From Mycobacteriales bacterium (lineage in GTDB: Bacteria > Actinomycetota > Actinomycetes > JAFAQI01): DNA of 64,000 bases. This document shows, piece after piece, positions 1 through 64,000 of this stretch. Under the pieces are notes generated by a model that had not been told where the DNA came from, did no database searches, and saw only the letters and a program-made list of their open reading frames with translations. The DNA is taken from the NCBI GenBank assembly GCA_035550655.1, contig DASZOU010000023.1, positions 26,416-90,415 on the forward strand, read 5' to 3'. How positions within the stretch are numbered: the first letter of the stretch is position 1; every line of letters starts with the position of its first letter. A program made the translations under genes and the position numbers.

Positions 1-277
1 ACTCCCCCGACAACGCTGTCGCAGGCTCCGGCATCTGGTCGACCAGCGCCGCCAGCATCGCTGGTGACGACACGAGGACCGGCACCGGCATCGACCGGTC
101 CCGTCCCTTCGCCGCGAGCAGCGCCTGGACCGCATCGGGCAGAAAGGCGTCGGCGGCCACGCCGTACACGGTGTCGGTCGGAAGCACGACGAGCTCGCCG
201 CTCCGCAGCGCGGCGGCGGCCTCCTCGATGCCCTCCTCGCGCTCGCTCGGTTGGTTGCAGTCGAAGACGCGGCTCAC
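1..277 (-). CDS. tsaC: L-threonylcarbamoyladenylate synthase (Sua5/TsaC), 5' part; runs off the left edge
   Basis: Manual translation MSRVFDCNQPSEREEGIEEAAAALRSGELVVLPTDTVYGVAADAF contains the PTDTVYG motif; GTGA overlap with prmC stop; not in ORF track. Confidence 0.9.
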   Translation of the reverse strand, partial: MSRVFDCNQPSEREEGIEEAAAALRSGELVVLPTDTVYGVAADAFLPDAVQALLAAKGRDRSMPVPVLVSSPAMLAALVDQMPEPATALSGE

Positions 278-1083
278 GGTTGCCAGCTCCCTGTGGTGAA
301 TCGTGGTCGCTTGGTGAGATCGAGATGGTCGCGAACGTCGGAGAAGCCAGCAGCCGTGAAGACAGCCGGCGCCGACTCACCCTGCCGGTCGGAGTGCTCG
401 ACAACGAGCGTCCCGCCCGGACGCAGCAACACCTTCGCTCGGGCGACGACTCGGCGAATCACATCGAGGCCGTCCTCGCCCGCCCACAACGCCTCACCGG
501 GATCATGGTCACGTACCTCGGGATCGACCAGCACGCGCTCGGCAACCGCGACGTACGGCGGATTCGACGCGACGACGTCGACCTGACCATCGAGGTCGTC
601 GGGGGCCGTCTCGAGATCAGCGTGGTGAACGCGCACTCGGGCACTACGCGACTCGTCGGCGGCGCACCACGAATCGACGTTGCGGCGGAGCCACTCAATC
701 GCCGTGTCCGAGACTTCGACCAGGTCGACGAGAGCACCACGGTGTTCCTGTGCGACCGACAGTCCGAGTGCGCCGCTTCCCGCGCACAGGTCGACGACCC
801 GGGGGGCCACGATGCTCGTGGTGGCGTCGAGGACCGCTTCGACGACGACCTCGGTCTCCGGGCGAGGAACGAAGACGCCTGGGCCCACGGCGAGCTCGAG
901 GTAGCGAAATCCGGCCGATCCCATCAGGTGCTGCAACGGCACCCGCTGCGCGCGCTTCGCGACCAGTTCCTCCGCGTCGAGACCGGCGTCGTCGGCGTAG
1001 CGGAGCAAGGCGCGCGCATCGTGTTCAGCGCTCGCCACCCCGGCGGCGGCAAGCCGACCGGTCGCGTCTCGAAGCGTGATCAC
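274..1083 (-). CDS. prmC: Release factor glutamine methyltransferase
   Basis: VFVPRPETE, DLCAGSG and NPPY motifs; follows prfA; start trimmed to GTG 1083. Confidence 0.93.
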   Translation of the reverse strand: MITLRDATGRLAAAGVASAEHDARALLRYADDAGLDAEELVAKRAQRVPLQHLMGSAGFRYLELAVGPGVFVPRPETEVVVEAVLDATTSIVAPRVVDLCAGSGALGLSVAQEHRGALVDLVEVSDTAIEWLRRNVDSWCAADESRSARVRVHHADLETAPDDLDGQVDVVASNPPYVAVAERVLVDPEVRDHDPGEALWAGEDGLDVIRRVVARAKVLLRPGGTLVVEHSDRQGESAPAVFTAAGFSDVRDHLDLTKRPRFTTGSWQP

Positions 1084-1090
1084 CTCAGGC

Positions 1091-2149
1091 TCACTCCTGA
1101 GTGCCGACAGCCGCCGCGGTGTCGGCGTCGGCAAGCGCCTGCACCACGGCGTCGAGGTCACCATCCAGCACCTGGTCGAGGTTGTAGGCCTTGTAACCGA
1201 CCCGGTGGTCACTGATGCGGTTCTCGGGGAAGTTGTAGGTCCGGATCCGCTCGCTGCGGTCGACGGTACGGACCTGGCTGCGGCGCGCTTCCGACGCTTC
1301 GGCGTCCGCGGCCTCTTGTGCCGCTTGCAACATGCGAGCGCGAAGGATACGCATCGCGCTCTCCTTGTTCTGCAGCTGGGACTTCTCGTTCTGGCACGAC
1401 ACGACGATCCCGGTCGGCAGGTGCGTGATCCGCACTGCCGAGTCCGTCGTGTTGACGCTCTGCCCACCGGGCCCCGACGAGCGGTACACGTCGATCCGCA
1501 AGTCGTTCGGGTCGATCTCGATCTCGACGTCCTCGGCTTCCGGCAGCACGAGTACGCCGGCCGCGCTCGTGTGGATCCGACCCTGCGACTCGGTCGCGGG
1601 CACCCGCTGGACGCGATGCACGCCGCCTTCGTACTTCAGCCGGCTCCATGGCATCGGCTCGCCCCGGCCGCGCACCGCGATCGTGGCTTCCTTGTAGCCA
1701 CCCAGATCGCTCTCGGCAGCGTCGAGCAGCTCCGTCTTCCATCCTTGACGCTCGGCGTAGCGCAGATACATGCGCAACAGATCGCCCGCGAACAGCGCCG
1801 ACTCGTCGCCGCCCTCGCCGGCCTTCACCTCGACGATGACGTCCTTGTCGTCATTCGGGTCACGCGGGACCAGCAGGGCACGCAGCTCGTCGGTCAAGCG
1901 CGACAGCGCCGCCTCGAGGTCCGGGATCTCCGCGCGGAAGGACGCGTCCTCGTCGGCAAGCTCCTTGGCTGCCGCGAGATCGTCCCCGGCCCGGCGCCAC
2001 TCGGCGTACTTGGCGACGATCGGGCCGAGCTCGGCGTAGCGCCGGCCAACCGTCCGGGCTCGGCCCTGGTCGGCGTGGATGTCCGGGTCGGACAGCTGCT
2101 TCTCGAGGTCGGCGTGCTCGGCGACAAGCTCTTCGACTTGCTCGAACAC
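1091..2149 (-). CDS. prfA: Peptide chain release factor 1
   Basis: GGQ motif ([10 protein letters not shown]), VPAT anticodon motif, ERIRTYNFP. Confidence 0.97.
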
Positions 2150-2196
2150 GATGACTCCAGATGAGTAGCAAACAGGTCAGACGATGCTGACCACAG

Positions 2197-2403
2197 CTAC
2201 TTCTTCGAGTACCTCTGCTCGAAGCGCGCCACGCGACCGCCCGTGTCCAGGATCTTCTGCTTGCCCGTGTAGAAGGGGTGGCAGGCCGAGCAGACGTCGG
2301 CATGGATGACGCCGTTCTTCGCGGTGCTGCGCGTGGTGAAGGTGTTGCCGCACGTGCAGGTCACGCTGGTCTCGACGTACTCGGGGTGGATGTCGGGCTT
2401 CAC
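2197..2403 (-). CDS. rpmE: 50S ribosomal protein L31, Zn-binding (C+) type
   Basis: MKPDIHPEY...CTC...[10 protein letters not shown]; GTG start with AAGGAG RBS. Confidence 0.96.
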
Positions 2404-2513
2404 GGTCGGTGCTCCTTTCGATGGGGGTCGCCGGGTCCCCTCAGCGGGGTGAACCGGAACCGATGCTTCCAGTGTGCCTGAAGTAGGCAAACGCTGTGGA
2501 GCGGTAGATATTC

Positions 2514-4235
2514 CTAGCCCTCGCCCGGACTGGTCTTCTGCACCTGCAGCAGGAACTCGTAGTTGCTGTGCGTCTCCTTGAGCTTGGACAGCAGCAGCTC
2601 CATCCCCTGTTGCGCGTCGAGGGCGTGAAGCACCCGCCGCAGCTTCCAGATGATCTGCAGCTCCTCGGGCGAGAGCAGGATCTCCTCCTTGCGGGTACCC
2701 GACGGGTCGATGTCGACCGCCGGGAAGATCCGCTTGTCCGCGAGCTTGCGATCGAGTTTGAGCTCCATGTTGCCCGTGCCCTTGAACTCCTCGAAGATCA
2801 CGGTGTCCATCGTCGAGCCGGTCTCAACCAGTGCGGTCGCGAGGATAGTCAGCGAGCCGCCGTTCTCGATGTTGCGCGCGGCGCCGAGGAACCGCTTCGG
2901 CGGGTAGAGCGCGGTCGAGTCGACGCCGCCGGAGAGAATCCGGCCGCTCGCCGGCGCCGCCAGGTTGTACGCACGGCCGAGCCGGGTGATCGAGTCGAGC
3001 AGGACGACAACGTCGTGACCGAGCTCGACGAGGCGCTTTGCGCGCTCGATCGACAGCTCGGCGACGCTCGTGTGGTCGGACGGCGGCCGGTCGAAGGTCG
3101 AGGCGATGACCTCACCCTTCACAGACCGCTGCATGTCGGTGACCTCTTCGGGTCGCTCGTCGACGAGAACGACCATGAGGTGGCACTCGGGGTTGTTCGT
3201 CGTGATGGCGTTCGCGATCGCTTGGAGCACCATCGTCTTGCCGGCCTTCGGCGGCGAGACGATCAGACCGCGCTGACCCTTGCCCAGCGGTGCGACGAGG
3301 TCGATGACCCGGGTCGTGTAGATGTTCGGCTCGGTCTCCAGCCGCAGCCGCTCCTGCGGGTAGAGCGGGATCAGCTTCGCGAAGTCCGGACGCTTCTTCG
3401 CCTCTTCCGGGTCGACGCCGTTGACGGTGTCGAGGCGGACCAGCGCGTTGAACTTCTCGCGTCGCTCACCCTCACGCGGCTGGCGGATCATGCCCGTGAC
3501 CGCGTCACCCTTGCGCAACCCGTAGCGCCGCACCTGCGACAAAGAGACGTACACGTCATCGGGGCTCGAGAGATAACCGCTGGTGCGCACGAACGCGTAG
3601 TTGTCGAGGATGTCGACGATCCCGCCGACCGGGACGAGCACATCGTCATCGGAGATGATCGGCTCCGCGTCGTTCGGGCCGAAGCGTTCACGGCTGCCAC
3701 CGCGACCGCGGTTGCGCTCCCGGAACCGGCCGCGACGCGAGCGGTTCGAGCCGAACTCCTCGTCACCCTGACGATTGCCCTGGCCGTCACCACCCGGCCC
3801 GTTGTTCTGACCGTTCTGGTTGTTCTGGTTGTTCTGCCGGTTCTGGCCGTTGCCGCCCTGGCGGTTGCCCTGCTGGCGGTCGCGCGGTTCGCGAGCCTCG
3901 CCGCGGTCGTCCTGCTGACGGTCGCGGGGTTCGCGGTCATCGCCGCGACGGTCGTCGCTTCGCTCAGCGCGGCCGTGCTGTGCGTTGGCGTCATCAGCGG
4001 GAGCCGACGCTGCGGCAGCCCGCGAGGAGCCGCCTTGCTTGGCCTGGATCGCCTCGATCAGCTCGCCTTTGCGCATCCGTGCGGTGCCGGTGATGCCCAG
4101 GTCGCCCGCGAGCGTCTGGAGCTCGGGCAACAGCATCCCGGACAGTCCCTTGCGGCGGCCGTTCGTCGATCCGCCGGCGCTGGTCGACTCGTTGGTCGAC
4201 GCCTCCGCGGAGGAAACCTCGTGAGTTTCGCTCAC
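2514..4235 (-). CDS. rho: Transcription termination factor Rho with actinobacterial N-terminal insertion
   Basis: [34 protein letters not shown]; low-complexity R/D/N/Q insertion. Confidence 0.97.
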
Positions 4236-4567
4236 TTACTGGTCCTTCCTTACTTCATTTCAGTCAGTACGGCCGGGAAGTCCGCGGCGGCACTGGAACC
4301 CGCCTTCGCGGCGGGAGCTTTGTTGAGCCGATCCCGGGTGAGGATTTGCGCGTGCGCCCCAAGGCTGGAGCGGGGAAGCGACGAATCGGATCTACGGCTG
4401 GTGAGACTTGGTGAGGCTCGCTACCGGGGATGCTGACTCGCTGCAGAGCGGAAACCTCGCCCCGATGGGGCGGCTATTCGCAAGGACAGCGTAGTCGTCG
4501 CCGTCCATTCCTGCCAACAAAGGTGCGGTTCCGGGGTATTCCGGCGTGTCCCGCGGACCAATGCCGG

Positions 4568-5491
4568 CTAGAGAGCGGCGAGGTGGGCGCCCTTCTGGTC
4601 GACGTCGAGCGGCAGCGCGCTCCAACCTCGTCGCGCAAAGGTCACGGCTCGGTCACGGCCTGCCTTGGTCGTCAGCGCGAGGACGGTCGGTCCGGCACCC
4701 GACACGACGGCGGGTATCCCCGCCGCCCGCAGCTCCGCAACCAACGCGGCGGTGCGTGGCATCGCGGGCTCGCGGTAGGGCTGATGCAGCCGGTCTTCCG
4801 TCGCGGCAAGCAGGTCACCGGGATGTGAGCGAAGCGCTTCGACCAGCAGCGCAGCGCGCGCGGCATTGGCAACGGCATCAGCGTGAGGCACTGAGTCGGG
4901 CAGCAGCTTGCGCGCCGCCTTCGTCGACGCCCCCGTTCCCGGCACGAACGCCACCGGCGCGAGGTCTGCCGACACCGGCACCTTCAACGCGCGCGCACCC
5001 GACGCATCGCTCCAGGCGATGGTCAGTCCGCCGAGCAGGCAAGCGGCGACGTTGTCCGGGTGACCTTCGAGCTGCGCGGCATGCGCAAGCGCGGCGTCAT
5101 CGTCCATGCGTTCGCTGCCACCCACGACCAGTCCGCGTGCGGCGACCACGCCCGCGACGATCGCTGCCGCCGATGAGCCGAGACCGCGGCTGTGAGGAAT
5201 CCGGTTGGCACACACGACCTCGAGACCGGTGGGTGCCCCGCCGAGCAGCTTGAACGTCGCGCGCATCGACTTCACCACCAGATGACGCGCGTTGCGCGGC
5301 ACACTCGCCGCACCCATCCCCGCCACGTCGACGGACAGACCGGGCTCGTCGGTGACGCGTACGACGACGTCGTCGTACAGCTCGAGGGCAAGCCCGAGCG
5401 CGTCGAACCCCGGACCGAGGTTGGCACTGGTCGCGGGTACGCGAACCCGTACCGGAGCAGCCTTGAACGTCGGGCCGGACCGTCTGGCCAT
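4568..5491 (-). CDS. thrB: Homoserine kinase
   Basis: PATSANLGPGFD, RGLGSSAAA, HPDNVAA; TAATG coupling to thrC. Confidence 0.95.
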   Translation of the reverse strand: MARRSGPTFKAAPVRVRVPATSANLGPGFDALGLALELYDDVVVRVTDEPGLSVDVAGMGAASVPRNARHLVVKSMRATFKLLGGAPTGLEVVCANRIPHSRGLGSSAAAIVAGVVAARGLVVGGSERMDDDAALAHAAQLEGHPDNVAACLLGGLTIAWSDASGARALKVPVSADLAPVAFVPGTGASTKAARKLLPDSVPHADAVANAARAALLVEALRSHPGDLLAATEDRLHQPYREPAMPRTAALVAELRAAGIPAVVSGAGPTVLALTTKAGRDRAVTFARRGWSALPLDVDQKGAHLAAL

Positions 5492-6564
5492 TACAGGTCG
5501 AGAGCTTCCGCCGCCGCCGAGACCTCGGCGGCGATGGTCAGCGGCGCGGGAGCACCGGCGATCGCCCACTCGGGATCCTTCAGACCGTTGCCCGTCACGG
5601 TGCACACGACGCGAAGCCCGGCGTCGAGCGTCCCTTCGTGACGGGCCTGCAACAGGCCCGCGACGCTGGCGGCGCTCGCCGGTTCGACGAACACACCTTC
5701 TTCCTTCGCGAGGATCCGGTACGCGGCCAGGATGTCGCGGTCGGTGACCGCCTCGATGGCACCGCCGGACTCGTCACGAGCCGCAAGTGCCTGTTGCCAC
5801 GATGCGGGATTGCCGATCCGGATCGCGGTGGCAATGGTCGACGGCGAGTGGACCGGTGCACCGCGCACGATTGGTGCGGCGCCGGCTGCCTGGAACCCGC
5901 GCATGACCGGACGGTGCGTGGCGATCCCGTCGCCGGCGTATTCGACGTAGCCCTTCCAGTAGGCCGTGATGTTGCCGGCGTTGCCCACGGGGAGGCAGTG
6001 GACGTCCGGCGCGTCACCGAGCGCGTCACAGATCTCGAACGACGCCGTCTTCTGGCCTTCGATCCGGAACTCGTTGACGGAGTTCACGAGAGCGACCGGG
6101 TACTTCTCTGCGAGATCCCGCGCGAGGTTGAGGCAGTCGTCGAAGTTGCCATCGACCTGCAGCAGCCGCGCACCGTGCACGAGCGCCTGCGCAAGCTTGC
6201 CCATCGCGATCTTGCCGCGTGGCACCAGCACCGCGCACACCATCTCGGCGCGGACGGCGTACGCCGCGGCGCTCGCGGAGGTGTTGCCGGTAGAAGCGCA
6301 GATGACGGCCTTGGCGCCTTCCTCAGCCGCTTTGCTGATCGCCATGGTCATCCCGCGGTCCTTGAACGACCCTGTCGGGTTGAGGCCCTCGACCTTCAGC
6401 AGGACATCGCAGCCGGTGCGCTTGGACAGCCGCGGCGCCGGGATGAGCGGCGTACCGCCTTCGAGCAGCGTGATCACCGGCGTGGCGTCCGTGACCGGCA
6501 ACCGGTCGCGAAACTCCTCGATGACACCTCGCCACGGCGCCGACCGAGCGACGGTGGTCGTCAT
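5491..6564 (-). CDS. thrC: Threonine synthase
   Basis: [13 protein letters not shown] lysine, ASTGNT, PVGNAGN. Confidence 0.96.
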
Positions 6565-7865
6565 GCGCCACCCCCCTCGACTCGCATCACACTTGCAACG
6601 GCGCGAACAACGTCCAACTGGCGCAGCTCTTCCACGGTGGCGGACAGGGCCGCGTCGGTTGCGTCGTGGGTCACGAGGTCCAGCGTCGCATCGTCACCGT
6701 GTCCCTCTTGCCGAACCGTCTGGATCGACACGTCGTGCACGGCGAATGCCTGCGCGATGCTGGCGAGCACACCCGCCTTGTCCGCCACATCCAGGCTGAC
6801 GTGGTAGCGCGTGATGGTCTCTCCCATCGGCCGGATCGGGAGCGCGGCGTACGACGAGTCGCCGGCACCGCGCGCGCCGGACAGCCGGTTCCGGCAGACG
6901 GCCACCAGATCGCCGAGGACTGCGCTCGCGGTCGGCGCGCCGCCGGCACCGCGGCCGTAGAACATCAGCTGGCCCGCAGCGTCGGCCTCGATGAACACGG
7001 CGTTGTACGCGTCGCGGACGCCGGCGAGCGGGTGGCTGAGCGGAAGGATCGCCGGGTGCACTCGCACGCCGACCGACTCACGCCCGTTGCGGTCGGGGGC
7101 GCGCTCGGCAATCGCAAGCAGCTTCACGACACCACCCATGTCGCGCGCGCTCGCGACGTCGCCGGCAGTCACGTCGGAGATGCCTTCGCGATGTACGTCG
7201 GCGGCGGTCACCCTGGTGTGGAAGGCGAGACCGGCAAGAATCGCGGCCTTCGCCGCCGCGTCGAACCCGTCCACATCCGCCGACGGGTCGGCCTCGGCGT
7301 AGCCGAGCGCCTGCGCCTCCTCGAGCGCGTCGGAGAAGCTCGCGCCGGTGCTGTCCATCTTGGTCAGGATGTAGTTGGTGGTCCCGTTGACGATGCCGAT
7401 CACCCGGTTGACGCGGTCGCCGGCGAGCGACTCGCGAAGCGGCCGCAGCAGCGGGATCGCGCCCGCGACGCTGGCCTCGCAATAGAGATCGGTGTTGCCG
7501 CGGCGCGCCGCGTCGTACAGCGTGCCGCCGTCCTCGGCGAGCAGGGCCTTGTTGGCGGTCACCACGGACGCGCCACGCTCGAGCGCCGTCACCAGCAGGG
7601 AGCGGGCAGGCTCGATGCCGCCGATGACCTCGATGACGACGTCGACGTCCTCGCGCGCGACCAGGGCGGCGCTGTCAGTGGTGAACAGCGACGGATCGAC
7701 AGCGACGTCACGAGAGCGCTGCGGCCGGCGTACGGCGATGCCGGCGATCTCCAGCGGTGCGCCGATGCGCTGCGCAAGGTCGCCACTGTGCGCACCGATC
7801 AGCCGCACGACCTCGCTGCCGACGACACCGCAACCCAGCATCGCGATCTTCAACGGTTTGCTCAT
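6561..7865 (-). CDS. hom: Homoserine dehydrogenase with ACT domain
   Basis: [34 protein letters not shown]; ATGA overlap with lysA. Confidence 0.95.
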
Positions 7866-9244
7866 CCGAGATCCAGCCCCAGCAGGTCGTCGAGAGTCTC
7901 GCGCCGCACCATGACGCGGCTCGCGCCATCCTTGACTGCGACGACCGGTGGTCGTGGCACTGCGTTGTAGTTGCTGGCCATCGAGCGACAGTAGGCGCCC
8001 GTGGCCGCGACGGCGAGCAGATCCCCGGGGGCAAGGTCCTGCGGCAGCCACAGATCACGCACGACGATGTCGCCCGCCTCGCAGTGTTTGCCGACCAGCC
8101 GCGCCAGCATCGGCGCCGCATCACTGTCCCGCGATGCCAGCACACAGGTGTACGACGCGTCGTACAGCGCGGTGCGGATGTTGTCGCTCATCCCGCCATC
8201 AACGCTGACGTAGGTCCTGATGCCGTCGATCTCCTTGACGGTTCCGACCTCGTAGAGGGTGACGCCGGCGGGGCCGACGATCGCGCGGCCCGGCTCGACG
8301 GCAAGCCGCGGCACCGGAAGCGCGGCGGCCTCGCACTCGCGCTCGACGATCAGGCGCAGCTGCTTCGCGACCTCGGCGACGTCGGCCGGGTCGTCGTCGG
8401 GCGTGTAGGCGATACCGAGCCCGCCACCGAGGTCGAGCTCGGGCAAGGTCAAACCCACCACGTCGCGCACTGTCGCAAGCAGCCCGACGACGCGGTGAGC
8501 AGCGACCTCGAAGCCCGCGGTGTCGAAGATCTGCGAGCCGATGTGGCTGTGGAGGCCGACCAGCTCGAGCGACGGCAGCGCGACGACGCGTCGTACCGCC
8601 TCGAGCGCGGCACCCCCGGCGAGAGAGAACCCGAACTTCTGGTCCTCGTGTGCCGTCGCGATGAACTCATGGGTGTGCGCCTCGACGCCGACCGTGACGC
8701 GGACGAGCACCCGCTGCCTGACGCCGGCCGCCTCCGCCACGTGGGCGAGCCGCGCGATCTCGTGGTCGCTGTCGACGACCACCCGGCCGACTCCGGCTGC
8801 GACCGCGGCCTCGAGCTCGCCGCGGGACTTGTTGTTCCCGTGCATGAGGATCCGCTCGGCCGGGAAGCCTGCGGCGAGCGCGGTCGCCAGCTCACCGCCA
8901 CTCGACACGTCGAGCGACAGGCCTTCTTCTCGCACCCAGGCCGCGACGCCCTTCGACAGGAACGCCTTCGCCGCGTAATAGATATCGGTGTCATCGCCGA
9001 AGGCGGCGCGATAGCCCCGGCACCGGCTCCGGACATCGTCTTCGGACAGGACATACACCGGGGTGCCGTGCGCGGCGGCGAGGTCGCGTACGTCGCAGCC
9101 ACCGAGGTGCATCACTCCGCCGACGCGTTCAGCCCCGAGCGGCCAGATCCGCGGGTCCAGCTCACCGAACGCGGCAGGGGGCGCCCCGAGGGGGTGACTC
9201 GTCGTCGGGTCGGCATGCATCGCGCCGGCCGGGTGGGCCTTCAT
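7862..9244 (-). CDS. lysA: Diaminopimelate decarboxylase
   Basis: YAAKAF PLP lysine, [22 protein letters not shown]. Confidence 0.95.
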
Positions 9245-9248
9245 CGCG

Positions 9249-10904
9249 CTACATCCGCTCCGGAGCGGTGACGCCGAGCAGGCCGAGCCCACTCGCGATC
9301 ACGATCCGCGTCGCTTCCACCAGCCACAGCCGGGCGCGGGTGAGGTCCGTGGCCGGCTCGTCTCCCATCGGCAGCACCCGACACGCGTCGTAGAAGCGGT
9401 GGTAGGTCCCCGCGAGCTCCTCGAGGTAGCGCGCGACTCGGTGCGGCTCGCGCAGCTCGGCGGCACTCGCGACGATCCGCGGGAACTCGCCGAGCGCCGC
9501 CAGCAGGTCGCTCTCACGTGGCTCGGCAAGCAGGCCGCCGTCGAAGTCGTCACCGCGAGTGATCCCGAGATCGGCGGCGTTGCGAAGCAACGACGAGATC
9601 CGGGCGTGTGCGTACTGCACGTAGAACACCGGGTTGTCGTTGGTCTTGCGCGCCCAGAGGTCCAGATCGAGGTCGATCGGCGAGTCGCTGCTGTACCGCG
9701 CGAGCGCGTAGCGGGCGGCGTCCACCCCGATCGCGTCGACCATGTCGGCAAGCAGTACGACGTTGCCGGCGCGTTTGGACATCCGGACCGGCTCACCGTC
9801 CTTGAGCAGGTTGACCATCTGTCCGATCAGCACCTCGATCGTGCGATCCGGGTCGTCACCGAAACACGCCGCGATGGCACGCAGCCGCCCGACGTACCCG
9901 TGGTGATCGGCGCCCAGCATGTAGATGCAGCGGTCGAAGCCGCGCTCACGCTTGTCGAGGTAGTACGCGCAGTCGGCGGCGAAGTAGGTCCATTCGCCGT
10001 CGCTCTTGCGAAGCACCCGGTCCTTGTCATCGCCGAGGTCGACGGTGCGCAGCCAGAACGCGCCGTCGGCCTCGTAGATCCGGCGCTGCTCGGTCAGGCG
10101 TCCGAAGGCGGCCTCCAGCTCACCCTTGTCGTGCAGCGACTTCTCGTTGAAGTAGACGTCGAAGACCACGCCGAAGTCGGCCAGCGATCCTTTGATCTCG
10201 GCGAACATCCGCTCGACGCCCTCGGCGCGGAACAGCTCGATCGCGTCGGCTTCCGGGAGCGACGTGGCCTCGGGATGGTCGGCAACGATCGCCGCCGCGA
10301 TCTCCCCGATGTACTCCCCCGCGTAGCCGTCCTCTGGGGCCTCTTCACCGCGTGCGGCGGCAAGCAGGGAGCGGGCGAACCGGTCGATCTGCGAGCCGGC
10401 GTCGTTGAAGTAGTACTCCCGGGTGACGTCCGCGCCGGCCGCGGTCAGGATCCTGCCGAGCGCGTCACCGACTGCCGCCCAACGCACGGCACCGATGTGG
10501 ACCGGGCCGGTCGGGTTCGCGGAGACGAACTCCAGGTTGATCCGCTGCTTGGCGAGGGTGTCGGTGCGGCCGTAGTCCGCACCCGCCGAGACGATCGTCC
10601 GGGCAAGCTCACCGTGGGCACCTGCTGCCAGCGTGATGTTGAGGAAGCCCGGCCCGGCGACGTCCACCGCCTGGATTCCCGCCGTCTCGCGCAGCCGGGT
10701 CGCGACGATCTCGGCCACTTCGCGCGGCGAGCGCCCGGCGGGCTTGGCGAGCTGGAGCGCCACGTTCGTGGCGTAGTCGCCGTGGTCGCGACTCTTGGGC
10801 CGCTCGACCAGGACGGAGTCGGGCGCATCCACGGCCAGCTCGCCGGCCGCCACGGCAGCGCGAACCGCCGCCACGACGGCGTCACCGAGATCGGCCGGAG
10901 TCAC
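9249..10904 (-). CDS. argS: Arginine--tRNA ligase
   Basis: [18 protein letters not shown]-type motif, [14 protein letters not shown]. Confidence 0.96.
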
Positions 10905-10910
10905 CCATCG

Positions 10911-10916
10911 AGGCTA
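10911..10916 (-). promoter_or_regulatory. -10 hexamer TAGCCT of a leaderless argS promoter
   Basis: TANNNT exactly 6 nt upstream of the GTG start, no SD sequence. Confidence 0.6.
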
Positions 10917-10962
10917 TCGGTTGCCATCTAACGATTTGCGCCACAAACGGCGTCGCCGGAAG

Positions 10963-11337
10963 CTAGGCGTCGTCGCCCGCCAGGATCCGGATCAGCGTCA
11001 CCAGTTCCTCGGGGTCGAACGGCTTGGTGAGGTATGCGTCGACACCCAGGCGCTCGCCGTGCTGGATGTCCGCCTCCTGTGCCCGCGCCGACAGCAACAC
11101 CACTTTGATGTGTGCGGTGTCAGGGTTTTCGCGCAACCGGCTCGCGGTCTGCCACCCGTCGAGCCGAGGCATCATCACGTCGAGGGTCACCACGTCCGGC
11201 CGGATGTCGCCAATGCGGTCGAGGGCATCCTGGCCGTCCACCGCGGTCACGACCTCGAAGCCCTCGAGCTCCAGGTTGACCGTGATCAGCTGACGGATCA
11301 CGTCGTCGTCCTCGACAACGAGCACCCGAGTCGGCAT
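10963..11337 (-). CDS. Stand-alone response regulator receiver domain protein
   Basis: VLVVEDD, LDVMMP (phospho-Asp), YLTKPF; no output domain. Confidence 0.9.
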   Translation of the reverse strand: MPTRVLVVEDDDVIRQLITVNLELEGFEVVTAVDGQDALDRIGDIRPDVVTLDVMMPRLDGWQTASRLRENPDTAHIKVVLLSARAQEADIQHGERLGVDAYLTKPFDPEELVTLIRILAGDDA

Positions 11338-11348
11338 AGGTGAGGACC

Positions 11349-12335
11349 CTACTCACTCGGGCGGGCGCGAAGCACCCGCCACAAGGCGTGGTAGCTGGGC
11401 CAGGTGATGGAATCCGTGACCCATCCCGCCGCCTCGAGCTCGCGCTCCAGCGCCGGCAGGTTGCGCCAGGGCACCCCGATGTCGACGTGGTGCGCGAGAT
11501 GCCAGCCGATGTTGAACGGGACCATGAAGAAGCGAGCCGGCCAGGTCTGGCGAACGTGGTGCGTCGTGAGGCGCCGGTCTTTCGACCGGACCATCCCGCC
11601 GTGCTCTGCGATCGCCCGCAGCCGGTTGATCACCCGCCACACGGTCAGCCATGGGCCGAGCCACAGCAGCGGCCACAGCCACCACCGTCCGACGGCGACG
11701 GCAGCCACGATGAGCGGAACCTGCGCGGCGAGGATGCCCAGGACGGTACGGCGCGCTCCTGGTAGGCGGAGGCCGCGAAGCAGGGCCTTGAGGTTCTTCC
11801 AGCCGCTGGACCCGACAGCGTCGCGGCGCATCTTGCGCCAGAACGACGCCCGGGTGATCGGGTAGCCGTTGTAGAGATTGAGATCAGGCTCGTTCGGCCC
11901 GAACTCGTCCTTGTGATGCGCGAAGTGAACGCGCCGGTAGAGGTCGAACGGAAAGAACGCCGGGTAGGCGATCAGCCAACGCCCGACAACGTCGTTGGCT
12001 CGCTTGTTGGCGAACAGCAGCCGGTGAGCCGCCTCGTGCCCGAGGCTGGCGAACCGGGCGTGCGCCGGACCCATCAGGACGAACGCAACGGCGTACCCGA
12101 TGGGGTTGCCGATCCACACCGCCAGCCAGACGGTCACGATGGCCTGGGCCCAGGTCAGGGCCACGCTGCCGATGTTGCGGTACGACGCGATCCGCCGCAG
12201 CTCGGCACGGATCTCCGGGACCGGAGTGCCGGTCTCGGTGAGGCGCTCGGTGGGCAGCACATCGGGCAGGGCAGCAGCCGGCGGCACCACGGTGGTGCAG
12301 GGCGCGAGCGGCCGAGCGGCCAGCGTGATAACCAC
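11349..12335 (-). CDS. Membrane fatty acid desaturase family protein
   Basis: Three His boxes HEAAH, HFAHH, HLAHH plus hydrophobic segments. Confidence 0.85.
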   Translation of the reverse strand: MVITLAARPLAPCTTVVPPAAALPDVLPTERLTETGTPVPEIRAELRRIASYRNIGSVALTWAQAIVTVWLAVWIGNPIGYAVAFVLMGPAHARFASLGHEAAHRLLFANKRANDVVGRWLIAYPAFFPFDLYRRVHFAHHKDEFGPNEPDLNLYNGYPITRASFWRKMRRDAVGSSGWKNLKALLRGLRLPGARRTVLGILAAQVPLIVAAVAVGRWWLWPLLWLGPWLTVWRVINRLRAIAEHGGMVRSKDRRLTTHHVRQTWPARFFMVPFNIGWHLAHHVDIGVPWRNLPALERELEAAGWVTDSITWPSYHALWRVLRARPSE

Positions 12336-12422
12336 GGGTCATATGGTCGCGCGCGAATGGCCCAGTCGTCGATTCGCACCGCAAGATCGGTGGGTGACCC
12401 GCTGCTAGCCTCAGCCGTTGCC

Positions 12423-12494
12423 GCCCCCGTAGCTCAGGGGATAGAGCACCGCCCTCCGGAGGCGGTGGCGCAGGTTCGAATCCTGCCGGGGGCA
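12423..12494 (+). tRNA. tRNA-Arg(CCG)
   Basis: Acceptor GCCCCCG/CGGGGGC, D-arm TAGCTCAGGGGATAGAGC, anticodon arm CCGCC-CT-CCG-GA-GGCGG, T-loop GGTTCGAATCC; CCA not encoded. Confidence 0.96.
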
Positions 12495-13321
12495 CAAGCA
12501 AAGGAAGACCGCCGGCGTCGCAGCGCAGCCACTGCAGCAGCGGCGAGATAGAGGAGCGTCGCGACGGCCATGATCGCGAACGACACCGGGATCCGTGATG
12601 CCTCGTAGGCGATGACGATGCCGGCCCACAGGGTGGCGACCGCGAGCCCCGCCGAGAGCAGCAAACCGTGCCAGGGCCGGTTCGTCAGCAGTTGGGCCGC
12701 CGCTGGTGGAGCAGCCAGCAGCCCGAACAGGAGCAGCGCGCCGATGGCTTGGCTGGCCTCGGCTGCGGTAACGCCGACCAACGCAAGGAAGAGGGTTTCC
12801 AGCAGGCGAACCGGTACCCGTCGCGCGGCAGCCACGCCCGCGTCGAATGTCGTGAACAGCAGCGGGCGGGCGATGACGGCGACAACCGCGATCCCACCGA
12901 GGGCGACCCACGTGGCCGTGCGCGCATCTGCCGCGCTGATGCCGAAGATGGAGCCGAACAGCGCGTTGACGCTGGCGGCACCGTTCCCCGTCGCGCGATG
13001 CGTGGTGTAGAGGGCGAGGAAGAACACCCCGAGGCCGAGGATCCAGGCGAAGGTGGTGCCGATGACGACGTCGTCAGCTCCGCTGCGCCCGCCGATGACG
13101 CCAAGCAGCACGCCGACGGTGATGCACGCCGTGAACAGGCCGAGCCGCTCGTCGACGCCGGCGGCAAGCGCGGCAAGCGCGCCGGTGTAGGCGACATGAG
13201 ACAGCGCGTCACCGGCGAACACCTGGCCCCGCAGAACCACGAAGAAGCCGACAAGTCCGGAGAGCACAGCGATCGCGGTGCCGGCAAGCAGTGCGTGCTG
13301 AATGTAGGGAGCGGACAGCAT
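12434..13321 (-). CDS. Zn/Mn ABC transporter permease (ZnuB-like) B of system 1
   Basis: ABC-3 permease pattern (GDALSHVA, LFGSIFGI, IGALLLFGLLAAPPAAA); stop codon lies inside the tRNA antisense. Confidence 0.85.
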   Translation of the reverse strand: MLSAPYIQHALLAGTAIAVLSGLVGFFVVLRGQVFAGDALSHVAYTGALAALAAGVDERLGLFTACITVGVLLGVIGGRSGADDVVIGTTFAWILGLGVFFLALYTTHRATGNGAASVNALFGSIFGISAADARTATWVALGGIAVVAVIARPLLFTTFDAGVAAARRVPVRLLETLFLALVGVTAAEASQAIGALLLFGLLAAPPAAAQLLTNRPWHGLLLSAGLAVATLWAGIVIAYEASRIPVSFAIMAVATLLYLAAAAVAALRRRRSSFACAPGRIRTCATASGGRCSIP

Positions 13322-13371
13322 GGTCCCGAGATGTCCTACCGAGGTTGCCGTAGCCGCTGAATCGGTGCGGA

Positions 13372-14286
13372 TCATGCGGGGACTGCTCGGGTGGCTGGCG
13401 TACGCCGCGGCCGGCGCGCCCAGCCGTCGGCCACGGCGCGGTAGGCGCTGGCGAGCAGGAAGACCGCGAACGCCAACGTGGTCACCCAGAACCCGATCGG
13501 GTACGGGGAGAAGAACGCGATCCCTTCTCCGGCCCAGGTGACGGCGATCGCGATCAGGATCGAGAGAACGACACCAACCGGGGGTCGGGCGGTCAATCGG
13601 GTGGCGGCGGCTGCGGGGGCCACCAGCAGGGCGAAGACGAGCAGGCTGCCGGTGACTTGGCTGGTGCCGGCGGTCGCGACCCCGAGCAGGACGAGGAACA
13701 CGGCCCCGATCAAGCGAACCGGGACACCGCGGGAGCGGGCGGTGCTCGGGTCGATCGTCGCGAACAGCAACGGCCGGCTGATGGCCGCGAGGATCAGCAG
13801 GCACACCACGCCGGCGGCCAGCAACTCGGTGACTTGATGGTCGGTCACGCCGATGATGGAGCCGAACAGCAGGCTGTTCAGCCCGGTCAAGAAGCCCTTG
13901 TAGAGGCTGACGAACAGAAATCCGCAGGCGAGGGCGAATCCCTGCACCGTGCCGATGACGGCGGATTCCTCGCCGTAGCCCCCGAGACCTGACCGGGCCC
14001 GTCCCGAGCCTGGCAGGGCGGCGATGATCAAGGCGCCGACGATGCAGAACCCGTAGAAGCCGAGTGGGGTGGCTACCCCGAGATAGGTGGCGCCCGCCGC
14101 GCCGGGGAACCCGGCGACGGCCAGCGTGTGGCCGACGAAGCTTTGGCGACGCAGGACCATGAAGTAGCCGATGGCTCCGGCCACGACGGCGACGATGGTG
14201 CCGGCCCGCAGGGCGTTGACCATGAAATGCAACGCCAGGACCGCTCGGGCGTCAGCAAGGATGTTCCAGCTCAGCCCAGGGGTCAT
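13372..14286 (-). CDS. Zn/Mn ABC transporter permease A of system 1
   Basis: FVGHTLA, LLFGSIIGV, GSLLVFALLVAPAAAA. Confidence 0.87.
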   Translation of the reverse strand: MTPGLSWNILADARAVLALHFMVNALRAGTIVAVVAGAIGYFMVLRRQSFVGHTLAVAGFPGAAGATYLGVATPLGFYGFCIVGALIIAALPGSGRARSGLGGYGEESAVIGTVQGFALACGFLFVSLYKGFLTGLNSLLFGSIIGVTDHQVTELLAAGVVCLLILAAISRPLLFATIDPSTARSRGVPVRLIGAVFLVLLGVATAGTSQVTGSLLVFALLVAPAAAATRLTARPPVGVVLSILIAIAVTWAGEGIAFFSPYPIGFWVTTLAFAVFLLASAYRAVADGWARRPRRTPATRAVPA

Positions 14287-15191
14287 CGGTGGTCGTGTTC
14301 GGCGGGGGTATCAGGTTGCCCGACCACCACGAGACGTCCGAGGCGGTCGGTGAGGACGTCGATCGGCGTGCCGTACAGCATGGTGAGGGTGTCGGGTGTG
14401 ATCACCTCGGCGGGCGATCCCATCACCGCCCCACCGTGGGCGAGGTAGATGACCTGGTCGAGGTAGGAGATGAGCGGGTTCACGTCATGGGCGACGAGCA
14501 GAACGGCGACGTTCTCGCTGCGGGACACGTCGCGAATCAGCCGGCTGATCGCTGCCTGGTTGGTGACGTCGAGGCTGTCGAGCGGTTCGTCCAGGATCAG
14601 CAGGTCGGGGCGTCGTACCAGGGCTTGGGCGATGAGCAGGCGCTGCTGCTCGCCGCCTGAGCATTGACCGATCGGGCGGTGTGCGTATTCGGTGGCACCG
14701 ACCAGGTCGAGAACCTTCTCGACGCGCTCGCGGCCGGTGCGTCCCTTCTTGCCGGCGAGCCGGCTCGGCACGGGGATCCCCCACCGGTCGCCGTCCCAGC
14801 CGAGGCGGACGATGTCGACGCCGCGGATCCGGACGGACGTGTCGAACGCTCGGCGCTGCGGCAGGTAACCGATGCGCTTGTTGTGCTGTCCCGGGCGTCC
14901 GCCGAGTACCGCAGCTTCGCCCGCGACGAGTGGAACCAGGCCGAGGATCGCTTTCAGCAGCGTCGACTTGCCGACGCCGTTCGGGCCGAGAACCGCGACG
15001 AACTCACCGGCTGACACGCGGAGACTGACCTCGGACCACACTCGTCGGTGACCGACCACCGCCGCGGCCCGGCTCAGCTCGACGACCGGCCCGACATCAC
15101 CCTTGGGTCTGCCGGCTTCCGGGCGTGCGTCAACCCGCTGACCGTCGGGTTCAGCCGCCACCTCGGCGCGGTGCTGCAACCGCCTGGTCAC
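14283..15191 (-). CDS. Zn/Mn ABC transporter ATPase of system 1
   Basis: GPNGVGKST, CSGGEQQR, LILDEP. Confidence 0.92.
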   Translation of the reverse strand: MTRRLQHRAEVAAEPDGQRVDARPEAGRPKGDVGPVVELSRAAAVVGHRRVWSEVSLRVSAGEFVAVLGPNGVGKSTLLKAILGLVPLVAGEAAVLGGRPGQHNKRIGYLPQRRAFDTSVRIRGVDIVRLGWDGDRWGIPVPSRLAGKKGRTGRERVEKVLDLVGATEYAHRPIGQCSGGEQQRLLIAQALVRRPDLLILDEPLDSLDVTNQAAISRLIRDVSRSENVAVLLVAHDVNPLISYLDQVIYLAHGGAVMGSPAEVITPDTLTMLYGTPIDVLTDRLGRLVVVGQPDTPAEHDHR

Positions 15192-16111
15192 CTACCGGTC
15201 GCTTTGTGCAGTGCGTCGGCGAGATCCTGGAGCTGTGCCGACTGCCACTGCTGGAAGGAGTCGTTGGCCGGGGTGAGCGTTTCGGTGACCTTCGCGATCG
15301 GGATCCCAGCGTTCATCGCCTCTTTAACCTGAGCCGTCACGTCTGGGGTCGCGTTCTGGGTGTTGAAGACGTAGACCTTGTCCTCGTGGCTGGTGATCTG
15401 CTGGTTGATCGTGCTCAGGTCGGCCGGGGAGGGATCAGTACCGTTATTGACCGCGTCCATGAATGACGGCGGCGTGATCAGGTCCAGTTTCAGTGCTTGA
15501 GCGAGCAGGACGAAAATCGATTCGCTTGCCTCGACCTTCACTCCGGCGTATCTGGTCTGGATCTCGTTGATCAGCGAGTGATAGGTCGCGAGTCCCTTGG
15601 TCTCGAATGTGTGCAACTGGTTCGCGTAGTAGGACGCATCAGCTGGGTCGAGTTTGGTGAGATCGGTGGCGATGGCCTGAGCGACTTGGTTCACGTCGGT
15701 CGGTGAGTACCAGCGATGCGGGTTGGCATCGCCCGGCAGGCCGAGCAGGGTCTGGACATCGAGCACCACCCGTTTCGAGTCGGGGCTCGCCGCCAGCGAC
15801 TTCGCCGCCCACGGGTCGTAGCCGATGCCGTTCTCGACGAACAGCTGTGAGCCCGCGATCACGGTGCCGTCACGAGGAGTCGACTCGTAGTCGTGCGGGT
15901 CGGTGTCGGGGTTGGTGATGATCGATGTCTCGTGGACGTGCGACCCGCCGATCTGGGACAGCACGCTGCCCCACACGTTGATGCTCGCCGCAACCTGGAG
16001 AACCTTGCCGGCGCCTGGCGGTGCGCTCGAACCAGATGAGGTGCTGCACCCGGACACCAGGGTCGCCCCAACTGCGACAGCAACTGCGGGCGCGATCCAG
16101 ATTCGGCGCAT
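15188..16111 (-). CDS. Zn/Mn ABC substrate-binding lipoprotein (cluster A-I) of system 1
   Basis: Lipobox VSGC, DPHDYE, NPHRWYSP; AGGAGG RBS. Confidence 0.9.
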   Translation of the reverse strand: MRRIWIAPAVAVAVGATLVSGCSTSSGSSAPPGAGKVLQVAASINVWGSVLSQIGGSHVHETSIITNPDTDPHDYESTPRDGTVIAGSQLFVENGIGYDPWAAKSLAASPDSKRVVLDVQTLLGLPGDANPHRWYSPTDVNQVAQAIATDLTKLDPADASYYANQLHTFETKGLATYHSLINEIQTRYAGVKVEASESIFVLLAQALKLDLITPPSFMDAVNNGTDPSPADLSTINQQITSHEDKVYVFNTQNATPDVTAQVKEAMNAGIPIAKVTETLTPANDSFQQWQSAQLQDLADALHKATGR

Positions 16112-16156
16112 TACGGGTCGTCCTCCTGATGGCTTCTGAGACAGCTAGCGAGGTCT

Positions 16157-16177
16157 TAATAGTGTTGGGGTTCATTA
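16157..16177. promoter_or_regulatory. Candidate Zur box between the divergent metal-ABC operons
   Basis: 21-mer, minus strand TAATGAACCCCAACACTATTA; fits the TAATG-N11-CATTA outer arms imperfectly; AT-rich spot in GC-rich DNA. Confidence 0.4.
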
Positions 16178-16329
16178 CCAATATCATGGGTGGCGAGACG
16201 CGGCAAGGCAGCCGCGGCGCGGCAGCGTGATTGAAGTGGAACCCACTGTCGTTTATCTTGTTGGCAGTCGATACCGTTAGCCGCCACTTCAGACGACCCG
16301 TTCCGTCGTCGCCACCACGAGGAGTTTTC

Positions 16330-17280
16330 GTGTTCTCCACGCCTTCTGCCGCCCGGCAAGTGCTGTCAGCCTCGATTGCCGCGGGGGCCCTTTTGGCGCT
16401 CGCAGCGTGCGGCTCGTCGTCGAGTGGCGGCGGATCTGCTCCACAGTCTTCAGACACGGGCAGCAGCACCCCGACCAAGACGATCCAGGTGGTGGCCGGT
16501 GAGAACTTCTGGGGGAACATCGCGGAGCAGATCGGCGGGTCGCACGTGCACGTGACGTCGATCATCACCGACCCGAACACGGACCCGCACGAGTACGAGA
16601 CCGACCCCAACGATGCGGCCGCCGTCGCGGCGGCTCAGTTCGTGATCGAGAACGGCGTGGGCTACGACGACTTCCTCCCCAAGGAGATCTCGACCGCCGG
16701 AGGGTCGAAGCAGGTGCTGAACGTGCAGCAACTGTGCGGGGTGACGGGCAGCAACCCGAACCCGCACCTGTGGTACTCGCCGACCTACGTGCTGAAGACC
16801 GCAGCGGCCATCGAGTCGCGATTCGCGAGCGACGATCCCGCCGACGCCGGCACCTTCCAGGCCAACCTCGCGACGTTCACGCAGGCATACCAGCCCTACA
16901 TCCAGACCATCCACGCGATCAAGGCGAAGTACGGCGGCGACGCGATCTCCTACACCGAGCGGGTACCCGGCTACCTGGTCCTCGCCGCCGGCCTTCACCT
17001 CGGCACGCCCGCGGCGTTCTCGCAGGCCGTCGAGGACGGCACCGACCCAACCCCTGCGGACACGGCCACCTTCAACTCCGACATCCAGCAGCACAAGGTG
17101 AAGGTGCTGCTGTACAACTCCCAGGTCGTGGACGCCCAGACCACGAAGATCAAGCAGACCGCGACATCGGCCGGGGTGCCGATCGTCGGGGTGAGCGAGA
17201 CGATCCCGGCAAAGTTCTCTACCTTCCAGGCATGGCAGATCGCACAGGCGAGGTCGCTGCTGGCAGCGCTCGGGAAGTAG
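16330..17280 (+). CDS. Zn/Mn ABC substrate-binding lipoprotein of system 2 (ZnuA-like)
   Basis: AGGAG RBS then GTG 16330; lipobox LAAC; DPHEYE, NPHLWYSP. Confidence 0.9.
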   Translation: MFSTPSAARQVLSASIAAGALLALAACGSSSSGGGSAPQSSDTGSSTPTKTIQVVAGENFWGNIAEQIGGSHVHVTSIITDPNTDPHEYETDPNDAAAVAAAQFVIENGVGYDDFLPKEISTAGGSKQVLNVQQLCGVTGSNPNPHLWYSPTYVLKTAAAIESRFASDDPADAGTFQANLATFTQAYQPYIQTIHAIKAKYGGDAISYTERVPGYLVLAAGLHLGTPAAFSQAVEDGTDPTPADTATFNSDIQQHKVKVLLYNSQVVDAQTTKIKQTATSAGVPIVGVSETIPAKFSTFQAWQIAQARSLLAALGK

Positions 17281-17283
17281 CCG

Positions 17284-18129
17284 GTGTCGGCCGCTGACGT
17301 CGCGCCCGTCGTACAACTCCACGACGCGGCACTCCGGTTCGGAGAGCGCACCGTCTGGAGCGGCCTCAACCTCGACGTTGCGCCGGGCGAGTTCGTCGCT
17401 GTCCTCGGCCCGAACGGATCGGGAAAGACCAGCCTGCTGAAGGTCCTGCTCGGCTTGCAGCGGCTGACCTCCGGAGCGGTCGAGGTGGGCGGATCGTCAC
17501 CCAGCCGCGGCAGTAGGTCGGTCGGATACGTTCCGCAGCAGAAGGGGTTCGACCGCGACGTGCCGCTACGGGGCCGCGACCTGGTGGCGCTCGGACTCGA
17601 CGGACACCGATGGGGCGTCCCGTTGCCGTCTCGGGCGCGGCGCGGTCGGGTCGACGCCGCACTGGCCGACGTCGGAGCGCAGCGTTACGCCAAGGCCGCC
17701 GTCGGAAGACTGTCCGGCGGTGAACAGCAGCGGCTGCGGATGGCGCAGGCGCTGCTCGGTGATCCGGCCCTGCTGCTGTGCGACGAGCCGTTGCTCTCCC
17801 TCGACCTGCACCACCAGCGGGTCATCACCGAGCTCGTCGACCGGCGACGACGCGAGCACGGCACCGCCGTGCTGTTCGTCACCCACGAGGTCAACCCGGT
17901 CCTCCCCTTGGTGGACCGCGTCCTGTACCTCGCGGAAGGGCGATGGGCGAGCGGCGCGCCGGACGAGGTACTCACCAGCGAACGGTTGTCCGCCCTGTAT
18001 GGAACTCCGGTCGAGGTCGTTCGAATCGGTGGCCGGGTCATCGTCGCCGGCACCCCAGACGCCGTCCATGCCGAGCCCGGTGGTTCGCACCACCATCCCG
18101 ACGATTCCGCTGGCGCGATCCCGCGATGA
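17284..18129 (+). CDS. Zn/Mn ABC ATPase of system 2 (ZnuC-like)
   Basis: GPNGSGKT, LSGGEQQR, LCDEP; C-terminal HHH. Confidence 0.92.
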   Translation: MSAADVAPVVQLHDAALRFGERTVWSGLNLDVAPGEFVAVLGPNGSGKTSLLKVLLGLQRLTSGAVEVGGSSPSRGSRSVGYVPQQKGFDRDVPLRGRDLVALGLDGHRWGVPLPSRARRGRVDAALADVGAQRYAKAAVGRLSGGEQQRLRMAQALLGDPALLLCDEPLLSLDLHHQRVITELVDRRRREHGTAVLFVTHEVNPVLPLVDRVLYLAEGRWASGAPDEVLTSERLSALYGTPVEVVRIGGRVIVAGTPDAVHAEPGGSHHHPDDSAGAIPR

Positions 18130-19022
18130 CCACCCACTGGGGATACCTGCACCTCGCCTTCGCGCAGCATGCGCTCATCGCCGCATCGATCGTGGCGGTG
18201 ATCAGCGGTGTCGTCGGCCCGTTCGTCATCACCCGCGGCATGTCCTTCGCCGTCCACGGTGCCGCGGAGCTCGCACTGACCGGTGCCGCAGCGGGACTGC
18301 TGATCGCCAACGATGCCGTTTCGGGCGCCCTGGTCGGTTCCGTCGTCGTGGCGGGGGCATTCGGTGTTCTCGCCGTCCGGGAGCGGGAGCGTGACTCCGC
18401 GATCGGCGTCGTGCTCGGTCTCGGTCTCGGTCTCGGCTTCTACCTGTTGCACTTCTACCACGGGTTCGAAACCGAAGCGCTGGACATCCTCGTCGGGCAG
18501 ATCACCTCTGTCGGCACCACGCAGATCGAGATCCTCGTCGCGGTCGCACTCGCCGTGCTCGTCGCGATGATTGCGTTGTACCGGCCGCTTACCTTCGCCA
18601 GCGTCGACCTCGATCTTGCGGAAGCCCGCGGCGTCCGCACCCGGCTCGTCGGGCTGTTGTTCCTGCTGCTGCTGTGCGTGACCGTTACCGAGGCCGCGCA
18701 GGTGGTCGGGACCGTCCTCGTGCTCAGCCTCGTCATCACCCCGGCCGCGGCGGCCCAGCGCCTGTCCGCCCACCCCGGGGTCGTCATTGGGCTCTCCACC
18801 GTCTTTGCGCTCATCGCCGCCGACGGCGGCCTGCTCGTCAACATCGTCTACGTGCCCGACGTCCGGGCCAGTTCCTTCATCACCTTCATCGCGTTCGCGA
18901 TCTACGCTCTCGCCCGGATCGCCGCAGCAACTCGTCATTCGCTGGGCGGTCGCGGCGAGCTCCCCGCCGACCCGGAGCACTCGGATGCCACGGCAGACGT
19001 GACCGACGGAGCGGTTGGCTAA
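18126..19022 (+). CDS. Zn/Mn ABC permease of system 2 (ZnuB-like)
   Basis: FAVHGAAEL, VGTVLVLSLVITPAAAA; ATGA overlap. Confidence 0.88.
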   Translation: MTTHWGYLHLAFAQHALIAASIVAVISGVVGPFVITRGMSFAVHGAAELALTGAAAGLLIANDAVSGALVGSVVVAGAFGVLAVRERERDSAIGVVLGLGLGLGFYLLHFYHGFETEALDILVGQITSVGTTQIEILVAVALAVLVAMIALYRPLTFASVDLDLAEARGVRTRLVGLLFLLLLCVTVTEAAQVVGTVLVLSLVITPAAAAQRLSAHPGVVIGLSTVFALIAADGGLLVNIVYVPDVRASSFITFIAFAIYALARIAAATRHSLGGRGELPADPEHSDATADVTDGAVG

Positions 19023-19043
19023 TACATGAATAGGTTCTAATAT
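19015..19043 (+). promoter_or_regulatory. Housekeeping-sigma leaderless promoter for smtB with a probable ArsR/SmtB operator in the spacer
   Basis: TTGGCT-N17-TAATAT-N6-GTG; the spacer read on the minus strand, TATTCATGTATT, resembles an SmtB half-site. Confidence 0.65.
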
Positions 19044-19049
19044 CAATGT

Positions 19050-19361
19050 GTGAGCACACCTGCGGTGGCAGCACCCGGTGGGCAGCGGCTCGTCGCCGCA
19101 GCGGAGTTGCTGCGCGCGCTGGCCTCGCCGGTCCGGTTGTCCCTGATCGCTGAGCTCGGCGACGGGCCGCGGTGCGTGCACGAGCTCGTGACTGCCTGCG
19201 GGGCGAGCCAATCGTTGGTCAGCCAGCACCTGCGGGTGCTGCGCGGATCCCGGTTGGTTCGCGCCGAACGCCGCGGTCGTGAAGTCGTGTACACGCTCAC
19301 GGACACCCACGTCAGTCACATCGTGGCTGACGCCATCTCCCATGCCGAGGAGGCAGAATGA
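19050..19361 (+). CDS. smtB: ArsR/SmtB-family zinc-sensing repressor (alpha5 site)
   Basis: SQSLVSQHLRVL HTH; alpha5 motif D-x-H-x10-H-x2-E (DTHVSHIVADAISHAEE); lies before a Fur-family gene as in mycobacterial smtB-zur. Confidence 0.85.
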   Translation: MSTPAVAAPGGQRLVAAAELLRALASPVRLSLIAELGDGPRCVHELVTACGASQSLVSQHLRVLRGSRLVRAERRGREVVYTLTDTHVSHIVADAISHAEEAE

Positions 19362-19516
19362 GCACGCCAACCACCGAGCACGACGTCCACACCGAGCACG
19401 AGCACGAGCACGGCGAGGACTGCGGCCACGAGACCGTGCAGCACGGCGACCACATCGACTACATCCACGACGGGCACAAGCACGCCGCCCACGACGACCA
19501 CTGGGACGAGCACTGA
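19358..19516 (+). CDS. 52-aa His/Asp/Glu-rich putative metal-binding peptide (absent from ORF track)
   Basis: MSTPTTEHDVHTEHEHEHGEDCGHETVQHGDHIDYIHDGHKHAAHDDHWDEH; 14 His; GAGGAGG RBS; ATGA overlap with smtB; GC3-rich codons. Confidence 0.88.
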   Translation: MSTPTTEHDVHTEHEHEHGEDCGHETVQHGDHIDYIHDGHKHAAHDDHWDEH

Positions 19517-20004
19517 GCACTTCCCGCAGCGCAGCACCGCCGCCTCCGACGCAACAGGGGGCGGCGGTCGAGCGTCCGGTCGCACGCCTACGCGCCACTC
19601 GCCAAGCGGCGGCGATCGACGAGGTTCTGGCGGCGAACCATGGCTTCCGCAGCGCCCACGAGGTGTACGACGAACTGCGTCGGCGAGGTGAGCGTGTCGG
19701 TATGACGACCGTCTACCGGCAACTCAAGCTGCTCGCCGACTCCGGCGTTCTCGACGTGGTCAACCGCCCCGACGGCGAGGCCGGGTACCGGCTGTGCGGG
19801 CCGACCGCCGCCGAGGCGAACGGGCACCATCACCATCTCGTCTGCAAAGTCTGCGGCTACACGGTCGAAGTCGAGGGCCCCGAGGTCGAGCGGTGGGCAG
19901 ACCGAGTCGCGTCAGACGCCGGCTTCACCAACGTCACCCACACCGTCGAGATCTTTGGCGACTGCGGACGGCACTCCCCGCGAAGCCGGCGCAAGAGCTC
20001 CTAG
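19513..20004 (+). CDS. zur: Fur-family zinc uptake regulator (Zur/FurB); probable CTG start
   Basis: RATRQ, FRSAHEV, TTVYRQL, HHHLVCKVCG, FGDC; no ATG/GTG/TTG in frame between the peptide and the DNA-binding helix, but a CTGA overlap at 19513. Confidence 0.82.
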   Translation: MSTSRSAAPPPPTQQGAAVERPVARLRATRQAAAIDEVLAANHGFRSAHEVYDELRRRGERVGMTTVYRQLKLLADSGVLDVVNRPDGEAGYRLCGPTAAEANGHHHHLVCKVCGYTVEVEGPEVERWADRVASDAGFTNVTHTVEIFGDCGRHSPRSRRKSS

Positions 20005-20279
20005 CTGCCCTTTGCGGCGGACTTCAGCGTCTGGCCCGGCGTCAGCTTCGCGCTGAACCCGGCGGGAACCGTCATCGGCTCACCGGTGTGCGGGTTGCGC
20101 CCCTGACGCTCAGCGCGGCTGACCCGCTCCGCGGTGAGGAATCCCGGCACGGTGACCTTCTCGCCTCGAGCGAGCGCTTCCGCCAGCACATCTCGCGTCC
20201 CATCGAGAGCCATCCCCACATCGGCGCCCAGCAGCCCGGTACGCCGCGCGACTTCCTCAATCAGCTCCGAGCGATTCAT
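20001..20279 (-). CDS. hup: HU-family DNA-binding protein
   Basis: MNRSELIEEVA...VTVPGF...RAERQGRNPHTGE; AGGAG RBS. Confidence 0.9.
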   Translation of the reverse strand: MNRSELIEEVARRTGLLGADVGMALDGTRDVLAEALARGEKVTVPGFLTAERVSRAERQGRNPHTGEPMTVPAGFSAKLTPGQTLKSAAKGS

Positions 20280-20339
20280 GAACACTCCTGGCGAAGGTCG
20301 GCGGGTCGGCGTTGCTCCGACCTCATGTGGGATCTATGT

Positions 20340-20360
20340 TATCGGATGTGGACCCCAATA
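20340..20360. promoter_or_regulatory. Inverted repeat / candidate Zur-type operator between hup and the CobW-like gene
   Basis: TTATCGG-N15-CCGATAA at 20339-20367; the minus-strand 21-mer TATTG-N11-CGATA resembles the mycobacterial Zur box arms. Confidence 0.3.
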
Positions 20361-21456
20361 CCGATAAGGCCCCCGAGTCCGTGCCTTGCGTCGTCGTTTC
20401 CGCCCCCCGAGCCGACCTGCGCGACGAGTGCTGCTGGGCGATCCTCCGAGATGTTCCATCCGCGCGTACGGTGCGCTACGACGTCGTGACGCTGCCAGGC
20501 GGACGGGGCTTCCGCCGCACCATCAGTGAGAGCGGCTGCCTTGTCGAGCAGCACGAAATCGACATCACGACCCACTGCATGACCTGCGCAATCCGCATCG
20601 ACCGCTCGTCACCCTCGAGCGCCTGCGGCGCAGCGGCAGCTCTCCGGTCATCGTGGGCCTACCGGTCGGGACGAACGTCTCGTCGGTCGTCGCCGCGCTC
20701 GATGGCGGCGTCCGGATCGAACCCGAGCTGTCCCCAGTCGCCGTGCGCAGCGTGGTACTCGCCGTTGACGCCATGACGGTCGTCGAGGACCTCACCGGGG
20801 AGGACCAGCTCGTCGACCGGGGGCAGCACTGGGAGGACACGGACCGCCGCTCCGTGGGCGAAGTACTGGCGGCCGGCATCGACTTCGCCGACCAGGTCAT
20901 CATCGACGGCGACGGCGATCCGGCCGCGCGGGCGTTGCTCTCCCACCTCGCGGGAGCCCGCGTGTCGGACCTGCAAAGCCTGGACGGGCGGCGCCTGGTC
21001 GGGACGAACCGCGACCCAGAGGCCGCCTACAGCCGCATCGACCCGCTGCAGGTCAGGCCCGACGGGGACACGACGCTCAGCGGCGCTTGGACTCTCGACC
21101 TCGCGTCGTGGCGGCCGATGCACCCCGAACGGCTCCACCGTCGACTGGCCGACCTCGCCACCGGGCGGCTGCGCGGTCGCGGTCGTTTCTGGCTGCCGAC
21201 CCGGCCCGACACCGTTTGCGTCTGGGACAACGCCGGGGCGCAGCTCAGCGTCGGCGACGGCGGCGACTGGAGTGGCGAGGCACCCAGCACCCGCCTCGTC
21301 ATCACCGGGATCGACACCGCAGACCGAGATCGAATCCTCGATGCCTTCGAAGCCACCCTGATGACCGACAGCGAGCTCGTGCGAGGGCTGGCCAGCTGGG
21401 TCGGGCGCGACGACGGCCTGGACACCTGGCTGGGCTCGAGAACGACCATCACATGA
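20348..21456 (+). pseudogene. CobW/P47K (Mrf-like) zinc-associated protein, frameshifted at ~20603
   Basis: Frame A gives HCMTCAIRID; frame B resumes LVTLERL...VIVGLPVG, then QIDFADQV-like, RPMHPERL and RGRGRFWLPTRP CobW_C motifs; one base missing at GAC-CG-CTC. Confidence 0.72.
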
Positions 21457-21489
21457 GCGACGAGGGGTGCAGCGTGGAGTGCTGATCGC

Positions 21490-21562
21490 ATGTGACATTG
21501 GTGTCGCGAATCGCGACGTCTATGTGACATGCGTGTCGTGATTCACCGCCCCTATGTGACAT
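21490..21562. repeat. 32-bp-period degenerate tandem repeat with ATGTGACAT core (3 cores)
   Basis: ATGTGACAT at 21490, 21522 and 21554; units 1 and 2 also share GTGTCG. Confidence 0.8.
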
Positions 21563-21575
21563 ACGAGCGAGCCGG

Positions 21576-21980
21576 TTACTCCGAAGTCTTCTTCTTCGCC
21601 CGAGGAACGGCTACCGGACGCGGCCTGACACCCGAGAGCGGGTAGCCGGCCGCCCGCATCGCAGCCAATGCCTCGGCCAGGATCCGTTCGCCGTCCTCCT
21701 CGGTCCGCCGCATCATCAAGAACTCGTACGGCGTACGCGGGAAGAACCGAGGGCGCACCGCGGCAGGGGCCGATCCACGCTCCAACGAAGCCGGCCCGCT
21801 GCACACCTGGCACGGCCAGTCGGTCGGCGGCTCGATGTCGGCCGCGAAGGCGGCGGATGTGTGGTGATCAGAGGCACACCAGTAGTGCGCGACGCGCCGT
21901 GCAGCTGGTTCCCCGCCTCGGTCGATCTGGTTGCTGGCTGACACGAGCCGGTTGCCGCGCATGCCCGAGCGCCGCTTCAT
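21576..21980 (-). CDS. rbpA: RbpA-family RNA polymerase-binding protein (divergent paralogue)
   Basis: MRGNRL...DRG..AARR..YWC..DH...FAADIEPP.DWPCQVC...PRTPYEFLMMRRTEE aligns by eye with the RbpA core and sigma-interaction domain. Confidence 0.82.
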   Translation of the reverse strand: MKRRSGMRGNRLVSASNQIDRGGEPAARRVAHYWCASDHHTSAAFAADIEPPTDWPCQVCSGPASLERGSAPAAVRPRFFPRTPYEFLMMRRTEEDGERILAEALAAMRAAGYPLSGVRPRPVAVPRAKKKTSE

Positions 21981-22666
21981 GCCGCGCTCACCGCGGGCAG
22001 CAGCCCCTCATGACGCGCGACGCGAACCGCGAGCGCCACCGTCACCGCGGCGCCCAGCACTGCCGCGGAAGGCGTGAACACCGTCTTGGCCGCGACGAAC
22101 CCGGTCACCGACAACGACTGCAGCAACCACAGCGTCACTCCGGCCTTGACCGCGCAGATCGCGGCCCACATCACGGTCAGCCTCGTGAACAGCGACTGGA
22201 CGCGGGGTCGCGCCGCCACGTCGTGGGTCATCGGGTAGAACTCTGCAGCCAACCGCGCCACCGCCGGTCTGGCCGTCAGCAAGGACAGCAAGAAGACGGC
22301 TGACACCACGGCATCGCCGAGTGCCGGCTGCAAGAAGTAGACGAGCGTGCTGCCGGTGGCGAAGGCCAAAATCGTCTTGCCGGTCAGCCCAGCGACGGTG
22401 AGCCACAGCAGCGCCGAGGTAGGCCGCCTCGTCCGCATCCGCCACAGCACGCTGGCGTAGCACCAGGTGAGCGCGGCCACCAGGGCGACCCAGATGTCAG
22501 CAACGAGGAGGCAGACGTAGAACAAGGCCGTCGGCACGACGATGGCGACCAGGAGATTCGTCGCGATCCGCCGAACCACAGTCGCGACCCGGGGCCCCGG
22601 CGGCAACGCCGGTAGAGAGCGCGACGGCGCCGGGCAGTTCGTGTCCGGCGCCGGCGCGGTCATCAT
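21977..22666 (-). CDS. Polytopic membrane protein (VC0807/DUF3159-like)
   Basis: About six hydrophobic segments; YFLQP and RPAVARLAAEFYP patterns; TGATG coupling to cspA. Confidence 0.6.
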   Translation of the reverse strand: MMTAPAPDTNCPAPSRSLPALPPGPRVATVVRRIATNLLVAIVVPTALFYVCLLVADIWVALVAALTWCYASVLWRMRTRRPTSALLWLTVAGLTGKTILAFATGSTLVYFLQPALGDAVVSAVFLLSLLTARPAVARLAAEFYPMTHDVAARPRVQSLFTRLTVMWAAICAVKAGVTLWLLQSLSVTGFVAAKTVFTPSAAVLGAAVTVALAVRVARHEGLLPAVSAA

Positions 22667-22869
22667 CAGACCGGATGAACGTTGGCGGCCTGCGGGCCCT
22701 TCTGGCCTGCAGTCACCTCGAACTCGACCCGCTGGTTCTCGTCAAGGCTGCGGTAGCCGTCGGTGGCAATCGACGAGTGATGAACGAAGACGTCGGCGCC
22801 GCCGCCGTCCTGCTCGATGAACCCGAAGCCCTTTTCCGCATTGAACCACTTGACCGTGCCTTGCGCCAT
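22666..22869 (-). CDS. cspA: Cold-shock protein
   Basis: [23 protein letters not shown] (RNP1/RNP2); GGAGG RBS. Confidence 0.97.
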
Positions 22870-22960
22870 CTTCTTGTCCCTCCGGGAATCCAGGTACGCA
22901 CACTGCGGACCGGTGGTCACACGGAGCCTGACGGCCGGCGAAAAGACAATCGCGACAAGC

Positions 22961-22994
22961 AAAAAGCGCCCGCTGTCGACATCCCGCGGGCGCT
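22961..22994 (-). terminator. Intrinsic terminator-like hairpin upstream of cspA
   Basis: Minus strand AGCGCCCGC-N12-GCGGGCGCT-TTTTG. Confidence 0.7.
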
Positions 22995-23104
22995 CAAGAA
23001 CGTTCGAGAAATGCAAACTGCAACCGCTTTGACGCTACCACGCTGCGCCCTTGCTGTCTGGTTCGGAATCCGCCGCGGACCACGCCGGCTGTCGGCTCCT
23101 CGGC

Positions 23105-23998
23105 TCAGCTGTCCGCTACGACCCGGAAACCGATGTTTCCCGTCGAGTCGCCGGGGTGGCTGTGGTCTCGCGCCGCGACGCGGTAGCGGTTGCAGTAAGA
23201 GTCGTGGCAGAGATACGACCCGCCGCGCCGAACGCGCTGGTCCGGATCGGTGTTGCCGTCGACGGACCACGCGTCGGCAGTCCACTCCCACACGTTCCCG
23301 ACAACTTGATAGAGACCGAAGCCGTTCGGCCGGTAGCTCTTGACCGGCGCCGTGCCCAGATATCCGTCGCGCTGCGTGTTGTGCGTCGGGAACTCGCCCT
23401 GCCAGATGTTGCAGCGCCACCTCCCATCGGGGCACAGCTCATCGCCCCACGGATACACGGCGCCCTCCAGCCCGCCCCTTGCCGCCCGCTCCCACTCCGC
23501 TTCCGACGGCAGCCGGGTGCCGGACCACGCGCAGTACGCCTCGGCGTCACGTGCGGAGACGTGTACGACGGGATGGTCCTGCCGGCTGGCCACGTCGGAG
23601 CCTGGGCCCATCGGCGCCCGCCAGCTCGCGCCCTGGACGGCGCACCACCACTCCGCGCCGGCGACCCGTCCCGTGACGGCAGCGGGATCGGAGACCAGGG
23701 CGTCGAACACGAACGACCAGCCGGCGGACTCGGCCTCGGTGACGTAGCCGGCGGCCTTGGCGAACGCTGCGAACTGCTGGTTGGTGACCGCCGCGGGGCC
23801 GATCCGGAAGCCCTCGAGTGTCACCCGGCGCACCGGGCCCTCGCCCTCGCGCGGGTTGGCGAGCGGACCGTCGTAGCCCATCGAGAAGGTCCCTGCGGGT
23901 ATCGCCACGAGCGGCGGCTTGCGCCGGCTTCGTGCAGCGGCGCCGCCCGCAACAGGCGAGTCGTCACGGCCGGCACCCGGCGCGCAACACGAACTCAC
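23105..23998 (-). CDS. Formylglycine-generating enzyme (SUMF1 family)
   Basis: HPVVHVS, RLPSEAEWE, GNVWEW, RGGSYLCHDSYCNRYR with both catalytic Cys. Confidence 0.9.
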   Translation of the reverse strand: MSSCCAPGAGRDDSPVAGGAAARSRRKPPLVAIPAGTFSMGYDGPLANPREGEGPVRRVTLEGFRIGPAAVTNQQFAAFAKAAGYVTEAESAGWSFVFDALVSDPAAVTGRVAGAEWWCAVQGASWRAPMGPGSDVASRQDHPVVHVSARDAEAYCAWSGTRLPSEAEWERAARGGLEGAVYPWGDELCPDGRWRCNIWQGEFPTHNTQRDGYLGTAPVKSYRPNGFGLYQVVGNVWEWTADAWSVDGNTDPDQRVRRGGSYLCHDSYCNRYRVAARDHSHPGDSTGNIGFRVVADS

Positions 23999-24004
23999 CC
24001 CGCC

Positions 24005-24010
24005 ACGATA
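24005..24010 (-). promoter_or_regulatory. -10 hexamer TATCGT of a leaderless FGE promoter
   Basis: TANNNT 6 nt before GTG 23998. Confidence 0.55.
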
Positions 24011-24043
24011 GAAAGATCTGACACCGTCGAGTCGGAGGCCACC

Positions 24044-25513
24044 GTGACCGCACCTGTTGCCCATCCAGATCGCTTCTTCATCGGCGGCGACTGGGTCACG
24101 CCCTCGTCGACGGCGATGATCGACGTCATCGACTCCTCCAACGAGGAGGTCTACTTCTCGGTCGCGGAAGCGCAGGCCGAGGACATGGACCGCGCGATCG
24201 CGGCCGCGCGGGATGCGTTCGACAACGGGCCGTGGCCGTTCCTCAGCCACGCCGAGCGGGCTGACCACCTCCGCGCGCTGGGCAAGGAGGTCGCCGCACG
24301 AGGTGACGCTCTCGGCGAGATCTGGCCGCGGGAATCCGGGATCCTCGCGATCATGGCGAAGTACGCCGCGCCGGCGTTCGCCACGGTCTTCGACTACTAC
24401 GCGGGACTCGCCGACACCTTCGCGTGGGAGGAGCGTGCGCAGCCGACCGGGGGTGGCGCGTTCGGGTTGATCGTGCGAGAGCCGGTCGGCGTCGTGGGCG
24501 CGATCATCCCCTGGAACGCGCCGATCCAGCTCGCGATCTACAAGATGGCGCCGGCCCTGCTGGCGGGATGCACTGTGGTGCTGAAGGCCTCACCAGAGGC
24601 GCCGGGCGCGGCGTACCTGCTGGCGGAGGCGGCCGAGGCGGCCGGCCTCCCGCCGGGCGTCGTCAACGTCCTGACCGCGGACCGCGAGGTCTCCGAACGC
24701 CTCGTCACCGACGCCCGCGTCGACAAGATCGCCTTCACGGGCTCGACCGCGGCCGGCCGAAGGATCGCGTCACTGTGCGGGGAGCGGATCGCTCGCTACA
24801 CCCTGGAGCTCGGCGGAAAGTCGGCCGCGGTGATCCTCGACGACGCCGACCTCGCACAGGCGGCAGCGGCGATCTCCGGCGCGGAGTGCATGATCTCCGG
24901 CCAGGTGTGCTCCTCGCTCACCCGACTCGTGGTCCCCCGCAACCGGCACGACGAGTTCGTCGACGCGCTCGCCGGCACGTTCTCCAAGGTCGTCGTCGGC
25001 GACCCGTTCGACGACGCCACCCAGATGGGTCCGCTCGCAATGGAACGGCAGCGCGACAAGGTCCTCAGCCTGATCGAGCAGGGCAAGAGCGAAGCGAAGC
25101 TGGTGACCGGCGGCGGCCGGCCCGCCCACCTCGAACGCGGCTACTACGTCGAGCCGACCGTCTTCGCCGGCGTCGACAACTCCGCGACGATCGCCCAGGA
25201 GGAGATCTTCGGGCCGGTCCTGTCGGTCATCCCCGCCGCCGACGAAGAGGACGCGATCCGGATCGCGAACGACACGATCTACGGCCTCAACGCATCGGTA
25301 TTCACCCCGGATGCTGACCGCGCCCGCGCCGTCGCCGCTCGGCTGCGCTCGGGCACGGTCGGCCACAACGGCTTCCGGACCGACTTCGGCATCGCCTTCG
25401 GCGGCTTCAAGCAGTCGGGCATCGGGCGCGAAGGTGGCGTCGAGGGCCTGCTCCCCTACCTGGAGACGAAGACGGTCATCCTCGAGGACACCCCAAGCAC
25501 CTACCGCGGCTAG
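24044..25513 (+). CDS. NAD(P)-dependent aldehyde dehydrogenase
   Basis: IIPWNAP, FTGSTAAG, LELGGKS, SGQVC, EEIFGPV; GGAGG RBS. Confidence 0.93.
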   Translation: MTAPVAHPDRFFIGGDWVTPSSTAMIDVIDSSNEEVYFSVAEAQAEDMDRAIAAARDAFDNGPWPFLSHAERADHLRALGKEVAARGDALGEIWPRESGILAIMAKYAAPAFATVFDYYAGLADTFAWEERAQPTGGGAFGLIVREPVGVVGAIIPWNAPIQLAIYKMAPALLAGCTVVLKASPEAPGAAYLLAEAAEAAGLPPGVVNVLTADREVSERLVTDARVDKIAFTGSTAAGRRIASLCGERIARYTLELGGKSAAVILDDADLAQAAAAISGAECMISGQVCSSLTRLVVPRNRHDEFVDALAGTFSKVVVGDPFDDATQMGPLAMERQRDKVLSLIEQGKSEAKLVTGGGRPAHLERGYYVEPTVFAGVDNSATIAQEEIFGPVLSVIPAADEEDAIRIANDTIYGLNASVFTPDADRARAVAARLRSGTVGHNGFRTDFGIAFGGFKQSGIGREGGVEGLLPYLETKTVILEDTPSTYRG

Positions 25514-25547
25514 AGGTACTCGCCTGGCGTCGCCGAACCGTTAGCGA

Positions 25548-27368
25548 ATGCGAGCCGTTCGCCTCGGACTGACACTTGCCACGCTGCTGGTGACCGCCAC
25601 CGTCCCCGTGATCAGCTCGACCGCGGCGGCTGCCGGAACCGCGGAGAAGCAGGGCTACATCCCGATGAAAGACGGGGTGAAGCTCGAGTACACCGTCGAG
25701 CTCCCGGCCCGGACCGGACGCTTCCCGGTCGCACTCGTGTACGACGGCTACTGCGAGGGAGCGGGGCCACTCACCTGCAACGACACCCAGACCGCGCCGG
25801 CGCTCCTTCACGCGGGATTCGCGGTGCTCGGAGTCAGCATTCGCGGCACGAGCTGCTCGACCGGGCACTTCGACCCGATGACCGGCCAGGAGTGGCGGGA
25901 CGGCGCCGCCGCCGTGGAGTGGGCCGCGCGGCAACCCTGGTCCACCGGACACGTCGGGATGTTCGGCGACTCGTTCCCGGGAATCACCCAGCTCGGTGTC
26001 GCCGGACTGCGCCCGCCGCACCTTGACGCGATCGCACCGTTCCAGGTGACCACCGACGTCTACCGCGACGTCGGCTACCCCGGTGGGATCGCCAATGTCG
26101 CGTTCGGGGCGTTCTGGCCGCTGGTGGACCAGCCCAACGCGTCCTTCGGAAGCGGCACCCGGCAGACGGTGAAGGCGAAGGACGCGGGCTGCGCCCAGGC
26201 GCAGGCGGTCCACGCCGCGAACCTTGCGGCCGCGCACAACCTCTCCTTGCAGGGTCTGCTGCACCAGTACGACGGTGCCTGGTGGCAGGCAAGGGAGCCC
26301 GGCGCGAACAGCGCACGGATCGACATTCCCACCTTCGGTTGCGAGAGCTGGCAGGACGACGAAGTCGGCAGCCGCGGCTCGGCGTACCTGAGCTCGCTCG
26401 ATCCCGCGAAGACCTGGGTAGTTGCCAGCAACGGCTATCACGCAATGTGCGAGCTCTCTGCTCCCCGAATCGCCCGCGAGCTGGTCGCGTTCTTCAACCG
26501 GTTCGTCAAGGGCCGGCACAACGGCTTCGAGCACAACACGCCGCACATCCAGGTGTGGCATGACACGGCGGTCAAAGGCGGGGACAACACACCCGGGTGG
26601 ATCTCGCGCTACAGGTCGTTCGCGTCGATCCCGGTGCGGCCGGTCAGCTTGTATCTCCGGCACGAGGGCGCTCTGTCACTCAAACCTCCGAGGGACAACG
26701 CCGCGACGAACAGCTACCTGTACCCAGGACCGTCGTTGGGCAACGAGGACGGCGTCGTCGCGGGCCAGCAGAACAAGCTGTGGAAGGTGCAGGAGCCAAC
26801 TGGTGCATCGGTCGCGTACACAACGCCGCGGCTGACCCGCGACACAGAGTTCTTCGGATCCGGCTCGGCGAACCTGTGGGTCAGCTCCACTGCGCCGGAC
26901 ACCGATCTGCAGATCACGCTCACCGAGGTCCGCCCGGACGGCCAAGAGGTATACGTCGCGCGAGGCTGGCTGCGTGCCTCTCACCGGGCGCTCGCCCGGA
27001 AGCGTTCGACCACACTCGCACCGGTCCACACCGACCAGGAGTCAGACGCACGGTCACTGACGCCTGACCGGCCCACCTATCTGCGGGTTCAGCTCTGGCC
27101 GTTCGACTACGTCTTCCGCAAGGGCTCGCGGCTACGGCTGTGGATCGACGCCCCCACCGGGTTCACCGGCCTGTGGTCGTTCAACTTCCTCAACAGTCCG
27201 GCCGTGAACACCGTGTACGCCGACGAGCGGCATCCCTCGGCCCTGGTCCTGGGGCATCTCATGGGCGGACGAGCCCGCGCCGGTCTCCCCGCCTGCGACA
27301 CACTGCTCAACCAGCCGTGCCGGCCGAACCAGGCCCCGCTGCCGGCCGGATCGATGACGATTCGGTGA
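25548..27368 (+). CDS. Secreted CocE/NonD-family hydrolase
   Basis: Signal peptide, IPMKDGVKL, GMFGDSFPG nucleophile elbow, C-terminal jelly-roll (FFGSG, ARGWLRAS, FRKGSRLRL). Confidence 0.85.
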   Translation: MRAVRLGLTLATLLVTATVPVISSTAAAAGTAEKQGYIPMKDGVKLEYTVELPARTGRFPVALVYDGYCEGAGPLTCNDTQTAPALLHAGFAVLGVSIRGTSCSTGHFDPMTGQEWRDGAAAVEWAARQPWSTGHVGMFGDSFPGITQLGVAGLRPPHLDAIAPFQVTTDVYRDVGYPGGIANVAFGAFWPLVDQPNASFGSGTRQTVKAKDAGCAQAQAVHAANLAAAHNLSLQGLLHQYDGAWWQAREPGANSARIDIPTFGCESWQDDEVGSRGSAYLSSLDPAKTWVVASNGYHAMCELSAPRIARELVAFFNRFVKGRHNGFEHNTPHIQVWHDTAVKGGDNTPGWISRYRSFASIPVRPVSLYLRHEGALSLKPPRDNAATNSYLYPGPSLGNEDGVVAGQQNKLWKVQEPTGASVAYTTPRLTRDTEFFGSGSANLWVSSTAPDTDLQITLTEVRPDGQEVYVARGWLRASHRALARKRSTTLAPVHTDQESDARSLTPDRPTYLRVQLWPFDYVFRKGSRLRLWIDAPTGFTGLWSFNFLNSPAVNTVYADERHPSALVLGHLMGGRARAGLPACDTLLNQPCRPNQAPLPAGSMTIR

Positions 27369-27380
27369 ACCGGCACCGGC

Positions 27381-28196
27381 CTACTGCACGGCGGACCCGT
27401 GGTGCGGCGGGCGCATCTCCACCTCCGAGGCAAGACCGACCACCGTCGCGATGCCGACCGGCCCGAACCGGTCCACCATCACCGCCGAACCCACCGACAC
27501 CCCGTCTGCTTCCTGGCGGTCACGCGCGGCCATGCCGAGCATCGTCCCCTGCGGCTCACGGCTGAGCAGCAGGGTGACGTCGGAGTTGACGAACTGCAGA
27601 CCCTCGCTCCCCCAGTTCGTCAACGGGTTGGCGACGTCCGCGACCGCGGCGGCCCGCACGAACGGCGACGTCGGCTCGCCGTCGACCAGCTGGGCGTCGA
27701 AGTCGTACCAGACGAACTTCTCCTGGCTGGCGTCCCGCCAGGGTTCAAAGTCCGCAGCAGGCTGCGCGAGGCGCCCGACATAGGGCTTGGGGCCAAAGAG
27801 CGGCGTCTCCTCGGGCGCCGGCGGCGCCGGCATCGTCACCGCGGGTGACCAGACGTCGCCGGTCGGCGGCTTCGAGCGCCGGGCGAACACCGCCCGGCCG
27901 TGGGCGACGTTGCGCCCTCCCTGGGTGATCGTCACGTCGACCATCCGCAGCCGGCGGCCTTCACGCAGCACGCTCGACTCGACGCGGAGCTCGTCCATCG
28001 TGGCCATCCGCACCATGTCGACGGTCAGCCGGGTGCCGACGAAGTCCGCATCGCCGCCCGCCTGCTCGGCCCCGTAGCCCACCAGACCCGCCACCACGAG
28101 CCCGCTGACCGTGGTCGGACCCCAAGGACCTACCGCAGCGGCGTTCGGCACGAAGCGGTCCCCCGACCGGGTCAGGAAGGTACGCCGATCTGTCAC
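27381..28196 (-). CDS. Acyl-CoA thioesterase-like (double hot-dog) protein
   Basis: GPWG, RLTVDMVR, REGRRLR, QFVNSDVTL. Confidence 0.75.
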   Translation of the reverse strand: MTDRRTFLTRSGDRFVPNAAAVGPWGPTTVSGLVVAGLVGYGAEQAGGDADFVGTRLTVDMVRMATMDELRVESSVLREGRRLRMVDVTITQGGRNVAHGRAVFARRSKPPTGDVWSPAVTMPAPPAPEETPLFGPKPYVGRLAQPAADFEPWRDASQEKFVWYDFDAQLVDGEPTSPFVRAAAVADVANPLTNWGSEGLQFVNSDVTLLLSREPQGTMLGMAARDRQEADGVSVGSAVMVDRFGPVGIATVVGLASEVEMRPPHHGSAVQ

Positions 28197-28279
28197 CCGC
28201 CCATCCTGCCGCGCGGCGCGCCGAGCCCCGCCGCGGACCCTAGGTGACGCGGGCGTCATAGAACGTGTACAAGTGATGG

Positions 28280-29509
28280 GTGACAGATGTGACCCAGGAC
28301 GCCATCCCCGAAGCCAGCCTGGGCGAGCGGCAGGCCACCGACGACATGACGTCGCTACTGGACTTCTCGGCACCGCACTCCCGGTTCCGCAGCCTCACCG
28401 AGTCCGGCGGCTTCCTCGTGCCGATGGAAGGCATGGCGATGCAGTTCGATCGGGAGACGATCGAATACGTCCTGCACCACCCCGAGCTGTTCTCCTCGCG
28501 GATCGACCTCGGCCTCGGCAACGTGCGCCCGCTCATCCCGCTCAACGTCGACCCGCCGCAGCACTCGAACTACCGGCGACTGCTCGACCCGCTGTTCTCC
28601 CCGAAGAAAATGGCGGCCTACGAGCCCGACATCGCTCGCCGCGCCAACGCGCTCATCGACACGTTCATCGACAACGGAAGCTGCAACTTCTCCGACGACT
28701 TCGCCGACGTGCTTCCCAGCACAGTCTTCCTCGACCTGACCGGCCTGCCGCAGGAGCGGCTCGAGGAGTTCCTGCACCTGCGCGACGGGATCTTGCACCC
28801 CGAGAAGCACGATGAGCTCGCGGCGTTCGACCCCGAGGTGCGCACTCGCGTGCTGTACGGCACCGGCGAGAAGATCTACGCGCTGTTCACCCAGCTCATC
28901 GACGAGCGCCGCAAGCAGCCGGGCGACGACGTCATCTCGGAGTTCCTCGCGGCCGAGGTCGACGGCGAGCGGCTAACTCACGAGGACATCCTCGACATCC
29001 TCTTCCTGTTCCTGATCGCCGGCCTCGACACCGTCAGCGACACCCTCACGTGCATGTACGCCTTCCTCGCGCAGAACCCGGACCACCGCAAGCAGCTGGT
29101 CAACGAGCCCGACTGCATCGACAACGCGGTCGAGGAGATGCTGCGGTGGGAGGCACCGGTCCCGTTCTCCTCGCCGCGATCGGCGACCCAGGACGTGACC
29201 CTGCCCAACGGCTGCCCGGTCACGGCCGGCTCGATGGTGCTGTGCGCATACGGGTCGGCCAACGTCGACCCGACGGAGTACCCGGACGCCCACGACGTCC
29301 GGTTCGACCGGACGCGCAACCGTCACATCACCTTCGGTATGGGCCCGCACCGCTGCCTCGGCTCCCACCTCGCCCGCCGCGAGCTACGGGTCGCGCTGCG
29401 CGAGTGGCACAACCGCATCCCGGAGTACTGGATCACGCCGGGCCACGAGGACCTCGTGTACCCGCCCGGCCTGCGCCACGTGAAAGACCTGATGCTCACC
29501 TGGAAGTAG
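28280..29509 (+). CDS. Cytochrome P450
   Basis: AGLDT I-helix, EEMLR ExxR, FGMGPHRCLG heme-thiolate motif. Confidence 0.95.
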   Translation: MTDVTQDAIPEASLGERQATDDMTSLLDFSAPHSRFRSLTESGGFLVPMEGMAMQFDRETIEYVLHHPELFSSRIDLGLGNVRPLIPLNVDPPQHSNYRRLLDPLFSPKKMAAYEPDIARRANALIDTFIDNGSCNFSDDFADVLPSTVFLDLTGLPQERLEEFLHLRDGILHPEKHDELAAFDPEVRTRVLYGTGEKIYALFTQLIDERRKQPGDDVISEFLAAEVDGERLTHEDILDILFLFLIAGLDTVSDTLTCMYAFLAQNPDHRKQLVNEPDCIDNAVEEMLRWEAPVPFSSPRSATQDVTLPNGCPVTAGSMVLCAYGSANVDPTEYPDAHDVRFDRTRNRHITFGMGPHRCLGSHLARRELRVALREWHNRIPEYWITPGHEDLVYPPGLRHVKDLMLTWK

Positions 29510-29511
29510 GC

Positions 29512-29546
29512 GGGACCTTCGTCGGTCGAGTCGCGACGAAAGACCG
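29512..29546. promoter_or_regulatory. Two DosR-like boxes upstream of the beta-CASP/ftsH operon
   Basis: GGGACCTTCGTCGG (29512) and GCGACGAAAGACCG (29533), two mismatches each to GGGAC-N-WW-N-G-N-CCC. Confidence 0.5.
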
Positions 29547-29611
29547 TCGTCACGCTGCACCCCCGCCGGAGACGGTGCACTCATGCGAGTCGACCGGCGC
29601 TGGCCGCGACC

Positions 29612-30994
29612 ATGAGCGGGAGCCTCGACTTCCTAGGCGCCGCCGACTGCGTCACCGGAAGCCGGTTCCTCATCCGCTCAGGCGGCGTGGCGCTTCTCGT
29701 CGACTGTGGGCTGTTCCAAGGGCTTCGCGAGCTGCGGCGCCGCAACTGGGACCCGTTCCCCGTGCCGCCCGACAGCATCGACGTCGTCGCAGTCAGCCAC
29801 GCGCATCTCGACCACACCGGGTATCTCCCGGCGCTGGTGCGTGACGGCTTCGCCGGCTCGATCCTCACCACCGAGTACACCGCGCGACTCGCCGAGATCG
29901 TGCTCCACGACAGCGCCCACCTGTTGATGGAGGACACAGAGCACGCGACCAAGCACGGTTACTCCAGGCACGCAGCCCCGCGGCCGCTCTACACCGACGC
30001 CGATGTCACGGCGGCCGTCCGACACTTCCGCACCGTCGACTACTCGACCCCCACCGAGGTCGGCAACGGATTAGCGGTGACGCTCCGCCCAGCCGGCCAC
30101 ATCCTCGGCTCGGCGACGGTGCACGTCACCTCGGCGGGGGGCTCGGTGCTGTTCAGCGGCGACCTGGGCCGCGCGCACCACCCGCTTCTGGAAGCGCCGG
30201 CACCACCGCCAGAATCCGACGTCATCGTCGTGGAGTCGACGTACGGCAACCGCAAGCACCCGGCGGTCGACCCAGCCGACGCCCTCGCCGACGCGGTCAA
30301 CCGAACCGTACGTCGTGGCGGGAGCGTCGTGATCCCCGCGTTCGCGGTCGACCGGACCGAGGTCATCCTCTGCAGCCTGCGCGAGCTACGGGATCGCGGC
30401 GACATCCCTGATGTCCCGATCTACGTCGACAGCCCAATGGCCCTCGACGCTCTCGCGATCTACCGCGACGCAATCCGCAGGCACGCGCCCGGCGTGCGCG
30501 GCGACCTCGATGCCGACGCCGATCCCTTCGACCGCGCGCACATCAACGAGCTCCGGTCAGTGTCGGAGTCGAAGAGCCTCAACGATCCGCAGTGGCCGTG
30601 CATCATCATCTCCGCGTCCGGCATGGTGTCGGGTGGCCGCGTGCTGCATCACCTCGCCGGACTGCTCCCCCGGCAGCAGAACACGGTCGTCCTCGTCGGC
30701 TACCAGGCGATCGGCACGCGTGGTCGCCAGCTGCTCGACGGCGCGCGGGCGATCAAGATCCACGGCGGATATGTGGCGGTTCGCGCAGAGATCGTCGACG
30801 TGCCGATGTTCTCGGTCCACGCAGACGCGGAAGAGATCCTGGCCTGGCTCGGGCAGGCTCCCCGCGCGCCGCACACCTGCTACGTCGTCCACGGCGAGCC
30901 GGCAGCGGCAGCGACTCTGCAGGCCAGGATCTGTGACGAGCTCGGATGGACGGCGGCGGTGCCGCGGCTCGGCGAGCGCGTCCGCCTGACCTGA
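29612..30994 (+). CDS. Metallo-beta-lactamase/beta-CASP RNA-processing nuclease
   Basis: SHAHLDHTG, AGHILGS, FSGDLG, ESTYG, FSVHAD. Confidence 0.9.
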   Translation: MSGSLDFLGAADCVTGSRFLIRSGGVALLVDCGLFQGLRELRRRNWDPFPVPPDSIDVVAVSHAHLDHTGYLPALVRDGFAGSILTTEYTARLAEIVLHDSAHLLMEDTEHATKHGYSRHAAPRPLYTDADVTAAVRHFRTVDYSTPTEVGNGLAVTLRPAGHILGSATVHVTSAGGSVLFSGDLGRAHHPLLEAPAPPPESDVIVVESTYGNRKHPAVDPADALADAVNRTVRRGGSVVIPAFAVDRTEVILCSLRELRDRGDIPDVPIYVDSPMALDALAIYRDAIRRHAPGVRGDLDADADPFDRAHINELRSVSESKSLNDPQWPCIIISASGMVSGGRVLHHLAGLLPRQQNTVVLVGYQAIGTRGRQLLDGARAIKIHGGYVAVRAEIVDVPMFSVHADAEEILAWLGQAPRAPHTCYVVHGEPAAAATLQARICDELGWTAAVPRLGERVRLT

Positions 30995-31041
30995 CTCCCC
31001 CCGCCCAGCACCGAGATTGGGGCCGCGCGACGCCCTGCGTC

Positions 31042-31055
31042 AGGTCCTTCGGCTC
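31042..31055. promoter_or_regulatory. Weak DosR-like box upstream of ftsH
   Basis: AGGTCCTTCGGCTC, three mismatches; close to the site before adh. Confidence 0.3.
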
Positions 31056-31124
31056 TACTGCCTCGCGGCCGGCATGGCATTCGATCGAGGCAGCGGGGCA
31101 ATCGGATGAAAGGCGGATGGCGGC

Positions 31125-33005
31125 ATGGAGGAGTCGACCAAGCCTCCCGCCGAACCCCCTCGGATCACACGACGGGCGAAGGCATCACTCTGGATCGCGG
31201 CGGCGGTGCTCGTGGGCATCGATCTGCTCGCGACCTTCGGCTTGCACTCGACCTCGAGCCGGCTGAGCTACTCGACTTTCCTGTCGCGTGCCGACGCGCA
31301 TCAAGTCGCCAGCCTGACCATCCAGTCGAACGGCTCCGCCTCCGGAAAGCTGGCCGACGGCACCACCTTCTCGACGACGGTGCCGGTGGATCTCGCCGGA
31401 CCGGACCTGATCACTCAGCTGCGCGCGGACGGGGTGGATGTCAGCGCGAGCGCGTCCTCGTCGTCGAGTTGGACCTCGACGCTGCTGGGGTGGCTGTTCC
31501 TCCTCGCACCGATCGCCTTGATCGTGTGGTGGATCCGGTCAGCAGGGCGGCGAGGCGCTGGCCTGCTTGGCGCGGGCGCGATCACCAAGTCGCGCGCAAA
31601 GGTGTTCGACGCGGAGCACCCACGCTCCACCTTCGACGACGTCGCGGGGTACGCCGGGGTGAAGGCGGAGGTCTCCGAGATCGTCGACTTCCTGCGCCAG
31701 CCCGACCGGTACGCCCGGGCGGGAGCGGTGGCACCGCGCGGCGTACTGATGCTCGGACCGCCGGGTACCGGAAAGACCCTCATCGCTCGAGCGGTTGCCG
31801 GCGAGGCGGGGGTGCCGTTCTTCTCTGTCACCGGCTCGAGCTTCGTGGAGATGTTCGTGGGCGTCGGCGCGGCGCGGGTGAGAGACCTGTTCGAGGTCGC
31901 CCGAAAGAACGCTCCCTCGATTGTGTTCGTCGACGAGATCGACGCCATCGGGCAGCGCAGAGCGGGCAGCGGAGCCGTCGTCTCGAACGATGAGCGCGAA
32001 CAGACGCTGAATCAGCTGCTCGCCGAGATGGATGGATTCGATCCGTCCGACGGCGTCGTCGTACTCGCCGCGACCAACCGCCCTGAGGTCCTCGACCTCG
32101 CGCTCGTGCGACCCGGCCGGTTCGACCGGCAGATCACGGTCCCGCTACCCACACAGAGCGATCGGCTCGCGATCCTCGAGGTCCATTGCCGCAGCAAGTC
32201 CCTCGCGGACGACGTGGACCTCGAGGTCGTCGCCCGCGCCACGCCGGGGTTCAGCGGCGCGGATCTGGCGAACCTCGCCAACGAAGCCGCGATCGCGGCC
32301 GCCCGCGACAATCGCACGACACTGTCCAGCACCGACTTCGCCGAGGCCCGGGACCGCATCACGCTGGGCCGCCGCGACGGCAGCAACGTCCTCCTCGCCG
32401 ATGAGAAGTACGCCGTCGCGACCCACGAGTCCGGGCATGCGCTGGTCGCCGCGCTGCTACCCCACGCCGACCCGGTGGAGAAGGTGACGATCCTTCCTGC
32501 CGGCCAGGCGCTCGGTGTGACGCAGCAGCTACCGATCGCCGAGCGCCACCTCTACTCGGAGAGCTACCTGCGTGACGCGCTCGCGGTGCGCCTCGGCGGC
32601 CGAGCAGCTGAGCTCGTGGCGTTGGGTGAGGCATCGACCGGCGCCGCAAACGATCTCGAGCAGGCGACCGACCTAGCCCTCAAGATGGTCCGGGAGTTCG
32701 GCTTGTCCGCCCGGCTCGGACCGGTCGGCTATCCGGCCGGCGGCTCGGTCTTCCTGGGCGGATCCTCCTCGCCGTGGTCGAGCCGGCCGTTCGCGGAACA
32801 GACCCAAGCCGCGATCGACGACGAAGTGGCGCGCCTGCTCCGGGAAGCCGAGCACACGGCGGTCACCGTCCTCGAGTCGCACCGCGAGGAGCTTCGCGCG
32901 CTGACCGACCTGCTGATGGAGCGCGAGACCGTTGACGGATCGGTCATCAGTGATCTGCTTCGCTCACGTGTGACGCGGGGCGCCACGGGTACCGCTGCTG
33001 TATGA
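31125..33005 (+). CDS. ftsH: ATP-dependent zinc metalloprotease FtsH (probably an accessory paralogue)
   Basis: Two TM segments, [26 protein letters not shown]. Confidence 0.93.
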
Positions 33006-33277
33006 GCGAAGCAATGAGTGACGCGCTGTCCAGCATCCGCGAGCATGCGCCTTCCATTCCTTCGGCCAAGGACGCGAAAGAAGCGCTGCGGTCGCACCTC
33101 CCGTCCGTGGACGCCTCGGCCATTGCCGACCGGCTGCCGAAGCCCCGGAGCAAGCGCAAGGTCATCGCGGCGCTGATCGGCGCGCTGGCGGGCGTGGCCG
33201 CAGTGGCGAGCTACCTGCGCCGCCGAAACGACGCGCCCGCCGCGAGCCTGTACACGCCTCCGTTACCGAAGCCATAG
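33002..33277 (+). CDS. Small hypothetical protein with C-terminal hydrophobic anchor
   Basis: ATGA overlap with ftsH; VIAALIGALAGVAAVASYLRRR segment. Confidence 0.6.
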   Translation: MSEAMSDALSSIREHAPSIPSAKDAKEALRSHLPSVDASAIADRLPKPRSKRKVIAALIGALAGVAAVASYLRRRNDAPAASLYTPPLPKP

Positions 33278-33279
33278 TC

Positions 33280-33320
33280 CTTCAGGAGCGCTAGTGCTTC
33301 AGGAGCGGTAGCGCTTCAGG
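33280..33320. repeat. 17-bp degenerate tandem repeat (about 2.4 copies)
   Basis: CTTCAGGAGCGCTAGTG / CTTCAGGAGCGGTAGCG / CTTCAGG. Confidence 0.7.
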
Positions 33321-33323
33321 CCA

Positions 33324-33548
33324 CTAGGCGAGCGATGAGCTCCAGCGCTCGCTCGCCTGCTGGCGCGGGTTGCCGATGTGCCAGCCACCGCAGCGACGGC
33401 AGAAGTGCGCGGCGAGCATGAAGTCCTCGTCGAAATGACGTCGGCGCGCCATCGCGTACCAAGCCTGCCGGTCGGCTTCGGTGTAGGTGTCGAAGCGCTG
33501 CCGGCCGTCGCAGGTCTCGAGGGTGACGTGGGAAGTGGTGGTACTCAC
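33324..33548 (-). CDS. Small Cys/His (C...CxxC-xx-WH) putative zinc-finger protein, copy 1
   Basis: TCDGRQRFDTYTEA...AHFCRRCGGWHIG; second copy 904 bp away. Confidence 0.75.
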   Translation of the reverse strand: MSTTTSHVTLETCDGRQRFDTYTEADRQAWYAMARRRHFDEDFMLAAHFCRRCGGWHIGNPRQQASERWSSSLA

Positions 33549-33591
33549 GCGTAGTTGATGCCCCGCCGGAAGATCGTTACGCCCCGGCGAC

Positions 33592-34149
33592 CTATCTGGT
33601 CCCCAGCTGCTCCACGAGCTCGTCACAGAACGCCTTCAGGTCGTCAGGCTTGCGCGAGGAGATCAGCACGTTCGGCCCGCCCGTGCACACCGCCACCTCC
33701 TCATCGATCCAGTCCGCCCCGGCGTTGCGCAGGTCAGTCTTTACGCTCGGCCAGCTCGTGATGCGCCGGCCACGAACGACGTCGGCCTCCACAAGCGTCC
33801 AAGGTCCGTGGCAGATCACCGCCACCGGCTTGCCCGCGTCGAAGAAGCCCTTGGCGAACCGGACCGCGTCAGTGCTCATCCGCAGCTGGTCGGGGTTCGC
33901 CACCCCACCCGGAAGGACCAGCGCGTCGTAGTCGTCGACGCGTGCATCGGTGACCGCAACGTCGACCGGAAACGAGTCAGCCTTGTCCAGATGGTTGAAC
34001 GCCTGGGTCTCCCCCGCCTCGGGAGCGACCAGGCGTGGGGTCGCGCCGGCCTGCTCGACCGCCTTCCACGGTTCGGTGAGCTCGACCTGCTCGACGCCTT
34101 CGTTCGCGACCAGAAAGGCCACGGTCTTGCCCGCCAGTGTGTTCGCCAT
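33592..34149 (-). CDS. pfpI: PfpI/DJ-1 family type 1 glutamine amidotransferase-like protein
   Basis: GVEQVEL, LPGGVANPD, AVICHGPW, SRKPDDL. Confidence 0.9.
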   Translation of the reverse strand: MANTLAGKTVAFLVANEGVEQVELTEPWKAVEQAGATPRLVAPEAGETQAFNHLDKADSFPVDVAVTDARVDDYDALVLPGGVANPDQLRMSTDAVRFAKGFFDAGKPVAVICHGPWTLVEADVVRGRRITSWPSVKTDLRNAGADWIDEEVAVCTGGPNVLISSRKPDDLKAFCDELVEQLGTR

Positions 34150-34227
34150 GTCGTCTCCCACTCGTTCAGTCTGGTGGGGACTTCCCAGCGCGGGGAGGCG
34201 TATGCGCAGCCGGCGGCGGGCATTCGG

Positions 34228-34473
34228 CTACGCGAGCGACGCGCTCCAACGTTCGGCGCCCTGCCGGCGCGGGTTGCCGACGTGCCAGCCGTCGCACCGA
34301 CGGCAGAAGTGCGCCGCCAGCATGAAGTCCTCGTCGAAGTGGCGCCTGCGCGCCATCGCGTACCAGGCCTGGCGATCCGCCTCCGGATAGGTGTCGAAGC
34401 GTTGCCGGCCTTCGCACGACTCGACTGACGTCGCCGAAGCGGTGCCCGCGCTTGAGGGGTGCCTGTAGGTCAT
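34228..34473 (-). CDS. Small Cys/His putative zinc-finger protein, copy 2
   Basis: SCEGRQRFDTYPEA...AHFCRRCDGWHVG; own ATG with GGAAGG RBS; 54/63 aa identical to copy 1 over the core. Confidence 0.75.
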   Translation of the reverse strand: MTYRHPSSAGTASATSVESCEGRQRFDTYPEADRQAWYAMARRRHFDEDFMLAAHFCRRCDGWHVGNPRRQGAERWSASLA

Positions 34474-34478
34474 GGTCG

Positions 34479-35283
34479 TTACGCCTTCCCGGGCGCTGTC
34501 GCGCCGCTCGCCTGCATGTAGGGCCAAATCAACGTCGACACGGTTTTCGATGGTGTCGATGCCGTAGGTGAAGGCGGGTCCGTGCGTCAGGACGGCAAGG
34601 AAGTAGCGGCGGCCGTCACCCTTCACGTACGCGATGCTGTTCACCTGCCACCCCCCACCGTGCACGCTGGACAGCGGAACCCACCCGTTCTTGAGAGCCA
34701 CGCTGACGCCCTTCGGGAGACACGGCGCGATTCCCCAGCACTGGCTCTTCGTCACTGACCGCATCAGTCCGAGCTCGAAGCGGCGGTCGCGGGTCGAAAG
34801 CAGATCGTTGGACGACGCGAGCAGGCGCAGCAAGGTCACCTGGTCGGAGGCTGAGGTGCGGGTAAGCCCCCACGACGTACTCGCTGACGTCTCCGACATC
34901 CCGGCCGCTGCATCGAACCGGTCCAGACCGGCGGCGCCGCCGATCTCGCCGTACAAAGCGGACGCGGCGTCGTTGTCCGACTGCTCGATCATCGCCGTCG
35001 ACAAGGTGCGCTGCGCGGCGGACAGGCCGTGGGTCCGATGCAACAAGGCAGCCAGGATGTCGACCTTGACGATGCTCGCGGTGTAGGCCCGCGCGGCAGG
35101 GCGCCAGGTCCACTCCCGGCCGGCCACCGCGTCGTAAACGGCCACGCTGGCAGATCCCTGGCGGCTTGCGAGATAGCGCGCGACGACCTCGTGCAACGAC
35201 GGAGCGGCCGCCCTGGTCGGCGTTAGCCCGCACGAGGCGACCAAGGCGCCAAGAACGACAGCGGCGCACGCTGTTCTGCCCAC
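34479..35283 (-). pseudogene. Secreted class A beta-lactamase-like serine hydrolase with a +1 frameshift near the 3' end
   Basis: Signal peptide, SIVK (SxxK), SDN, KNG; removing one base from the A4 run (34544-34547) restores ...IETVSTLIWPYMQASGATAPGKA-stop at 34479. Confidence 0.7.
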
Positions 35284-35341
35284 GCATCGACTTTCAATGC
35301 CGACCGGGCGTGGCGAATAGTGCCGAATGTCGGGCAGGCCT

Positions 35342-35355
35342 GGGTCGGTCGGCCC
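35342..35355. promoter_or_regulatory. DosR-like box (distal) upstream of ppsA
   Basis: GGGTCGGTCGGCCC followed by TAA. Confidence 0.5.
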
Positions 35356-35459
35356 TAATCACGACGGCAGCGGGCGAGCACCATCGACTCGAAGGAGTCG
35401 CAGTGCGGAGGAGCCTCATCGACGACCCCGCCGCGTGCCGCGTCGCCAACGTCGCGGTT

Positions 35460-35473
35460 GGGACCTTCTCCCC
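35460..35473. promoter_or_regulatory. DosR-like box (proximal) upstream of ppsA
   Basis: GGGACCTTCTCCCC, one mismatch, 35 nt before ATG. Confidence 0.6.
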
Positions 35474-35508
35474 TGGCGAGTGACGGCAGCCGGGCGCATC
35501 GTCGGGCC

Positions 35509-37791
35509 ATGACTGGCGGATCAGTGCGGCCGTTCTCCGAGTTGCGTGTGACGGATGTCGAAGTCGCCGGCGGCAAGGGCGCGAATCTCGGCGAGCTGAC
35601 AGCCGCGGGCCTGCCGGTGCCGCCTGGCTTCGTCATCACCGGGCAGGTGTTCCTCGACGCGTTGGACGAGGCAGGCGTCAGGCAGGACCTGCAAGACCTC
35701 TGCGCGGGCGTGCATCCGGACGACCCCCATGAGCTCCAAGCACGCGCGGAGGAGATGCAGTTACTCGTTCACAAGGCACGCGTGCCGGATTCCACTCGGG
35801 ATGCCATTCTTACCGCCTACCACGATCTCGGCCGCGACTGCCTGGTCGCGGTTCGTTCCTCAGCCACCGCCGAGGACACCGCCGGCACGTCGTTCGCGGG
35901 CATGAACGAGACCTTCACCAACGTGCGCGGCGACGCCGAGCTGCTTGCGCGGATCGTCGACTGCTGGGCGTCGTTGTACGCCGCGCGGGTCGTGACCTAC
36001 CGCGCCAGCCAGGGAATGACGGCCGAGCCGGTACTCGCGGTCGTCGTGCAGCGGATGGTCGACTCGGAGCGCTCGGGCGTGATGTTCACGACCGACCCGA
36101 CAACGGGTGACCCCCGCCATCTCGTCATCGAGGCGGCCTTCGGACTGGGTGAGGTCGTCGTCTCCGGTCAGGTCGAGCCCGACACCTACGTCGTCGACAA
36201 GGCAGGCCCGCGAATCCTGTCGGCCAGGGTGGGAACGAAGTCGTTCAAGCTGGTTCGCGGCAAGGAACACGGCAACCGTCGCATCGACCTTCCGGCGAAG
36301 AAGTCAGGCGCCCGGGTGCTCGACGACAGCGAAGTCCTGGCTGTCGCCCAACTGGGGCTTCGCATCGCCGAGCACTACGGCGATCCCCAGGATGTCGAGT
36401 GGGCGATCGAGAACGGCCAGTACTGGATCGTCCAGTCGCGACCCATCACGACCTTGGACGACGCCGCACTTGCCGACCCCGCCGCAGCAGCCGTCGCGTT
36501 GCTCACAGGTATGCCCGCCGCGCCTGGTCTGGCGACCGGCAAGGTGCGGATCCTGCGCAGCCCGGCGGAAGGCGACCAGCTGGTCGCCGGCGAGGTGCTG
36601 GTCGCTCCGATGACCAACCCGGACTGGCTGCCGACGATGCGGCGGGCGGCCGCGCTCGTGACGGACGGCGGCGGCATGACCTGTCACGCGGCCGTGGTGG
36701 CTCGTGAGCTGCGGGTTCCGTGCATCGTGGGTGCGCGAAAGGCGACGTCGGTCTTGCGCGACGGCGAGCTCGTCACGGTGGACGGCGGCACCGGGCAGGT
36801 GTTCCCGGGAGCGTTGCCGGCGGTGCGGGTGACCGAGCAGCCGACCTCGCCCGTGCCGGCCGGGCCGGCGGCGGAGACGATCGGCACGAAGCTGTACGTC
36901 AACATCGCGACCCCCGAGCATGCTGGGGAGGTCAGCCATCAAGCCGTGGACGGCGTCGGGCTGCTGCGGGCCGAGGTCATGCTCACCGACGCGCTCGGCG
37001 GCGTGCATCCCCGCGAGCTCATGGCCCGCGGCGAGAGCGAGACCTTCGTCAGCTCGCTCACCGAGTCCCTGCTGCAGATCACCAGGGCCTTCTTCCCTCG
37101 GCCCGTGATCTACCGCAGCACAGACTTCCGCACGAACGAGTTCCGCGGCCTTGAAGGTGGCGCTGCCTACGAGCCCGTGGAGGCGAACCCCATGATCGGC
37201 TTTCGTGGCTGCTATCGCTACGTGCGTGATCCGGAGATGTTCCGTCTCGAGCTCGCCGCACTCAGCCGCGTCAGGGAGGAGACGCCGAACCTGCACCTGA
37301 TGATCCCGTTCGTGCGCACGCGTTGGGAGCTCGAGGCCTGCCTGGAACTGGTCGACGCGAGCCCACTCGGGTCACACCGCGACCTGCACCGGTGGGTCAT
37401 GGCAGAGGTCCCGTCGGTCGTCTACCGCATCGCCGACTACGCAGCGATGGGAATCGACGGGGTGTCCATCGGGTCGAATGACCTGACGCAGCTGATGCTC
37501 GGCGTCGACCGCGACTCGGAGACCTGCGCCGAGCTGTTCCGGGAGAGCGACGCCGCTGTCCTCGCTGCGATCGAGGCGATCATCGCCGCGAGCCGGGAGG
37601 CGGGCATCACGTCCTCGCTGTGCGGCCAGGCTCCGAGCAACGACCCCGACTTCGCGGCTCACCTGGTCCGGATGGGGATCACCTCGATCTCCGTCACCCC
37701 CGACGCAGTCGACCGCACCCGCCACGCGATCGCTGCCGCGGAGCGACGGCTTCTGCTCGACGCTGCGCGTCCGCTCGTTCACCCGGGGTGA
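35509..37791 (+). CDS. ppsA: Phosphoenolpyruvate synthase (pyruvate, water dikinase)
   Basis: [33 protein letters not shown] phospho-His, [19 protein letters not shown]. Confidence 0.93.
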
Positions 37792-37801
37792 CGAAAGTCC
37801 C
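37788..37801. promoter_or_regulatory. DosR-like box upstream of the patatin-PFOR operon
   Basis: GTGACGAAAGTCCC; two differences from the M. tuberculosis core GGGACTAAAGTCCC. Confidence 0.65.
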
Positions 37802-37905
37802 GCGCCACCGGGGCTGATCGACGCCGATAGAACAGGACATCTGGAGTCGCACAACGGTCCTCCGGCCGTGTCCGAGGCCGGTCACGCTCCACAAGGCTCG
37901 CAACC

Positions 37906-38703
37906 ATGATCAAAGCGGCCGAGCCCGAACCGAGCACGACATGCGTCGCGCCCCTGGCTGCCGCGTACGGCGGCGGCGGCGTCTTCGGGACGGCGTACGG
38001 CCTCGGCATCGCGCACGCGCTGATCGACGCGGGCGTGCCGCTGGCGAGCACCCCGACGATCGGCACCTCGGCGGGATCCTGGGTCGCAGCGTGTGTCGCT
38101 ACCGGCATCGAGTTCGAGAGCCTGTGCACAGCCGCGCCGCTGCACGTGCCGGACCCGACCCCTCGGCTGCTGCAGAGCATGGCGACCGGATTCTTCGGTG
38201 ACGCGATGGCGCCACTGGTCACGGCATCGGCAGTCACGCTGCCGACGATGCGCCGGGTCCTGCTTGCGGGCGACCAGTTCCGCCTGGCGGACATGGTGGC
38301 CGCTTCGTCCTCGGTGCCGGCATTGTTCCGCCCGACCCAGATCGCCGGCACGACGTACGTCGACGGCGGGGTGCGCTCATTGGTCTCGGCCGACCTCGCG
38401 ACGCCCGCAGCGAACCTCCTGGTCATCGCACCGATCGCGGGGCCGATGTTCGGCCCGGGCGGCCGAGTCATGGAAGCGCTGCTCAGTCGCGAGATCCGGC
38501 GATGGGAGCGCACGACCGGCGGCGTCGCGCATCTGATCCGGCCGAACTCCCAGATCGCCGCCCTTGCCCGCCACCCGCTGCAGTTGTTCGACCGCGATCG
38601 TGCGCGGGACGCCTACTTCCTCGCTCGCGCCCAGGCGAAGCGGCTGCTCACCCAGCGCGAGGGGCTCGCCAAGCTCTGCGAACGGCCGAACCAGGCAGCA
38701 TGA
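37906..38703 (+). CDS. Patatin-like phospholipase
   Basis: GGGGVFG, GTSAG (GxSxG), YVDGG. Confidence 0.85.
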   Translation: MIKAAEPEPSTTCVAPLAAAYGGGGVFGTAYGLGIAHALIDAGVPLASTPTIGTSAGSWVAACVATGIEFESLCTAAPLHVPDPTPRLLQSMATGFFGDAMAPLVTASAVTLPTMRRVLLAGDQFRLADMVAASSSVPALFRPTQIAGTTYVDGGVRSLVSADLATPAANLLVIAPIAGPMFGPGGRVMEALLSREIRRWERTTGGVAHLIRPNSQIAALARHPLQLFDRDRARDAYFLARAQAKRLLTQREGLAKLCERPNQAA

Positions 38704-39404
38704 CCCCGCGCAGCAGCCAGGCGATCCGGACCTCCGCGCCGCCAATCAGGACCAACGCCCCTGTCCGGACCGGCCGCCTTACAACCACGATCGAGAGCGT
38801 GACCGAGAGCACGCTCGCGCTGGCGACGCGGACCTTCGAGGTGCGCATCCACGGCCGCGGCGGTCAGGGCGCCGTGAGCGCGGCCGAGCTGTTGTCGATT
38901 GCCGCGTTCGACAGCGCCCGCGTCGCCCAGGCCTTCCCCAGCTTCGGTTCGGAACGCTCCGGCGCGCCGGTGGCAGCCTTCTGCCGGATCTCCGACCGGC
39001 CGATCCGTTCCCGCGAGCCGATCGTCGCACCCGATGCGGTGATCGTTCTCGATCCGACGCTGCTCACGGCCGTCGATGTCTTCCAGGGCCTGAAGCTCGG
39101 CGGAGTCGCCCTCGTGAACTCGGTCAAGGCTCCTGAAGAGCTCGGCCTCGGCGACCTCACGGAGTCCCGGCGCGCGGCGCATGTGATGTGCGTGCCCGCG
39201 ACGGAGATCGCAGTGCGGCAGATCGGCCGACCGGTTCCGAACGGCGTGATGCTCGGCGGCTTCTCCGCTCTTACTCAGGTCGTGCCGCTCAGCGGCATTC
39301 AGCAAGCACTCATGGACCGATTCCCCGGCCGCATCGGCACCGCGAACGCGGCAGCGGCCGGCGAGGCGTTCGAGATCGTGACGAACAAGCTGCGGGACCA
39401 CTGA
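38700..39404 (+). CDS. porC: Pyruvate/2-oxoacid:ferredoxin oxidoreductase gamma subunit
   Basis: EVRIHGRGGQG, SFGSERSGAPV, NGVMLG; start may be later (GTG ~38799). Confidence 0.88.
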   Translation: MTPRSSQAIRTSAPPIRTNAPVRTGRLTTTIESVTESTLALATRTFEVRIHGRGGQGAVSAAELLSIAAFDSARVAQAFPSFGSERSGAPVAAFCRISDRPIRSREPIVAPDAVIVLDPTLLTAVDVFQGLKLGGVALVNSVKAPEELGLGDLTESRRAAHVMCVPATEIAVRQIGRPVPNGVMLGGFSALTQVVPLSGIQQALMDRFPGRIGTANAAAAGEAFEIVTNKLRDH

Positions 39405-40606
39405 TGCTCGAGCAGCTCGAGGGATCCGCCGCGGTTGCCGCGGTCGTGGCTCGATGCCGTCCGGCCGTTGTCTGTGCCTACCCGATCACGCCCCAGACGC
39501 ACATCGTCGAGGCGTTGAGCCGCATGGTCGCGAGCGGCTCGCTCGAGGGTTGCGAGTTCATCAACGTCGAGTCCGAGTTCGCAGCGATGTCCGTCGCCAT
39601 CGGCGCATCCGCCACCGGGGCTCGGGCGTACACCGCTACCGCCTCCCAGGGTCTGCTCTACATGGCCGAGGCGCTGTACAACGCGGCCGGTCTCGGCCTG
39701 CCGGTCGTCATGACGGTCGCCAACCGGGCGATCGGCGCCCCGATCAACATCTGGAACGACCACAGCGACTCGATGTCGCAACGTGACTGCGGCTGGCTGC
39801 AGCTGTTCGCGGAGGACAACCAGCAGGCGGTCGACCTGCATGCACAGGCCTTCCGGATCGCGGAGGAGCTCTCGCTGCCGGTGATGGTGTGCATGGACGG
39901 GTTCGTGCTCACCCACGCCTACGAGCAGGTCGAGGTGCCCACCGCCGAGCAGATCGATGCGTTCCTTCCGCCGTTCCAGCCGCGACAGGTGCTCGACCCG
40001 CAGGCGCCGCTCACGATCGGGGCGATGGTCGGACCTGAGGCATTCACCGAAGTCCGCTACCTGGCGCACGAGGCCCATCGGCGCGCGCTGGACCTCATCC
40101 CCGAGATCGGACGCCGGTACGAACAGGCGACCGGCCACTCGGGCGCCCAGCTGCTGACCACCTATCGGGCATCGGACGCCGACACGCTCGTCGTCGCTCT
40201 GGGCTCCGTCCTCGGAACGCTGAAGGACGTCGTCGACGTCCGGCGCGACGATGGCCACCGGGTCGGGCTGATCGGCGTGACGTCGTACCGGCCGTTCCCC
40301 GCGACCGCGCTGCGCGCGGCCGTCGGCGCCGCCAGCCGCATCGTCGTGATCGAGCGGTCGCTCGCTCCGGGCAGCGGAGAAACCGTCACGACCGATGTGC
40401 GCTCGGCGCTTGCAGGGACCGACATCGAACTCCACACCGTCGTCGCCGGCCTCGGCGGCCGTCCGATCCGTGCTGCATCGCTTGGAGAGATGCTCGAAGC
40501 AGCAAGCGCCGGGACGCTCCCCGCGCTGAGCTTCCTCGACCTCGACCGCGACAGCCTGAAGGCGCAGCTGCACAGCACGCCGCTCCTGGTGGGTGACCTG
40601 CCATGA
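39404..40606 (+). CDS. porA: Pyruvate/2-oxoacid:ferredoxin oxidoreductase alpha subunit
   Basis: YPITPQT, VESEFAAMS, TASQGL, NIWNDHSD. Confidence 0.9.
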   Translation: MLEQLEGSAAVAAVVARCRPAVVCAYPITPQTHIVEALSRMVASGSLEGCEFINVESEFAAMSVAIGASATGARAYTATASQGLLYMAEALYNAAGLGLPVVMTVANRAIGAPINIWNDHSDSMSQRDCGWLQLFAEDNQQAVDLHAQAFRIAEELSLPVMVCMDGFVLTHAYEQVEVPTAEQIDAFLPPFQPRQVLDPQAPLTIGAMVGPEAFTEVRYLAHEAHRRALDLIPEIGRRYEQATGHSGAQLLTTYRASDADTLVVALGSVLGTLKDVVDVRRDDGHRVGLIGVTSYRPFPATALRAAVGAASRIVVIERSLAPGSGETVTTDVRSALAGTDIELHTVVAGLGGRPIRAASLGEMLEAASAGTLPALSFLDLDRDSLKAQLHSTPLLVGDLP

Positions 40607-41607
40607 CGGCGACGCCGGTGAAGTTCTACCAAGTCGGCAGCCATGCCGTGGGCAACCGGCTGCTGCCACCCGAGCTGCAGTCGGTCCAGTCCGATACCGA
40701 ACGCGCCAACGCGCTGACCTGCGGCCATCGGGCCTGCCAGGGCTGCGGCGAGGCGCTGGGCGCGAGGTACGCCCTCGACACCGCTCTTGAAGTCACCGGC
40801 GGCAACCTCGTCGTGGTGAACGCGACCGGTTGCCTCGAGGTCTTCACGACGCCGTACCCGGAATCCGCCTGGCAGGTTCCCTGGCTGCACTCGCTGTTCG
40901 GCAACGCGGCCGCCGTCGCGACGGGCGTCGCCGCCGCGCTGCGGGCGCAGGGACGGAGTGACATTCGCGTCGTCGCGCAGGGCGGTGACGGCGGCACGGT
41001 CGACATCGGTTTCGCCTGCTTGTCCGGGATGTTCGAACGCAACGACGACGTTCTCTACATCTGCTACGACAACGAGGGCTACATGAACACCGGGGTGCAG
41101 CGCTCCGCGGCGACGCCGCCAGCGGCCCGGACGGCGACGACGCCCGCGAGCGACACTCAGCCGGGCAACCGCTTCGGCCAGGGCAAGGACGTCCCCGCGA
41201 TCGCGATGGCCCATCGGATCCCCTACGTGGCAACCGCAACCGTCGCGAACCTGCGAGACCTCGAGTCGAAGGTCCGCCGGGCGATGCAGCTGCGCGGCGC
41301 TCGTTACCTGCACGTCCTGGTGCCGTGTCCGCTCGGTTGGGAGACGGGCTCGAACGAGACGATCCACATTGCCCGGCTCGCGACCCAGACCGGACTGTTC
41401 CCCGTCTTCGCGGCCGAGGACGGCAAGGTCGTCGACGTCACTCCGATCCGCCGCCTCACTCCTGTCACCGAGTATCTCGAGGCCCAGGGTCGTTACTCGC
41501 ACTTGTTCTCCCCGCACCGTCGCGACGACATCATCGCGCGCCTCCAAGCGGCGGCCGACGAGAACATCGCTCGCTACAACCTCGTCCGGGACGGCCAGCG
41601 ATCATGA
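40603..41607 (+). CDS. porB: Pyruvate/2-oxoacid:ferredoxin oxidoreductase beta subunit (TPP)
   Basis: GHRACQGC, GGDGG...YDNEGYMNTG, PCPLGW. Confidence 0.9.
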   Translation: MTATPVKFYQVGSHAVGNRLLPPELQSVQSDTERANALTCGHRACQGCGEALGARYALDTALEVTGGNLVVVNATGCLEVFTTPYPESAWQVPWLHSLFGNAAAVATGVAAALRAQGRSDIRVVAQGGDGGTVDIGFACLSGMFERNDDVLYICYDNEGYMNTGVQRSAATPPAARTATTPASDTQPGNRFGQGKDVPAIAMAHRIPYVATATVANLRDLESKVRRAMQLRGARYLHVLVPCPLGWETGSNETIHIARLATQTGLFPVFAAEDGKVVDVTPIRRLTPVTEYLEAQGRYSHLFSPHRRDDIIARLQAAADENIARYNLVRDGQRS

Positions 41608-43232
41608 CCGAGAAGCCGTTCGCCATCACGCTCGACGTCGCGACGAGCCTCACGAACCGCACCGGAGCGTGGCGAACCGAGCGACCCTTCTACATCGAGC
41701 TGATGCCACCCTGCAACGACGCATGTCCCGCGGGGCAGAACATCCAGCGTTGGCTCTACGACGCGGAGTCCGGAGACTACGAGCCGTCGTGGCGGCAGAT
41801 CATGGCGGACAACCCGCTGCCGGCTGTCATGGGCCGGATCTGCTACCACCCGTGCGAGACCGCGTGCAACCGCGGCCGGCTCGACGAATCAGTGGGCATC
41901 CACTCCGTGGAGCGGTTCCTCGGCGATGAGGCGATCAAGCAGGGCTGGACGATTCCGCTGGAGGCGACGCCGAGCGGCAAGCGCGTGCTCGTTGTCGGAT
42001 CGGGGCCCTGTGGCCTGTCCGCGGCGTACCACCTTCGCCGGCTCGGCCACGAGGTCGTGCTGGCCGACGCCGAGGCCGACCTCGGCGGCATGATGCGCTA
42101 CGGGATTCCGCAGTACCGGCTGCCGCGCGACGTTCTGGACGCTGAGATCGCCCGGATCGTCGACCTGGGCGTCACCGTGCGGACGAGCTGCCGCATCGAC
42201 GACCTCGACGCCGCCGCCAGGGCTGAAGGCGCGGACGCGGTCCTGCTCGCGATCGGCGCGCAGGTCGGCCGCCATGCCGACATCCCTGCCGGTGACTCCG
42301 CCCGGATCATCGACGCGCTCGCGCTTCTTCATCAGACCAACGCGACCGACTCACCGCCGCAGATCGGCCGTCGGGTCGTCGTGTACGGCGGGGGCAACAC
42401 CGCGATGGATGCCGCCCGCACCGCCAAACGGCTCGGCGCGACCGACAGCGTCATCGTGTACCGCCGCGACAGAGAGCACATGCCGGCACACGACGAGGAC
42501 CTCGAGGCGGCGCTCGCCGAAGGCGTACAGCTGCGCTGGCTGTCGACGATCTCGGCCGCCGACGAGGGGCGCATCACCGTCGAGAAGATGCGTCTCGACG
42601 AGAGCGGCTTCCCGCAGCCGACCGGCGAGCTGGAACACCTCGACGCCGACACGGTCGTGCTGGCACTCGGACAGCAGGTCGACCTCGGGCTGCTCGACAA
42701 TCTCGAGGGGGTCGAAACCGACGACGGAGTGGTCGTCGTCGGACCCGACCAGATGACCGGCCACGCCGGCGTCTTCGCGGGCGGTGACATGACGGCGGGC
42801 GCCCGCACCGCCACCACAGCCGTCGGGCACGGCAAGAACGCGGCTCGGCGAATCGACGCGTGGCTACGAGGGACGAACTACGTCCACACCCCGGCAACTC
42901 CCATCGCCACCGCGGAGCGGCTGAACACCTGGTACTACTCCGACGCGCCCGCAGCCGTGCAGCCGCAGCTGGAGGCGGCGCGACGCGCCTCGAGCTTCGA
43001 CGAGATCGCCAAGGGCCTCGACGAGGGGACAGCACTGTTCGAGGCCCGGCGTTGCCTGTCCTGCGGTAACTGCTTCGGCTGCGACAACTGCTACGGCGTC
43101 TGCCCCGACAACGCGGTGATCAAGCTCGGCGACGGCAGCTACGAGTTCGACCTCGACCACTGCAAGGGCTGCGGCTTGTGCGCCGCCGAGTGCCCGTGCG
43201 GGGCCATCGAGATGGGCCCGGACGCGTCTTGA
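41604..43232 (+). CDS. GltD/SudA-type FAD/NAD(P)H oxidoreductase fused to a C-terminal 2x[4Fe-4S] (PorD-like) domain
   Basis: CNDACP, CYHPCETAC, GSGPCG, GGGNTAMD, AGGD; CFGCDNCYGVCP and CKGCGLCAAECP. Confidence 0.88.
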   Translation: MTEKPFAITLDVATSLTNRTGAWRTERPFYIELMPPCNDACPAGQNIQRWLYDAESGDYEPSWRQIMADNPLPAVMGRICYHPCETACNRGRLDESVGIHSVERFLGDEAIKQGWTIPLEATPSGKRVLVVGSGPCGLSAAYHLRRLGHEVVLADAEADLGGMMRYGIPQYRLPRDVLDAEIARIVDLGVTVRTSCRIDDLDAAARAEGADAVLLAIGAQVGRHADIPAGDSARIIDALALLHQTNATDSPPQIGRRVVVYGGGNTAMDAARTAKRLGATDSVIVYRRDREHMPAHDEDLEAALAEGVQLRWLSTISAADEGRITVEKMRLDESGFPQPTGELEHLDADTVVLALGQQVDLGLLDNLEGVETDDGVVVVGPDQMTGHAGVFAGGDMTAGARTATTAVGHGKNAARRIDAWLRGTNYVHTPATPIATAERLNTWYYSDAPAAVQPQLEAARRASSFDEIAKGLDEGTALFEARRCLSCGNCFGCDNCYGVCPDNAVIKLGDGSYEFDLDHCKGCGLCAAECPCGAIEMGPDAS

Positions 43233-43264
43233 CCCGCTGACGTCGCCCGATCGTCGTCCCATTC

Positions 43265-43278
43265 GGGACCTTCGCCCT
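43265..43278. promoter_or_regulatory. DosR-like box upstream of the 100-aa hypothetical gene
   Basis: GGGACCTTCGCCCT, one mismatch. Confidence 0.55.
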
Positions 43279-43368
43279 CATTGTTCGCCGTTTCGTTGCT
43301 CGGCTTGCCGCGGAGTGAAACCATGACTCGTACCAGCCGAAGCAGCCGGCTGGGCGGGGAGGCCGGGC

Positions 43369-43671
43369 ATGTCCGGAATGCTGATCAGCATCGATATCGA
43401 CGAGGCCAGCGACAGCTGGGGGTTCGTCGGCGTGGTCAAGGTAGGCGAAGCCGAGGCGTACCGAACCCTGGAGGCGTTTCCATCGGTCTCCGGGGCCGAG
43501 GAGCATGCGCAGGCACTTGTCGCTGGAGTGCTCGGCGAGCTTCTCGCCGGTCAGGAGTGGCGCCACGTCAAAGAGTCCAAGCCCCATGACGGGGCACCCA
43601 CGCGCAAGGACTTTCGACTGGGCTCCTTGTTCCGTCAGGAGACCCCTGTCAGCCGTTCAGCACTACCTTGA
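43369..43671 (+). CDS. Hypothetical 100-aa protein
   Basis: GGGGAGG RBS, globular-looking composition, upstream DosR-like box. Confidence 0.6.
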   Translation: MSGMLISIDIDEASDSWGFVGVVKVGEAEAYRTLEAFPSVSGAEEHAQALVAGVLGELLAGQEWRHVKESKPHDGAPTRKDFRLGSLFRQETPVSRSALP

Positions 43672-44689
43672 GGGCGCCGGAGTTGGCCGCGTCACCGAAC
43701 GTGTCGTAGGCCGCCTCGATGTCGGAGAGCGCGAAGCGGTGCGTCGCGAATGCCGAGGTGTCGAGGTGTCCCGCGCGCAGCAGCCCGAGCAGCTTGGGCG
43801 TGCTGAACGTGTCGACGAGGCCGGTCGTGATCGTCACGTTCTTGATCCACAGCGACTCGAGCGCCAGGGTGGCCGACTTGCCATGGACACCGATGTTGGC
43901 GACTCGACCGCCCGGACGGATCAGCTGGGTGCACAGCTCGAAGCTCTCTGGCACTCCGACCGCCTCGATGGCGACGTCCGCCCCGAGCCCCTCTGTGAGG
44001 ACGTCGATCCGCTCCCGCACGTCGTCGGTGGTGGAGTTGATCACGATGTCGGCACCGAAATGCTTGGCCATCTCCAGTCGCGCATCGGCGAGGTCAACCA
44101 TGATCACGTGCAGCGGGCTGAACAGCCTCGCCGTCATCGCCGCCGCGAGCCCGATCGGGCCGGCTCCGACGATCACAACGGTGTCAGCCGGAGCTACGTG
44201 GCCCTTGAGGACGCCGACCTCGTACGACGTCGGCAAGATGTCCGAGAGCATGACCGCTTGCTCACCGGAGGCACCTGCTGCCAACCGGTAGGTCGAGGTC
44301 TCGGCGAACGGCACTCGCACGTATTCGGCCTGGGTGCCGTCGATGAGGTGACCGAGCACCCAACCGCCGCCGCCGAGGCACTGTCCGTACATCGCCTCGC
44401 GGCAGTATCTGCACCGTCCGCATGAGCTGATGCACGACACCAGGACCCGGTCACCGGGCTGAACGCCGGTCACTGCGCTGCCGATCGCTTCGACCACGCC
44501 GACGGCTTCGTGGCCGAGGATGCGGCCACGCTCGACCTCGGGCACGTCCCCCTTGAGGATGTGCAGGTCGGTGCCGCAGATGGTCGTCGTCTCGACCTTG
44601 ACGATCGCGTCCGTCGCGTCCTGAATCATGGGATCGGGCATCTCGCGCCACGCGCGGCGCCCCGGGCCGTCATAGACAAGTGCATGCAT
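43649..44689 (-). CDS. Zinc-dependent alcohol dehydrogenase (MDR family)
   Basis: ICGTDLH, GHEAVG, CGRCRYCREAMYGQC, GAGPIG. Confidence 0.92.
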   Translation of the reverse strand: MHALVYDGPGRRAWREMPDPMIQDATDAIVKVETTTICGTDLHILKGDVPEVERGRILGHEAVGVVEAIGSAVTGVQPGDRVLVSCISSCGRCRYCREAMYGQCLGGGGWVLGHLIDGTQAEYVRVPFAETSTYRLAAGASGEQAVMLSDILPTSYEVGVLKGHVAPADTVVIVGAGPIGLAAAMTARLFSPLHVIMVDLADARLEMAKHFGADIVINSTTDDVRERIDVLTEGLGADVAIEAVGVPESFELCTQLIRPGGRVANIGVHGKSATLALESLWIKNVTITTGLVDTFSTPKLLGLLRAGHLDTSAFATHRFALSDIEAAYDTFGDAANSGALKVVLNG

Positions 44690-44724
44690 GGCTTCAGTGC
44701 AGACCCAGGCTGATTCACCGGGTA

Positions 44725-44738
44725 GAGCCGAAGGTCCC
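44725..44738 (-). promoter_or_regulatory. DosR-like box upstream of adh
   Basis: Minus strand GGGACCTTCGGCTC, one mismatch, 35 nt before ATG. Confidence 0.6.
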
Positions 44739-44763
44739 GAAGATCTGCGGTGAGCCAGGTCGG

Positions 44764-44808
44764 CCGATGGTCACGGAACCGATGGTCACGGAACCGATGG
44801 TCACAGAA
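44764..44808. repeat. 15-bp tandem repeat x3
   Basis: CCGATGGTCACGGAA x2 + CCGATGGTCACAGAA, then a fourth GGTCAC at 44810. Confidence 0.9.
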
Positions 44809-44938
44809 AGGTCACATCTGGTCGCCCGGGTCCATCGGCCCTATTCTCCGGGACTGAACGCGCGTGATCATCCACCCGATGGTCGACATCTGTCGGCCTG
44901 CAGAGTCGGTAAGACGAACCGAACGGAGAGTCACAGCA

Positions 44939-46216
44939 ATGGCAGCATCCAAATCAGCACTCGGACGTCGGGCCGGCCTCACGGTCGCGGGCGTCGCGAT
45001 GGCGACCGTCGCAGCTGCCTGCGGCAGCAGCAGTAGCGGGGGCGGCACTACCCCCACCAACTCCGCCACGTCCGGTGGCGCCACAGTTCCGTCGGACCTC
45101 AGCGTGTCGTCGTTCGACGTGAGCTTCTCCTACATGTCGAAGCTTCAGCCGCTCACCGCAGCCGGCTCTGGTCTGGTCGGCGTGATCCTTCCCGACACGA
45201 CCTCGTCGACCCGATACGTGGACTTCGATGCGCCGTACCTCAAGAAGGCACTCAAGGCCGCGGGCTACAGCTCATCCGACTTCAAGATCGACAACGCGCA
45301 GGGCAAGGACGAGACAGAGCTCGCTCTGGCGCAGGCCGACATCACGCAGGGAGCGAAGGTCCTCATCTTCGACCCGATCGACAGCACAGTCGGCGGGCAG
45401 GTTGAGCAGCTGGCGGCGTCGCACGGCGTGGCACTCATCAGCTACGACCGAGCCACCTTCACGGGCACGAACACCTACTACGTCAGCTTCGACAACGTCC
45501 AGGTCGGAAAGCTGATCGGACAGGGCTTCAAGGACTGCGTCACCGCTTGGGGTGTAAAGAACCCGAAGGTGTTCACCCTCGACGGCGGCGAGGACACCGA
45601 CCCGAACGCCGTGTCGTTCGCGCAGGGCTACAACTCCGTGATCTGGGGCAACAACAAGACCCCGGAGAAGGCCGGCCTGACGAACAGCGACGGCTACACG
45701 CTCGTCGGCGACAAGATCACCCCAGGATGGGACAACGCCACCGGCCAGACGATCTTCACGCAGCAGTTCACTGCTCACCCGGAGATCAACGCGACGGTCG
45801 AGGCGAACGACGGTCTGGCAAACTCGGTGATCACCGTCCTGAAGAACAAGGGTGTGGGTCCGAACCAGGTCCCGACCACCGGTCAGGACGCGACCATCCA
45901 GGGCATGGGCTGGGTCCTGCAGGGCTACCAGTGCGGATCGGTCTACAAGCCGGTCTACCTGGAGGCCCAGGACGCCGTGGCGCTCGCCACGGTGCTCCGC
46001 GCCGGCAAGACCCCGCCGTCGGGCCTGGTGAACTCCACCACCACGCCACCGAAGGGTGTTTCGGGCAACCAGCAGCCCGCATCGCTGCTGACACCTGTCT
46101 GGGTGACCGCCAAGAACATGAACGACACGGTCATCAGCGACAAGTTCGTGTCCGCAAAGGCCCTCTGCAAGGCAGTCGGCAACGCCGCCTGCACCAAGGC
46201 GGGCATCACCCCGTAA
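44939..46216 (+). CDS. Sugar ABC substrate-binding lipoprotein (XylF/ChvE-like)
   Basis: Lipobox AAAC, SSTRYVDFD, YVSFDNVQVG, TTGQDAT. Confidence 0.85.
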   Translation: MAASKSALGRRAGLTVAGVAMATVAAACGSSSSGGGTTPTNSATSGGATVPSDLSVSSFDVSFSYMSKLQPLTAAGSGLVGVILPDTTSSTRYVDFDAPYLKKALKAAGYSSSDFKIDNAQGKDETELALAQADITQGAKVLIFDPIDSTVGGQVEQLAASHGVALISYDRATFTGTNTYYVSFDNVQVGKLIGQGFKDCVTAWGVKNPKVFTLDGGEDTDPNAVSFAQGYNSVIWGNNKTPEKAGLTNSDGYTLVGDKITPGWDNATGQTIFTQQFTAHPEINATVEANDGLANSVITVLKNKGVGPNQVPTTGQDATIQGMGWVLQGYQCGSVYKPVYLEAQDAVALATVLRAGKTPPSGLVNSTTTPPKGVSGNQQPASLLTPVWVTAKNMNDTVISDKFVSAKALCKAVGNAACTKAGITP

Positions 46217-46235
46217 GCCGGACCGCATGATCAAG

Positions 46236-46280
46236 GTCGCCGTCGGCCGGCTCCGCCAGCAGGAGTCGGCCGGCGGCGAC
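46236..46280 (+). other. Long stem-loop after the SBP gene (mRNA stabiliser or attenuator)
   Basis: GTCGCCGTCGGCCGGCTCC-N7-GGAGTCGGCCGGCGGCGAC. Confidence 0.65.
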
Positions 46281-46305
46281 GGCTACTAGTCCAGAAGGTG
46301 CGGTC

Positions 46306-47106
46306 ATGGCAGACGCAAGACCGGACGAGCCGCTGCTGCGGGTACGCGGGGTCTACAAGAACTTCGGGCCCGTCCAGGCACTCACCGACGTCAACCTCGA
46401 CGTCCCTCGTGGACATGTCACCGCGCTGTGCGGCGACAACGGTGCGGGCAAGTCGGTACTGATCAAGTGCATCTCGGGGATCTACGAACCGGAGCACGGC
46501 CAGCTGTTCTGGGAGGGCAAGCCGACCCGGATCCGCAGGGCACACGAAGCCTCGACCCTCGGCATCGAGACCGTCTACCAGGACCTCGCCCTCGCCGACA
46601 ATCTCGACATCGTCCAGAACATGTTCCTGGGCCGCGAACGGCTACGCCATCGGCTGCTCGACGAGAACGACATGGAGCGCGCAGCGGCACAGACGCTCAA
46701 GGACCTTCGAGTGACGACGGTGCGCTCGATCAGGCAACCGGTCGGCTCGCTGTCCGGCGGCCAGCGACAGTCGGTCGCGGTCGCGAAGGCCGTGATGTGG
46801 AACTCGAAGCTCGTGATCATGGACGAGCCGACCGCCGCCCTGGGCGTCGCCCAGACCACCATGGTCCTCGACCTGATCAGGCGGCTGCGCGACCAGGGCC
46901 TTGCGGTCATGGTCGTGTCCCACAACCTCAATGACGTGTTCGCGGTCGCTGATCGGATCGCGGTGCTCTACCTCGGCCACATGGTCGCCGAGGATGTCGC
47001 CTCGACGTTCGACCGGCAGAGCATCGTCGAGCTCATGACGACCGGCGAGGCCGGCGCCGCCAACCGCGCGTCGGGTGGCGAAAGGACAGCAGATGTCCAC
47101 CGTTAA
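46306..47106 (+). CDS. Sugar ABC ATPase (single domain)
   Basis: GDNGAGKS, ETVYQDLAL, LSGGQRQ, MDEPTAALG. Confidence 0.92.
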   Translation: MADARPDEPLLRVRGVYKNFGPVQALTDVNLDVPRGHVTALCGDNGAGKSVLIKCISGIYEPEHGQLFWEGKPTRIRRAHEASTLGIETVYQDLALADNLDIVQNMFLGRERLRHRLLDENDMERAAAQTLKDLRVTTVRSIRQPVGSLSGGQRQSVAVAKAVMWNSKLVIMDEPTAALGVAQTTMVLDLIRRLRDQGLAVMVVSHNLNDVFAVADRIAVLYLGHMVAEDVASTFDRQSIVELMTTGEAGAANRASGGERTADVHR

Positions 47107-48424
47107 GCCGCCGCCGGACGCCGAGGACCTCACCGCGGCGCCCGAGGAAGCCACGGCCCTCGTTCCCGCCGCCATCGTGGCGCAGACCCTGCCGGACTAC
47201 CTCAAGGCGCTGACCGTACGACTCAAGAGCGGCGAGAGCGGCCTGCTCCCGGTGCTCCTCGGCCTGGTCATCATCACGATCGTCTTTCAGTCGATCAGCC
47301 CCCACCATGTCTTCCTGTCGGCCAACAACCTGGTCAACCTGTTCCAGCAGAGCGCTGTCTTCATGATGCTGGCGATGGCCGAGATCTTCGTGTTGCTGCT
47401 CGGCGAGATCGACCTGTCCATCGGCTACGGCGGCGCCGTCGGCGGCGTGATCGCCGTCCAGCTCGTGCAGCCGGCGACCACGAACTGGCCGTGGGAGGCC
47501 GCGATCGCGGTCGCGCTGCTTTGCTGCGCACTCATCGGCGCGATTCAGGGCACGCTGATCACCCGGTTGCGGCTCCCGGCCTTCATCGTGACCCTCGCCG
47601 GCCTGCTGATCCTCAACGGCCTGCTGCTGATCATCCTCGCTTTCGGCCCGTTCTCCGGATACCCGAGCCTCGCCGGCCAGGGCGCGAACCTGCGCGGCAT
47701 CTACGACCTCATGTGGGGTCACGTGAGCGCGACCGGCGGTTGGATTGCGATGGCCGTCATTGTTGCCGTCCTCGCCGGGATCCAGCTCACCCGCGACGAG
47801 GGCCGGCGGCGCAGCGGCCTGGTGGCGCCACCTCGTGTGCTCACGATCGCCAAGATCGTCGTGATGGCGGGAGTAGGCGTCGCGGTCGTCTTGATCTGCA
47901 ACGTCAACCGGGCCGCAGTCGGCAAGCTCGAGGGCGTGCCGTGGGCGATCTTCATCGTGCTCGGCGTGATGGCGGTCTACACCGTGCTGCTCCAGCGCAC
48001 CCGCTTCGGCCGCTACATGTACGCCATCGGTGGAAACGCCGAGGCCGCCCGACGCGCCGGCATCAACGTCTCACTCATCCGCACCATTGCCTTCGCCCTC
48101 TGCTCGTTCACCGCCGGCATCGCAGGCCTGCTCTATGCGTCGTACCTCGGCGGCATGTCCAACAACGTCAACGGCGGCCAGCTCGTTCTCTACGCGGTGG
48201 CCGCCGCGGTCATCGGCGGCGTCTCGCTCTTCGGCGGCCGGGGCAAGACCGTCGACGGGGTGCTCGGCGGTCTGGTCATCGGCGGGATCTACAACGGCAT
48301 GTACCTGCTCGGTCTGTCCGTCCAGTGGGAGTTCATCGTCACGGGCGGCGTACTGCTCTTCGCTGTGACCGTGGACGCGCTGTCGCGCCGGAGGTCGACA
48401 GCCGGCATCGCCGGCGCCAAGTGA
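47093..48424 (+). CDS. Sugar ABC permease (XylH-like)
   Basis: GEIDLSIG, RTRFGRYMYAIGGNAEAARRAGI, AAAVIGGVSLFGGRG. Confidence 0.9.
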   Translation: MSTVKPPPDAEDLTAAPEEATALVPAAIVAQTLPDYLKALTVRLKSGESGLLPVLLGLVIITIVFQSISPHHVFLSANNLVNLFQQSAVFMMLAMAEIFVLLLGEIDLSIGYGGAVGGVIAVQLVQPATTNWPWEAAIAVALLCCALIGAIQGTLITRLRLPAFIVTLAGLLILNGLLLIILAFGPFSGYPSLAGQGANLRGIYDLMWGHVSATGGWIAMAVIVAVLAGIQLTRDEGRRRSGLVAPPRVLTIAKIVVMAGVGVAVVLICNVNRAAVGKLEGVPWAIFIVLGVMAVYTVLLQRTRFGRYMYAIGGNAEAARRAGINVSLIRTIAFALCSFTAGIAGLLYASYLGGMSNNVNGGQLVLYAVAAAVIGGVSLFGGRGKTVDGVLGGLVIGGIYNGMYLLGLSVQWEFIVTGGVLLFAVTVDALSRRRSTAGIAGAK

Positions 48425-48428
48425 ACAG

Positions 48429-48905
48429 ATGCGTGCTCGTGGTGGCCTCGTCGTAGCAGCCATCCTGTTGTCCAACGGCTGCGGAAGCGGGTCGCAGCTC
48501 GTCGTACGGCCCCCCGCCACCTCGCCACAGGCTTCCCCCTCGAGCCCCTCACCGACGGCGTCCGTGACCATCAACCCGCAGGTCACGGTCACGCCGTCAC
48601 ATCACCTGCACGACGGGCAGATCGTGCACGTGATGGCACGCGGGTTCGGACCCAACCAGTCGCTGGTCACCATCGAGTGCGTCGACCTCGGAAAGAAGAC
48701 CGGCCAGAACTCCTGCAACATCGCCGGTCTCACCGCGTTCGCCGTCGGGCCGGCGGGGACCGGGTCAGGGAGCTTCAAGGTCGACGAGGGTCCGTTCGGG
48801 GCGGACAACCTCTCCTGCACCGGCAAGCATCCGTGCATCGTCTCGGTCAGCCAGGCAACCATCAGCCCCACCCAGACAGCCAGCGCGAGCATCGACTTCG
48901 GCTAG
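48429..48905 (+). CDS. Lipoprotein with neocarzinostatin-apoprotein-like domain
   Basis: LSNGC lipobox, S/P linker, VTVTPSHHLHDGQIVHVMARGF; four Cys spaced like the NCS fold. Confidence 0.75.
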   Translation: MRARGGLVVAAILLSNGCGSGSQLVVRPPATSPQASPSSPSPTASVTINPQVTVTPSHHLHDGQIVHVMARGFGPNQSLVTIECVDLGKKTGQNSCNIAGLTAFAVGPAGTGSGSFKVDEGPFGADNLSCTGKHPCIVSVSQATISPTQTASASIDFG

Positions 48906-49606
48906 GAGCCCACTCCCGCCGGTGGAGCGGCAGAGGCATCGGCAAGCCGGCCGTCCGCCATGTGGATCAGACGGTCGCACGCCTGGGCGACGCGCGGATC
49001 ATGGGTCACCAGTACGACGGTGAGCTCCGGTCGCTCGCTGCGCAGCCTCACGAGCAGCTCGAGAGTGCGGTCGACCGCGCGGATGTCCAGGCTGCCGGTC
49101 GGCTCGTCAGCCAGCAGGATCGCCGGCTCGTTTGCCAGCGCACGCGCCAGCGCGACCCGCTGCCGCTCGCCGCCCGAGAGCCGGGTCGGCGGCCGGCCCT
49201 CCTGGCCCGACAGGTCCACGTCGGCGAGCAGCTGGCGGGCTCGGACCCGACGTTGGCGGCGAGACAACGCAGTGCCGAACATGGCGACTTCGACGTTCTC
49301 GCACGCCGTCAGATGAGGCAGCAGGTTGTGCAGCTGGAAGACCAGTCCGATGCGGTCACGGCGATACGCCACCACATCGCGAAGCTGATCGATCTCCTGG
49401 CCTTCGACCGACAGCTTCCCCGACGTCGGCGGCGTGAGGGCCGCAACCATGTGCAGGAAGGTCGACTTTCCGCACCCGGACGGGCCCGTCACCCCGACCA
49501 TCTCGCCACGCGAAATGGAAAGGTTCAGGCCGTCGACCGCTTTCACCACTCCGCCGTCGAAGTGCTTGCAGAGATCGATCGCTTCGATGACGACCGGCTC
49601 GCTCAT
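48902..49606 (-). CDS. MacB/LolD-type ABC ATPase
   Basis: GPSGCGKST, GLVFQLHNLL, LSGGERQRVALARALANEP. Confidence 0.92.
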   Translation of the reverse strand: MSEPVVIEAIDLCKHFDGGVVKAVDGLNLSISRGEMVGVTGPSGCGKSTFLHMVAALTPPTSGKLSVEGQEIDQLRDVVAYRRDRIGLVFQLHNLLPHLTACENVEVAMFGTALSRRQRRVRARQLLADVDLSGQEGRPPTRLSGGERQRVALARALANEPAILLADEPTGSLDIRAVDRTLELLVRLRSERPELTVVLVTHDPRVAQACDRLIHMADGRLADASAAPPAGVGS

Positions 49607-49615
49607 CGCGTTCGC

Positions 49616-50734
49616 CTACTCATGGCGAAGTGCCTCCAGCGGCGCGAGCGCAGCTGCGCGCAAGGCCGGATAGATGGCGCCGAGGATGGTCATGCCGCAC
49701 GCGGTGTAGATCGCCCGCCAGAACGTGCCCGCGGTGTACTCGAGATGCACGAATCCCGACAGGCTGGAGGAGTTCTGCAGCAGCTGCACGGCGCCGACCG
49801 ACATCGCGACGCCCGCAGCGGCTCCCACCAAGCCCAGGACGCCCGCTTCGCTGAGCACCATGCCCAGCACCCGCCGGCGCGGCCAGCCGACCGCGCTCAG
49901 CACCCCGAACTCCCTGATGCGCTCGATGAACGCCATCGTCATCATGCTCATGACGATCAGCCCGCCCACGACGATCGCCAGGATCCGGCTGCCCTCGTCA
50001 GCCGCGTTGATCAGCTGCAAGCTGCGGTCGGCCCGACCGAACTCGGCCGCGGTGCGGATGGTGGTCAGTGACGGCAGCTCCGTCGCGATCTCTTTCCGGA
50101 CCTGGGCGATGTCAGCGCCTGCGCTCAGCTGCACGAACATCAAGGTGACCAGGCCGCTTTGCCGCTGGTAGGTCTGCAATGTCGACAGTGGCATCATCGC
50201 GCCGCCGTCACCCAATGCCTGGCCGACCGAGTAGATCCCGACGATCGTGAAGTGGTTGCCGTCAATCGTGATCGGGTCACCCACCGCCTTGTGCAGATTG
50301 TCGGCCGCCTGGTAGCCCAGGAGAACCTGATCGGTGCTCTGCGCGTCGTACGCGTGGCCCTGGAGGATGTGAACCCCGAACGGCCCCAGGTCGGCGCGGT
50401 CGACGCCGATCTCGAGGAACAGCGGGTACGTCGAGTTGAGCCGGACGCTGGCGACGAGCGCGCCGATCGCCCGGGCCACACCGGGAACGGCGCCGACCTT
50501 CGCGACGTCGACCTGCTGGATGTTGCTGTTCAGCACGTCGGACACGCCGGTCTGAGCGACCGTGAAGTCGGCGCGGCCGGTCTGCAACAGGGCGAGCGCA
50601 CTCGATCGCACACTGTCGTTGATCAGGCCGAGCGTGACGACAGCGAGCACGCCGACGGCCACCGCGAGCGCGGTCAGCGCCGACCTGACCTTGCGCACGC
50701 CGAGGTTGCGCAGCACGAGTCCAAGGAACGACAT
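49616..50734 (-). CDS. MacB/FtsX-type ABC permease
   Basis: RSALTALAVAVG, ERIREFGVL.AVGW, YPALRAA. Confidence 0.88.
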   Translation of the reverse strand: MSFLGLVLRNLGVRKVRSALTALAVAVGVLAVVTLGLINDSVRSSALALLQTGRADFTVAQTGVSDVLNSNIQQVDVAKVGAVPGVARAIGALVASVRLNSTYPLFLEIGVDRADLGPFGVHILQGHAYDAQSTDQVLLGYQAADNLHKAVGDPITIDGNHFTIVGIYSVGQALGDGGAMMPLSTLQTYQRQSGLVTLMFVQLSAGADIAQVRKEIATELPSLTTIRTAAEFGRADRSLQLINAADEGSRILAIVVGGLIVMSMMTMAFIERIREFGVLSAVGWPRRRVLGMVLSEAGVLGLVGAAAGVAMSVGAVQLLQNSSSLSGFVHLEYTAGTFWRAIYTACGMTILGAIYPALRAAALAPLEALRHE

Positions 50735-50770
50735 CTCCCTCCTTCCCTTCGACCGACGTGCCGGGCCCAG

Positions 50771-51535
50771 CTAGTGGTAGATGAACACTTTCATGCCGAT
50801 CGGCAGCAGGTGATCCGCCCAGATCCAGTCCATCGCCTCGTTGCTCACCCGGACGCAACCGTGAGAGGCCGGATACGGCGGGACGAAGGAGTCGCCGTGG
50901 ATCGCGTAGCCGCCGCTGAAGTACTTCGGCCGCCACATCTCGCCCAACGGCGAGATGTGCAGGCCATCGATCTGGTTGTAGATGTGGAAGTGCCCCGTCG
51001 GCGTCGCCGCCAGATGGGCAACGCCGTACTCGTAGTAGGTGTAGCCGCCTCCGGTCGAGGTGTTGAGGACGAACTGCAGCTGACCGGCCGCCACGAACAT
51101 CAACACGTCATCCGTGAGGTCGATCTCGACCCGCGTGCCATGTTGTGTACGCGGCACCGGACGGAGGCCGTCCCGCAGCGCGCGCCAGGTCTTGCGACCG
51201 ACGCTCCCATCGGGCGTGATTGCCGCCACCTTCTGCAGCGCGTAGACCGCCTGCTGGGTGGCATCGCCGAACCGCCCGTCAACCCGACCGAGCCAGTAGC
51301 CCAGGTCGGTCAGCTGTTGCTGCAGCTGCCGGACGGCTGGCCCGTGCGCGCCGAGCGCCAAACGTGGCACGTCACTGACCGGCGCGGGACGAGACACGTC
51401 CGGCCGAGCTGCTGCCGCGGACGACTGCGCGGGCACCGCCTGCACACCGCCCGAGGCGGGTCGCTCAGCGCCGCACGCAGCCAGGGCCATGGCAAGGAGG
51501 ACTGCCGTGGCCGCGACGCCCGCGGATGGTCGCAT
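50771..51535 (-). CDS. Peptidoglycan-binding L,D-transpeptidase (YkuD) lipoprotein
   Basis: LAAC lipobox, PGBD (VRQLQQQLTDLGY..DGRFG), AIHG...SHGCVR. Confidence 0.88.
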   Translation of the reverse strand: MRPSAGVAATAVLLAMALAACGAERPASGGVQAVPAQSSAAAARPDVSRPAPVSDVPRLALGAHGPAVRQLQQQLTDLGYWLGRVDGRFGDATQQAVYALQKVAAITPDGSVGRKTWRALRDGLRPVPRTQHGTRVEIDLTDDVLMFVAAGQLQFVLNTSTGGGYTYYEYGVAHLAATPTGHFHIYNQIDGLHISPLGEMWRPKYFSGGYAIHGDSFVPPYPASHGCVRVSNEAMDWIWADHLLPIGMKVFIYH

Positions 51536-51544
51536 GAGCGGTGA

Positions 51545-52540
51545 TCACGCCCTCCCGACCAGCCGGCAGAGGTCGACGAGGCGTGAGGTGTAACCGAACT
51601 CGTTGTCGTACCACCCGAACACCTTCACCAGCTCGCCGTTGGCCTGGGTCAGCGTCGAGTCGAACACGCACGACGCCGGATCCCCCACGACGTCTCGCGA
51701 GACGATCGGCCGGTCGGTGAAACGCAGGATTCCGGCCAGCGGTCCGGCCGCTGCTACCGCGAGGGCCTCGTTGACCTCCTCCACCGTCACCTCACGGTGA
51801 AGCAGCAAGGCGAGGTCGGTCAGCGATCCGTCCTCAACCGGAACCCGAACCGCGACGCCGTCGAGCTTGCCCGCGAGCGACGCGATGACGAGACCTGTGG
51901 TTCGGGCGGCCCCGGTCGACGTCGGAATGATGTTCACCGCCGCGCTCCGGCCGCGGCGAAGGTCTTTGTGGGGCCCGTCGAGGACCACCTGGTCGTTCGT
52001 GTAGCCGTGGATCGTGGTCATGAACCCCTTGACGATGCCGAAGGCGTCGTCGATGACCTTCACCATCGGTGCGACGCAGTTCGTCGTGCACGACGCGTTG
52101 GAGATGACGTCGTGCATCGCCGGGTCGTACGACGCGTCGTTCACCCCCATGACGACGGTGAGGTCCACACCCTTGCCGGGAGCCGAGATCAGCACTTTCC
52201 GGGCGCCCGCGTGCAGGTGCGCTGCGGCGTCGTCCCGCGCACGGAACTTGCCGGTCGACTCGATCACGATGTCTGCGCCGACACCAGCCCAGTCGAGCTT
52301 GGAAGGGTCCCGCTCCGCCGTAGCCGCCACCTTGCGACCGTCGATGATGATCGCCGAGTCGGCGTAGCCGATGTCGCGGGCGTACCTGCCGTACGTCGAG
52401 TCGTACTCGAGCAGATGAGCCATGGTCCGCGTGTCGATGAGGTCGTTCACAGCAACGACTTCGATCTCGTTCTCGTCGACGGCCCGCAGAAAGCCGCGAC
52501 CGATTCGCCCGAACCCGTTGATGCCCACCCGAATGCTCAT
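51545..52540 (-). CDS. gap: Type I glyceraldehyde-3-phosphate dehydrogenase (probably an accessory copy)
   Basis: GINGFGRIG, SNASCTTNC, WYDNE. Confidence 0.95.
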   Translation of the reverse strand: MSIRVGINGFGRIGRGFLRAVDENEIEVVAVNDLIDTRTMAHLLEYDSTYGRYARDIGYADSAIIIDGRKVAATAERDPSKLDWAGVGADIVIESTGKFRARDDAAAHLHAGARKVLISAPGKGVDLTVVMGVNDASYDPAMHDVISNASCTTNCVAPMVKVIDDAFGIVKGFMTTIHGYTNDQVVLDGPHKDLRRGRSAAVNIIPTSTGAARTTGLVIASLAGKLDGVAVRVPVEDGSLTDLALLLHREVTVEEVNEALAVAAAGPLAGILRFTDRPIVSRDVVGDPASCVFDSTLTQANGELVKVFGWYDNEFGYTSRLVDLCRLVGRA

Positions 52541-52586
52541 GTCGTCCGCTCGCCTTCAGTTCGACTTCCGCCCACTCGTTCCACCG

Positions 52587-52686
52587 TGGCGTTTTGTCCC
52601 GTGGCCCTGGTAGAGCCATTGGTCCTGACGTCGTGTGATCTGCTCGGCCAGCCGCGTCCAGCGTGCGAGTTCGTGACGAAGGGCCC
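52587..52686. promoter_or_regulatory. Cluster of DosR-like boxes between gap and the three-helix ORF
   Basis: GTGACGAAGGGCCC (52673, one mismatch); minus AGGACCAATGGCTC (52613); weaker minus GGGACAAAACGCCA (52587). Confidence 0.55.
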
Positions 52687-52744
52687 TGCAAGAAAGGGCC
52701 TGCGACCGTACCTGCGCCGGCACCGGTGACGACACCGTTGAGAC

Positions 52745-53008
52745 GTGACCCGTCCAAGCGCCTTGAGCATGGTGCAGCTGCGCACCGACCTGTCACCAGC
52801 GGTCCGGCACGAGATCGAACGCGTGGAGCGGGACCTCATCCGGGAGTACCGGGGCCGGCTGCCGGCTGCGACGGTCCGTCGCTACGTGGCGGATGCCCTG
52901 ATGGAGATGCGCAACGTCCGGTTCCAGACGTTCATCCCGTTGTTGGTGCTGCGGTCGGTGCGGCGCCGCGCGCCACGAACAGCGACGCGGCGGCCGCGGC
53001 AAACCTGA
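52745..53008 (+). CDS. Small three-helix-bundle dimerisation-domain-like protein
   Basis: RVERDLIREY...TVRRYVADAL..MRNVRFQTFIPLLVLRSVRR resembles the actinobacterial ArsC N-terminal bundle family. Confidence 0.6.
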   Translation: MTRPSALSMVQLRTDLSPAVRHEIERVERDLIREYRGRLPAATVRRYVADALMEMRNVRFQTFIPLLVLRSVRRRAPRTATRRPRQT

Positions 53009-53022
53009 TCGAACAGCGGCGG

Positions 53023-54459
53023 CTACTTCGGCAGGCGCTCGGCGCGTAGCTGCGAGCGGCGTACCTTGGCCGCGTCGTCCCGCAGCGGCTCCGTCACCCG
53101 CTCAAAGCTTCTCGGCACCTTGTACTTCGTGAGGCGCTCGGCGCACCACGCGAACAGTTCGTCGTCGCTGACCTCCGCGCTCAGCTGGACGAGTGCATGC
53201 AGCCGATTGCCGAGATCGTCGTCCGGCAGGCCGAGCACGCACGACGACATCACCGATGGATGCTCGTCGAGAGCAGCCTCCACCTCAGCCGGATACACGT
53301 TGCTGCCACCGACGAGCACCATGTCGGTCAGCCGATCGTTGAGGTACAGGTAGCCGTCCTCGTCCATCCACCCGAGATCGCCCAGCGACTCCCAGCCGTC
53401 CTCGCGACGCCTCGCCTCGGCCCCGATGTACTTGTACGTCGGACCGGCATCCGACTTCAGCCACACCTCTCCGACCTCGCCGGGCGGCAGCGGGTTGCCG
53501 TCGGGGTCGCAGATCTGCATCTTGCCGATCACCGGCTTGCCGACCGAGCCGCGGTGCTCGAGCCACTCGACACCGTTGATGAACGTGGCCGCCTGCGCCT
53601 CGGTGCCGGCGTAGAGCTCCATGATGCGTTCCGGCCCCAGCCAGTCGATCCATGCCTGCTTGAGGTACGGCGGGCACGGCGCGGCCATGTGCATCACCGT
53701 GTGCAGGCTGTCCAGGTCGTATCGCGTGCGAACCTCATCCGGGAGCTTCGAGATCCGCGACATCATCGTGGGCACCAAGTACACCCAGCCGACCTCGTGC
53801 CGCTCGATGAGCTGCAGCGTCGTCTCGGCGTCGAACCGGCCCGGGAGCACGACGTGCCCGCCGGTCGCGAGGGTCGCGCTCGAGGTGAGGAACGGCCCGT
53901 TGTGGTGCATCGGTGCGGTGATGAGAGACGTGTCGCCGGGCTGGATCCGCATCGCTGCACCGAGCAAGGCCAAGCCGTCGACCTCCGCCGGGTTCGTGGC
54001 GACGATGAGCTTCGGCCGCCCAGTTGACCCGCCGGACATCGGCGCCTTCAGGTTGGGCGACGTCACGTCGGGATGCGGGGCCGGCGGGTGGTGCGGCCGG
54101 TCGGGCAGGACCGGCATCGACCGCGTCACGGTGCCCCCGTCGAAGCCGACCGCGAGCGCCGGTTTGGCCAGCTCCAGCACCGCATCGAGCTCCGCGCGCG
54201 GCATGTTGGACGGAACGGGTTGAGGCGTCGCGCCGACGATCCATGCGGCCAGCGAGGCGATCAGAAACGAGGCATCGCTGGGCAGGCCGATCGAGACCAG
54301 ATCGCCCACCCCGACACCCTGCGTGACGAACTCATGGGCGACCGCATCGGACCACTCGACAACCTCACGCCGCGTGAGAGTGGAGTTCGTATCCGTGATT
54401 GCCGGCGCGTCAGGCGCCGCGGCGGCAAGCGCACGTAGCGCAGCAGGAATCGAAGGCAC
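53023..54459 (-). CDS. AMP-binding acyl-CoA synthetase
   Basis: MSGGSTGRPK, ELYAGTE, SLGDLG, NVYPAEVE, KVRR. Confidence 0.9.
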   Translation of the reverse strand: MPSIPAALRALAAAAPDAPAITDTNSTLTRREVVEWSDAVAHEFVTQGVGVGDLVSIGLPSDASFLIASLAAWIVGATPQPVPSNMPRAELDAVLELAKPALAVGFDGGTVTRSMPVLPDRPHHPPAPHPDVTSPNLKAPMSGGSTGRPKLIVATNPAEVDGLALLGAAMRIQPGDTSLITAPMHHNGPFLTSSATLATGGHVVLPGRFDAETTLQLIERHEVGWVYLVPTMMSRISKLPDEVRTRYDLDSLHTVMHMAAPCPPYLKQAWIDWLGPERIMELYAGTEAQAATFINGVEWLEHRGSVGKPVIGKMQICDPDGNPLPPGEVGEVWLKSDAGPTYKYIGAEARRREDGWESLGDLGWMDEDGYLYLNDRLTDMVLVGGSNVYPAEVEAALDEHPSVMSSCVLGLPDDDLGNRLHALVQLSAEVSDDELFAWCAERLTKYKVPRSFERVTEPLRDDAAKVRRSQLRAERLPK

Positions 54460-54509
54460 TACTCAGTGTGACGTACTGCTCCCCTACCGAGCCGATGCCC
54501 CTGACCGCC

Positions 54510-55817
54510 TCACGATCCGAAGACCTGCTTCGTGTAGGTGTTGCTGAACAACCGGTTCGGATCGACTCGATCTCGGACCGCCATCGCGTCATCGAAGCGG
54601 GGATAGCGCTCGCGAAGGGCCACCGCATCGAGCCAGTGCAGCTTGCCCCAGTGCGGCCGGCCGCCGACCTCGGTGGCAATTGCCTCAACGGCACGGAAGT
54701 ACGGCTCGTAGTCGATGCGGTGCCACTGGTGGACGGCGATGTAACCGCTGGCCCGTCCCGACGCCGTCGACAGCCAGATGTCGTCGGCGGCTGCCACCCG
54801 CACCTCGACCGGAAAGGAGATCACGGCATCGTCCCGGTCGATGTGAGCCTGGATCGCACGGAACGTCTCGACGAGACGCTCGCGCGGCACGGCGTACTCC
54901 ATCTCCCGGAACCGGACTCGCCGCGGCGAGACGAACACCCGATGAGAGACGTCGGTGAAGGTCCGCGCGGAAAGAGCGCGCGCCGACAGCCGGTTGAAGC
55001 GGGGCACCACCGCGGGGCGGTGGTACCCGAGCCGTTGGATCAGCTCGAAGACGCCGTTGGAGAGGAGCTCGTCGTCGAGCCACTCGCGCCACCGCGGCAG
55101 CCGCTTGGCTGCTGCGCCGGCCGCGGGTCGATTGTTGCGCTTGGTCAGCGCGACGTCGGTGTGGGGAAACCAGTAGAACTCGAAGTGCTCGTTGCCGTCG
55201 GCCAGCGCATCGAACTCCTCGAGCACCCGCTCGAGCGGCAGCGGCTCCTCGACAGCGGTGAGATGGAACAGCGGCTCACATTGCAACGTCACCGCCGTGA
55301 TGACACCGAAGGCACCGATCCCGACGCGCGCTGCCCGGAACAGCTCCGGATCCGATTCGTCGGACACGTTGACGATCGATCCGTCCGCGAGCACCAGCTG
55401 CAGCCCACGCACCTGCGTCGCGAGCCCGCCCAGCGCCGCTCCGGTGCCATGCGTGCCGGTCGACACGGCACCGGCGACGGTCTGCGCGTCGATGTCGCCG
55501 AGGTTGCTCATCGACAGGCCGCGTGCCTCCAGCTCGGCGTTGAGCCGATGCAGCGGGACACCCGCACCGACGGTGACCAGCCCTGCCGACTCGTCGACCG
55601 AGATGACCTGGTCGAGGTGATCCAGTCGCAGCTGAATGTCGTCGGCCACCGCAGTCGCAGTGAAGCTGTGGCCCGAGCCGACCGCCTTGACGGTCCGGCC
55701 GTCATCGGCGGCACGCTGGACGATCAGTGCGACGGCATCGACGTCCGCGGGTACGGCGACCTCACGCGGAGTCGATGACTGGTTCCGGCCCCAGTTGCGC
55801 CAGACCTCATGACCCAC
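54510..55817 (-). CDS. D-arabinono-1,4-lactone oxidase-like FAD oxidoreductase
   Basis: WRNWG, VGSGHSF, GAVSTGTHGTG, FREMEY, GRPHWGK. Confidence 0.88.
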   Translation of the reverse strand: MGHEVWRNWGRNQSSTPREVAVPADVDAVALIVQRAADDGRTVKAVGSGHSFTATAVADDIQLRLDHLDQVISVDESAGLVTVGAGVPLHRLNAELEARGLSMSNLGDIDAQTVAGAVSTGTHGTGAALGGLATQVRGLQLVLADGSIVNVSDESDPELFRAARVGIGAFGVITAVTLQCEPLFHLTAVEEPLPLERVLEEFDALADGNEHFEFYWFPHTDVALTKRNNRPAAGAAAKRLPRWREWLDDELLSNGVFELIQRLGYHRPAVVPRFNRLSARALSARTFTDVSHRVFVSPRRVRFREMEYAVPRERLVETFRAIQAHIDRDDAVISFPVEVRVAAADDIWLSTASGRASGYIAVHQWHRIDYEPYFRAVEAIATEVGGRPHWGKLHWLDAVALRERYPRFDDAMAVRDRVDPNRLFSNTYTKQVFGS

Positions 55818-55838
55818 GAGCTGCCACCATCCTTCGGA

Positions 55839-55844
55839 TACGTT
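55839..55844 (+). promoter_or_regulatory. -10 hexamer TACGTT of a leaderless promoter
   Basis: TANNNT 6 nt before GTG 55851. Confidence 0.55.
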
Positions 55845-55850
55845 GCGCAG

Positions 55851-56855
55851 GTGCCGCTCGACCAGATCACGACCCCGGCCCTGATCGTCGACTCAGCCGC
55901 CCTCGACCGCAACCTAGCGGCCATGGCGGAGGCCTGGCCGCAGCGCTCGCTGCGGCCGCACGTGAAGGCGCACAAGACGACCGGTATCGCCAGGCGCCAG
56001 GCCGCTCTCGGCCACACCGGCTTCACCTGCGCGACGATCCGCGAAGTAGAGGTGATGGCCGCTGCCGGGCTGGGCGAAGACTTGTTGCTGGCCAACGAGG
56101 TCGTCGACATGCGGCGGCTCGGCGCCGTGGTCGAGGCCGGCGCGCGCGTGACCGTTGCGGTCGACTCGGCAGCGACCATCGCGGCGGCGGCGTCCGGCGG
56201 CGTCCGCGAGGTGCTTGTCGACGTCAACGTCGGGACCCCGAGATGCGGCTGCCCACCCGATCAAGCCGGCGCGCTCGCTGACCAGGCGCGTGCGGCCGGC
56301 CTCGAGGTCCGCGGCGTCATGGGCTACGAGGGTCATGTCATGTTCGTCGCCGATGCCGCCGACCGGAAGGCGCAGACCGATCGGGCCATGAGCCTGCTGG
56401 CCGTCGCCCATGCCGCCGTCGGCGGAGCGGTCGTGTCGGGCGGGGGAACCGGCACCTGGCGCACCAACCAGGGCGTCACCGAGCTGCAAGCCGGCTCCTA
56501 CGCGCTGATGGACACCGAGTACCGCAAGCTCGCCGATGTGCCGTTCGAGCAGGCGCTCACGGTCCTCGCGACCGTCATCTCAGTCGGTGACGGCTGGGCG
56601 GTCGCCGACGCCGGACTCAAGGCCTTCGGGATGGACCACGGCAACCCGGCACTGCCGGGGACAGCCATCTGGTACTGCTCCGACGAGCACGTCGTCTTCT
56701 CCGCCGAGGACGGCACGGCGCTGCCGAAGGTCGGCGACCGGGTGCGGCTCGAACCCGCTCACATCGACCCGACCTGCGCGCTGCACGAGCGGATGTACGT
56801 CGTCGACGGCGACTCCGTCATCGACGAGTGGCCAGTCGACATGCGCGGCTGGTAG
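55851..56855 (+). CDS. PLP-dependent DSD1/D-threonine aldolase family (alanine racemase fold)
   Basis: TPALIVD, LRPHVKAHK, GVMGYEGH, GGGTGT, SDEH, PAHIDPT; alternative ATG 55809 would overlap the divergent gene. Confidence 0.85.
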   Translation: MPLDQITTPALIVDSAALDRNLAAMAEAWPQRSLRPHVKAHKTTGIARRQAALGHTGFTCATIREVEVMAAAGLGEDLLLANEVVDMRRLGAVVEAGARVTVAVDSAATIAAAASGGVREVLVDVNVGTPRCGCPPDQAGALADQARAAGLEVRGVMGYEGHVMFVADAADRKAQTDRAMSLLAVAHAAVGGAVVSGGGTGTWRTNQGVTELQAGSYALMDTEYRKLADVPFEQALTVLATVISVGDGWAVADAGLKAFGMDHGNPALPGTAIWYCSDEHVVFSAEDGTALPKVGDRVRLEPAHIDPTCALHERMYVVDGDSVIDEWPVDMRGW

Positions 56856-56863
56856 TCACAGCC

Positions 56864-57241
56864 TCACCAGCCGCGGGATCGCGCCCGCAACGCCGCAGCG
56901 ACCATGGTGACGGCGACCAGCCCACAGACCAGCTGCAACCAGCTCAGCCCGACATACGGGATCTGGACGAGGAGCTCGACGCCGAGCAACCCCGAAGCGG
57001 CCAACACCGCGGGCGGCATGAGCCGGCTGCCACGGAGCGCAGCAACGGAGGCGACGAGCGATGGCACGGCGACTGTGGCGATCAGCCAGAGCCCCGGCAG
57101 CGTCCAGTCCGACCACCCGAACGGCAGGCTGTCACGCGGCGGCGTTGCCACGCCCGCGATCAGCTGCGCCGCACCGATCGCTCCAGCCATCGCCATGAAG
57201 CCCTCGACCGCGACGATCGATCGGCGGTAGGGGCGGCGCAT
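56864..57241 (-). CDS. Small integral membrane protein
   Basis: About four hydrophobic segments; 7 nt downstream of the flavodoxin stop. Confidence 0.65.
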   Translation of the reverse strand: MRRPYRRSIVAVEGFMAMAGAIGAAQLIAGVATPPRDSLPFGWSDWTLPGLWLIATVAVPSLVASVAALRGSRLMPPAVLAASGLLGVELLVQIPYVGLSWLQLVCGLVAVTMVAAALRARSRGW

Positions 57242-57248
57242 GATGCCG

Positions 57249-57788
57249 TCACCCCACAAGAACTCGCTCACGAGCGCGCTCAGCCAGCCGCTTGCCCCAG
57301 GACCGGGCGCGTTCTAGCTCACCCGCTCGTAGCTGCTCGTGGTGGTCGACGTAGAAGCTCGTCGGGTGAGCCAGCAGCTCGGCGCCGGAGCGGCGCAGCC
57401 GTCGCGCCACGTGCCGGGCGGGATGCCCGGTGATCCACGCAGGTGGCCGGAAGCGGGTGTCGTAGGTGGCCGCAGTCACCTGCACCTTCGCGGGCAGGGT
57501 CGCCAGCCATTCGCGCACGCCGGTCGATGCCGCGGAGGGGTCGACCTCTTGGTCGTCACCCGGCACGTGCGCCGACGCGATGGCCACCTTGCGGGTGCCC
57601 ACTCGCGGCAGACCGTGAGCATGGGTGGGCGAACCGACGATCAGCACGTCCGCCGCGGCGAGCGTCTGCCGGTCCAGCTGCGAGATCGGCAGCACCGTGA
57701 CGGAGTCGGCCTCGAACCCTTCCGCGATCGCCTGAGCGAGCGACCGGGTGTGGCCATACATCGACTCGAACGCCACGACGACTCGCAT
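57249..57788 (-). CDS. Flavodoxin-like protein 1
   Basis: FESMYGHT phosphate loop, GSPTHAHG, ATYDTR; AGGAGG RBS. Confidence 0.85.
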   Translation of the reverse strand: MRVVVAFESMYGHTRSLAQAIAEGFEADSVTVLPISQLDRQTLAAADVLIVGSPTHAHGLPRVGTRKVAIASAHVPGDDQEVDPSAASTGVREWLATLPAKVQVTAATYDTRFRPPAWITGHPARHVARRLRRSGAELLAHPTSFYVDHHEQLRAGELERARSWGKRLAERARERVLVG

Positions 57789-57844
57789 CGCTCCTCCTCG
57801 ATGTCCTCTGCAGCCACGGTTACATCGCCGGCGCGAACAGAGCA

Positions 57845-57918
57845 GAGTCCTTCGTCCTGATTTCACCGGCCGCACGCCTCGAGAGTCCGAGGTCGCGGAA
57901 AGCAGTGACCAAAGCACC
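57845..57918. promoter_or_regulatory. Two DosR-like boxes between divergent flavodoxin and P-type ATPase
   Basis: Minus AGGACGAAGGACTC (57845) and GTGACCAAAGCACC (57905), two mismatches each. Confidence 0.45.
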
Positions 57919-57953
57919 TGTCCGATCCGGGCCGGAGCAGATGCACTCAGGTC

Positions 57954-60338
57954 GTGAGCGCCGCTTCGACTCAGGCGCGGGCGACGCCTGCCGCCCCGGC
58001 AGAGGTGCACGGGCTGTCCGATGCGGAAGTGGCGCTGCGGCTCGCGGCCGGGCGCGACAACACCGTGACGATTGGCTCGAGCCGCAGCCTCGCGGCAATC
58101 CTGCGCAGCAACGTCCTCACCGTCTTCAACGCGATCCTGCTCACGTTGTTCGGCCTCACGCTCGCGACCGGGCGCTGGCAGAACGCGCTGTTCGGCTTGG
58201 TGATCGTCGCCAACGTGGTGCTCGGGGTCACGCAGGAGATCAGGGCGAAACGAACACTCGACCGGCTGACGGTTCTCACCGCTCCCCGCGCGCGGGTTCG
58301 GCGATCCGGCGTCATCCGCGAGATCGACCGCGAGGCGGTGGTCCTCGACGACCTGCTCGTAGTCCGCCCGGGCGACCAGGTCGTCGCGGATGCCGTGGTG
58401 GTGCGAGAGACCGGTCTGGAGATCGACGAGTCGCTCTTGACCGGTGAGGCGGAGCCGGTCGCCAAACGGTACGGCGACGAGGTGCGTTCCGGCGCATTCG
58501 TCGTGGCCGGGTCGGGAGAGTGCCGCGTCGTCCGGGTCGGCGCGGACGGCTACTCGGCTCGGCTTTCCGCCGAGGCAAGACGATTCTCGGTTGCGCCCTC
58601 CGAGCTCGTCACCGGCACCAACCGGCTGCTGCGATGGATTGCCGCGTTGATGCTCCTGGTCGGCCCGCTGCTGCTGGTAGGGCAGCTCGCAAGCCCGGAC
58701 AACAAGAGCTGGCGGCAGTCCGTCACGGGCATGACGGCTGCCCTCGTCGGCATGGTGCCCGAAGGACTTGTGCTGCTGACCACCGTGGCCTTCACCGTGG
58801 GTGTCCTGGCGCTCGCGCGGCGTCGCATCCTCGTCCAGGAGCTCCCGGCGGTCGAGGGGCTGGCTCGCGTCGATGTGCTGTGCATCGACAAGACCGGAAC
58901 CCTGACCGACGGCGATCTCGCGGTGTCGGAGGTCGACGTCTGCGACGGAGTCGATGCTGGCGATGTACCAGCCGCGCTCGCCCTGCTCGCCGCCGGCGAG
59001 GACGCGAACGCGACGGCCCGAGCGATTGCGGTCCGATATCCGGCGAGCGCATGGCGGGCAGAGCATCGCTGGCCGTTCTCGTCACAGCGCAAGTGGTCGG
59101 CCGTGACGGCCGCGGAGCACGGCAGCTGGGTCCTCGGCGCGCCTGAGGTGCTCCTCCCCCATGTCGACTCAACCGTTGCAGCGTCGCTTTCCGATCGGGT
59201 GGCGCAGATCGCGACCGCAGGCCATCGTGTGCTGCTCCTGACCGCCGGTCCGAGGCCGCCCACCGAGCAGGGACTCGTCGCAGCGATGCGACCAGCAGCC
59301 CTCCTCACCCTCACCGAGCACATCCGCGAGGACGCCGCATCGACTCTCGCGTTCTTCGCCGACCAGGGCGTACGGATCAAGGTCATCTCGGGAGACAACC
59401 CGGTAACGGTTGCTGCCGTCGCCGTTGCTGCCGGGCTGGCAGGCGCCGAAGCGCCGGGGATCGACGCGCGGACGCTTCCCACCGACCCCGCCGAGCTCGG
59501 CGAGGTCGTCGATCAGGCGGTCATCATCGGACGTACGACGCCGCACCAGAAACGCGACCTGGTGCGCGCCCTCCAGCAACGCGGTCACGTCGTGGCGATG
59601 ACCGGCGACGGCGTGAACGACTTGCTTGCTCTCAAGGACGCCGACGTCGGGATCGCGATGGCCGGCGGAGCGCCGGCGACCCGTGGCGTCGCACAGCTGG
59701 TCTTGATGGACAACCGCTTCGCCTCGCTGCCGCACGCCGTCGCGGAAGGCCGGCGGGTGATCGCGAACATCGAGCGCGCGAGCAACCTCTTCCTCGTCAA
59801 GAACGCGTATTCAATCGTCCTGGCGATCTGCTCGACGGCAAGCTTGTTGGCCTATCCGCTCGAGCCGATCCAGCTCACGATGGTGTCGACGTTGACCATT
59901 GGGCTCCCCGGCCTGTTCCTGGCGTTCGTGCCGAACAACCGTCGCTACCAGCCGGGCTTCCTGCGTCGCGTCCTCAGGTTCTCGATGCCGATGGGGCTGG
60001 TCGTCGGGATCACGACCTACGGCGCGTACTGGACGACCCGCGGCGTGGAGCCTGCGGCAACCGCCGCAGACGCGCGGACAACCGCGACCATCACGGCTTT
60101 GCTCGTCTCACTCGGCGTACTCACCGCGTTGATCCGTCCGCTCAGCCGATGGCGTCGGCTGCTGGTGGCTGCGCTCGCCGGGCTCGCCGCGCTGATCGTT
60201 GCGGTGCCGGCGTTGGGGCACTCCGTCTTCCTGCTCGACGTGACGCCGAGCCGGGTCCTGATTGCGGTCGGAGTCGCCGGCGTGGGGCTGGCCGGGATCG
60301 AGGCGCTCCGCAGATGGGCGATGGCGTCGAACCGCTGA
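57954..60338 (+). CDS. Cation-transporting P-type ATPase (CtpE-like)
   Basis: LTGEA, MVPEGL, DKTGTLT, SGDN, MTGDGVND. Confidence 0.92.
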   Translation: MSAASTQARATPAAPAEVHGLSDAEVALRLAAGRDNTVTIGSSRSLAAILRSNVLTVFNAILLTLFGLTLATGRWQNALFGLVIVANVVLGVTQEIRAKRTLDRLTVLTAPRARVRRSGVIREIDREAVVLDDLLVVRPGDQVVADAVVVRETGLEIDESLLTGEAEPVAKRYGDEVRSGAFVVAGSGECRVVRVGADGYSARLSAEARRFSVAPSELVTGTNRLLRWIAALMLLVGPLLLVGQLASPDNKSWRQSVTGMTAALVGMVPEGLVLLTTVAFTVGVLALARRRILVQELPAVEGLARVDVLCIDKTGTLTDGDLAVSEVDVCDGVDAGDVPAALALLAAGEDANATARAIAVRYPASAWRAEHRWPFSSQRKWSAVTAAEHGSWVLGAPEVLLPHVDSTVAASLSDRVAQIATAGHRVLLLTAGPRPPTEQGLVAAMRPAALLTLTEHIREDAASTLAFFADQGVRIKVISGDNPVTVAAVAVAAGLAGAEAPGIDARTLPTDPAELGEVVDQAVIIGRTTPHQKRDLVRALQQRGHVVAMTGDGVNDLLALKDADVGIAMAGGAPATRGVAQLVLMDNRFASLPHAVAEGRRVIANIERASNLFLVKNAYSIVLAICSTASLLAYPLEPIQLTMVSTLTIGLPGLFLAFVPNNRRYQPGFLRRVLRFSMPMGLVVGITTYGAYWTTRGVEPAATAADARTTATITALLVSLGVLTALIRPLSRWRRLLVAALAGLAALIVAVPALGHSVFLLDVTPSRVLIAVGVAGVGLAGIEALRRWAMASNR

Positions 60339-60343
60339 GGGCC

Positions 60344-60357
60344 GGGACTTCCGGCCC
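60344..60357. promoter_or_regulatory. DosR-like box upstream of flavodoxin 2, inside a palindrome that could also terminate the ATPase transcript
   Basis: GGGACTTCCGGCCC within AGGGCCGG-GACTT-CCGGCCCT. Confidence 0.5.
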
Positions 60358-60416
60358 TTGTTCCCGTTTCGGCACCGCGCGTGCAATGGAGACAGAGAAC
60401 AACCGGAGGTGACGCG

Positions 60417-60959
60417 ATGAAGGTCGTCGTTGTCTACGAGTCGATGTTCGGCAACACCCGGCGGGTTGCCGAAGCCATTCGCGACGGGCTCTGCCGGCAT
60501 CACGAGGTGGAGGTCCTGAGCGCCGCCCAAGCGCCGGCACACGACCTGGCCGGCACAGCTCTGCTCGTGGTGGGCGGCCCCACCCACGTGCGGAGCATGA
60601 GCCGGCCCAGCACCCGAAAGGCCGCGTCGGAGCAGGCCGCGGATGCCTCCCGCGGGCTGACCCTCGAGCCGCAGGCGGCGGGACCGGGCTTGCGGGAATG
60701 GCTGGCCGAAGCGCGCCTCGCCGGCGTACCGGTCGCCGCCTTCGACACCCGCATCGCGATGCCGGCCGTGATCAGCGGCTCAGCCGTACGGTCGATCACC
60801 CGGGCGCTGCACCGCCAGGGAGGCCGCTTCGTGTGCACCCGCCGCAGCTTCCTCGTCACCAAGCAGAACACCCTCGTCGACGGACAGCTCGATCTCGCGC
60901 GGCAGTGGGGCGAGCAGCTCGCCGAGACCGTCACGCGGACCGGGGAGTTCGTCGAATGA
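60417..60959 (+). CDS. Flavodoxin-like protein 2
   Basis: YESMFGNT, GGPTH, AAFDTR; GGAGG RBS. Confidence 0.87.
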   Translation: MKVVVVYESMFGNTRRVAEAIRDGLCRHHEVEVLSAAQAPAHDLAGTALLVVGGPTHVRSMSRPSTRKAASEQAADASRGLTLEPQAAGPGLREWLAEARLAGVPVAAFDTRIAMPAVISGSAVRSITRALHRQGGRFVCTRRSFLVTKQNTLVDGQLDLARQWGEQLAETVTRTGEFVE

Positions 60960-61663
60960 GCGCGGCCGCGCCGCCTGCCGGCGGTGGCAGCTACCCGCTG
61001 CGGCTCGACGGCAGCTTCGACCCGACGACCAGCCGCGCCCTGTGGCTCGTCAAATGGCTGCTCGTCGTTCCGCACATCGTCGTTCTGTTCTTCCTCTGGG
61101 TCGCGGCCATCGTGACAACGGTCATCGCCGGCTTCGCGATCCTGTTCACCGGCCGGTACCCGCGCTCGATGTTCGACTTCGTCGTCGGTGTCATGCGGTG
61201 GACCTGGCGCGTCGGCTTCTACGGCATCAGCGCCCTCGGGACCGACCGATACCCGCCGTTCAGCCTCGCCCCGGATCCGACCTACCCCGCGGACCTGCAG
61301 GTCGACTACCCGGAGCACCTCAGCCGCGGCTTGGTCCTCGTCAAGTGGTGGCTGCTCGCGATCCCGCAGTACATCGTCGTCTCGGTCTTCCAGGGCGGCT
61401 GGGGAATGGGATGGACCGGTGGCCCACGTGGCGCCGGCGGCATCGGGTTGATCTCAACGCTTGCCGTGATCGGCGCAGTCGCGATGCTCGTGCGCCGGGA
61501 GTACCCGCCGCGGATCTTCGAGCTGGTCATCGGGCTCGACCGGTGGTGCTTCCGGGTGCTGGCGTACGCCCTATTGCTGACCGACGAATATCCGCCGTTC
61601 CGGCTGGACAGCGGCACCCGGGATCCCGGGTCGGCCTTGCCATCGCCACCCACCCCGATATAG
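60956..61663 (+). CDS. DUF4389-like membrane protein (internal duplication)
   Basis: SRALWLVKWLL..PH and LSRGLVLVKWWLLAIP repeats; DRYPPFSL and DEYPPFRL. Confidence 0.75.
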   Translation: MSAAAPPAGGGSYPLRLDGSFDPTTSRALWLVKWLLVVPHIVVLFFLWVAAIVTTVIAGFAILFTGRYPRSMFDFVVGVMRWTWRVGFYGISALGTDRYPPFSLAPDPTYPADLQVDYPEHLSRGLVLVKWWLLAIPQYIVVSVFQGGWGMGWTGGPRGAGGIGLISTLAVIGAVAMLVRREYPPRIFELVIGLDRWCFRVLAYALLLTDEYPPFRLDSGTRDPGSALPSPPTPI

Positions 61664-61666
61664 ATA

Positions 61667-61683
61667 TTGAGAGGCACTCTCAA
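61667..61683. promoter_or_regulatory. Fur/PerR-type inverted repeat upstream of furA
   Basis: Perfect TTGAGAG-GCA-CTCTCAA, 23 nt before ATG 61707. Confidence 0.7.
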
Positions 61684-61706
61684 AACGACGGCAGGTGGCC
61701 TGGCGG

Positions 61707-64000
<2,294 letters not shown>

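Follow-up and report, generated by a model that had tools for sequence, protein, structure and literature searches.

A conserved histidine-rich, putatively zinc-binding module encoded between smtB and zur in an actinobacterium

Introduction

What does a very short reading frame, densely packed with histidine codons, do between the genes of two zinc sensors? The question is raised by the window, the whole stretch of 64,000 nucleotides analysed here, in which such a frame lies between an ArsR/SmtB-family gene and zur. Mycobacteria, corynebacteria, and streptomycetes all belong to Actinomycetota, a group in which we know of no described cytosolic zinc metallothionein. The module encoded by this frame is a concrete candidate for the missing actinobacterial element that may buffer, hand off, or sense zinc in the range between the Zur and SmtB set-points, and it is small enough for direct testing.

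A preliminary description, made from the sequence alone, had read the locus as a compact zinc rheostat in which a metallothionein-like peptide is produced under zinc excess. The reading favoured here, with slightly better than even confidence, is that the peptide is a module that binds zinc in the cytoplasm and buffers it or hands it on; in this locus, it would be carried on an smtB–peptide cassette that has entered between znuB and zur.

The peptide gene and its neighbourhood

The features of the locus are listed in Table 1. Its reported position next to two importers holds: two ZnuABC-type systems are encoded directly upstream, at 16231-19022 on the forward strand and at 12434-16111 on the reverse strand. 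In the forward-strand system, the znuC stop and the znuB start share an ATGA, and ZnuB has no His-module tail. The real start of znuA may lie downstream of the listed TTG, and the C-terminus of the window ZnuC is His-rich (GGSHHHPDD). The canonical Zur box, TGAnAATnnTTnTCA, has one match in the window at up to two mismatches, no more than expected by chance, and no convincing Zur box was found upstream of smtB.

Table 1. Coordinates of the znuACB–smtB–peptide–zur region in the window.
Feature	Position	Strand	Basis
znuA-type solute-binding protein gene	16231-17280	+	Pfam ZnuA PF01297, E 2e-42
znuC-type ABC ATPase gene	17284-18129	+	Pfam ABC_tran
znuB-type ABC-3 permease gene	18126-19022	+	Pfam ABC-3 PF00950, E 4e-37
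Candidate promoter/operator of the smtB–peptide cassette	19015-19049	+	Putative, read from sequence
ArsR/SmtB-family metal sensor gene, GTG start	19050-19361	+	Pfam HTH_5, NCBIfam, PDB, alpha5 motif
Shine-Dalgarno GAGGAGG of the peptide gene	19347-19353	+	Sequence; 4 nt 5' of the ATG
His-module gene, 52 aa, one copy of the repeat unit	19358-19516	+	Sequence, family profile, GC3
zur reading frame from the CTG overlapping the peptide stop	19513-20004	+	Pfam FUR, PDB matches
GCG codon where the related locus L085 has its called GTG zur start	19564-19566	+	Alignment with L085

Translation of the small frame yields MSTPTTEHDVHTEHEHEHGEDCGHETVQHGDHIDYIHDGHKHAAHDDHWDEH, a peptide with 14 His (27% of its residues), one Cys, and 15 Asp/Glu, in agreement with the acidic, His-rich composition described earlier. 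Its ATG and the ArsR/SmtB stop codon TGA share the sequence ATGA, and the Shine-Dalgarno sequence bears out the strong ribosome-binding site that had been noted. The peptide has no signal peptide.

The frame is a real, conserved gene. Across it, GC3 is 0.96 in its own frame versus 0.75 and 0.31 in the other two. Contigs from the runs X1 and X2 are identical to the window over 18500-20300 with zero differences, and an X3 contig is identical over 19343-19645. An assembly frameshift at the peptide–zur junction is ruled out because these independent contigs match exactly there. A soil metatranscriptome contig of 333 nt, with 98.8% identity to 19092-19424, spans the smtB–peptide junction.

The SmtB-type sensor and the zur reading frame

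The product of the gene preceding the peptide matches Pfam HTH_5 (PF01022, E 4e-12) and NCBIfam NF033788, the latter with 85 bits versus a cut-off of 55. Its best relative in the PDB is 8qkf, an ArsR protein, and NmtR is the second; SmtB and CzrA are also found. The alpha5 zinc-site motif is complete (DTHVSHIVADAISHAEE, D-T-H-x10-H-x2-E, following the pattern DxHx10Hx2E), as it is in 12 of the 13 smtB genes located ahead of the module at other loci. By domain and ligand motif, the protein is assigned to the SmtB/CzrA-type alpha5 sensors, and its release from the operator by zinc is predicted.

A candidate -35 element (TTGGCT, 19015-19020) is followed, after a 17-nt spacer, by a candidate -10 element (TAATAT, 19038-19043). 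The sequence ATACATGAATAGGTTCTAATAT at 19022-19043, in the spacer region, is a candidate operator. As the -10 element ends just 7 nt before GTG 19050, the spacing implies that smtB would be leaderless. A scan for consensus promoters and terminators gave no match, so this cassette promoter is one that we infer from its sequence. The 8-mer ATACATGA occurs five times in 583 kb, and three of these sites are situated directly upstream of a peptide-linked smtB, namely in L034, L052, and the window.

The product of the downstream gene matches Pfam FUR (PF01475, E 7e-27), with the domain beginning at about 19588. Its best solved relatives are Zur from S. coelicolor (3mwm, E 6e-40) and FurB from M. tuberculosis (2o03, E 4e-38), whereas Fur proteins match at only about 1e-12 in the PDB search. 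Judged by these matches, the gene is a Zur orthologue, and the earlier identification is upheld. Of the Zur ligands, the HHHH cluster and CKVC are present. Where the Zur ligand set has its second CxxC pair, the window and close relatives of it read C-G-R-H (CxxH).

Between 19342 and 19702, the zur frame contains no ATG, GTG, or TTG. The preliminary description had placed 4-nt overlaps at both ends of the peptide gene; the one with the smtB stop stands, while the one with the zur start (CTGA) exists only if CTG 19513 serves as the start codon. Initiation at ATG 19342 is ruled out by the GC3 of 0.31 in that frame across the peptide gene. In L085, a locus from another metagenome with a 95% identical Zur and the same 52-aa gene called, the called GTG start of zur stands where the window has GCG. 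No sequence variant was seen at this codon in the DNA runs. Since zur has no canonical start codon, co-production of Zur with the peptide is uncertain.

The module family

The peptide belongs to a family built from a unit of 46 residues, HxHxHGxxCGHxxVxHGDHxDYxHDGHxHxxHxxHWDEH. The window peptide conforms to the degenerate form of the motif, HxHxHGxxCGHxx[VI]xHGDH[VI]DYxHDGHxHxxHxxH[WYF]D[ED][HC]. Each unit carries about 12 His, one Cys, and several Asp/Glu at fixed positions. An alignment of 111 repeat units is free of gaps and has 13 invariant and 7 nearly invariant columns, and the window peptide has all of the invariant ones (H16, H18, C22, H24, H29, D31, H32, D34, Y35, H37, H42, H45, and D50). 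Homologues retain the His pattern, with E values of 1e-11 to 4e-5 in a search of 5.8 billion proteins, and a profile search returned 1062 clusters at E<=1e-3. A His-codon attenuator or leader peptide is ruled out because the His spacing is conserved as a protein pattern across phyla.

Family members are labelled as "hypothetical" or, wrongly, as "threonine dehydratase" in databases. Searches of Pfam (including E<=10), NCBIfam, and PDB sequences with the peptide and its homologues gave no match, nor did tblastn against plasmids. Neither the motif strings nor any description of the family was found in the searchable literature, and this large family has no name. AlphaFold2 modelling of a two-repeat member (pLDDT 76) yields two four-strand beta units, for which Foldseek gave no match at E<5; the model of a single repeat has a pLDDT of 52, which is too low for use. 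The module is most likely an all-beta, His-based metal-binding unit of about 46 residues. The family probably represents an undescribed cytoplasmic zinc-binding module.

Genomic settings of the module

More than 554 module loci were found in species genomes, of which the best 80, almost all from Actinomycetota, were kept for counting settings. Fusion or adjacency to zinc genes is seen in 62 of these 80 loci, while 18 have no zinc-gene neighbour. In 45 of the best 80, the module forms the C-terminal tail of a ZnuB (ABC-3) permease, with zur as the next gene in 44 of these. Of 41 permease-fused loci, 40 show the Zur-box pattern clearly. Past the last TM helix, the fusions carry an Arg-rich stretch. 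ZnuB from E. coli has nine TM helices and a coupling helix after TM5, which places its C-terminus inside the cell; by analogy with this topology and from the Arg-rich stretch, the fused tail is expected to be cytoplasmic.

A second group comprises 13 of the best 80 loci, in which the module follows an smtB gene. One of them, L027, is an in-frame ArsR–module fusion, and P0008 and P0060 are further fusions of this kind; the module is also fused to C2H2 zinc-finger proteins. The same gene order, smtB followed by the module and then a Fur-family gene, is found independently in Acidimicrobiia. Free two-repeat proteins account for 18 of the best 80 loci. Free copies also occur far from any importer, for instance in Streptomyces, Nocardia, and Corynebacterium. 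Upstream of the free genes in these three genera, no shared regulator site was seen; the conserved elements there are genus-specific, and none is assignable to a regulator.

The permease-tail setting means production under zinc shortage. The role in pure zinc excess that had been proposed is too narrow, because the commonest setting among the best 80 loci is the tail of a Zur-box-controlled importer.

Proposed function and alternative explanations

In the favoured mechanism, each module would bind several Zn(II) in the cytoplasm and act as a labile zinc acceptor, i.e. a buffer or hand-off point. In the window, an smtB–peptide cassette would have landed between znuB and zur, probably with its own leaderless promoter and an SmtB operator inside. 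A rise in zinc would release SmtB from the DNA, after which the peptide would be made along with SmtB itself and, through read-through and translational coupling, Zur; the peptide would take up or pass on zinc while Zur closes uptake. A hand-off or sensing role fits better than a sink for excess zinc, because operons under Zur repression encode the fused form.

The alternative that survives best, although it is on the unlikely side, regards the module mainly as a zinc-sensing regulatory domain of ZnuABC, which shuts the transporter when loaded with zinc; the free window peptide would act in trans on ZnuBC. The prevalence of the cytoplasmic ZnuB tail among the best 80 loci speaks for it, as do the position of the window gene after znuACB and the fusions to ArsR and C2H2 zinc-finger transcription factors, which suit a sensor domain. 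A precedent exists in ZnuC from E. coli, where the transporter is locked by a built-in C-terminal zinc sensor (bioRxiv 10.1101/2025.07.03.663024). However, many free copies are distant from importers, more than 12 conserved ligands in a stretch of 46 residues exceed the requirement of a switch, and docking to ZnuBC is conjecture. Furthermore, the window peptide falls outside both permease-tail clades in a poorly resolved tree of 46 columns, and an origin as a split-off ZnuB tail is likewise unsupported.

A further and rather unlikely proposal is that the HGDHxDY unit cooperates directly with the zinc machinery as a so far unrecognised domain for zinc transfer and sensing. If so, the ZnuB tail would accept zinc from the importer and exert feedback on it, the ArsR-fused module would supply or tune the metal site of the sensor, and the free peptide would swap zinc with SmtB and Zur, thereby setting their switching points. 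Such a domain would be an actinobacterial counterpart of metallothionein that uses His instead of Cys.

An improbable further explanation is that, in the window, the small frame serves mainly as a translated spacer: ribosomes would end at UGA 19514-19516 and re-initiate on the CTG or nearby for zur, and the product would be little used here. The missing canonical start codon of zur is in line with this. L089 retains a degenerate 42-aa ORF, depleted of most His but still closing with ...DEH, which overlaps a TTG start of zur as TTGA. Where the locus is of the Nocardioides type, zur begins at an ATG within the final codons of the module ORF. Against a mere spacer, the window copy keeps every invariant residue of a cross-phylum family, the L085 copy is maintained with five conservative amino-acid changes and two silent ones, and in L087 zur directly follows znuB without any spacer ORF. 

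Counting against the favoured mechanism, the peptide is degenerate in P0162 as well as in L089 and deleted in L086 as well as in L087, which indicates that it is dispensable in the clade of the window. For the same reason, the smtB–peptide–zur wiring of the compact rheostat shows no strong conservation within this lineage. The coupling to zur depends, in addition, on a non-canonical CTG, and the earlier reading of the locus is supported in part.

Small His-rich proteins are classic nickel binders, and alpha5 sites can bind cobalt and nickel too. Storage or buffering of another metal such as nickel or cobalt, with the ArsR gene encoding an NmtR- or KmtR-like sensor, is nonetheless very improbable: NmtR is a close solved relative, but the ArsR protein has no extra C-terminal His ligands of the NmtR kind, and the neighbours of the module are ZnuA, ZnuB, and Zur with Zur boxes, with no nik or cbi genes or NikR.

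Comparison with known systems

The locus resembles SmtB–SmtA from Synechococcus, a zinc sensor with the metallothionein gene under its control, where a gene for an alpha5-type SmtB also adjoins a small ligand-packed gene, and zinc excess is expected to derepress a cytosolic binder. The ligands differ, as the window peptide relies on His, Asp, Glu, and a single Cys, whereas SmtA has nine Cys. The module has no sequence or predicted-fold relation to SmtA, with Pfam and Foldseek giving no match, and it is also found as a ZnuB tail and in ArsR fusions. The Synechococcus genes are divergent, while those in the window are co-directional and overlapping. With one Cys versus about nine in the zinc-finger-like fold of SmtA/BmtA, and no Pfam match to Metallothio_Pro at E<=10, the peptide is unrelated to metallothionein, contrary to the earlier characterisation.

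The reported adjacency of smtB and zur in mycobacteria is correct, as an smtB–zur operon is known there (Rv2358-Rv2359; MSMEG_4486-4487; PMC7174638). Both arrangements place sensors of zinc excess and zinc starvation consecutively in a single transcription unit of an actinobacterium. The mycobacterial genes follow one another directly, overlapping or separated by 4 bp, whereas the window has a third cistron in between. The window unit also differs in that it follows znuACB and that its zur has no canonical start.

The ZnuC sensing domain and the His-rich loops of ZIP proteins resemble the module as cytoplasmic ligand-rich appendages of a zinc importer, its commonest setting in the best 80 loci. 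The sensing domain sits on the ATPase, whereas the module sits on the permease. In contrast to that domain, the module is repeatable, autonomous, and also exists as a free protein. The motifs are unrelated, and the ZnuC-type CxxxHxCC motif is absent from both the peptide and the C-terminus of the window ZnuC.

Hpn and Hpn-2, nickel storage proteins of Helicobacter pylori, are likewise small, cytosolic, and composed of about a quarter or more His. Hpn is a low-complexity poly-His/Gln protein tied to nickel and NikR, whereas the module has a fixed gap-free pattern, zinc-related neighbours, and a predicted beta fold.

No match to the Pht proteins of Streptococcus, which have HxxHxH zinc sites, was found for the module in Pfam at E<=10, among PDB sequences, or with Foldseek. 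Pht proteins are large and surface-located, whereas the window peptide is small. The HGDHxDY of the module is reminiscent of the Pht triad HGDHYHY, and Pht proteins and the module alike are connected with zinc uptake systems.

Gene organisation of the locus

Three reading frames run in the same direction within 19050-20004. The preliminary description of this region, with an ArsR/SmtB gene, a 52-codon His-rich ORF, a Zur frame and two importers upstream, is correct. The product of the first gene scores 85 bits against the NCBIfam model 'metalloregulator ArsR/SmtB' (cut-off 55). Its C-terminal helix, D-T-H-VSHIVADAIS-H-AE-E, carries the complete alpha5 zinc-site pattern DxHx10Hx2E, as in SmtB and CzrA. 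The peptide ORF, with GAGGAGG 4 nt 5' of its ATG, encodes MSTPTTEHDVHTEHEHEHGEDCGHETVQHGDHIDYIHDGHKHAAHDDHWDEH, which contains 14 His and one Cys. GC3 is 0.96 in the peptide frame, a hallmark of translated frames in high-G+C actinomycetes, compared with 0.75 and 0.31 in the remaining two frames. The nearest solved relatives of the window Zur are S. coelicolor Zur (6e-40) and M. tuberculosis FurB/Zur (4e-38), with Fur and PerR ranking far behind.

Features of the smtB-peptide-zur region
Feature	Position	Strand	Remarks
Second importer set, ZnuA-ZnuC-ZnuB-ZnuB	12434-16111	-	divergent
znuA, znuC, znuB	16231-19022	+	directly 5' of smtB
-35-like TTGGCT	19015-19020	+	overlaps znuB stop
-10-like TAATAT	19038-19043	+	ends 7 nt before GTG 19050
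smtB-type ArsR/SmtB regulator gene	19050-19361	+	103 aa; Pfam HTH_5
Peptide ORF	19358-19516	+	52 codons; ATG overlaps TGA of smtB
Fur-family (zur) frame	ends 20004	+	PF01475

The second importer contains two consecutive ABC-3 permease genes (13372-14286 and 12434-13360, - strand) after ZnuA and the ATPase, a TroABCD-like layout, and may carry a different metal. The actinobacterial ZnuC proteins of the window (tail at 18060-18129) and the ATPases of three module-carrying loci (L005, L012, L014) end in short His-rich tails such as GGSHHHPDD, HHDHAPH and HAHVHPH, whereas E. coli ZnuC has a Cys-based zinc-sensing domain.

The peptide family

Querying 5.8 billion proteins with the peptide by a word-indexed search gave five matches (E 1e-11 to 4e-5), one of them from a Streptococcus. 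With a profile built from these matches, 1062 clusters (E<=1e-3) were detected in a set of 1.84 billion representatives. Scanning one genome per prokaryotic species confirmed more than 554 module loci, the best 80 of which are nearly all from Actinomycetota. The 111 repeat units align without gaps as HxHxHGxxCGHxx[VI]xHGDH[VI]DYxHDGHxHxxHxxH[WYF]D[ED][HC], with 13 invariant and 7 nearly invariant columns. The module is a fixed ligand pattern and not low-complexity sequence.

Searches with the peptide and its homologues against Pfam, NCBIfam and PDB sequences gave no match, nor did the motif strings in the searchable literature. Members are publicly labelled 'hypothetical protein', 'threonine dehydratase' or 'FlgF', the latter two being evident mis-annotations. 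AlphaFold2 modelling of a single repeat was unreliable (pLDDT 52). For a two-repeat member of 98 aa, for which 96 homologues were available, a pLDDT of 76 was reached, and each repeat is modelled as a four-strand beta meander. Foldseek found nothing similar to this model in the PDB (all E>5, TM<0.3). The peptide gene is real and belongs to an uncharacterised zinc-linked family, whose function we infer from genomic context only.

Among the profile hits are eukaryote-like C2H2 zinc-finger proteins (P0054, P0088, P0098) with one or two good module copies (HTHGPNCGHEAIQHEDHLDYIVD...), which hints that, outside bacteria, transcription factors use the module as a zinc-responsive domain.

Genomic settings

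Settings were counted in the best 80 of the more than 554 loci. In 45 of them, an ABC-3 (ZnuB) permease ends in the module, which makes up its final ~70 residues, as confirmed by Pfam; NCBI labels these fusions as a 334-aa 'metal ABC transporter permease'. The next gene is zur in 44 of the 45, and in 40 of 41 permease-fused operons examined the most AT-rich upstream site is a clear Zur box, single or double (TGAnAATnnTTnTCA). The gene smtB lies directly 5' of the module in 13 of the 80 loci, with an intact alpha5 motif in 12. Locus L027 has smtB and the module in one reading frame, and further ArsR-module fusions occur among the profile hits (P0008, P0060). Three Acidimicrobiia carry smtB, the module and a Fur-family gene in this order, an independent version of the window tricistron. 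Free two-repeat genes without a zinc-gene neighbour account for 18 loci, found in Streptomyces, Nocardia and Corynebacterium. Upstream of such free copies (L030, L045, L049, L067), the Nocardia genes have the conserved element ATGCGCAnCTGCTAATGT in common and the Streptomyces genes GGCATTnnGnACTAGCCTG, neither of which resembles a Zur box.

The module is predicted to be cytoplasmic, because its members have no signal sequence, an Arg-rich stretch comes after the last membrane helix in the permease fusions, and the C-terminus of ZnuB should lie inside the cell, given the nine helices of E. coli ZnuB with the coupling helix after TM5.

Proposed function and known systems

As a ZnuB tail, the module is produced under zinc shortage and located where the importer opens into the cytoplasm; a copy behind SmtB would be produced at high zinc. 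A labile multi-site zinc acceptor would reconcile both contexts, and we favour this reading with moderate confidence. Such an acceptor would catch entering or rising zinc, shield wrong sites, and pass the metal on to tighter sites, e.g., those of zinc enzymes or Zur. Excess zinc would then increase the levels of SmtB and the peptide in the window, and also that of Zur if translation continues. The mycobacterial smtB-zur operon is a precedent for this regulator pair (PMC7174638). Alternatively, the module could be a dedicated sensor that shuts the importer, for which E. coli ZnuC, with its own zinc-sensing domain, offers a good precedent (bioRxiv 10.1101/2025.07.03.663024); we consider this rather unlikely. 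That the peptide ORF is a mere translated spacer for zur is improbable, and a nickel or cobalt binder is very improbable.

The labile acceptor would work like the SmtB-SmtA system, but the peptide is not a metallothionein, having one Cys and neither a model nor a fold match. Its ordered pattern and zinc context also distinguish it from Hpn, and it does not belong to the Pht triad proteins either. In gene order, the window presents a variant of the mycobacterial smtB-zur operon to which one cistron has been added, and the peptide may be a sensor-linked small metal binder within a smtB-zur operon. New features are the single-repeat copy wedged between two zinc sensors; the permease tail, the commonest module form among the 80 loci sampled, with its Zur boxes and a zur start embedded in it; the series of decaying copies within the window clade; and the zur start codon missing in the window.

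Putative promoter and proposed origin of the cassette

The window peptide most resembles that of L085, a locus from a separate metagenome (91%), followed by the product of a single-repeat Leucobacter gene linked to smtB (78%). In a 46-column tree of poor resolution, the window peptide falls outside both permease-tail clades. Of five occurrences of the 8-mer ATACATGA in the 583 kb made up by the loci and the window, three are just upstream of a peptide-linked smtB (L034, L052 and window 19022). In the window this 8-mer sits between the -35-like and -10-like elements, pointing to a putative leaderless, SmtB-controlled promoter on a smtB-peptide cassette that would have inserted between znuB and zur. 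A consensus promoter scan found nothing.

In the related locus L087, the znuB stop and zur start overlap as ATGA, which would represent the uninterrupted znuB-zur state. The cassette is unstable in the window clade: L086 retains the last 15 smtB codons and a collapsed peptide remnant, L089 has a 42-aa ORF with most His residues gone, and Zur P0162 carries the N-terminal remnant LDYLHNDHHH.

No canonical actinobacterial Zur box was found in the window. The znuA upstream regions of the window (16200-16270), L086 (540-600) and L087 (1330-1370) share an element TTGAAGTGRAACCCA...TTRTTGG, which may be an operator for the unusual Zur of this clade or for another regulator.

After the HU gene, a CobW_C-domain (COG0523-like) gene (20346-21456) has lost 1 nt near 20603 (ATCGACC-GCTCGTC) and therefore occupies two frames, in comparison with an intact 369-aa gene in L086 and a matching contig-truncated one in L085. 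The deletion is real in the population, as it is also present in contigs from four samples. This lesion and the missing zur start suggest that the zinc regulon of the strain is eroding.

Sequence reliability and transcription

Contigs from two soil metagenome runs are identical to the window over 18500-20300, and a third sample covers 19343-19645, likewise with zero differences. These identical independent contigs rule out an assembly error behind the frame change between peptide and zur. A 333-nt soil metatranscriptome contig spans 19092-19424 at 98.8% identity and crosses the smtB-peptide junction. It is weak evidence for co-transcription of both genes, because DNA carry-over is possible. 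Pieces of smtB occur in two more metatranscriptomes, one of which also contains a transcript of another module-family member.

The start of zur

Between 19342 and 19702, the zur frame contains no ATG, GTG or TTG. A start at ATG 19342 is excluded by the GC3 of 0.31 of that frame across the peptide. The previously described 4-nt overlap of peptide and zur holds with CTG 19513 (CTGA) only. L085, whose Zur is 95% identical, matches the window in the smtB end, the 52-aa gene (JGI-called) and CACTGA, and has GTG at the position of window GCG 19564-19566. In L089, whose Zur shares 72% identity, the overlap position reads TTG (TTGA), and the N-terminal extension LSPTRRTAP... resembles LSTSRSAAPP... 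of the window. Either terminating ribosomes use the overlapping near-cognate codon, or the strain has lost the normal zur start.

Loci of the Nocardioides group have the zur ATG embedded in the final tail codons (TAT GAC GAG CAC TGA read as ATG ACG AGC ACT). The Tyr and Asp codons at the conserved ...YDEH terminus supply this ATG (TAT GAC to ATG AC), within the final 14 nt of the permease gene, in L005, L007, L011, L018, L019 and ~15 more loci, and each such Zur consequently starts with MTST or MTNT. Members with Trp for Tyr (Kribbella, window) are without this embedded start. In the Kribbella locus L024 (3139-3180), the tail-ORF end CACTGGGATGAGCACTGA is repeated just past the stop, a small duplication scar where tail and zur meet. 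The Zur proteins of the window (19940-19975) and its clade relatives (P0154-P0183) end in ...FGDCGRH, so that the second structural-site pair is CxxH in this clade, in contrast to CxxC in S. coelicolor and M. tuberculosis Zur.

Follow-up and report, generated by a model that had tools for sequence, protein, structure and literature searches.

Uncultured actinobacteria, mostly from soil, carry a third and undescribed lineage of the RbpA family whose genes commonly lie behind a gene for a cold-shock protein (csp). The reading that we prefer, with slightly better than even confidence, is that the sequences define a sigma factor- and RNA polymerase (RNAP)-binding initiation factor which would be co-regulated with Csp. 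The member described here lies within a 64,000-nucleotide stretch of the genome of a Mycobacteriales bacterium (hereafter the window), in an assembly of 3.85 Mb, 38 contigs and 92% completeness, and it is the last of three coupled genes (Table 1). The public sequencing runs containing this stretch are all of soil-metagenome DNA, with no RNA run among them. Studies of RbpA have been concerned almost wholly with one essential housekeeping protein in mycobacteria and Streptomyces, and a search of the literature for an RbpA paralogue, or for a csp-linked RbpA, yielded nothing relevant, the name 'RbpB' being used for unrelated Bacteroides and cyanobacterial RNA-binding proteins.

The three-gene locus and the RbpA-like protein

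All three open reading frames, and both of the overlaps reported in a preliminary description of the DNA, were found where it had placed them. The sequence TGATG at 22668-22664 combines the stop codon of csp with the start codon of the membrane-protein gene, and ATGA at 21980-21977 combines the stop codon of the latter with the start codon of the rbpA-like gene, such that in the window the membrane gene shows translational coupling at both ends. The start codon of the rbpA-like gene, and hence its overlap, are considered real because the N-terminus MKRR is common to the homologues. The Csp protein is a cold-shock-domain protein of the CspA family in which both RNP1 (KGFGFI) and RNP2 (VFVHH) are present; it scores below the equivalog cut-offs of the NCBIfam CspE and CspA models and, therefore, no specific orthologue name is justified. 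The membrane protein, which is polytopic, belongs to NCBIfam VC0807_fam (NF041646; 83.5 bits against a cut-off of 65) and falls slightly below the threshold of Pfam DUF3159 (33.4 bits against 34.2).

Table 1. Features of the csp-rbpA-like locus and its leader; positions are numbered from the first nucleotide of the window.
Feature	Position	Strand	Remarks
csp	22869-22666	(-)	67 aa; PF00313, 107.4 bits
VC0807-family/DUF3159-like membrane gene	22666-21977	(-)	229 aa; about six hydrophobic segments
RbpA-family paralogue, 'PxEFLMMRR' clade	21980-21576	(-)	134 aa; PF13397, 84.6 bits
Extended -10-like element TGGTAGCGT (TG.TA...T)	23032-23040	(-)	Same place in nine window-type leaders
Invariant box GTTGCAGTTTGCATTTCTCG(A/T)ACGTT	22999-23024	(-)	First 20 nt identical in 9/9 leaders
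Terminator-like hairpin GCGCCCGC-GGGATGTCGACA-GCGGGCGC	22966-22993	(-)	Stem and loop invariant in 9/9 leaders
U-rich tract after hairpin	22954-22965	(-)	Contains UUUUUG
Predicted helix of CUCCG (22922-22926) with Shine-Dalgarno region CCGGAGG (22877-22886)	22877-22927	(-)	RNAalifold consensus, nine sequences
Predicted small stem CGCA-nnn-UGCG inside the anti-SD helix	22897-22907	(-)	RNAalifold consensus

Judged by its sequence and predicted fold, the product of the last gene is a member of the RbpA family and has the complete RbpA architecture. The match to PF13397 covers profile positions 3-105 of 105, well beyond the gathering score of 25, and a profile search of PDB sequences returned Streptomyces RbpA first (E 8.8e-26). 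An AF2 model, with pLDDT > 90 in its core, contains strands at residues 28-35, 40-46, 54-56 and 63-65 and helices at 84-91 and 94-111, and the 23 top-ranked Foldseek matches in the PDB were without exception RbpA chains, of which 20 (E <= 0.001) belong to RNAP complexes. Five parts can be distinguished: the tail at the N-terminus (RG.RL...QIDRG), the zinc-ribbon core of CHCC type, a linker whose last residue is R82, the two helices of the sigma-interaction domain (SID) and a basic C-terminal tail. The motif of the N-terminal tail, RG.RL....(Q/E).DRG, parallels LRGSRLG..SYETDRN of canonical RbpA.

Residues were compared in an alignment of 22 sequences comprising the window protein, 20 relatives and the canonical copy of the same genome. 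C35, H39, C57, C60, D20, R21, R91 and R92 are invariant, and R82-T83-P84 and E86-F87-L88-M89-M90 are near-invariant. The preliminary description had proposed that the C/H/C/C zinc ligands and an RT...RR frame were retained, with PYEFL in place of the usual HWDML, and the alignment agrees with it on each of these points. The ligands are of the non-CMN (Streptomyces) type and align with C34/35, H38, C56 and C59 of the S. coelicolor protein, in which the four corresponding residues have been shown to bind zinc; since they are kept, the RbpA-like protein is unlikely to be a zinc-free substitute. A functional link to the neighbouring zinc locus, with its Fur/Zur-like and CobW_C genes, was considered and rejected because genes of a different kind surround the clade's members elsewhere.

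For the sigma-binding residues the alignment can be set against published mutants. R91 and R92 are the equivalents of R89 and R90 of S. coelicolor RbpA, where the double mutant R89A/R90A abolished binding to sigma-HrdB, and of R88 in M. tuberculosis RbpA, which is experimentally important for sigma binding. R82 aligns with M. tuberculosis R79, a residue that contacts the -13/-14 phosphate and is needed for activation in vitro, and at this position the members of the clade to which the window protein belongs have R or K and, in rare cases, H. Differences from canonical RbpA are concentrated in SID helix 1, which reads TPYEFLMMRR in the window where the canonical sequence is THWDMLLERR, PYEFLMM standing for HWDMLLE, and four of the ten residues were counted as differing. 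One of these changes, from E to M, falls at the position of S. coelicolor E88, for which the substitution E88A appeared to improve sigma binding. M. tuberculosis K76 has been described as 'absolutely conserved among RbpA orthologs'; when no gaps are allowed its counterpart in the window protein is F79, with basic residues R76 and R78 nearby, in a linker where the alignment is ambiguous. The linker contains three basic residues, the same total as in the canonical RbpA of the genome.

The genus of the window carries only two group 1/2 sigma factors, which are adjacent on one contig (C32:8681 and C32:4187 in genome G000). An additional sigma partner for the RbpA-like factor was therefore discarded as a candidate explanation, and the protein must either share the partners of canonical RbpA or do something else.

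Three RbpA lineages and the association with csp

The assembly contains three PF13397 genes, located in the window and on contigs C36 and C29. The gene on C36 (7808-8116) is the canonical rbpA (139 bits), with the motif RTHWDMLLERR, and it adjoins an lnt-like gene in the classical rbpA position; in Streptomyces the canonical gene shows synteny with ppm1. The window copy is therefore neither the sole nor the orthologous rbpA, as its earlier designation as a paralogue implied. Its product is about 34% identical to the canonical RbpA of the same genome, and it shows neither the RTHWDML(L/M)ERR motif nor the lnt neighbour of the canonical group. The copy on C29 (59693-60010; 95 bits) carries the motif KTPFEFLMMRR and likewise follows a csp gene, here without an intervening membrane gene.

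Three clades, each with starred support, were resolved by maximum likelihood among 65 RbpA-family proteins, which were taken from the assembly, from 40 relatives and from public MAGs: canonical RbpA, a secG-linked class (class 2) and the 'PxEFLMMRR' clade. The window protein lies outside the canonical clade and within the last of these, which is sister to the secG-linked class with 100/95 support. This third clade consists of two lineages that are about 45% identical, the window-type one with RTPYEFLMMRR and a second one with KTP[FYW]EFLMMRR. In a survey covering one genome per GTDB species, it was detected at 38 loci, or 39 when the 30-residue fragment L050 is included, in uncultured Frankiaceae, 'Mycobacteriales', Frankiales, Actinomycetes and Actinomycetota MAGs, mostly from soil. 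Two outliers of the survey, a Dermatophilaceae MAG and Saccharomonospora saliphila, were removed from the third clade since the tree places both of them in class 2.

Members of the secG-linked class carry the motif KTHLAYV(K/R)ERR and were located immediately downstream of secG in 7/7 genomes checked, and we know of no functional characterisation of the class. Its likely counterpart in Streptomyces is a second cluster of RbpA proteins ('Cluster 4', PMC13118837), which is present in 99.7% of Streptomyces near gap-pgk-tpi-secG. Because a single genome can carry members of each of the three clades, as happens in certain genera of the family, the idea that the third clade is a displaced orthologue of the secG-linked class was rejected; the clade constitutes a separate paralogue. 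Members of the window's genus carry the canonical gene together with one or two third-clade genes and no class 2 gene.

The third clade is also marked by its association with csp. A csp gene was found directly upstream, on the same strand, at 31 of the 39 non-identical third-clade loci, as against 0/26 for canonical and class 2 genes together, and the arrangement is therefore not due to chance. At the linked loci the csp and rbpA-like genes are separated by 31-99 nt, overlap, or have the membrane gene between them. The linkage occurs in both lineages of the clade, and it has outlasted the insertion and later loss of the intervening gene; it is gone at eight of the 39 loci. These gene orders show that the pair has been inherited together for a long time, and they suggest a transcription helper that is made together with a cold-shock protein. 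The partner csp genes encode, by alignment, ordinary CspA-type proteins, and those linked to the second lineage (type B) form their own clade. Two of the four csp genes in the assembly head csp-rbpA-like modules, and the Csp tree was too short to decide whether both modules arose by duplication of the pair.

The membrane gene shows a different distribution. A VC0807-family gene lies between csp and the rbpA-like gene in only part of the window-type lineage (nine unique loci). It is missing from the sister csp-rbpA-like module and from locus L006, and at L004 it survives only as its first 35 codons, still placed between the two partners. Homologues that are 59-67% identical stand alone in unrelated neighbourhoods, and one of them belongs to a genome in which no membrane gene adjoins the rbpA-like gene. 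The membrane gene is thus an optional insert, secondarily lost at several window-type loci and dispensable for the csp-rbpA-like pair, and gene order identifies Csp, and not the membrane protein, as the conserved partner. The co-expression proposed in the preliminary description can be retained for Csp, where it takes the form of an evolutionarily conserved linkage. Its further suggestion, that the membrane protein might sequester the RbpA-like factor or signal to it in the manner of an anti-sigma-type switch, draws on the coupling at both ends in the window and on the repetition of the gene order at no fewer than eight loci, but the absence of the gene from the sister module and L006, its reduction at L004 and the solitary homologues make it very improbable.

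A conserved leader upstream of csp

A leader of about 160 nt precedes csp at nine window-type loci, whatever gene lies further upstream. One of its parts is an extended -10-like element, for which relatives carry TGTTACCGT or TGTTACGGT and which is preceded by no conserved -35 sequence; from its sequence and constant position we infer that it is a promoter. A simple sigma-70 promoter scan found no promoter at the locus. The invariant box comes next and probably forms the 5' end of the mRNA; each genome has a single copy of it, confined to the region ahead of this csp type. RbpA has been reported to stimulate RPo formation and to be needed at -10/-35 promoters and not at extended -10 promoters. 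This would fit an RbpA-like operon with a putative extended -10 promoter of its own, which could fire independently of the RbpA status of the cell.

Between the box and csp lies the terminator-like hairpin, with a GC stem of 8-10 bp and a loop of 12 nt, positioned 85 nt upstream of the csp ATG and downstream of the -10-like element. It is present in the MFE, centroid and consensus folds, and it was missed by a terminator scan because its loop exceeds 8 nt. By its layout, a GC hairpin and U tract between promoter and start codon, the leader is a putative attenuator of the intrinsic-terminator type. Since the hairpin never varies it gains no support from covariation, which here does not separate an RNA terminator from an operator in the DNA. 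Folded in full, the leader gains no stability over shuffled sequence (z = 0.18). Nearer to the csp start codon, the predicted helix that would mask the Shine-Dalgarno region shows compensatory changes in three pairs, with a covariation term of about 0. An Rfam search of positions 21000-23600 (E<=1) gave no match. A uORF with its start codon in the loop of the hairpin was considered and rejected because its frame is not conserved, a 1-nt indel being present at L004. In the sister module of the second lineage, csp is preceded by a different conserved leader that carries TGTTAGCCT.

Possible functions and relation to known systems

In the mechanism that we favour, the RbpA-like factor would behave like RbpA in docking on RNAP and on sigma domain 2 of the group 1/2 factors, and the rebuilt SID helix 1 would alter its affinity or its choice of partner. 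Made from the same transcript as Csp, the factor would retune promoter opening under the conditions that induce csp, most plausibly cold or a related stress in which DNA melting and RNA folding are both limiting. How much of it is made would depend on transcription reading through the leader hairpin and on the ribosome-binding site becoming unmasked, and the membrane protein would be an accessory passenger of one sub-lineage rather than a core partner. That the operon is induced by cold or stress is what we infer from the csp linkage and the leader. If the partners of canonical RbpA are shared, there are two options: the factor may be an activator tuned to other conditions, or a competitor that dampens or redirects transcription. 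Counted against an initiation factor co-regulated with Csp were K76, unmatched in the gapless alignment, the changes in SID helix 1, the lack of an extra sigma factor, the invariance of the leader hairpin and the unexceptional z value of the leader.

The second option can be formulated as a paralogue that takes the place of RbpA on sigma domain 2 and gives open complexes weaker, or different, support, thereby lowering or redirecting housekeeping transcription when csp is induced. Such a role would suit a protein which keeps the RR sigma-binding pair, lacks a clear equivalent of K76, has its linker charge placed differently and occurs in a genus with no additional sigma partner; the change of E to M, at the site where E88A appeared to improve sigma binding, could yield a strong competitor, and in mycobacterial RbpA the NTT and core domain have been reported to antagonise RPo stabilisation. 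However, the equivalent of the activation residue R79 is maintained as R or K, rarely H, throughout the clade and the total linker charge equals that of the genome's canonical RbpA, and we regard this alternative as unlikely, if worth keeping in mind. A more elaborate form of the activator reading, which we consider decidedly doubtful, is that Csp and the RbpA-like protein make up a dedicated two-part module for melting in the cold: docking on sigma domain 2 at the upstream edge of the bubble would aid RNAP in opening promoters where DNA is hard to melt, the factor may place its co-translated partner Csp where it can hold the non-template strand or nascent RNA, and the leader hairpin would act as a Csp- or temperature-responsive valve dosing both proteins. 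If true, no earlier RbpA isoform would have been specific to a condition, and a cold-shock protein would for the first time be connected physically with the initiation complex.

Two further explanations dispense with a special role in initiation. The protein could have lost sigma binding and no longer be an RNAP factor, working instead as a zinc-ribbon protein together with Csp on RNA or ribosomes, as the rebuilt helix and the tight and old pairing with csp might suggest; yet purifying selection has acted on the whole RbpA architecture, including the RNAP-threading tail motif RG.RL..(Q/E).DRG and the RR pair, the sequence gives no pointer to RNA binding, and the RbpA core domain has been described as a structural scaffold and not a nucleic-acid binder, which renders the proposal improbable. 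To much the same degree we doubt that the gene is a redundant duplicate, an ordinary RbpA back-up that came to lie behind csp by a frozen accident of no functional meaning. Actinomycetes commonly have more than one RbpA copy, and the eight unlinked loci are compatible with it, but a linkage that persists in two lineages only about 45% identical, surviving gene insertion and loss, is not expected of an accident; the third clade also has an invariant motif of its own, and the other two clades are never linked to csp.

The RbpA family comprises three ancient lineages distinguishable by their neighbours: csp, secG or, for the only lineage that has been characterised, lnt in the genome studied here and ppm1 in Streptomyces. 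A csp-paired lineage beside the canonical factor raises the possibility that actinobacteria swap or add RbpA isoforms so that the opening of promoters suits the physical conditions. The naturally altered SID helix 1, in which RR is kept and E becomes M, provides a probe of the affinity and specificity of RbpA for sigma factors, and the conserved leader is a candidate for a new cis-regulatory element of actinobacterial csp genes. Because the hosts are uncultured, tests of the RbpA-like factor must be heterologous.

Among known systems, the closest is RbpA itself (M. tuberculosis Rv2050, S. coelicolor SCO1421), with which the window protein shares the four-part architecture, the CHCC ribbon, the equivalent of R79 and the RR pair; it differs in TPYEFLMMRR, in having no clear K76 equivalent, in a csp rather than an lnt or ppm1 neighbourhood, and in belonging to a separate clade. 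The secG-linked class has in common with the third clade the tail RG.R.G...E.(E/D)RG, the core motif YWC..GH and the helix 2 sequence DGE.ILAEAL, whereas its helix 1 motif is different, it is never found beside csp and it is absent from the window's genus.

The 5'UTR of E. coli cspA contains a 'cold box', and Csp proteins act as antiterminators. The window leader resembles such cold-shock leaders in being long and conserved and in carrying a 5' box, a terminator-like hairpin and a predicted structure masking the ribosome-binding site, but it lacks Rfam similarity and precedes an operon that also encodes a putative RNAP factor. A functional parallel may exist with Crl and GcrA, small activators which bind sigma domain 2, have no sequence-specific DNA binding and favour the open complex (PMC7403470). 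The mode of action proposed here for the RbpA-like factor would be the same, although sequence and fold are unrelated, and Crl acts specifically with the stress sigma factor, in contrast to the RbpA-like factor, which has no known specificity.

Leaders of the csp-linked modules

The csp gene of the window operon is preceded by a conserved leader that includes an invariant 5' box of 20 nt and a terminator-like hairpin, also invariant, with a U tract, together with a helix predicted to mask the Shine-Dalgarno sequence. It occurs once per genome, is restricted to this csp type and yielded no match in Rfam; we consider it a candidate for a new cis-regulatory element. Upstream of the second csp-rbpA-like module of the source genome is a gene resembling dihydrouridine synthase, and the module has a conserved leader of its own, which carries TGTTAGCCT. 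Its RbpA-like protein is of the KTPFEFLMMRR type and the csp and rbpA-like genes are separated by 38 nt, with no membrane gene.

Coordinates of the features discussed
Feature	Location	Strand	Remarks
Conserved csp leader	window 22870-23040	minus	~160 nt
Second csp-rbpA-like module	source assembly (G000) C29:59693-60267 (= L002 1468-2075)	minus	same genome as window
CobW-like gene	window 20312-21456	+	only family match CobW_C
Fur/Zur-like gene	window 19594-20004		adjoins CobW-like gene
HU-type DNA-binding protein gene	window 20001-20285	minus	PF00216, 83.6 bits
Operon variant, locus L008	2612-4785		farmland metagenome contig

The secG-linked RbpA class

A second, widespread RbpA-family class, defined by KTHLAYV(K/R)ERR, is encoded directly downstream of secG in all seven genomes checked (loci L052, L054, L057, L061, L062, L066 and L068, from relatives G025-G037); no functional study of it was found in the literature. 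The class is absent from the window's genus, and no RbpA-like gene follows secG on contig C12 of the source genome. Near this secG, a local duplication is suggested because two stretches (17308-17706 and 18504-18776) encode the same peptide (GLEILVRPTGIFDAAAWSSSHLVA...).

Gene neighbourhoods of window-type operons

In the window, the HU-type gene converges with the Fur-family gene, their ends overlapping by 4 nt. The CobW_C match covers residues 150-235 of the 20653-21456 frame and the upstream part of the gene, in another frame (20312-20776), gave no family match; the gene is either frameshifted or carries a degenerate GTPase domain.

At L008, the gene order is csp, VC0807, a called 120-aa ORF lacking any family match, rbpA-like and then DUF5994, with a Usp gene upstream and a STAS gene close by. 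The window-type loci L004 (5123-8202) and L006 (6184-7649) share a neighbouring GAF-ANTAR regulator gene pair, accompanied in L004 by a fatty-acid desaturase gene, and these are functions associated with stress and cold.

Follow-up and report, generated by a model that had tools for sequence, protein, structure and literature searches.

DosR-type boxes before energy and stress genes of an uncultured soil actinobacterium: a probable new example of a known hypoxia regulon

The closest described systems are the DosR (DevR) regulons of mycobacteria and the OsdR regulon of Streptomyces. The tgs1 promoter of Mycobacterium tuberculosis has its primary box at -42.5 and its secondary box at -63.5 (PMC3177182). 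The OsdR consensus is AGGGCCGATCGGCCCT, with sites at -80 to -100 in Streptomyces coelicolor, where targets include an alcohol dehydrogenase and pyruvate phosphate dikinase (PMC5069765). DosR-controlled clusters of Mycobacterium smegmatis contain a PEP synthase and a cation P-type ATPase, and this PEP synthase, a demonstrated product of the DosR regulon (bioRxiv 10.1101/2023.09.11.557286), is up 23- to 70-fold in hypoxia (PMC2799521; bioRxiv 10.1101/2023.09.11.557286).

Here, we analyzed a 64,000-nucleotide stretch of DNA (the window) from an uncultured soil actinobacterium, for which an earlier note had proposed a dispersed DosR/DevR-like hypoxia regulon read from 12 boxes. It is well supported that the window contains approximately 15 DosR-type boxes located before energy and stress genes, and that these represent a new example of a known hypoxia regulon. 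The window sequence was present only in soil DNA runs.

Intergenic enrichment of the motif

The 14-mer on which the earlier note was based (GGGACNWWNGNCCC) had no exact match in the window. Allowing one mismatch gave 13 strand matches compared with 5.3 ± 2.6 in shuffled sequences (13 was reached in 1 of 100 shuffles), and allowing two gave 91 compared with 72 ± 10. By itself, this pattern is weak evidence; the location of the matches is decisive. A 20-bp palindromic matrix was trained exclusively on other genomes, from 29 sites preceding their ppsA, gap, and adh orthologues, with no window sequence included, and matches were accepted at ≥7.5 bits. Intergenic DNA (6.3 kb) contained 12 such matches versus 1.24 ± 1.13 in mononucleotide shuffles, none of 300 of which reached 12. 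Coding DNA (58.5 kb) contained eight, making the intergenic density about 14 times the coding density. All 12 intergenic matches fell within 29.4–61 kb, that is, in one half of the window. The intergenic DNA of positions 1–29.4 kb (2.8 kb) contained none, in agreement with the earlier note, which saw no box before the core or zinc genes. Control loci of similar G+C content (25 actinobacterial loci, ~230 kb around unrelated P-type ATPase genes) yielded only nine matches of ≥10 bits, a low background. A Gibbs sampler applied blind to the full set of 25 intergenic segments settled three times on the motif of the matrix and chose the same boxes. A test for enriched 6-mers returned mainly AT-rich words.

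The consensus of the window boxes, TCRGGACCTTCGGCTC, is asymmetric and degenerate. Its GGGAC half is well conserved and mostly on the gene-distal side, and the weaker, promoter-proximal half (GGCTC or GCCCC) is followed by T. None of the window boxes is a perfect GGGAC-N4-GTCCC, and the best scores 15.7 bits, compared with 19–25 bits in an Acidimicrobiaceae island. The earlier observation is confirmed: all 12 boxes previously reported are present at the positions given, although two (29533 and 57905) are weak by score. The earlier list lacked the two strongest boxes (44828 and 38748) and a weak one (31042).

Boxes, promoters and the genes they precede

Among 127 non-redundant strong boxes in relatives, an ANNNT element occurs at offset 24 in 73 and at offset 25 in 25 (together ~77%), with about four boxes at each other offset. 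These promoters lack a recognizable -35 element and have a weak -10 element at a fixed distance from the box. As ANNNT lies 24–25 nt 3' of the box, the box is therefore expected near -42.5, as in M. tuberculosis. This canonical spacing of ANNNT is seen at seven window boxes, with four of the predicted starts ≤2 nt from a start codon, and is missing at six. For ppsA, porG, the ABC-transporter binding protein gene, and the short open reading frame (ORF) upstream of the beta-CASP gene, the start codon coincides with the predicted beginning of the transcript, which makes these transcripts look leaderless. Box conservation extends to orthologous genes across Actinobacteria for the beta-CASP gene, ppsA, the pyruvate:ferredoxin oxidoreductase (PFOR) operon, a 100-aa ORF, adh, and gap.

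The beta-CASP promoter has a distal Dev-type box (29512..29525, GGGACCTTCGTCGG, 7.8 bits), which is kept in both sister genomes (GGGACCTTCGGCCC and AGGACCTTAGTCCG). A proximal, cryptic box is located 21 bp 3' of it (29533..29546, GCGACGAAAGACCG); it scores low (5.3 bits), yet CGAC-AAAGAC-GTCG is kept in a three-way alignment with the two sister genomes. This spacing equals that of the tgs1 primary and secondary boxes, and the pair is positioned at -43.5 and -64.5 from ATG 29583, compared with -42.5 and -63.5 at tgs1. ANNNT at offset 25 from the proximal box predicts a transcription start at ~29582, adjoining the ATG of a plus-strand 10-codon ORF (29583..29615, MRVDRRWPRP), the TGA of which overlaps ATG 29612 of the beta-CASP gene. 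The beta-CASP start codon of both sister genomes aligns with ATG 29583, which is out of frame with the beta-CASP gene in the window because of a 26-nt insertion relative to one sister genome (L162; 17 nt relative to the other, L163). The short ORF is a putative leaderless uORF. Boxes also precede the beta-CASP orthologues of Nocardioides, Isoptericola, and Leifsonia loci, at -75 to -95. Downstream on the plus strand are genes for the beta-CASP metallo-beta-lactamase nuclease (29612-30994) and an FtsH paralogue (31125-33005), both assigned by Pfam and NCBIfam. The weak box before ftsH (31042..31055, AGGTCCTTCGGCTC, 6.6 bits) was also picked by the blind Gibbs sampler, and three other beta-CASP loci have a strong box directly 3' of the beta-CASP gene, where the next gene is not ftsH. 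We have low confidence that it is a genuine element of the set.

The divergent region between a beta-lactamase-like gene and ppsA contains a box at 35342..35355 (GGGTCGGTCGGCCC, 9.7 bits), with ANNNT at offset 24 on the plus side (predicted start near 35390); which of the two genes it serves is uncertain. The ppsA promoter box (35460..35473, GGGACCTTCTCCCC, 10.3 bits) is centered 42.5 nt before ATG 35509, and an alignment showed that it is kept, together with its CATCGT -10 element, in the usp-ppsA promoter of a sister genome. Boxes with at most one mismatch occur within 300 bp upstream of 25 of 80 ppsA loci versus ~3 expected from the overall match density, and none of the approximately 10 myxobacterial ppsA loci examined had one upstream. 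The gene itself (35509..37791, plus strand) encodes PEP synthase (NCBIfam NF005057, 811 bits versus a cutoff of 598). A box over its stop codon (37788..37801, GTGACGAAAGTCCC, 8.0 bits), 111 nt before a patatin-like gene, has no canonically spaced -10 element, and our confidence in it as a functional site is medium to low.

Before porG, a newly detected box (38748..38761, AGGACCAACGCCCC, 15.4 bits) is centered 44.5 nt before GTG 38799, with ANNNT at offset 25 (predicted start ~38797). In ten Acidimicrobiia loci, a box is found at this distance as well (-425 to -535 relative to the alpha subunit), and box conservation was also found in the porG/gap divergent region. The plus-strand genes porG (38799-39404), porA (39401-40606), and porB (40603-41607) are followed by a gene for a GltD-like NAD(P) flavoprotein (~41700-43232, plus strand) with a C-terminal PorD-type ferredoxin domain. 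NCBIfam matches in this gene group include PorC_KorC (188 bits versus a cutoff of 81), PRK12771 (712 bits versus a cutoff of 516), and PorD (residues 452-506). The next box (43265..43278, GGGACCTTCGCCCT, 11.9 bits) precedes the conserved 100-aa ORF (43369-43671). In sister genome L163, the orthologue of this ORF lies among different genes and is preceded by a 15.1-bit box at -102.5.

The box of adh, a minus-strand Zn-dependent alcohol dehydrogenase gene (43649..44689, Pfam), lies at 44725..44738 (minus strand GGGACCTTCGGCTC, 12.6 bits), and an orthologue in a related locus (L064) has a perfect box at -135. Its center is 42.5 nt before ATG 44689, so adh may also be leaderless, though TGCACT, rather than NANNNT, occupies the -10 position. 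The strongest box of the window (44828..44841, GGGTCCATCGGCCC, 15.7 bits) precedes the ABC-transporter binding protein gene; from ANNNT at offset 25, transcription is predicted to begin at ~44877, adjoining the in-frame ATG 44879, and an orthologue (L059) has a two-mismatch box at -23. The gap box (52613..52626, minus strand AGGACCAATGGCTC, 9.1 bits) is centered 79.5 nt before ATG 52540 of a solitary type I GAPDH gene (51545..52540, minus strand; TIGR01534, 410 bits versus a cutoff of 367). With ANNNT at offset 25, the predicted start is ~52577, and seven related loci have a homologous box (GGGACCTTTGGCAC or GGGACCGATGGCAC, then TAC) at -89 to -95. A box 65 nt before an 87-aa ORF (52745-53008) is located at 52673..52686 (GTGACGAAGGGCCC, 9.8 bits); canonical -10 spacing is missing here, and we regard it as a functional site with medium to low confidence.

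Flavodoxin-like gene 1 (57249..57788, minus strand; 179 aa by translation) is a paralogue of flavodoxin-like gene 2 and is followed by a membrane ORF (56864-57271); in the plain ORF list it is masked by a longer antisense ORF. On the minus side of its box (57845..57858, minus strand AGGACGAAGGACTC, 11.3 bits), ANNNT follows at offset 24 and predicts a start at ~57810; the 22 nt from there to ATG 57788 include a GAGGAGG ribosome-binding site. A weak box (57905..57918, GTGACCAAAGCACC, 5.7 bits) is centered 42.5 nt before GTG 57954 of a Type II/III cation P-type ATPase gene (57954..60338, plus strand; Pfam, NCBIfam) and has a 3.5-bit partner 22 bp upstream and TGCACT at the -10 position. It has no orthologous support, and confidence in its function is low. 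The box of flavodoxin-like gene 2 (60344..60357, GGGACTTCCGGCCC, 11.0 bits) has TGCAAT 24 nt downstream. This plus-strand gene (60417..60959; Pfam Flavodoxin_1, Flavodoxin_5) was given a revised start at ATG 60417, which is preceded by GGAGG. Homologues of its product adjoin beta-CASP genes in three related loci (L090, L091, and L093), two of which (L091 and L093) also contain DosR genes.

The predicted regulator and alternative readings

The boxes are probably sites for a DosR/DevR (OsdR)-type response regulator of the NarL family encoded outside the window. On the proposed mechanism, the regulator would be phosphorylated, probably upon low oxygen or redox stress, and its dimer would bind the imperfect palindrome. 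Centered ~42–44 nt upstream of the transcription start, the box would substitute for a -35 element, and the bound dimer would recruit RNA polymerase to the weak -10 element (NANNNT). The induced set would include PEP synthase, a four-subunit PFOR whose ferredoxin subunit is fused to an NAD(P)-linked flavoprotein, an alcohol dehydrogenase, two flavodoxin-like proteins, a spare GAPDH, the beta-CASP nuclease with the FtsH paralogue, and probably the P-type ATPase and an ABC importer.

It is unlikely that these are genuine regulatory sites of another LuxR/NarL-type or otherwise dimeric factor that shares the GGGAC-N4-GnCCC preference and whose inducing signal might be neither oxygen nor redox state. 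Such a reading would fit the asymmetric, degenerate consensus, the absence of classical DosR hallmark genes from the window, and the lack of a DosR or DosS gene there, which the earlier note had also observed: tblastn with DevR (query identical to PDB 3C3W) and Pfam scans detected neither, the best tblastn match being a receiver-only protein (E = 0.004). Nor was DosR found in ~40 kb walked on two sister contigs. However, DosR orthologues 49–86% identical to DevR adjoin the same box-bearing genes (ppsA or beta-CASP) in nine related loci. In six aligned orthologues, the LAEKTVKNY recognition helix is unchanged except for K-to-H in L064 and V-to-I in L069, and all six retain K179, K182, and N183. 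The motif also equals experimentally bound DevR and OsdR sites, a USP gene shares the ppsA promoter in a sister genome, and in M. smegmatis, PEP synthase has been demonstrated to belong to the DosR regulon.

Chance matches in 69% G+C DNA, with only two or three functional boxes and no dispersed regulon, would account for how common the loose pattern is (with up to two mismatches, as above; related loci contain GGGACNNNNGTCCC, with up to one mismatch allowed, roughly every 8 kb) and for the boxes at 37788, 52673, 57905, and 31042, which have neither comparative support nor a canonically spaced -10 element. We consider this very improbable given the intergenic density and the shuffling results, the confinement of every intergenic match to one half of the window, the conservation of at least seven boxes before orthologues, and the discovery of the motif by the blind sampler. 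There is an equally slight chance that the boxes are operators from which a DosR-like protein blocks RNA polymerase until released. A box at about -42 overlaps the -35 region and could also suit a repressor, but a weak -10 at a fixed distance from the box without a recognizable -35 is an activator-dependent layout, DevR and OsdR act as activators from sites so placed (PMC3177182; PMC5069765), and PEP synthase of M. smegmatis rises in hypoxia. A dispersed DosR/DevR-like regulon, as first proposed, is the best-supported reading, based on the motif match, conservation, DosR orthologues in related loci, and -10 spacing.

Pfam scans detected none of the hallmark DosR genes (USP, Acg nitroreductase, HspX, and Tgs) in the window. 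The gene content is less foreign to mycobacterial regulons than the earlier note stated, since DosR is already known to target a PEP synthase and a P-type ATPase in M. smegmatis; the OsdR targets of S. coelicolor, among them an alcohol dehydrogenase and pyruvate phosphate dikinase, point the same way. A tandem in-phase pair of boxes, required in M. tuberculosis for full induction, is found at one window promoter only. The system is not a new kind, and its motif matches both the experimentally defined DevR box, whose core the earlier note had recognized, and the OsdR box of Streptomyces.

Intergenic boxes in the window

The window has a G+C content of 65–71%, and its first 28 kb hold housekeeping genes in mycobacterial gene order (prfA, rho, thrC, hom, lysA and argS), followed after the argS block by zinc-uptake genes, an aldehyde dehydrogenase and a P450. 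The region from 29.5 to 61 kb contains genes for a beta-CASP nuclease and for a paralogue of FtsH; pfpI with a beta-lactamase-like gene and a pair of small Cys/His ORFs; PEP synthase (ppsA) and a patatin-like lipase; a porG, porA, porB operon with a GltD-like NAD(P) flavoprotein; a conserved 100-aa ORF (orf100, 43369–43671), a Zn alcohol dehydrogenase (adh), an ABC importer and an L,D-transpeptidase; and a solitary GAPDH (gap), two flavodoxin-like paralogues and a P-type ATPase. The window ends with furA and katG. The nearest genomes found are two soil MAGs labelled Mycobacteriales bacterium, with identities to the window of 91–92% for the P450, 79–81% for the beta-CASP nuclease and 85% (in one of the two genomes) for PEP synthase, and the sequencing runs containing the window sequence were of soil metagenome DNA only.

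The boxes considered here are 14-bp DosR/DevR-type (Dev) palindromes, each named by its first position. All 12 boxes listed in the earlier note were present where it placed them, and the observation of boxes in the window is confirmed. The 14-mer consensus offered with them fared less well, as it has no exact copy in the window and is weak evidence by itself: on both strands, 13 matches with at most one mismatch were found versus 5.3 ± 2.6 in shuffles, and 91 versus 72 ± 10 with at most two mismatches. To guard against circularity, a 20-bp palindromic matrix was trained with 29 sites, all from other genomes, that precede orthologues of ppsA, gap and adh. Scanned with this matrix, the window had 12 of its best 17 matches in intergenic DNA, which makes up <10% of its length. 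The motif is enriched over shuffled background: 12 intergenic matches reached at least 7.5 bits versus 1.24 ± 1.13, and 0 of 300 shuffles reached 12. The 58.5 kb of coding DNA held eight matches at this threshold. None of the 12 intergenic matches fell within the 2.8 kb of intergenic DNA in the half with the core and zinc genes, where the earlier note had seen none; all lay within 29.4–61 kb. As a control, 25 loci that surround unrelated ATPase genes in actinobacteria and resemble the window in G+C (~230 kb in all) gave only nine matches of at least 10 bits.

A Gibbs sampler run without a prior on all 25 intergenic segments of the window returned the same box in reverse complement, GAGACGWTGGTCCYGA, from sites at 29510, 31040, 37788, 38746, 43263, 44725, 52613 and 57845. 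Overall, the box core (two inverted GGGAC half-sites, 4 nt apart) was found at 15 places in promoter regions, 12 of them scoring at least 7.5 bits. The top scores belong to two boxes that had not been listed before, 44828 (15.7 bits) and 38748 (15.4 bits); a further unlisted box, 31042, is weak. There are no perfect copies in the window, the promoter-proximal half being degenerate. A comparison of 6-mers in intergenic and coding DNA was underpowered and dominated by AT-rich words, with CCTTCG at 13 versus 4.8.

Recurrence of this kind could also stem from a mobile repeat (REP or MITE). This reading was rejected because the sharing stops at the 14–16 bp core and the flanks differ. Separately, a 10-bit match inside the ppsA coding region (37468–37487) is kept in a sister genome (locus L162, 18931–18950), and is most simply explained by coding-sequence conservation rather than as a site.

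The island is shuffled among close relatives (loci L082/L163 and L083/L162 of the sister genomes, compared with 29–52 kb of the window), and boxes move along with their genes. In L082/L163, ftsH is followed directly by orf100, a neocarzinostatin-like gene and ABC/FtsX genes, and the ppsA-por-adh-ABC block is missing; in L083/L162, the beta-CASP gene adjoins usp-ppsA and ftsH is missing. The two small Cys/His ORFs (33324–33626 and 34228–34473, minus strand) are alike and lie on either side of pfpI, the upstream one in frame with the beta-lactamase-like ORF (34228–35283). The 74-aa homologue is a separate gene in both sister genomes, divergent to a DosR-type box.

Promoter geometry and conservation before orthologous genes

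Spacing was analyzed for 127 non-redundant strong boxes from related loci, using both flanks of each. ANNNT, the core of a -10 element, followed the box by 24 nt in 73 of the 127 and by 25 nt in another 25 (98/127 together), with about four cases at each other offset. If the -10 hexamer occupies -12 to -7, the box is centred at -42.5 or -43.5, matching the primary Dev box of M. tuberculosis tgs1 (-42.5; its secondary box lies at -63.5, PMC3177182). Judging from this spacing, the boxes would lie about 42 nt upstream of the predicted start, in place of a -35 element.

Seven boxes in the window have the 24–25 nt spacing to ANNNT, and six do not. At four of the seven, the predicted start lies beside a start codon: box 29533 (start ~29582, ATG 29583), box 35460 (~35508, ppsA ATG 35509), box 38748 (~38797, porG GTG 38799) and box 44828 (~44877, in-frame ATG 44879 of the binding protein). 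These four promoters therefore look leaderless. The predicted start from box 52613 (~52577) would give gap a leader of 37 nt, that from the minus side of box 57845 (~57810) would give flavodoxin 1 a leader of 22 nt with GAGGAGG, and the plus side of box 35342 points to a start at ~35390. The adh and ATPase boxes are each centred 42.5 nt 5' of the start codon, and the flavodoxin-2 box lies ~66 nt 5' of ATG 60417. In general, the GGGAC-like half points mostly away from the gene, and the degenerate proximal half is followed by T. The hexamer TGCA(C/A)T occurs 23–24 nt after the box at adh (44701–44706), the ATPase (57942–57947) and flavodoxin 2 (60382–60387), and may be a variant -10 or chance; elsewhere the pattern is NANNNT.

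A clear tandem pair (21 bp apart, in phase and conserved) was seen at the beta-CASP promoter only, formed by boxes 29512 and 29533. A weak partner exists at 57883/57905, and a search at ±21 bp left one recognizable box at each remaining promoter. For cooperative binding, DevR requires a minimum of two neighboring boxes that are in helical phase, ~21 bp apart (PMC3177182). Secondary Dev sites in M. tuberculosis are often cryptic.

Boxes recur before orthologues of several of the window's genes. Among 80 ppsA orthologue loci, 25 had a box (at most one mismatch) within 300 bp upstream versus ~3 expected from overall density (181 matches in 1.53 Mb); these boxes concentrate ~80 nt 5' of the start codon, and the myxobacterial ppsA loci had none upstream. 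The window ppsA promoter can be aligned with that of the usp-ppsA operon in a sister genome, with the box GGGACCTT and the CATCGT -10 kept and the spacer diverged. Acidimicrobiaceae loci have porG and gap in divergent orientation with one or two boxes between them; these stand at -425 to -535 relative to the alpha subunit gene and at about -90 from gap, which agrees with the window. Both beta-CASP boxes are kept in two sister genomes, and boxes occur at -75 to -95 before the beta-CASP orthologues of Nocardioides, Isoptericola and Leifsonia. The orf100 orthologue of a sister genome carries a 15.1-bit box at -102.5 although its neighbor genes differ. For the P-type ATPase, the best match compared was 50% identical, and only one of 25 actinobacterial loci had a box upstream.

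Several gene-level features were also observed around these promoters. In L162 (16364–16975), the box and ppsA are separated by a gene for a universal stress protein of 141 aa; in the window (35284–35508), usp is missing and ppsA stands directly on the same predicted leaderless promoter. A 26-codon ORF with the ribosome-binding site GAAGGAG (35403–35483) precedes ppsA. Right after the ancestral beta-CASP start codon, the window has an insertion of 26 nt relative to L162 (17 nt relative to L163), such that the ancestral ATG now starts a 10-codon ORF (29583–29615), and its TGA and the new ATG share bases in the sequence ATGA. Either an assembly error or a leaderless uORF coupled in translation to the nuclease gene may account for this. 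The divergent adh/ABC-transporter region contains, between its two boxes, three identical copies of the 15-bp unit CCGATGGTCACGGAA (44764–44808), which may be cryptic half-sites or may form an operator array for another regulator, specific to the transporter. Because flavodoxin 1 (57249–57788, minus strand) makes up the 3' portion of an open frame of 605 codons antisense to the ATPase, plain ORF lists do not show it. The ORF at 38564–39136 was rejected as the oxidoreductase gamma subunit, having no Pfam match; the right frame is 38799–39404. At ~41700–43232, a PorD-type 2x[4Fe-4S] ferredoxin subunit is fused to the C terminus of the GltD-like NAD(P)-binding flavoprotein (matches to NCBIfam PRK12771 and PorD), which suggests that the 2-oxoacid oxidoreductase is linked to NAD(P) and similar to phenylglyoxylate dehydrogenase.

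A candidate regulator and a possible shared function

No regulator was found in the window by tblastn with DevR (query matching PDB 3C3W across all 217 residues) and no DosS/DosT-type GAF/haem kinase by Pfam, which bears out the earlier remark that neither DosR nor DosS is encoded there. Pfam likewise detected none of the hallmark genes (USP, Acg nitroreductase, alpha-crystallin, Tgs), which are typical and not strictly defining, in the 64 kb, and ~40 kb walked along two sister contigs contained no DosR. The DevR query did identify orthologues (49–86% identical) in nine fetched loci, adjoining ppsA or beta-CASP and flavodoxin homologues, from Mycolicibacterium, Acidimicrobiia, Microbacterium, Leifsonia and uncultured lineages. 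Across six aligned orthologues, the only changes in the recognition helix LAEKTVKNY are K-to-H (L064) and V-to-I (L069), and Lys179, Lys182 and Asn183, which reportedly touch the GGGAC half-site, are kept in all six. The DevR dimer reads G4G5G6A7C8T9 (PMC3177182). The dispersed DosR/DevR-like regulon proposed in the earlier note is thus supported by the motif enrichment, by conservation before orthologues and by the DevR-type regulators in loci of relatives. At the level of sequence, this supports reading the window boxes as sites of a DosR/DevR-type regulator, which would be encoded outside the window.

Among the dormancy switches of M. tuberculosis, DosR has received the most study, and to our knowledge its regulon in environmental relatives is known from few cultured species only. 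The window and related loci would place the same switch before a partly different, conserved gene set in uncultured soil actinobacteria, comprising a pyruvate:ferredoxin oxidoreductase operon, PEP synthase, a second GAPDH, alcohol dehydrogenase, flavodoxin-like proteins and the beta-CASP nuclease with the FtsH paralogue. We tentatively raise the possibility, which we consider rather doubtful, that the box-bearing genes belong to a single conserved carbon module for low oxygen, which a DosR-type regulator would switch on as a unit in lineages from Acidimicrobiia to Mycobacteriales. The module would comprise PorGAB with the NAD(P)-linked flavoprotein-ferredoxin fusion, PEP synthase, the spare GAPDH, alcohol dehydrogenase and flavodoxin-like carriers. 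Were this so, obligately aerobic soil actinobacteria could send pyruvate along two routes, one fermentative and linked to ferredoxin or NAD(P), the other driven by ATP and leading to gluconeogenesis or storage. The PEP synthase of M. smegmatis, so far unexplained despite its massive induction by hypoxia, would then gain a concrete role. The co-regulated beta-CASP nuclease and FtsH would then represent an undescribed arm of RNA and protein turnover in dormancy. Apart from this possibility, the gene set supplies candidate DosR/OsdR regulon members for M. smegmatis or Streptomyces, and the constant distance from box to -10, with the predicted leaderless starts, makes it simple to predict promoters of this type in metagenome-assembled genomes.

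Comparison with known DosR-type systems

A regulon of this kind is already known, and no new regulatory principle is revealed. With the M. tuberculosis DevR/DosR regulon (Park 2003; Chauhan et al. 2011, PMC3177182), the window shares the inverted GGGAC half-site pair with its 4-nt spacer and, going by the predicted starts, a proximal box centred near -42.5; the beta-CASP tandem pair (-43.5/-64.5) is arranged like that of tgs1 (-42.5/-63.5). A cation P-type ATPase is among the targets in M. tuberculosis (ctpF) and probably in the window. The base after CCC is T in the window, compared with an S-A-A flank in the M. tuberculosis consensus. Unlike in M. tuberculosis, most window promoters show a single recognizable box, the window has no USP, Acg, HspX or Tgs gene, and the putative targets are mainly central-carbon and electron-carrier genes.

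M. smegmatis belongs to the same order as the window organism, and both are environmental. Two reports (PMC2799521; bioRxiv 10.1101/2023.09.11.557286) place its DosR clusters at msmeg_3926-3955 and msmeg_5241-5246, and describe hypoxic induction of the PEP synthase MSMEG_3934 (23-fold in mRNA, ~70-fold in protein), strong hypoxic induction of a cation P-type ATPase belonging to a DosR cluster, and upregulation of a ferredoxin-dependent 2-oxoacid oxidoreductase. PEP synthase and a cation P-type ATPase are common to the window and these clusters. Unlike the clusters, the window lacks hydrogenase, USP and devR/devS genes; conversely, PorGAB with the GltD-PorD fusion, the spare GAPDH, beta-CASP/FtsH and the flavodoxin-like proteins are not given as cluster members in the passages compared. 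In the literature compared, a limited sample and not proof of novelty, beta-CASP/FtsH, PorGAB with GltD-PorD, the spare GAPDH and the flavodoxins are not described members of such regulons.

In S. coelicolor, OsdR (SCO0204), encoded in the stress island SCO0167-SCO0219, recognizes a 16-nt consensus, A-GGGCC-N4-GGCCC-T (AGGGCCGATCGGCCCT), at sites -47 to -158 from start codons, and binds before a Zn alcohol dehydrogenase operon and pyruvate phosphate dikinase in addition to acting on developmental genes (Urem et al. 2016, PMC5069765). The window boxes resemble this consensus, including the T straight after CCC, and box 44828 (GGGCCGATGGACCC, minus strand) and box 35342 come close to it. GGGCC half-sites are preferred in Streptomyces, whereas those in the window are mostly GGGAC or AGGAC, and pyruvate phosphate dikinase is the target in S. 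coelicolor where the window has PEP synthase. The earlier note had described the gene content as differing from the mycobacterial regulon. This holds against M. tuberculosis, but the hypoxia-induced genes of M. smegmatis (PEP synthase, P-type ATPase and the oxidoreductase) and the OsdR targets of S. coelicolor overlap the putative targets in the window, and the difference is therefore only partly true for the group. The comparison supports an ancestral origin for the control of pyruvate and PEP metabolism by DosR-type regulators, as opposed to a mycobacterial oddity.

Follow-up and report, generated by a model that had tools for sequence, protein, structure and literature searches.

Two small genes, small1 and small2, flank a gene of the DJ-1/PfpI family (pfpI) in the window analysed here, that is, the whole 64,000-nt stretch of contig DASZOU010000023.1. 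They are probably old paralogues of a stress-gene island, with expression control that has diverged between the copies, and not the arms of a recombination cassette. The duplicated unit comprised the coding sequence and its promoter, and small2 is its product; strong purifying selection has been maintained on both copies. The sandwich around pfpI would be a by-product of a duplication inside the island, with no functional cassette behind it.

Layout and age of the duplicated genes

A direct-repeat search returned a single 197-nt family (33324-33520 and 34228-34424, spacing 904), the two members of which are the coding sequences of the paralogues (Table 1). The initial annotation had described two co-oriented ORFs of 74 and 81 aa forming direct repeats 904 nt apart around a PfpI gene, which is what we find. 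It had also called the copies near-identical, a term that does not suit them, with repeats sharing 84% of their nucleotides (165/197) and a synonymous divergence near saturation; 54 of the 62 core residues of the two proteins are common (87%). The layout is not a mis-assembly, since a single 3747-nt Logan contig of depth 37 spans 32800-35593, and hence the whole arrangement, with 0 differences, and two further studies supplied contigs that run across the boundaries of pfpI with copy 1 and with copy 2. None of the three ORFs has an exact match in a 15-billion-protein collection.

Table 1. Features of the small1-pfpI-small2 locus (positions in the window)
Feature	Position	Strand	Description or basis
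SigF-like promoter candidate of tm91	32968..32992	+	GTGT-N15-GGGTAC, 9 nt before ATG; alignment of 7 orthologous upstream regions
tm91	33002..33277	+	gene for a 91-aa tail-anchored membrane protein, convergent with small1
17-nt tandem repeat	33275..33320	.	2.7 copies, carrying CTAG; fills the gap between the tm91 and small1 stop codons
small1	33324..33548	-	ancestral copy, gene for a 74-aa Cys3His protein, GTG start
Promoter-like element of small1	33558..33582	-	GCGT(AACGATC)-N15-GGGCAT, ends 9 nt before GTG
pfpI	33592..34149	-	DJ-1/PfpI/YhbO family, 185 aa from ATG 34149; PF01965, TIGR01382
SigF-like promoter candidate of pfpI	34181..34205	-	GCAT-N15-GGGAAG, then SD GGGAGA; comparison with L021 and L022
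small2	34228..34473	-	81-aa paralogue, ATG start
Vestige of duplicated promoter before small2	34447..34484	-	pairwise and multiple alignments
blaLike	34474..35283	-	class-A-beta-lactamase-like lipoprotein gene; domain matches, orthologue comparison

Between small1 and small2, dS is about 0.90 and dN/dS is 0.07, with dN/dS of about 0.05 and 0.09 on the branches of the two copies; these values point to an old duplication followed by purifying selection on both genes, the selection having been surmised in the annotation. Indeed, small1 is nearer to its orthologue in genome G013 (dS 0.40) than to small2, and the three genes form an unresolved trichotomy in the tree; the duplication dates from roughly the time at which the nearest sequenced species split off.

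This divergence bears on the excision or amplification of pfpI suggested in the annotation, which RecA would mediate through the direct repeats. The layout would suit such an event, with co-oriented repeats of about 200 nt around one gene, but at 84% identity the longest perfect run between them is 20 nt. In E. coli, the minimal efficient processing segment of RecA is about 23-27 bp, and the run lies at or below it. A dS of 0.9 also means that no gene conversion has homogenised the copies, and the other genomes are all single-copy. Moreover, eight metagenome runs, drawn from several studies, yielded contigs free of deletion or circle joints and of deleted forms, assembled contigs being prone to drop rare variants. 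Given the short run, the lack of homogenisation and the lack of such joints, we consider excision or amplification very unlikely.

Predicted stress-type promoter elements and a constant neighbour

The middle gene matches DJ-1_PfpI (PF01965, E 2.3e-48) and TIGR01382 (155.6 bits, cut-off 139.05), and its translation shows the nucleophile Cys-His elbow motif AVICHGPW, which places it in the DJ-1/PfpI/YhbO family; against the equivalog NF040823 (deglycase PfpI), it scores 119, far under the cut-off of 330. The ORF is open back to GTG 34161, and the true start is probably ATG 34149, preceded by a putative SD, GGGAGA, at 34154-34159; a start there reproduces the 185-aa length and the N-terminus of the orthologues (MANTLAGK, MSDELAGK, MANQLDGK).

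Upstream of small1, an alignment of 10 orthologous regions shows GCGTAACGATC...GGG(C/T)A(T/G)-N9-GTG conserved within non-conserved flanks, and GCGT-N15/16-GGG(C/T)A(T/G)-N9-GTG is present in 10/10 orthologues; the small1 start is probably leaderless. The element fits the SigF consensus of M. smegmatis, GTTT-N14-19-GGGTA, whose distance to the start codon is often 8-11 nt (PMC4694148). Elements of the SigF/sigma-B type also stand at a conserved distance from the start of tm91 (7/7 orthologues, as G(T/C)(G/T)T-N15-16-GGG(T/C/A)A-N9-10-ATG; in the window, within the 3' end of an FtsH-like gene) and of pfpI (three loci), the copies in L021 (GTGT-N14-GGGTAG) and L022 (GCAT-N15-GGGAAG) both lying 9 nt ahead of the pfpI ATG. 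All are predicted promoters, and they share with the M. smegmatis SigF regulon the form G-N-N-T, N14-16, GGG(T/C/A)A, placed 8-11 nt ahead of the start codon. The sequence TGGGAAGTCCCC upstream of pfpI, considered as a DosR-like half-site, is better read as the -10 part of the GCAT-N15-GGGAA promoter common to orthologous pfpI genes.

The -35 region of small1 (GTAACGATC) shows a conservation well beyond what a SigF -35 requires. It could be an operator or the -35 of an ECF (SigD-like) sigma factor instead; the element contains GTAACG, the reported -35 of Mtb SigD (PMC13537577). A single SigB/F/G-type sigma factor of the genome scores above the cut-off, and its gene is preceded by one of the RsbW-like kind; the GTAACGATC site that occurs some 220 nt ahead of this sigF-like gene is RsbW-like coding sequence (...NRVTITL...), a coincidence. 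Genome-wide, the strict form of the promoter motif was found at small1 alone, and the loose form gave 45 matches followed by ORFs; being common in this GC-rich genome, the loose motif is too noisy to define a regulon. Among RNA contigs, none lies over small1 or small2, and an unstranded soil metatranscriptome contig matches exactly 33012-33290, beginning 10 nt inside tm91.

The constant partner of the small gene is the convergent tm91, not pfpI: tm91 adjoins it in 14/14 loci, and the position of small1 beside tm91 is held in all related loci. The tm91 protein combines variable KDAxxAV repeats with an invariant C-terminus, YTPPLPKP, and a Pfam search with it gave nothing meaningful. ElaB and YqjD of E. 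coli are C-tail-anchored stress proteins, and tm91 is like them in its short cytoplasmic helical N-domain, its single C-terminal membrane helix and its predicted stationary-phase-type promoter, without any sequence relationship. The tandem repeat in the convergent gap folds no better than shuffled sequence (z = -1.0), and a search for intrinsic terminators found none.

No Pfam or NCBIfam model describes the small-protein family, which hardly occurs outside one uncultured genus. It makes up 19 clusters among 5.8 billion proteins; 10/12 genomes of the genus carry the gene, and elsewhere in the order 1 of 26 genomes gave a divergent match of lower strength. Scans of genomes and metagenome contigs added only genus members and four low-GC relatives, probably phage-borne, and no further PfpI-linked lineage. 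Two good copies are found in this genome only; the other nine gene-bearing genomes of the genus are single-copy.

Linkage of the small gene to pfpI, a synteny that the annotation had put forward as a check, is recurrent in part of the genomes and missing or decayed in others. A pfpI is found no more than about 1.5 kb away in 6/14 genus-type loci, arranged as pfpI-small, pfpI-ahpC-small or small/tm91-pfpI. In a distant relative (P0024), the small gene runs 8 nt into the start of a PfpI orthologue (70% identical), an arrangement that suggests translational coupling, and the pair lies behind GTTT-N15-GGGTAG, with hemerythrin next. On the other side, G013 has no pfpI at the locus, its small gene directly following an acyl-CoA-synthetase-like gene; in G016, the adjoining pfpI is a 39-codon remnant beside an intact small gene; and no pfpI lies within 7 kb of the small gene in G015, G018, G019 and G011. 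A 376-aa open frame around the small gene of G016, considered as a second fusion, is a mere open frame over an out-of-frame LigD gene.

Persistence of the linkage despite rearrangements, the overlap in P0024 and the fact that small2 repeats the small-then-pfpI order of that lineage are what one would expect of a dedicated PfpI partner (regulator, inhibitor, chaperone or adaptor), the two copies then giving homo-/heteromeric forms or two modes of expression, with one copy co-transcribed upstream and the other downstream. We nevertheless regard this as rather unlikely, for the genomes just named have no pfpI at or near the small gene or only a remnant of it, the invariant neighbour is tm91, and the clustering is equally well explained by shared regulon membership.

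The wider neighbourhood points to stress genes. The gene order in L005 is hemerythrin, PfpI, AhpC, small gene; L006 carries catalase, hemerythrin and ligase/LigD, L025 carries LigD, and the gene of relative P0027 adjoins RsbW-like and PP2C genes and trehalose genes. No sigma-factor gene stands next to the small gene in any locus examined. The neighbour types (hemerythrin, catalase, Dps-like and trehalose genes) match members of the M. smegmatis SigF regulon, which includes hemerythrin, catalases, Dps and trehalose genes (PMC4694148); neither the small protein nor tm91 has a homologue in mycobacteria. Under our preferred reading of old paralogues in a stress-gene island, small1, tm91 and pfpI would be separate, mostly leaderless transcription units of a general-stress regulon of the SigF/sigma-B type, and the island would in relatives also include hemerythrin, catalase, AhpC and LigD.

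Loss of the duplicated promoter ahead of small2

The vestige before small2 retains the -35 part as GCGTAACGAcC (34474-34484), the -10 has degenerated to AGGCAC (34459-34464) and the former GTG start now reads GCG (34447-34449). The alignments show that small2 has lost the -10 box and the GTG start of the duplicated unit and that an ATG within the former promoter spacer, with a putative SD, GGAAGG, 10 nt upstream (34484-34489), now lies directly behind the upstream lipoprotein gene. The two paralogues may persist because they are expressed under different control.

In this assembly, the blaLike frame continues without a stop into small2 as a 351-aa ORF, owing to one extra base near 34542. The orthologous blaLike C-terminus ends in ...VSEIIWPYMSVAG before the stop codon, and the window encodes VSTLIWPYMQASGATAPGKA and a stop in another frame; in a contig of another study, one base is missing at 34542, and the VSTLIWPYMQASGATAPGKA frame is thereby restored. 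In this unshifted allele, the blaLike TAA stop lies 5 nt ahead of the small2 ATG, a spacing typical of what would be a coupled arrangement. That small2 is in frame with the lipoprotein ORF in this strain weighs against our main explanation, and the use of the new SD and ATG is putative. As blaLike is missing from five related genomes, it is unusable for dating the small2 insertion.

One could, therefore, take small2 for a decaying, non-functional passenger that has lost promoter and start and become frameshift-fused to the lipoprotein ORF; the degenerate -10 box, the lost GTG, the open frame shared with blaLike and the fact that no other genome keeps a second copy all agree with this. We find it improbable nonetheless: the branch dN/dS of about 0.09 extends over about 0.5 synonymous changes per site, the core contains no stop or indel, the four ligands and every family-invariant residue are kept, and a new ATG has its GGAAGG, with the stop of the unshifted blaLike allele close before it.

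The Cys3His family and its probable phage relatives

Proteins of the small1/small2 family carry the motif Cys-x36-Cys-x2-Cys-x3-His, with C13, C50, C53 and H57 as the predicted ligands of small1. C50, C53 and H57 never vary across an alignment of 78 sequences, in which C13, A25 and G59 are present in at least 90%; both window copies hold the ligand set together with the GK-x-R-F/Y and A-Y-x-C-x-x-C-x-G-W-H-x-G motifs. The four conserved ligands suggest zinc binding. An AF2 model of moderate confidence (pLDDT about 72) predicts a hairpin-helix-hairpin, in which the CxxC sits at a hairpin turn.

Scanning small1, small2 and ten remote relatives against Pfam and NCBIfam returned nothing meaningful, a Foldseek search of two AF2 models against the PDB gave no match below E = 3, and small1 had no tblastn match among 50,697 phage records. 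Small chains with about 48 modelled residues, taken from mycobacterial 50S structures, recur weakly in fold searches.

A probable kinship with small uncharacterised phage zinc fingers, suspected in the initial annotation, nevertheless emerges from profile comparisons. Direct matches of small1 and small2 to PHROG 15216/14788/16009 are weak (E 5.6e-4 to 3.8e-3); the family profile, in turn, reaches intermediates at E 4e-9 to 1e-3, which match the same PHROGs at 1e-6 to 1e-9. Fold matches in BFVD have probabilities of 0.98-1.0 with marginal E values of 0.01-0.06, and the profile search ties together about 65 small CxxC-x3-H proteins; phage homologues were reached only with remote family members as queries. 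Judging by these comparisons, the family probably branched off from a large, uncharacterised group of small phage proteins, and it is now fixed in the chromosome and restricted to the genus.

Proteins of PHROG 15216, 14788, 16009 and 3424, such as the hypothetical proteins AYJ72826.1 of Klebsiella phage Seifer and pZL12.5c of Streptomyces phage ZL12, are also 55-90 aa long, with the same four candidate ligands and a predicted hairpin-helix-hairpin, and share with the window family the motif C-x-G-K/R-x-R-F/Y-x-T...E-A...R-R-R...A-Y-x-C-x-x-C-x-G-W-H-x-G. Neighbours of the phage genes are exonuclease VIII, endonuclease VII, VRR-NUC or RuvC-like genes, in early or DNA-metabolism modules, whereas the window family is chromosomal and genus-fixed, with a predicted stress-type promoter, a constant membrane-protein neighbour and a tail, GNPRxxxAERWSxSLA, of its own. 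The remote and phage relatives are strongly basic (median pI about 10.2) and the genus family is near neutral (median pI about 8), a loss of positive charge that favours a protein partner over nucleic acid.

With a superfamily that is mainly phage-borne, one might see in the small genes the cargo of a degraded prophage or mobile element. This is extremely unlikely: there are no phage, integrase or transposase genes around the locus in the window, position and host-type promoter are conserved in 10/12 genomes of the genus, and the PADLOC models of anti-phage defence systems match none of small1, small2, tm91 and pfpI.

Two known classes of protein invite comparison. ZAS anti-sigma factors of the RsrA type are zinc-thiolate redox switches of actinobacteria with the signature H-x3-C-x2-C on helices. 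Like the window protein, they are small and cytoplasmic, with three Cys and one His as candidate zinc ligands and an oxidative-stress gene context; the window protein differs in the reversed order, C-x2-C-x3-H, on a predicted beta-hairpin, in having no adjacent sigma-factor gene and in giving no match to Pfam zf-HC2, and it is not assigned to this class. Ribosomal protein bL32, a zinc ribbon, gives the best, yet non-significant, PDB profile match (E 0.028 over 32 residues), through a basic RR-x-H segment followed by C-x-x-C-G-x-W-H; the window protein has a single CxxC and no bL32 N-terminus, its Foldseek E value is above 5, and it is not a bL32 member, all these E values lying above any threshold.

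Within the paralogue scenario that we favour, the protein would be a zinc-dependent, possibly redox-sensitive, small binding factor that may work together with PfpI, the membrane protein or both during oxidative stress or stationary phase. More tentatively, a phage-derived Cys3His mini-protein may have been domesticated by one actinobacterial lineage into a SigF-type general-stress response, as a zinc or redox-sensitive partner of an enzyme of the PfpI family, of a tail-anchored, LEA-like membrane protein, or of both. The find is otherwise modest, as it concerns uncultured soil MAGs only and the "sandwich" has no special mechanism behind it. If the domestication reading is true, it would describe a stress module of two or three genes that is new, and small2 would be a paralogue that was kept as it lost its promoter and was captured by another operon. 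The pair would be a clean natural case of regulatory divergence, between a leaderless gene with its own promoter and an SD-led gene embedded in an operon. Small Cys3His proteins are widespread in phages, none with a known function or a Pfam model, and the chromosomal subfamily, with its conserved, predicted stress-type promoter, fixed membrane-protein neighbour and recurrent PfpI/hemerythrin/catalase linkage, may offer a tractable entry to the superfamily.

Two old paralogues around pfpI

We consider it likely, and hold with some confidence, that small1 and small2, the paralogous genes for small Cys3His proteins flanking pfpI, are old copies, the ancestral one beside tm91 and the second one rewired, with no recombination cassette involved. 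The two co-oriented small ORFs are indeed present as the initial annotation had described them. A repeat search found a single direct-repeat family, of 197 nt, whose members are spaced by 904 nt and 84% identical (165/197 positions), with a longest perfect run of 20 nt. In a pairwise alignment, their homology ends exactly at the stop codons; on the upstream side it extends, strongly diverged and broken by indels, as far as a shared GGCGTAACGA some 75 nt ahead of the first Cys codon. Mis-assembly does not explain the arrangement, as one independent 3747-nt contig (depth 37; one soil metagenome run) spans 32800-35593 with 0 differences; both pfpI/repeat junctions are also crossed by low-depth contigs from two other studies.

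Features of the locus, with positions in the window
Feature	Position	Strand or orientation	Remarks
small1	33324-33548	minus	74 aa, GTG start
small2	34228-34473	minus	81 aa, ATG start
tm91	33002-33277	tail-to-tail with small gene	tblastn of the window's neighbouring proteins against every orthologous locus
Direct repeat, copy 1	33324-33520		
Direct repeat, copy 2	34228-34424		
Tandem repeat	33275-33320		17-nt unit, 2.7 copies
FtsH-like gene	31125-33005		626 aa
Lipoprotein gene	34474-35283		

Comparison of the copies across a 62-codon core counts 21 synonymous and 9 non-synonymous differences (dS 0.90, dN 0.064, dN/dS 0.07); the description "near-identical" holds for the protein core and not for the DNA. 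Copy 1 is nearer to its orthologue in G013, the nearest genome (88% nucleotide identity, dS 0.40), than to copy 2; by three-point decomposition, the branches of the two paralogues have accumulated about 0.40 and 0.50 synonymous changes per site and show dN/dS of about 0.05 and 0.09. A maximum-likelihood tree places small1, small2 and the G013 gene together in one sub-clade of the genus, as a trichotomy, and does not reject a monophyletic pair of copies (p-AU 0.41). The dS value, the distance to G013 and the trichotomy indicate that the duplication dates back a long way, roughly to the species split, and that no gene conversion has taken place since. Selection on both copies, suspected from the outset, is borne out by these ratios, which point to purifying selection having kept the two of them. 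It had also been proposed that the repeats allow excision or amplification of pfpI; they do flank it, but the short perfect run, the lack of gene conversion and the absence of deletion joints from the contigs of every metagenome run examined speak against such a cassette, which we find very improbable.

A narrow family with phage kin

Neither small protein matches a Pfam or NCBIfam model. Only 19 clusters were found among 5.8 billion proteins, all 64-78% identical; their sources, without exception, are soil metagenomes or MAGs bearing the label Mycobacteriales or Frankiaceae. The small gene occurs in 10 of the 12 genomes of the window's genus, and of the order's 26 other genomes one gives a weaker and divergent match; a search of whole genomes returned two good copies in the window's genome only. 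With HMMER, a full profile search through 1.8 billion cluster representatives brought in about 65 remote relatives (55-115 aa, E 4e-9 to 1e-3). The 78 sequences, aligned jointly, all have C50, C53 and H57, at least 90% of them have C13, A25 and G59, and the consensus is C-x-G-K-x-R-F-x-T-x-x-E-A...R-R-R...L-x-A-Y-x-C-x-x-C-x-G-W-H-x-G. AF2 models (pLDDT ~72) consist of a hairpin with C13, a helix and a hairpin with the CxxC at its turn. A PDB fold search with these models gave nothing significant, and the best PDB profile match, ribosomal protein bL32 (E 0.028), is taken as a non-significant lead.

The initial comparison with phage-type zinc fingers proved right at the superfamily level. The remote relatives match PHROGs 15216, 14788, 16009 and 3424, all of unknown function, which the window's proteins themselves match weakly; BFVD fold matches of the models (probabilities up to 1.0, E-values of only 0.01-0.4) are uncharacterised proteins only, from phages of Gordonia, Mycobacterium, Caulobacter, Agrobacterium and others. 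Annotated phages carry the homologues, as hypothetical proteins, in early or DNA-metabolism modules; in Klebsiella phage Seifer the neighbours include exonuclease VIII, endonuclease VII and a methylase, in Streptomyces phage ZL12 a RuvC-like gene, SSB and a sigma factor, and a relative from metagenomic data lies between a VRR-NUC nuclease and an integrase. Such kinship could suggest a prophage remnant, but with a chromosomal variant fixed in the genus we give this reading hardly any credence. Phage members are strongly basic (pI ~10.2), whereas the genus family and other stress-linked relatives have a pI of ~7-8, and this lost positive charge favours as putative partner a protein such as PfpI or tm91 rather than nucleic acid. 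A 402-aa metagenomic protein, P0022, carries at least five tandem C...CxxC-x-WH domains with Ser/Asn-rich low-complexity linkers; it looks eukaryote-like, and the domain would thus also exist as a repeat array outside phages and bacteria.

Neighbours and promoter-like elements

The small gene and tm91, a 91-aa membrane-protein gene, stand tail-to-tail in 10 of 10 loci and in 4 more, and tm91 is as narrowly distributed (22 clusters, 11 of 12 genomes of the genus). Its product has an N-terminus conserved over a 29-residue stretch, a variable number (1-6) of LEA-like KDAxxAV-type repeats (KDAxxAV(K/R)SxLPS; window and related proteins P0088-P0108), one transmembrane helix flanked by Arg/Lys and, after it, a YTPPLPKP C-terminus invariant in the family. 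As there is no signal peptide, it looks tail-anchored, despite the LPXTG cell-wall anchor label of several public records. The convergent gap measures 4 to ~48 nt across loci, no terminator was found in it, and the 3' ends of the two transcripts probably overlap. In the window, this stop-to-stop gap is filled by the tandem repeat (unit TAGTGCTTCAGGAGCGC, each containing TAG/CTAG); the orthologous gap of the related genome G010 holds an independent 15-nt repeat in three copies (CTCGCCTAGCCACCC), also starting with the small gene's last codons, and those of other genomes measure 4-20 nt. The FtsH-like gene overlaps the tm91 start by ATGA, with the predicted tm91 promoter inside its 3' end, and the order orf_29612-FtsH-tm91 is found again in G015.

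Upstream of the small gene, 10 aligned orthologues share the element GCGTAACGATC(T/A)T, 8-9 nt, GGG(C/T)A(T/G), 9 nt, GTG, beyond which their sequences are unrelated; the strict small1 form is unique in the genome. Orthologues of tm91 carry G(T/C)(G/T)T-N15-16-GGG(T/C/A)A(T/C) 9-10 nt before the ATG, and pfpI has GCAT-N15-GGGAAG 31 nt before its ATG in the window, GCAT-N15-GGGAAG-N9-ATG in G010 and GTGT-N14-GGGTAG-N9-ATG in G014. All three match the M. smegmatis SigF consensus GTTT-N14-19-GGGTA with its listed variants GTGT, GCTT and GGGCA; many sites there lie 8-11 nt from the start codon, and the regulon holds hemerythrins, catalases, Dps and trehalose genes (PMC4694148). Above the curated cut-off, the genome has one gene for a sigma factor of the SigB/F/G type, which lies behind an RsbW-like gene. 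Since GTAACG is also the -35 reported for M. tuberculosis SigD, as quoted in PMC13537577, SigF is one candidate sigma factor and a SigD-type another. A soil metatranscriptome contig corresponds to 33012-33290, matching exactly tm91 without any part of the adjoining genes, as would fit a separate, leaderless transcript; no RNA contig covered either small gene. Membership of an alternative-sigma stress regulon is plausible, and we lean towards it.

The gene between the copies belongs to the DJ-1/PfpI family (PF01965, E 2.3e-48; TIGR01382, 155.6 bits vs a cut-off of 139); translation likely begins at ATG 34149, preceded by GGGAGA, and the protein then has the length (185 aa) and N-terminus (MANTLAGK) of its orthologues. 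Synteny with pfpI elsewhere is upheld in part. The two genes lie within ~1.5 kb in 6 of 14 genus-type loci, in varying orders (pfpI-small in G014 and the window, hemerythrin-pfpI-ahpC-small in G017 and a second MAG, pfpI-x-small in G010, small/tm91-pfpI at locus L040). The gene of a distant relative, P0024 (~49% identity to small1 over a 41-residue tblastn segment; family profile E 4.5e-8), and the next gene, for a PfpI with 70% identity to the window's, overlap at the latter's start by 8 nt (ATGTCTGA); a hemerythrin comes after the pair and a canonical GTTT-N15-GGGTAG before it. On the other hand, a synthetase gene immediately precedes the small gene in G013, the adjacent pfpI of G016 is internally deleted to a 39-codon remnant beside an intact small gene (L025 8925-9040; MANELSG joined to the C-terminal 30 residues, MANELSG...GGPNVLVTSRKPDDLKAFC...), and no pfpI lies closer than 7 kb to the small gene in four further genomes. 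Ancestrally, the wider order seems to have been acyl-CoA-synthetase-like, (hemerythrin), pfpI, (ahpC or ligD), small, with tm91 convergent. A LigD gene lies between remnant and small gene in G016. The relative P0027 adjoins an RsbW-like kinase, a PP2C phosphatase and trehalose genes. Given these varied loci, the eroded pfpI and both relatives, the association with PfpI, and more broadly with general- and oxidative-stress genes, is real and not obligatory; a dedicated PfpI partner, which the overlapping genes would suit and the pfpI losses would not, is unlikely. Metagenome contig L034 (1-2340) carries a compact small Cys3His gene-PfpI-hemerythrin operon behind GTTT-N15-GGGTAG, its first two genes overlapping by ATGTCTGA and a GGDEF gene convergent with it.

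Altered expression signals of copy 2

Scored against copy 1 and all orthologues, small2 retains the -35 part GCGTAACGAcC; its -10 is AGGCAC, the former GTG start is now GCG, and the sole possible start is an ATG inside the old spacer, with GGAAGG before it. Transcription must, to judge by these signals, come from upstream, together with the class-A-beta-lactamase-like lipoprotein gene (PF13354, E 1e-15; lipobox LVASC). One could take these changes for the decay of a remnant, but the selection seen on both copies makes this improbable. In the assembly, the lipoprotein ORF continues in frame into small2 (351 aa). The G011 orthologue ends ...VSEIIWPYMSVAG and the window encodes VSTLIWPYMQASGATAPGKA in a different frame, which implies one extra base near 34542, replacing the last ~21 residues of the lipoprotein and fusing the gene in frame to small2. 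One contig, from a different study, has exactly one base fewer at ~34542, so two alleles exist in nature; in that shorter allele the C-terminus is regained and a TAA stop comes 5 nt ahead of the small2 ATG, as is typical of coupled genes. The extra base is in all contigs of the study holding the window's population. We interpret the fusion as the result of a frameshift at strain level in the lipoprotein gene rather than as designed.

As to molecular role, we suggest only tentatively that the small protein may bind zinc, possibly sense redox, and bind a partner. The superfamily is already catalogued in PHROGs, uncharacterised; what is new is a chromosomal variant, fixed in the genus, that has a promoter type of its own, a C-terminal tail specific to the family, a fixed membrane-protein neighbour and a recurrent PfpI/hemerythrin context, together with a lineage-specific paralogue whose expression signals have changed. 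The mechanism would not be surprising; the locus offers a useful lead into an unknown protein family.
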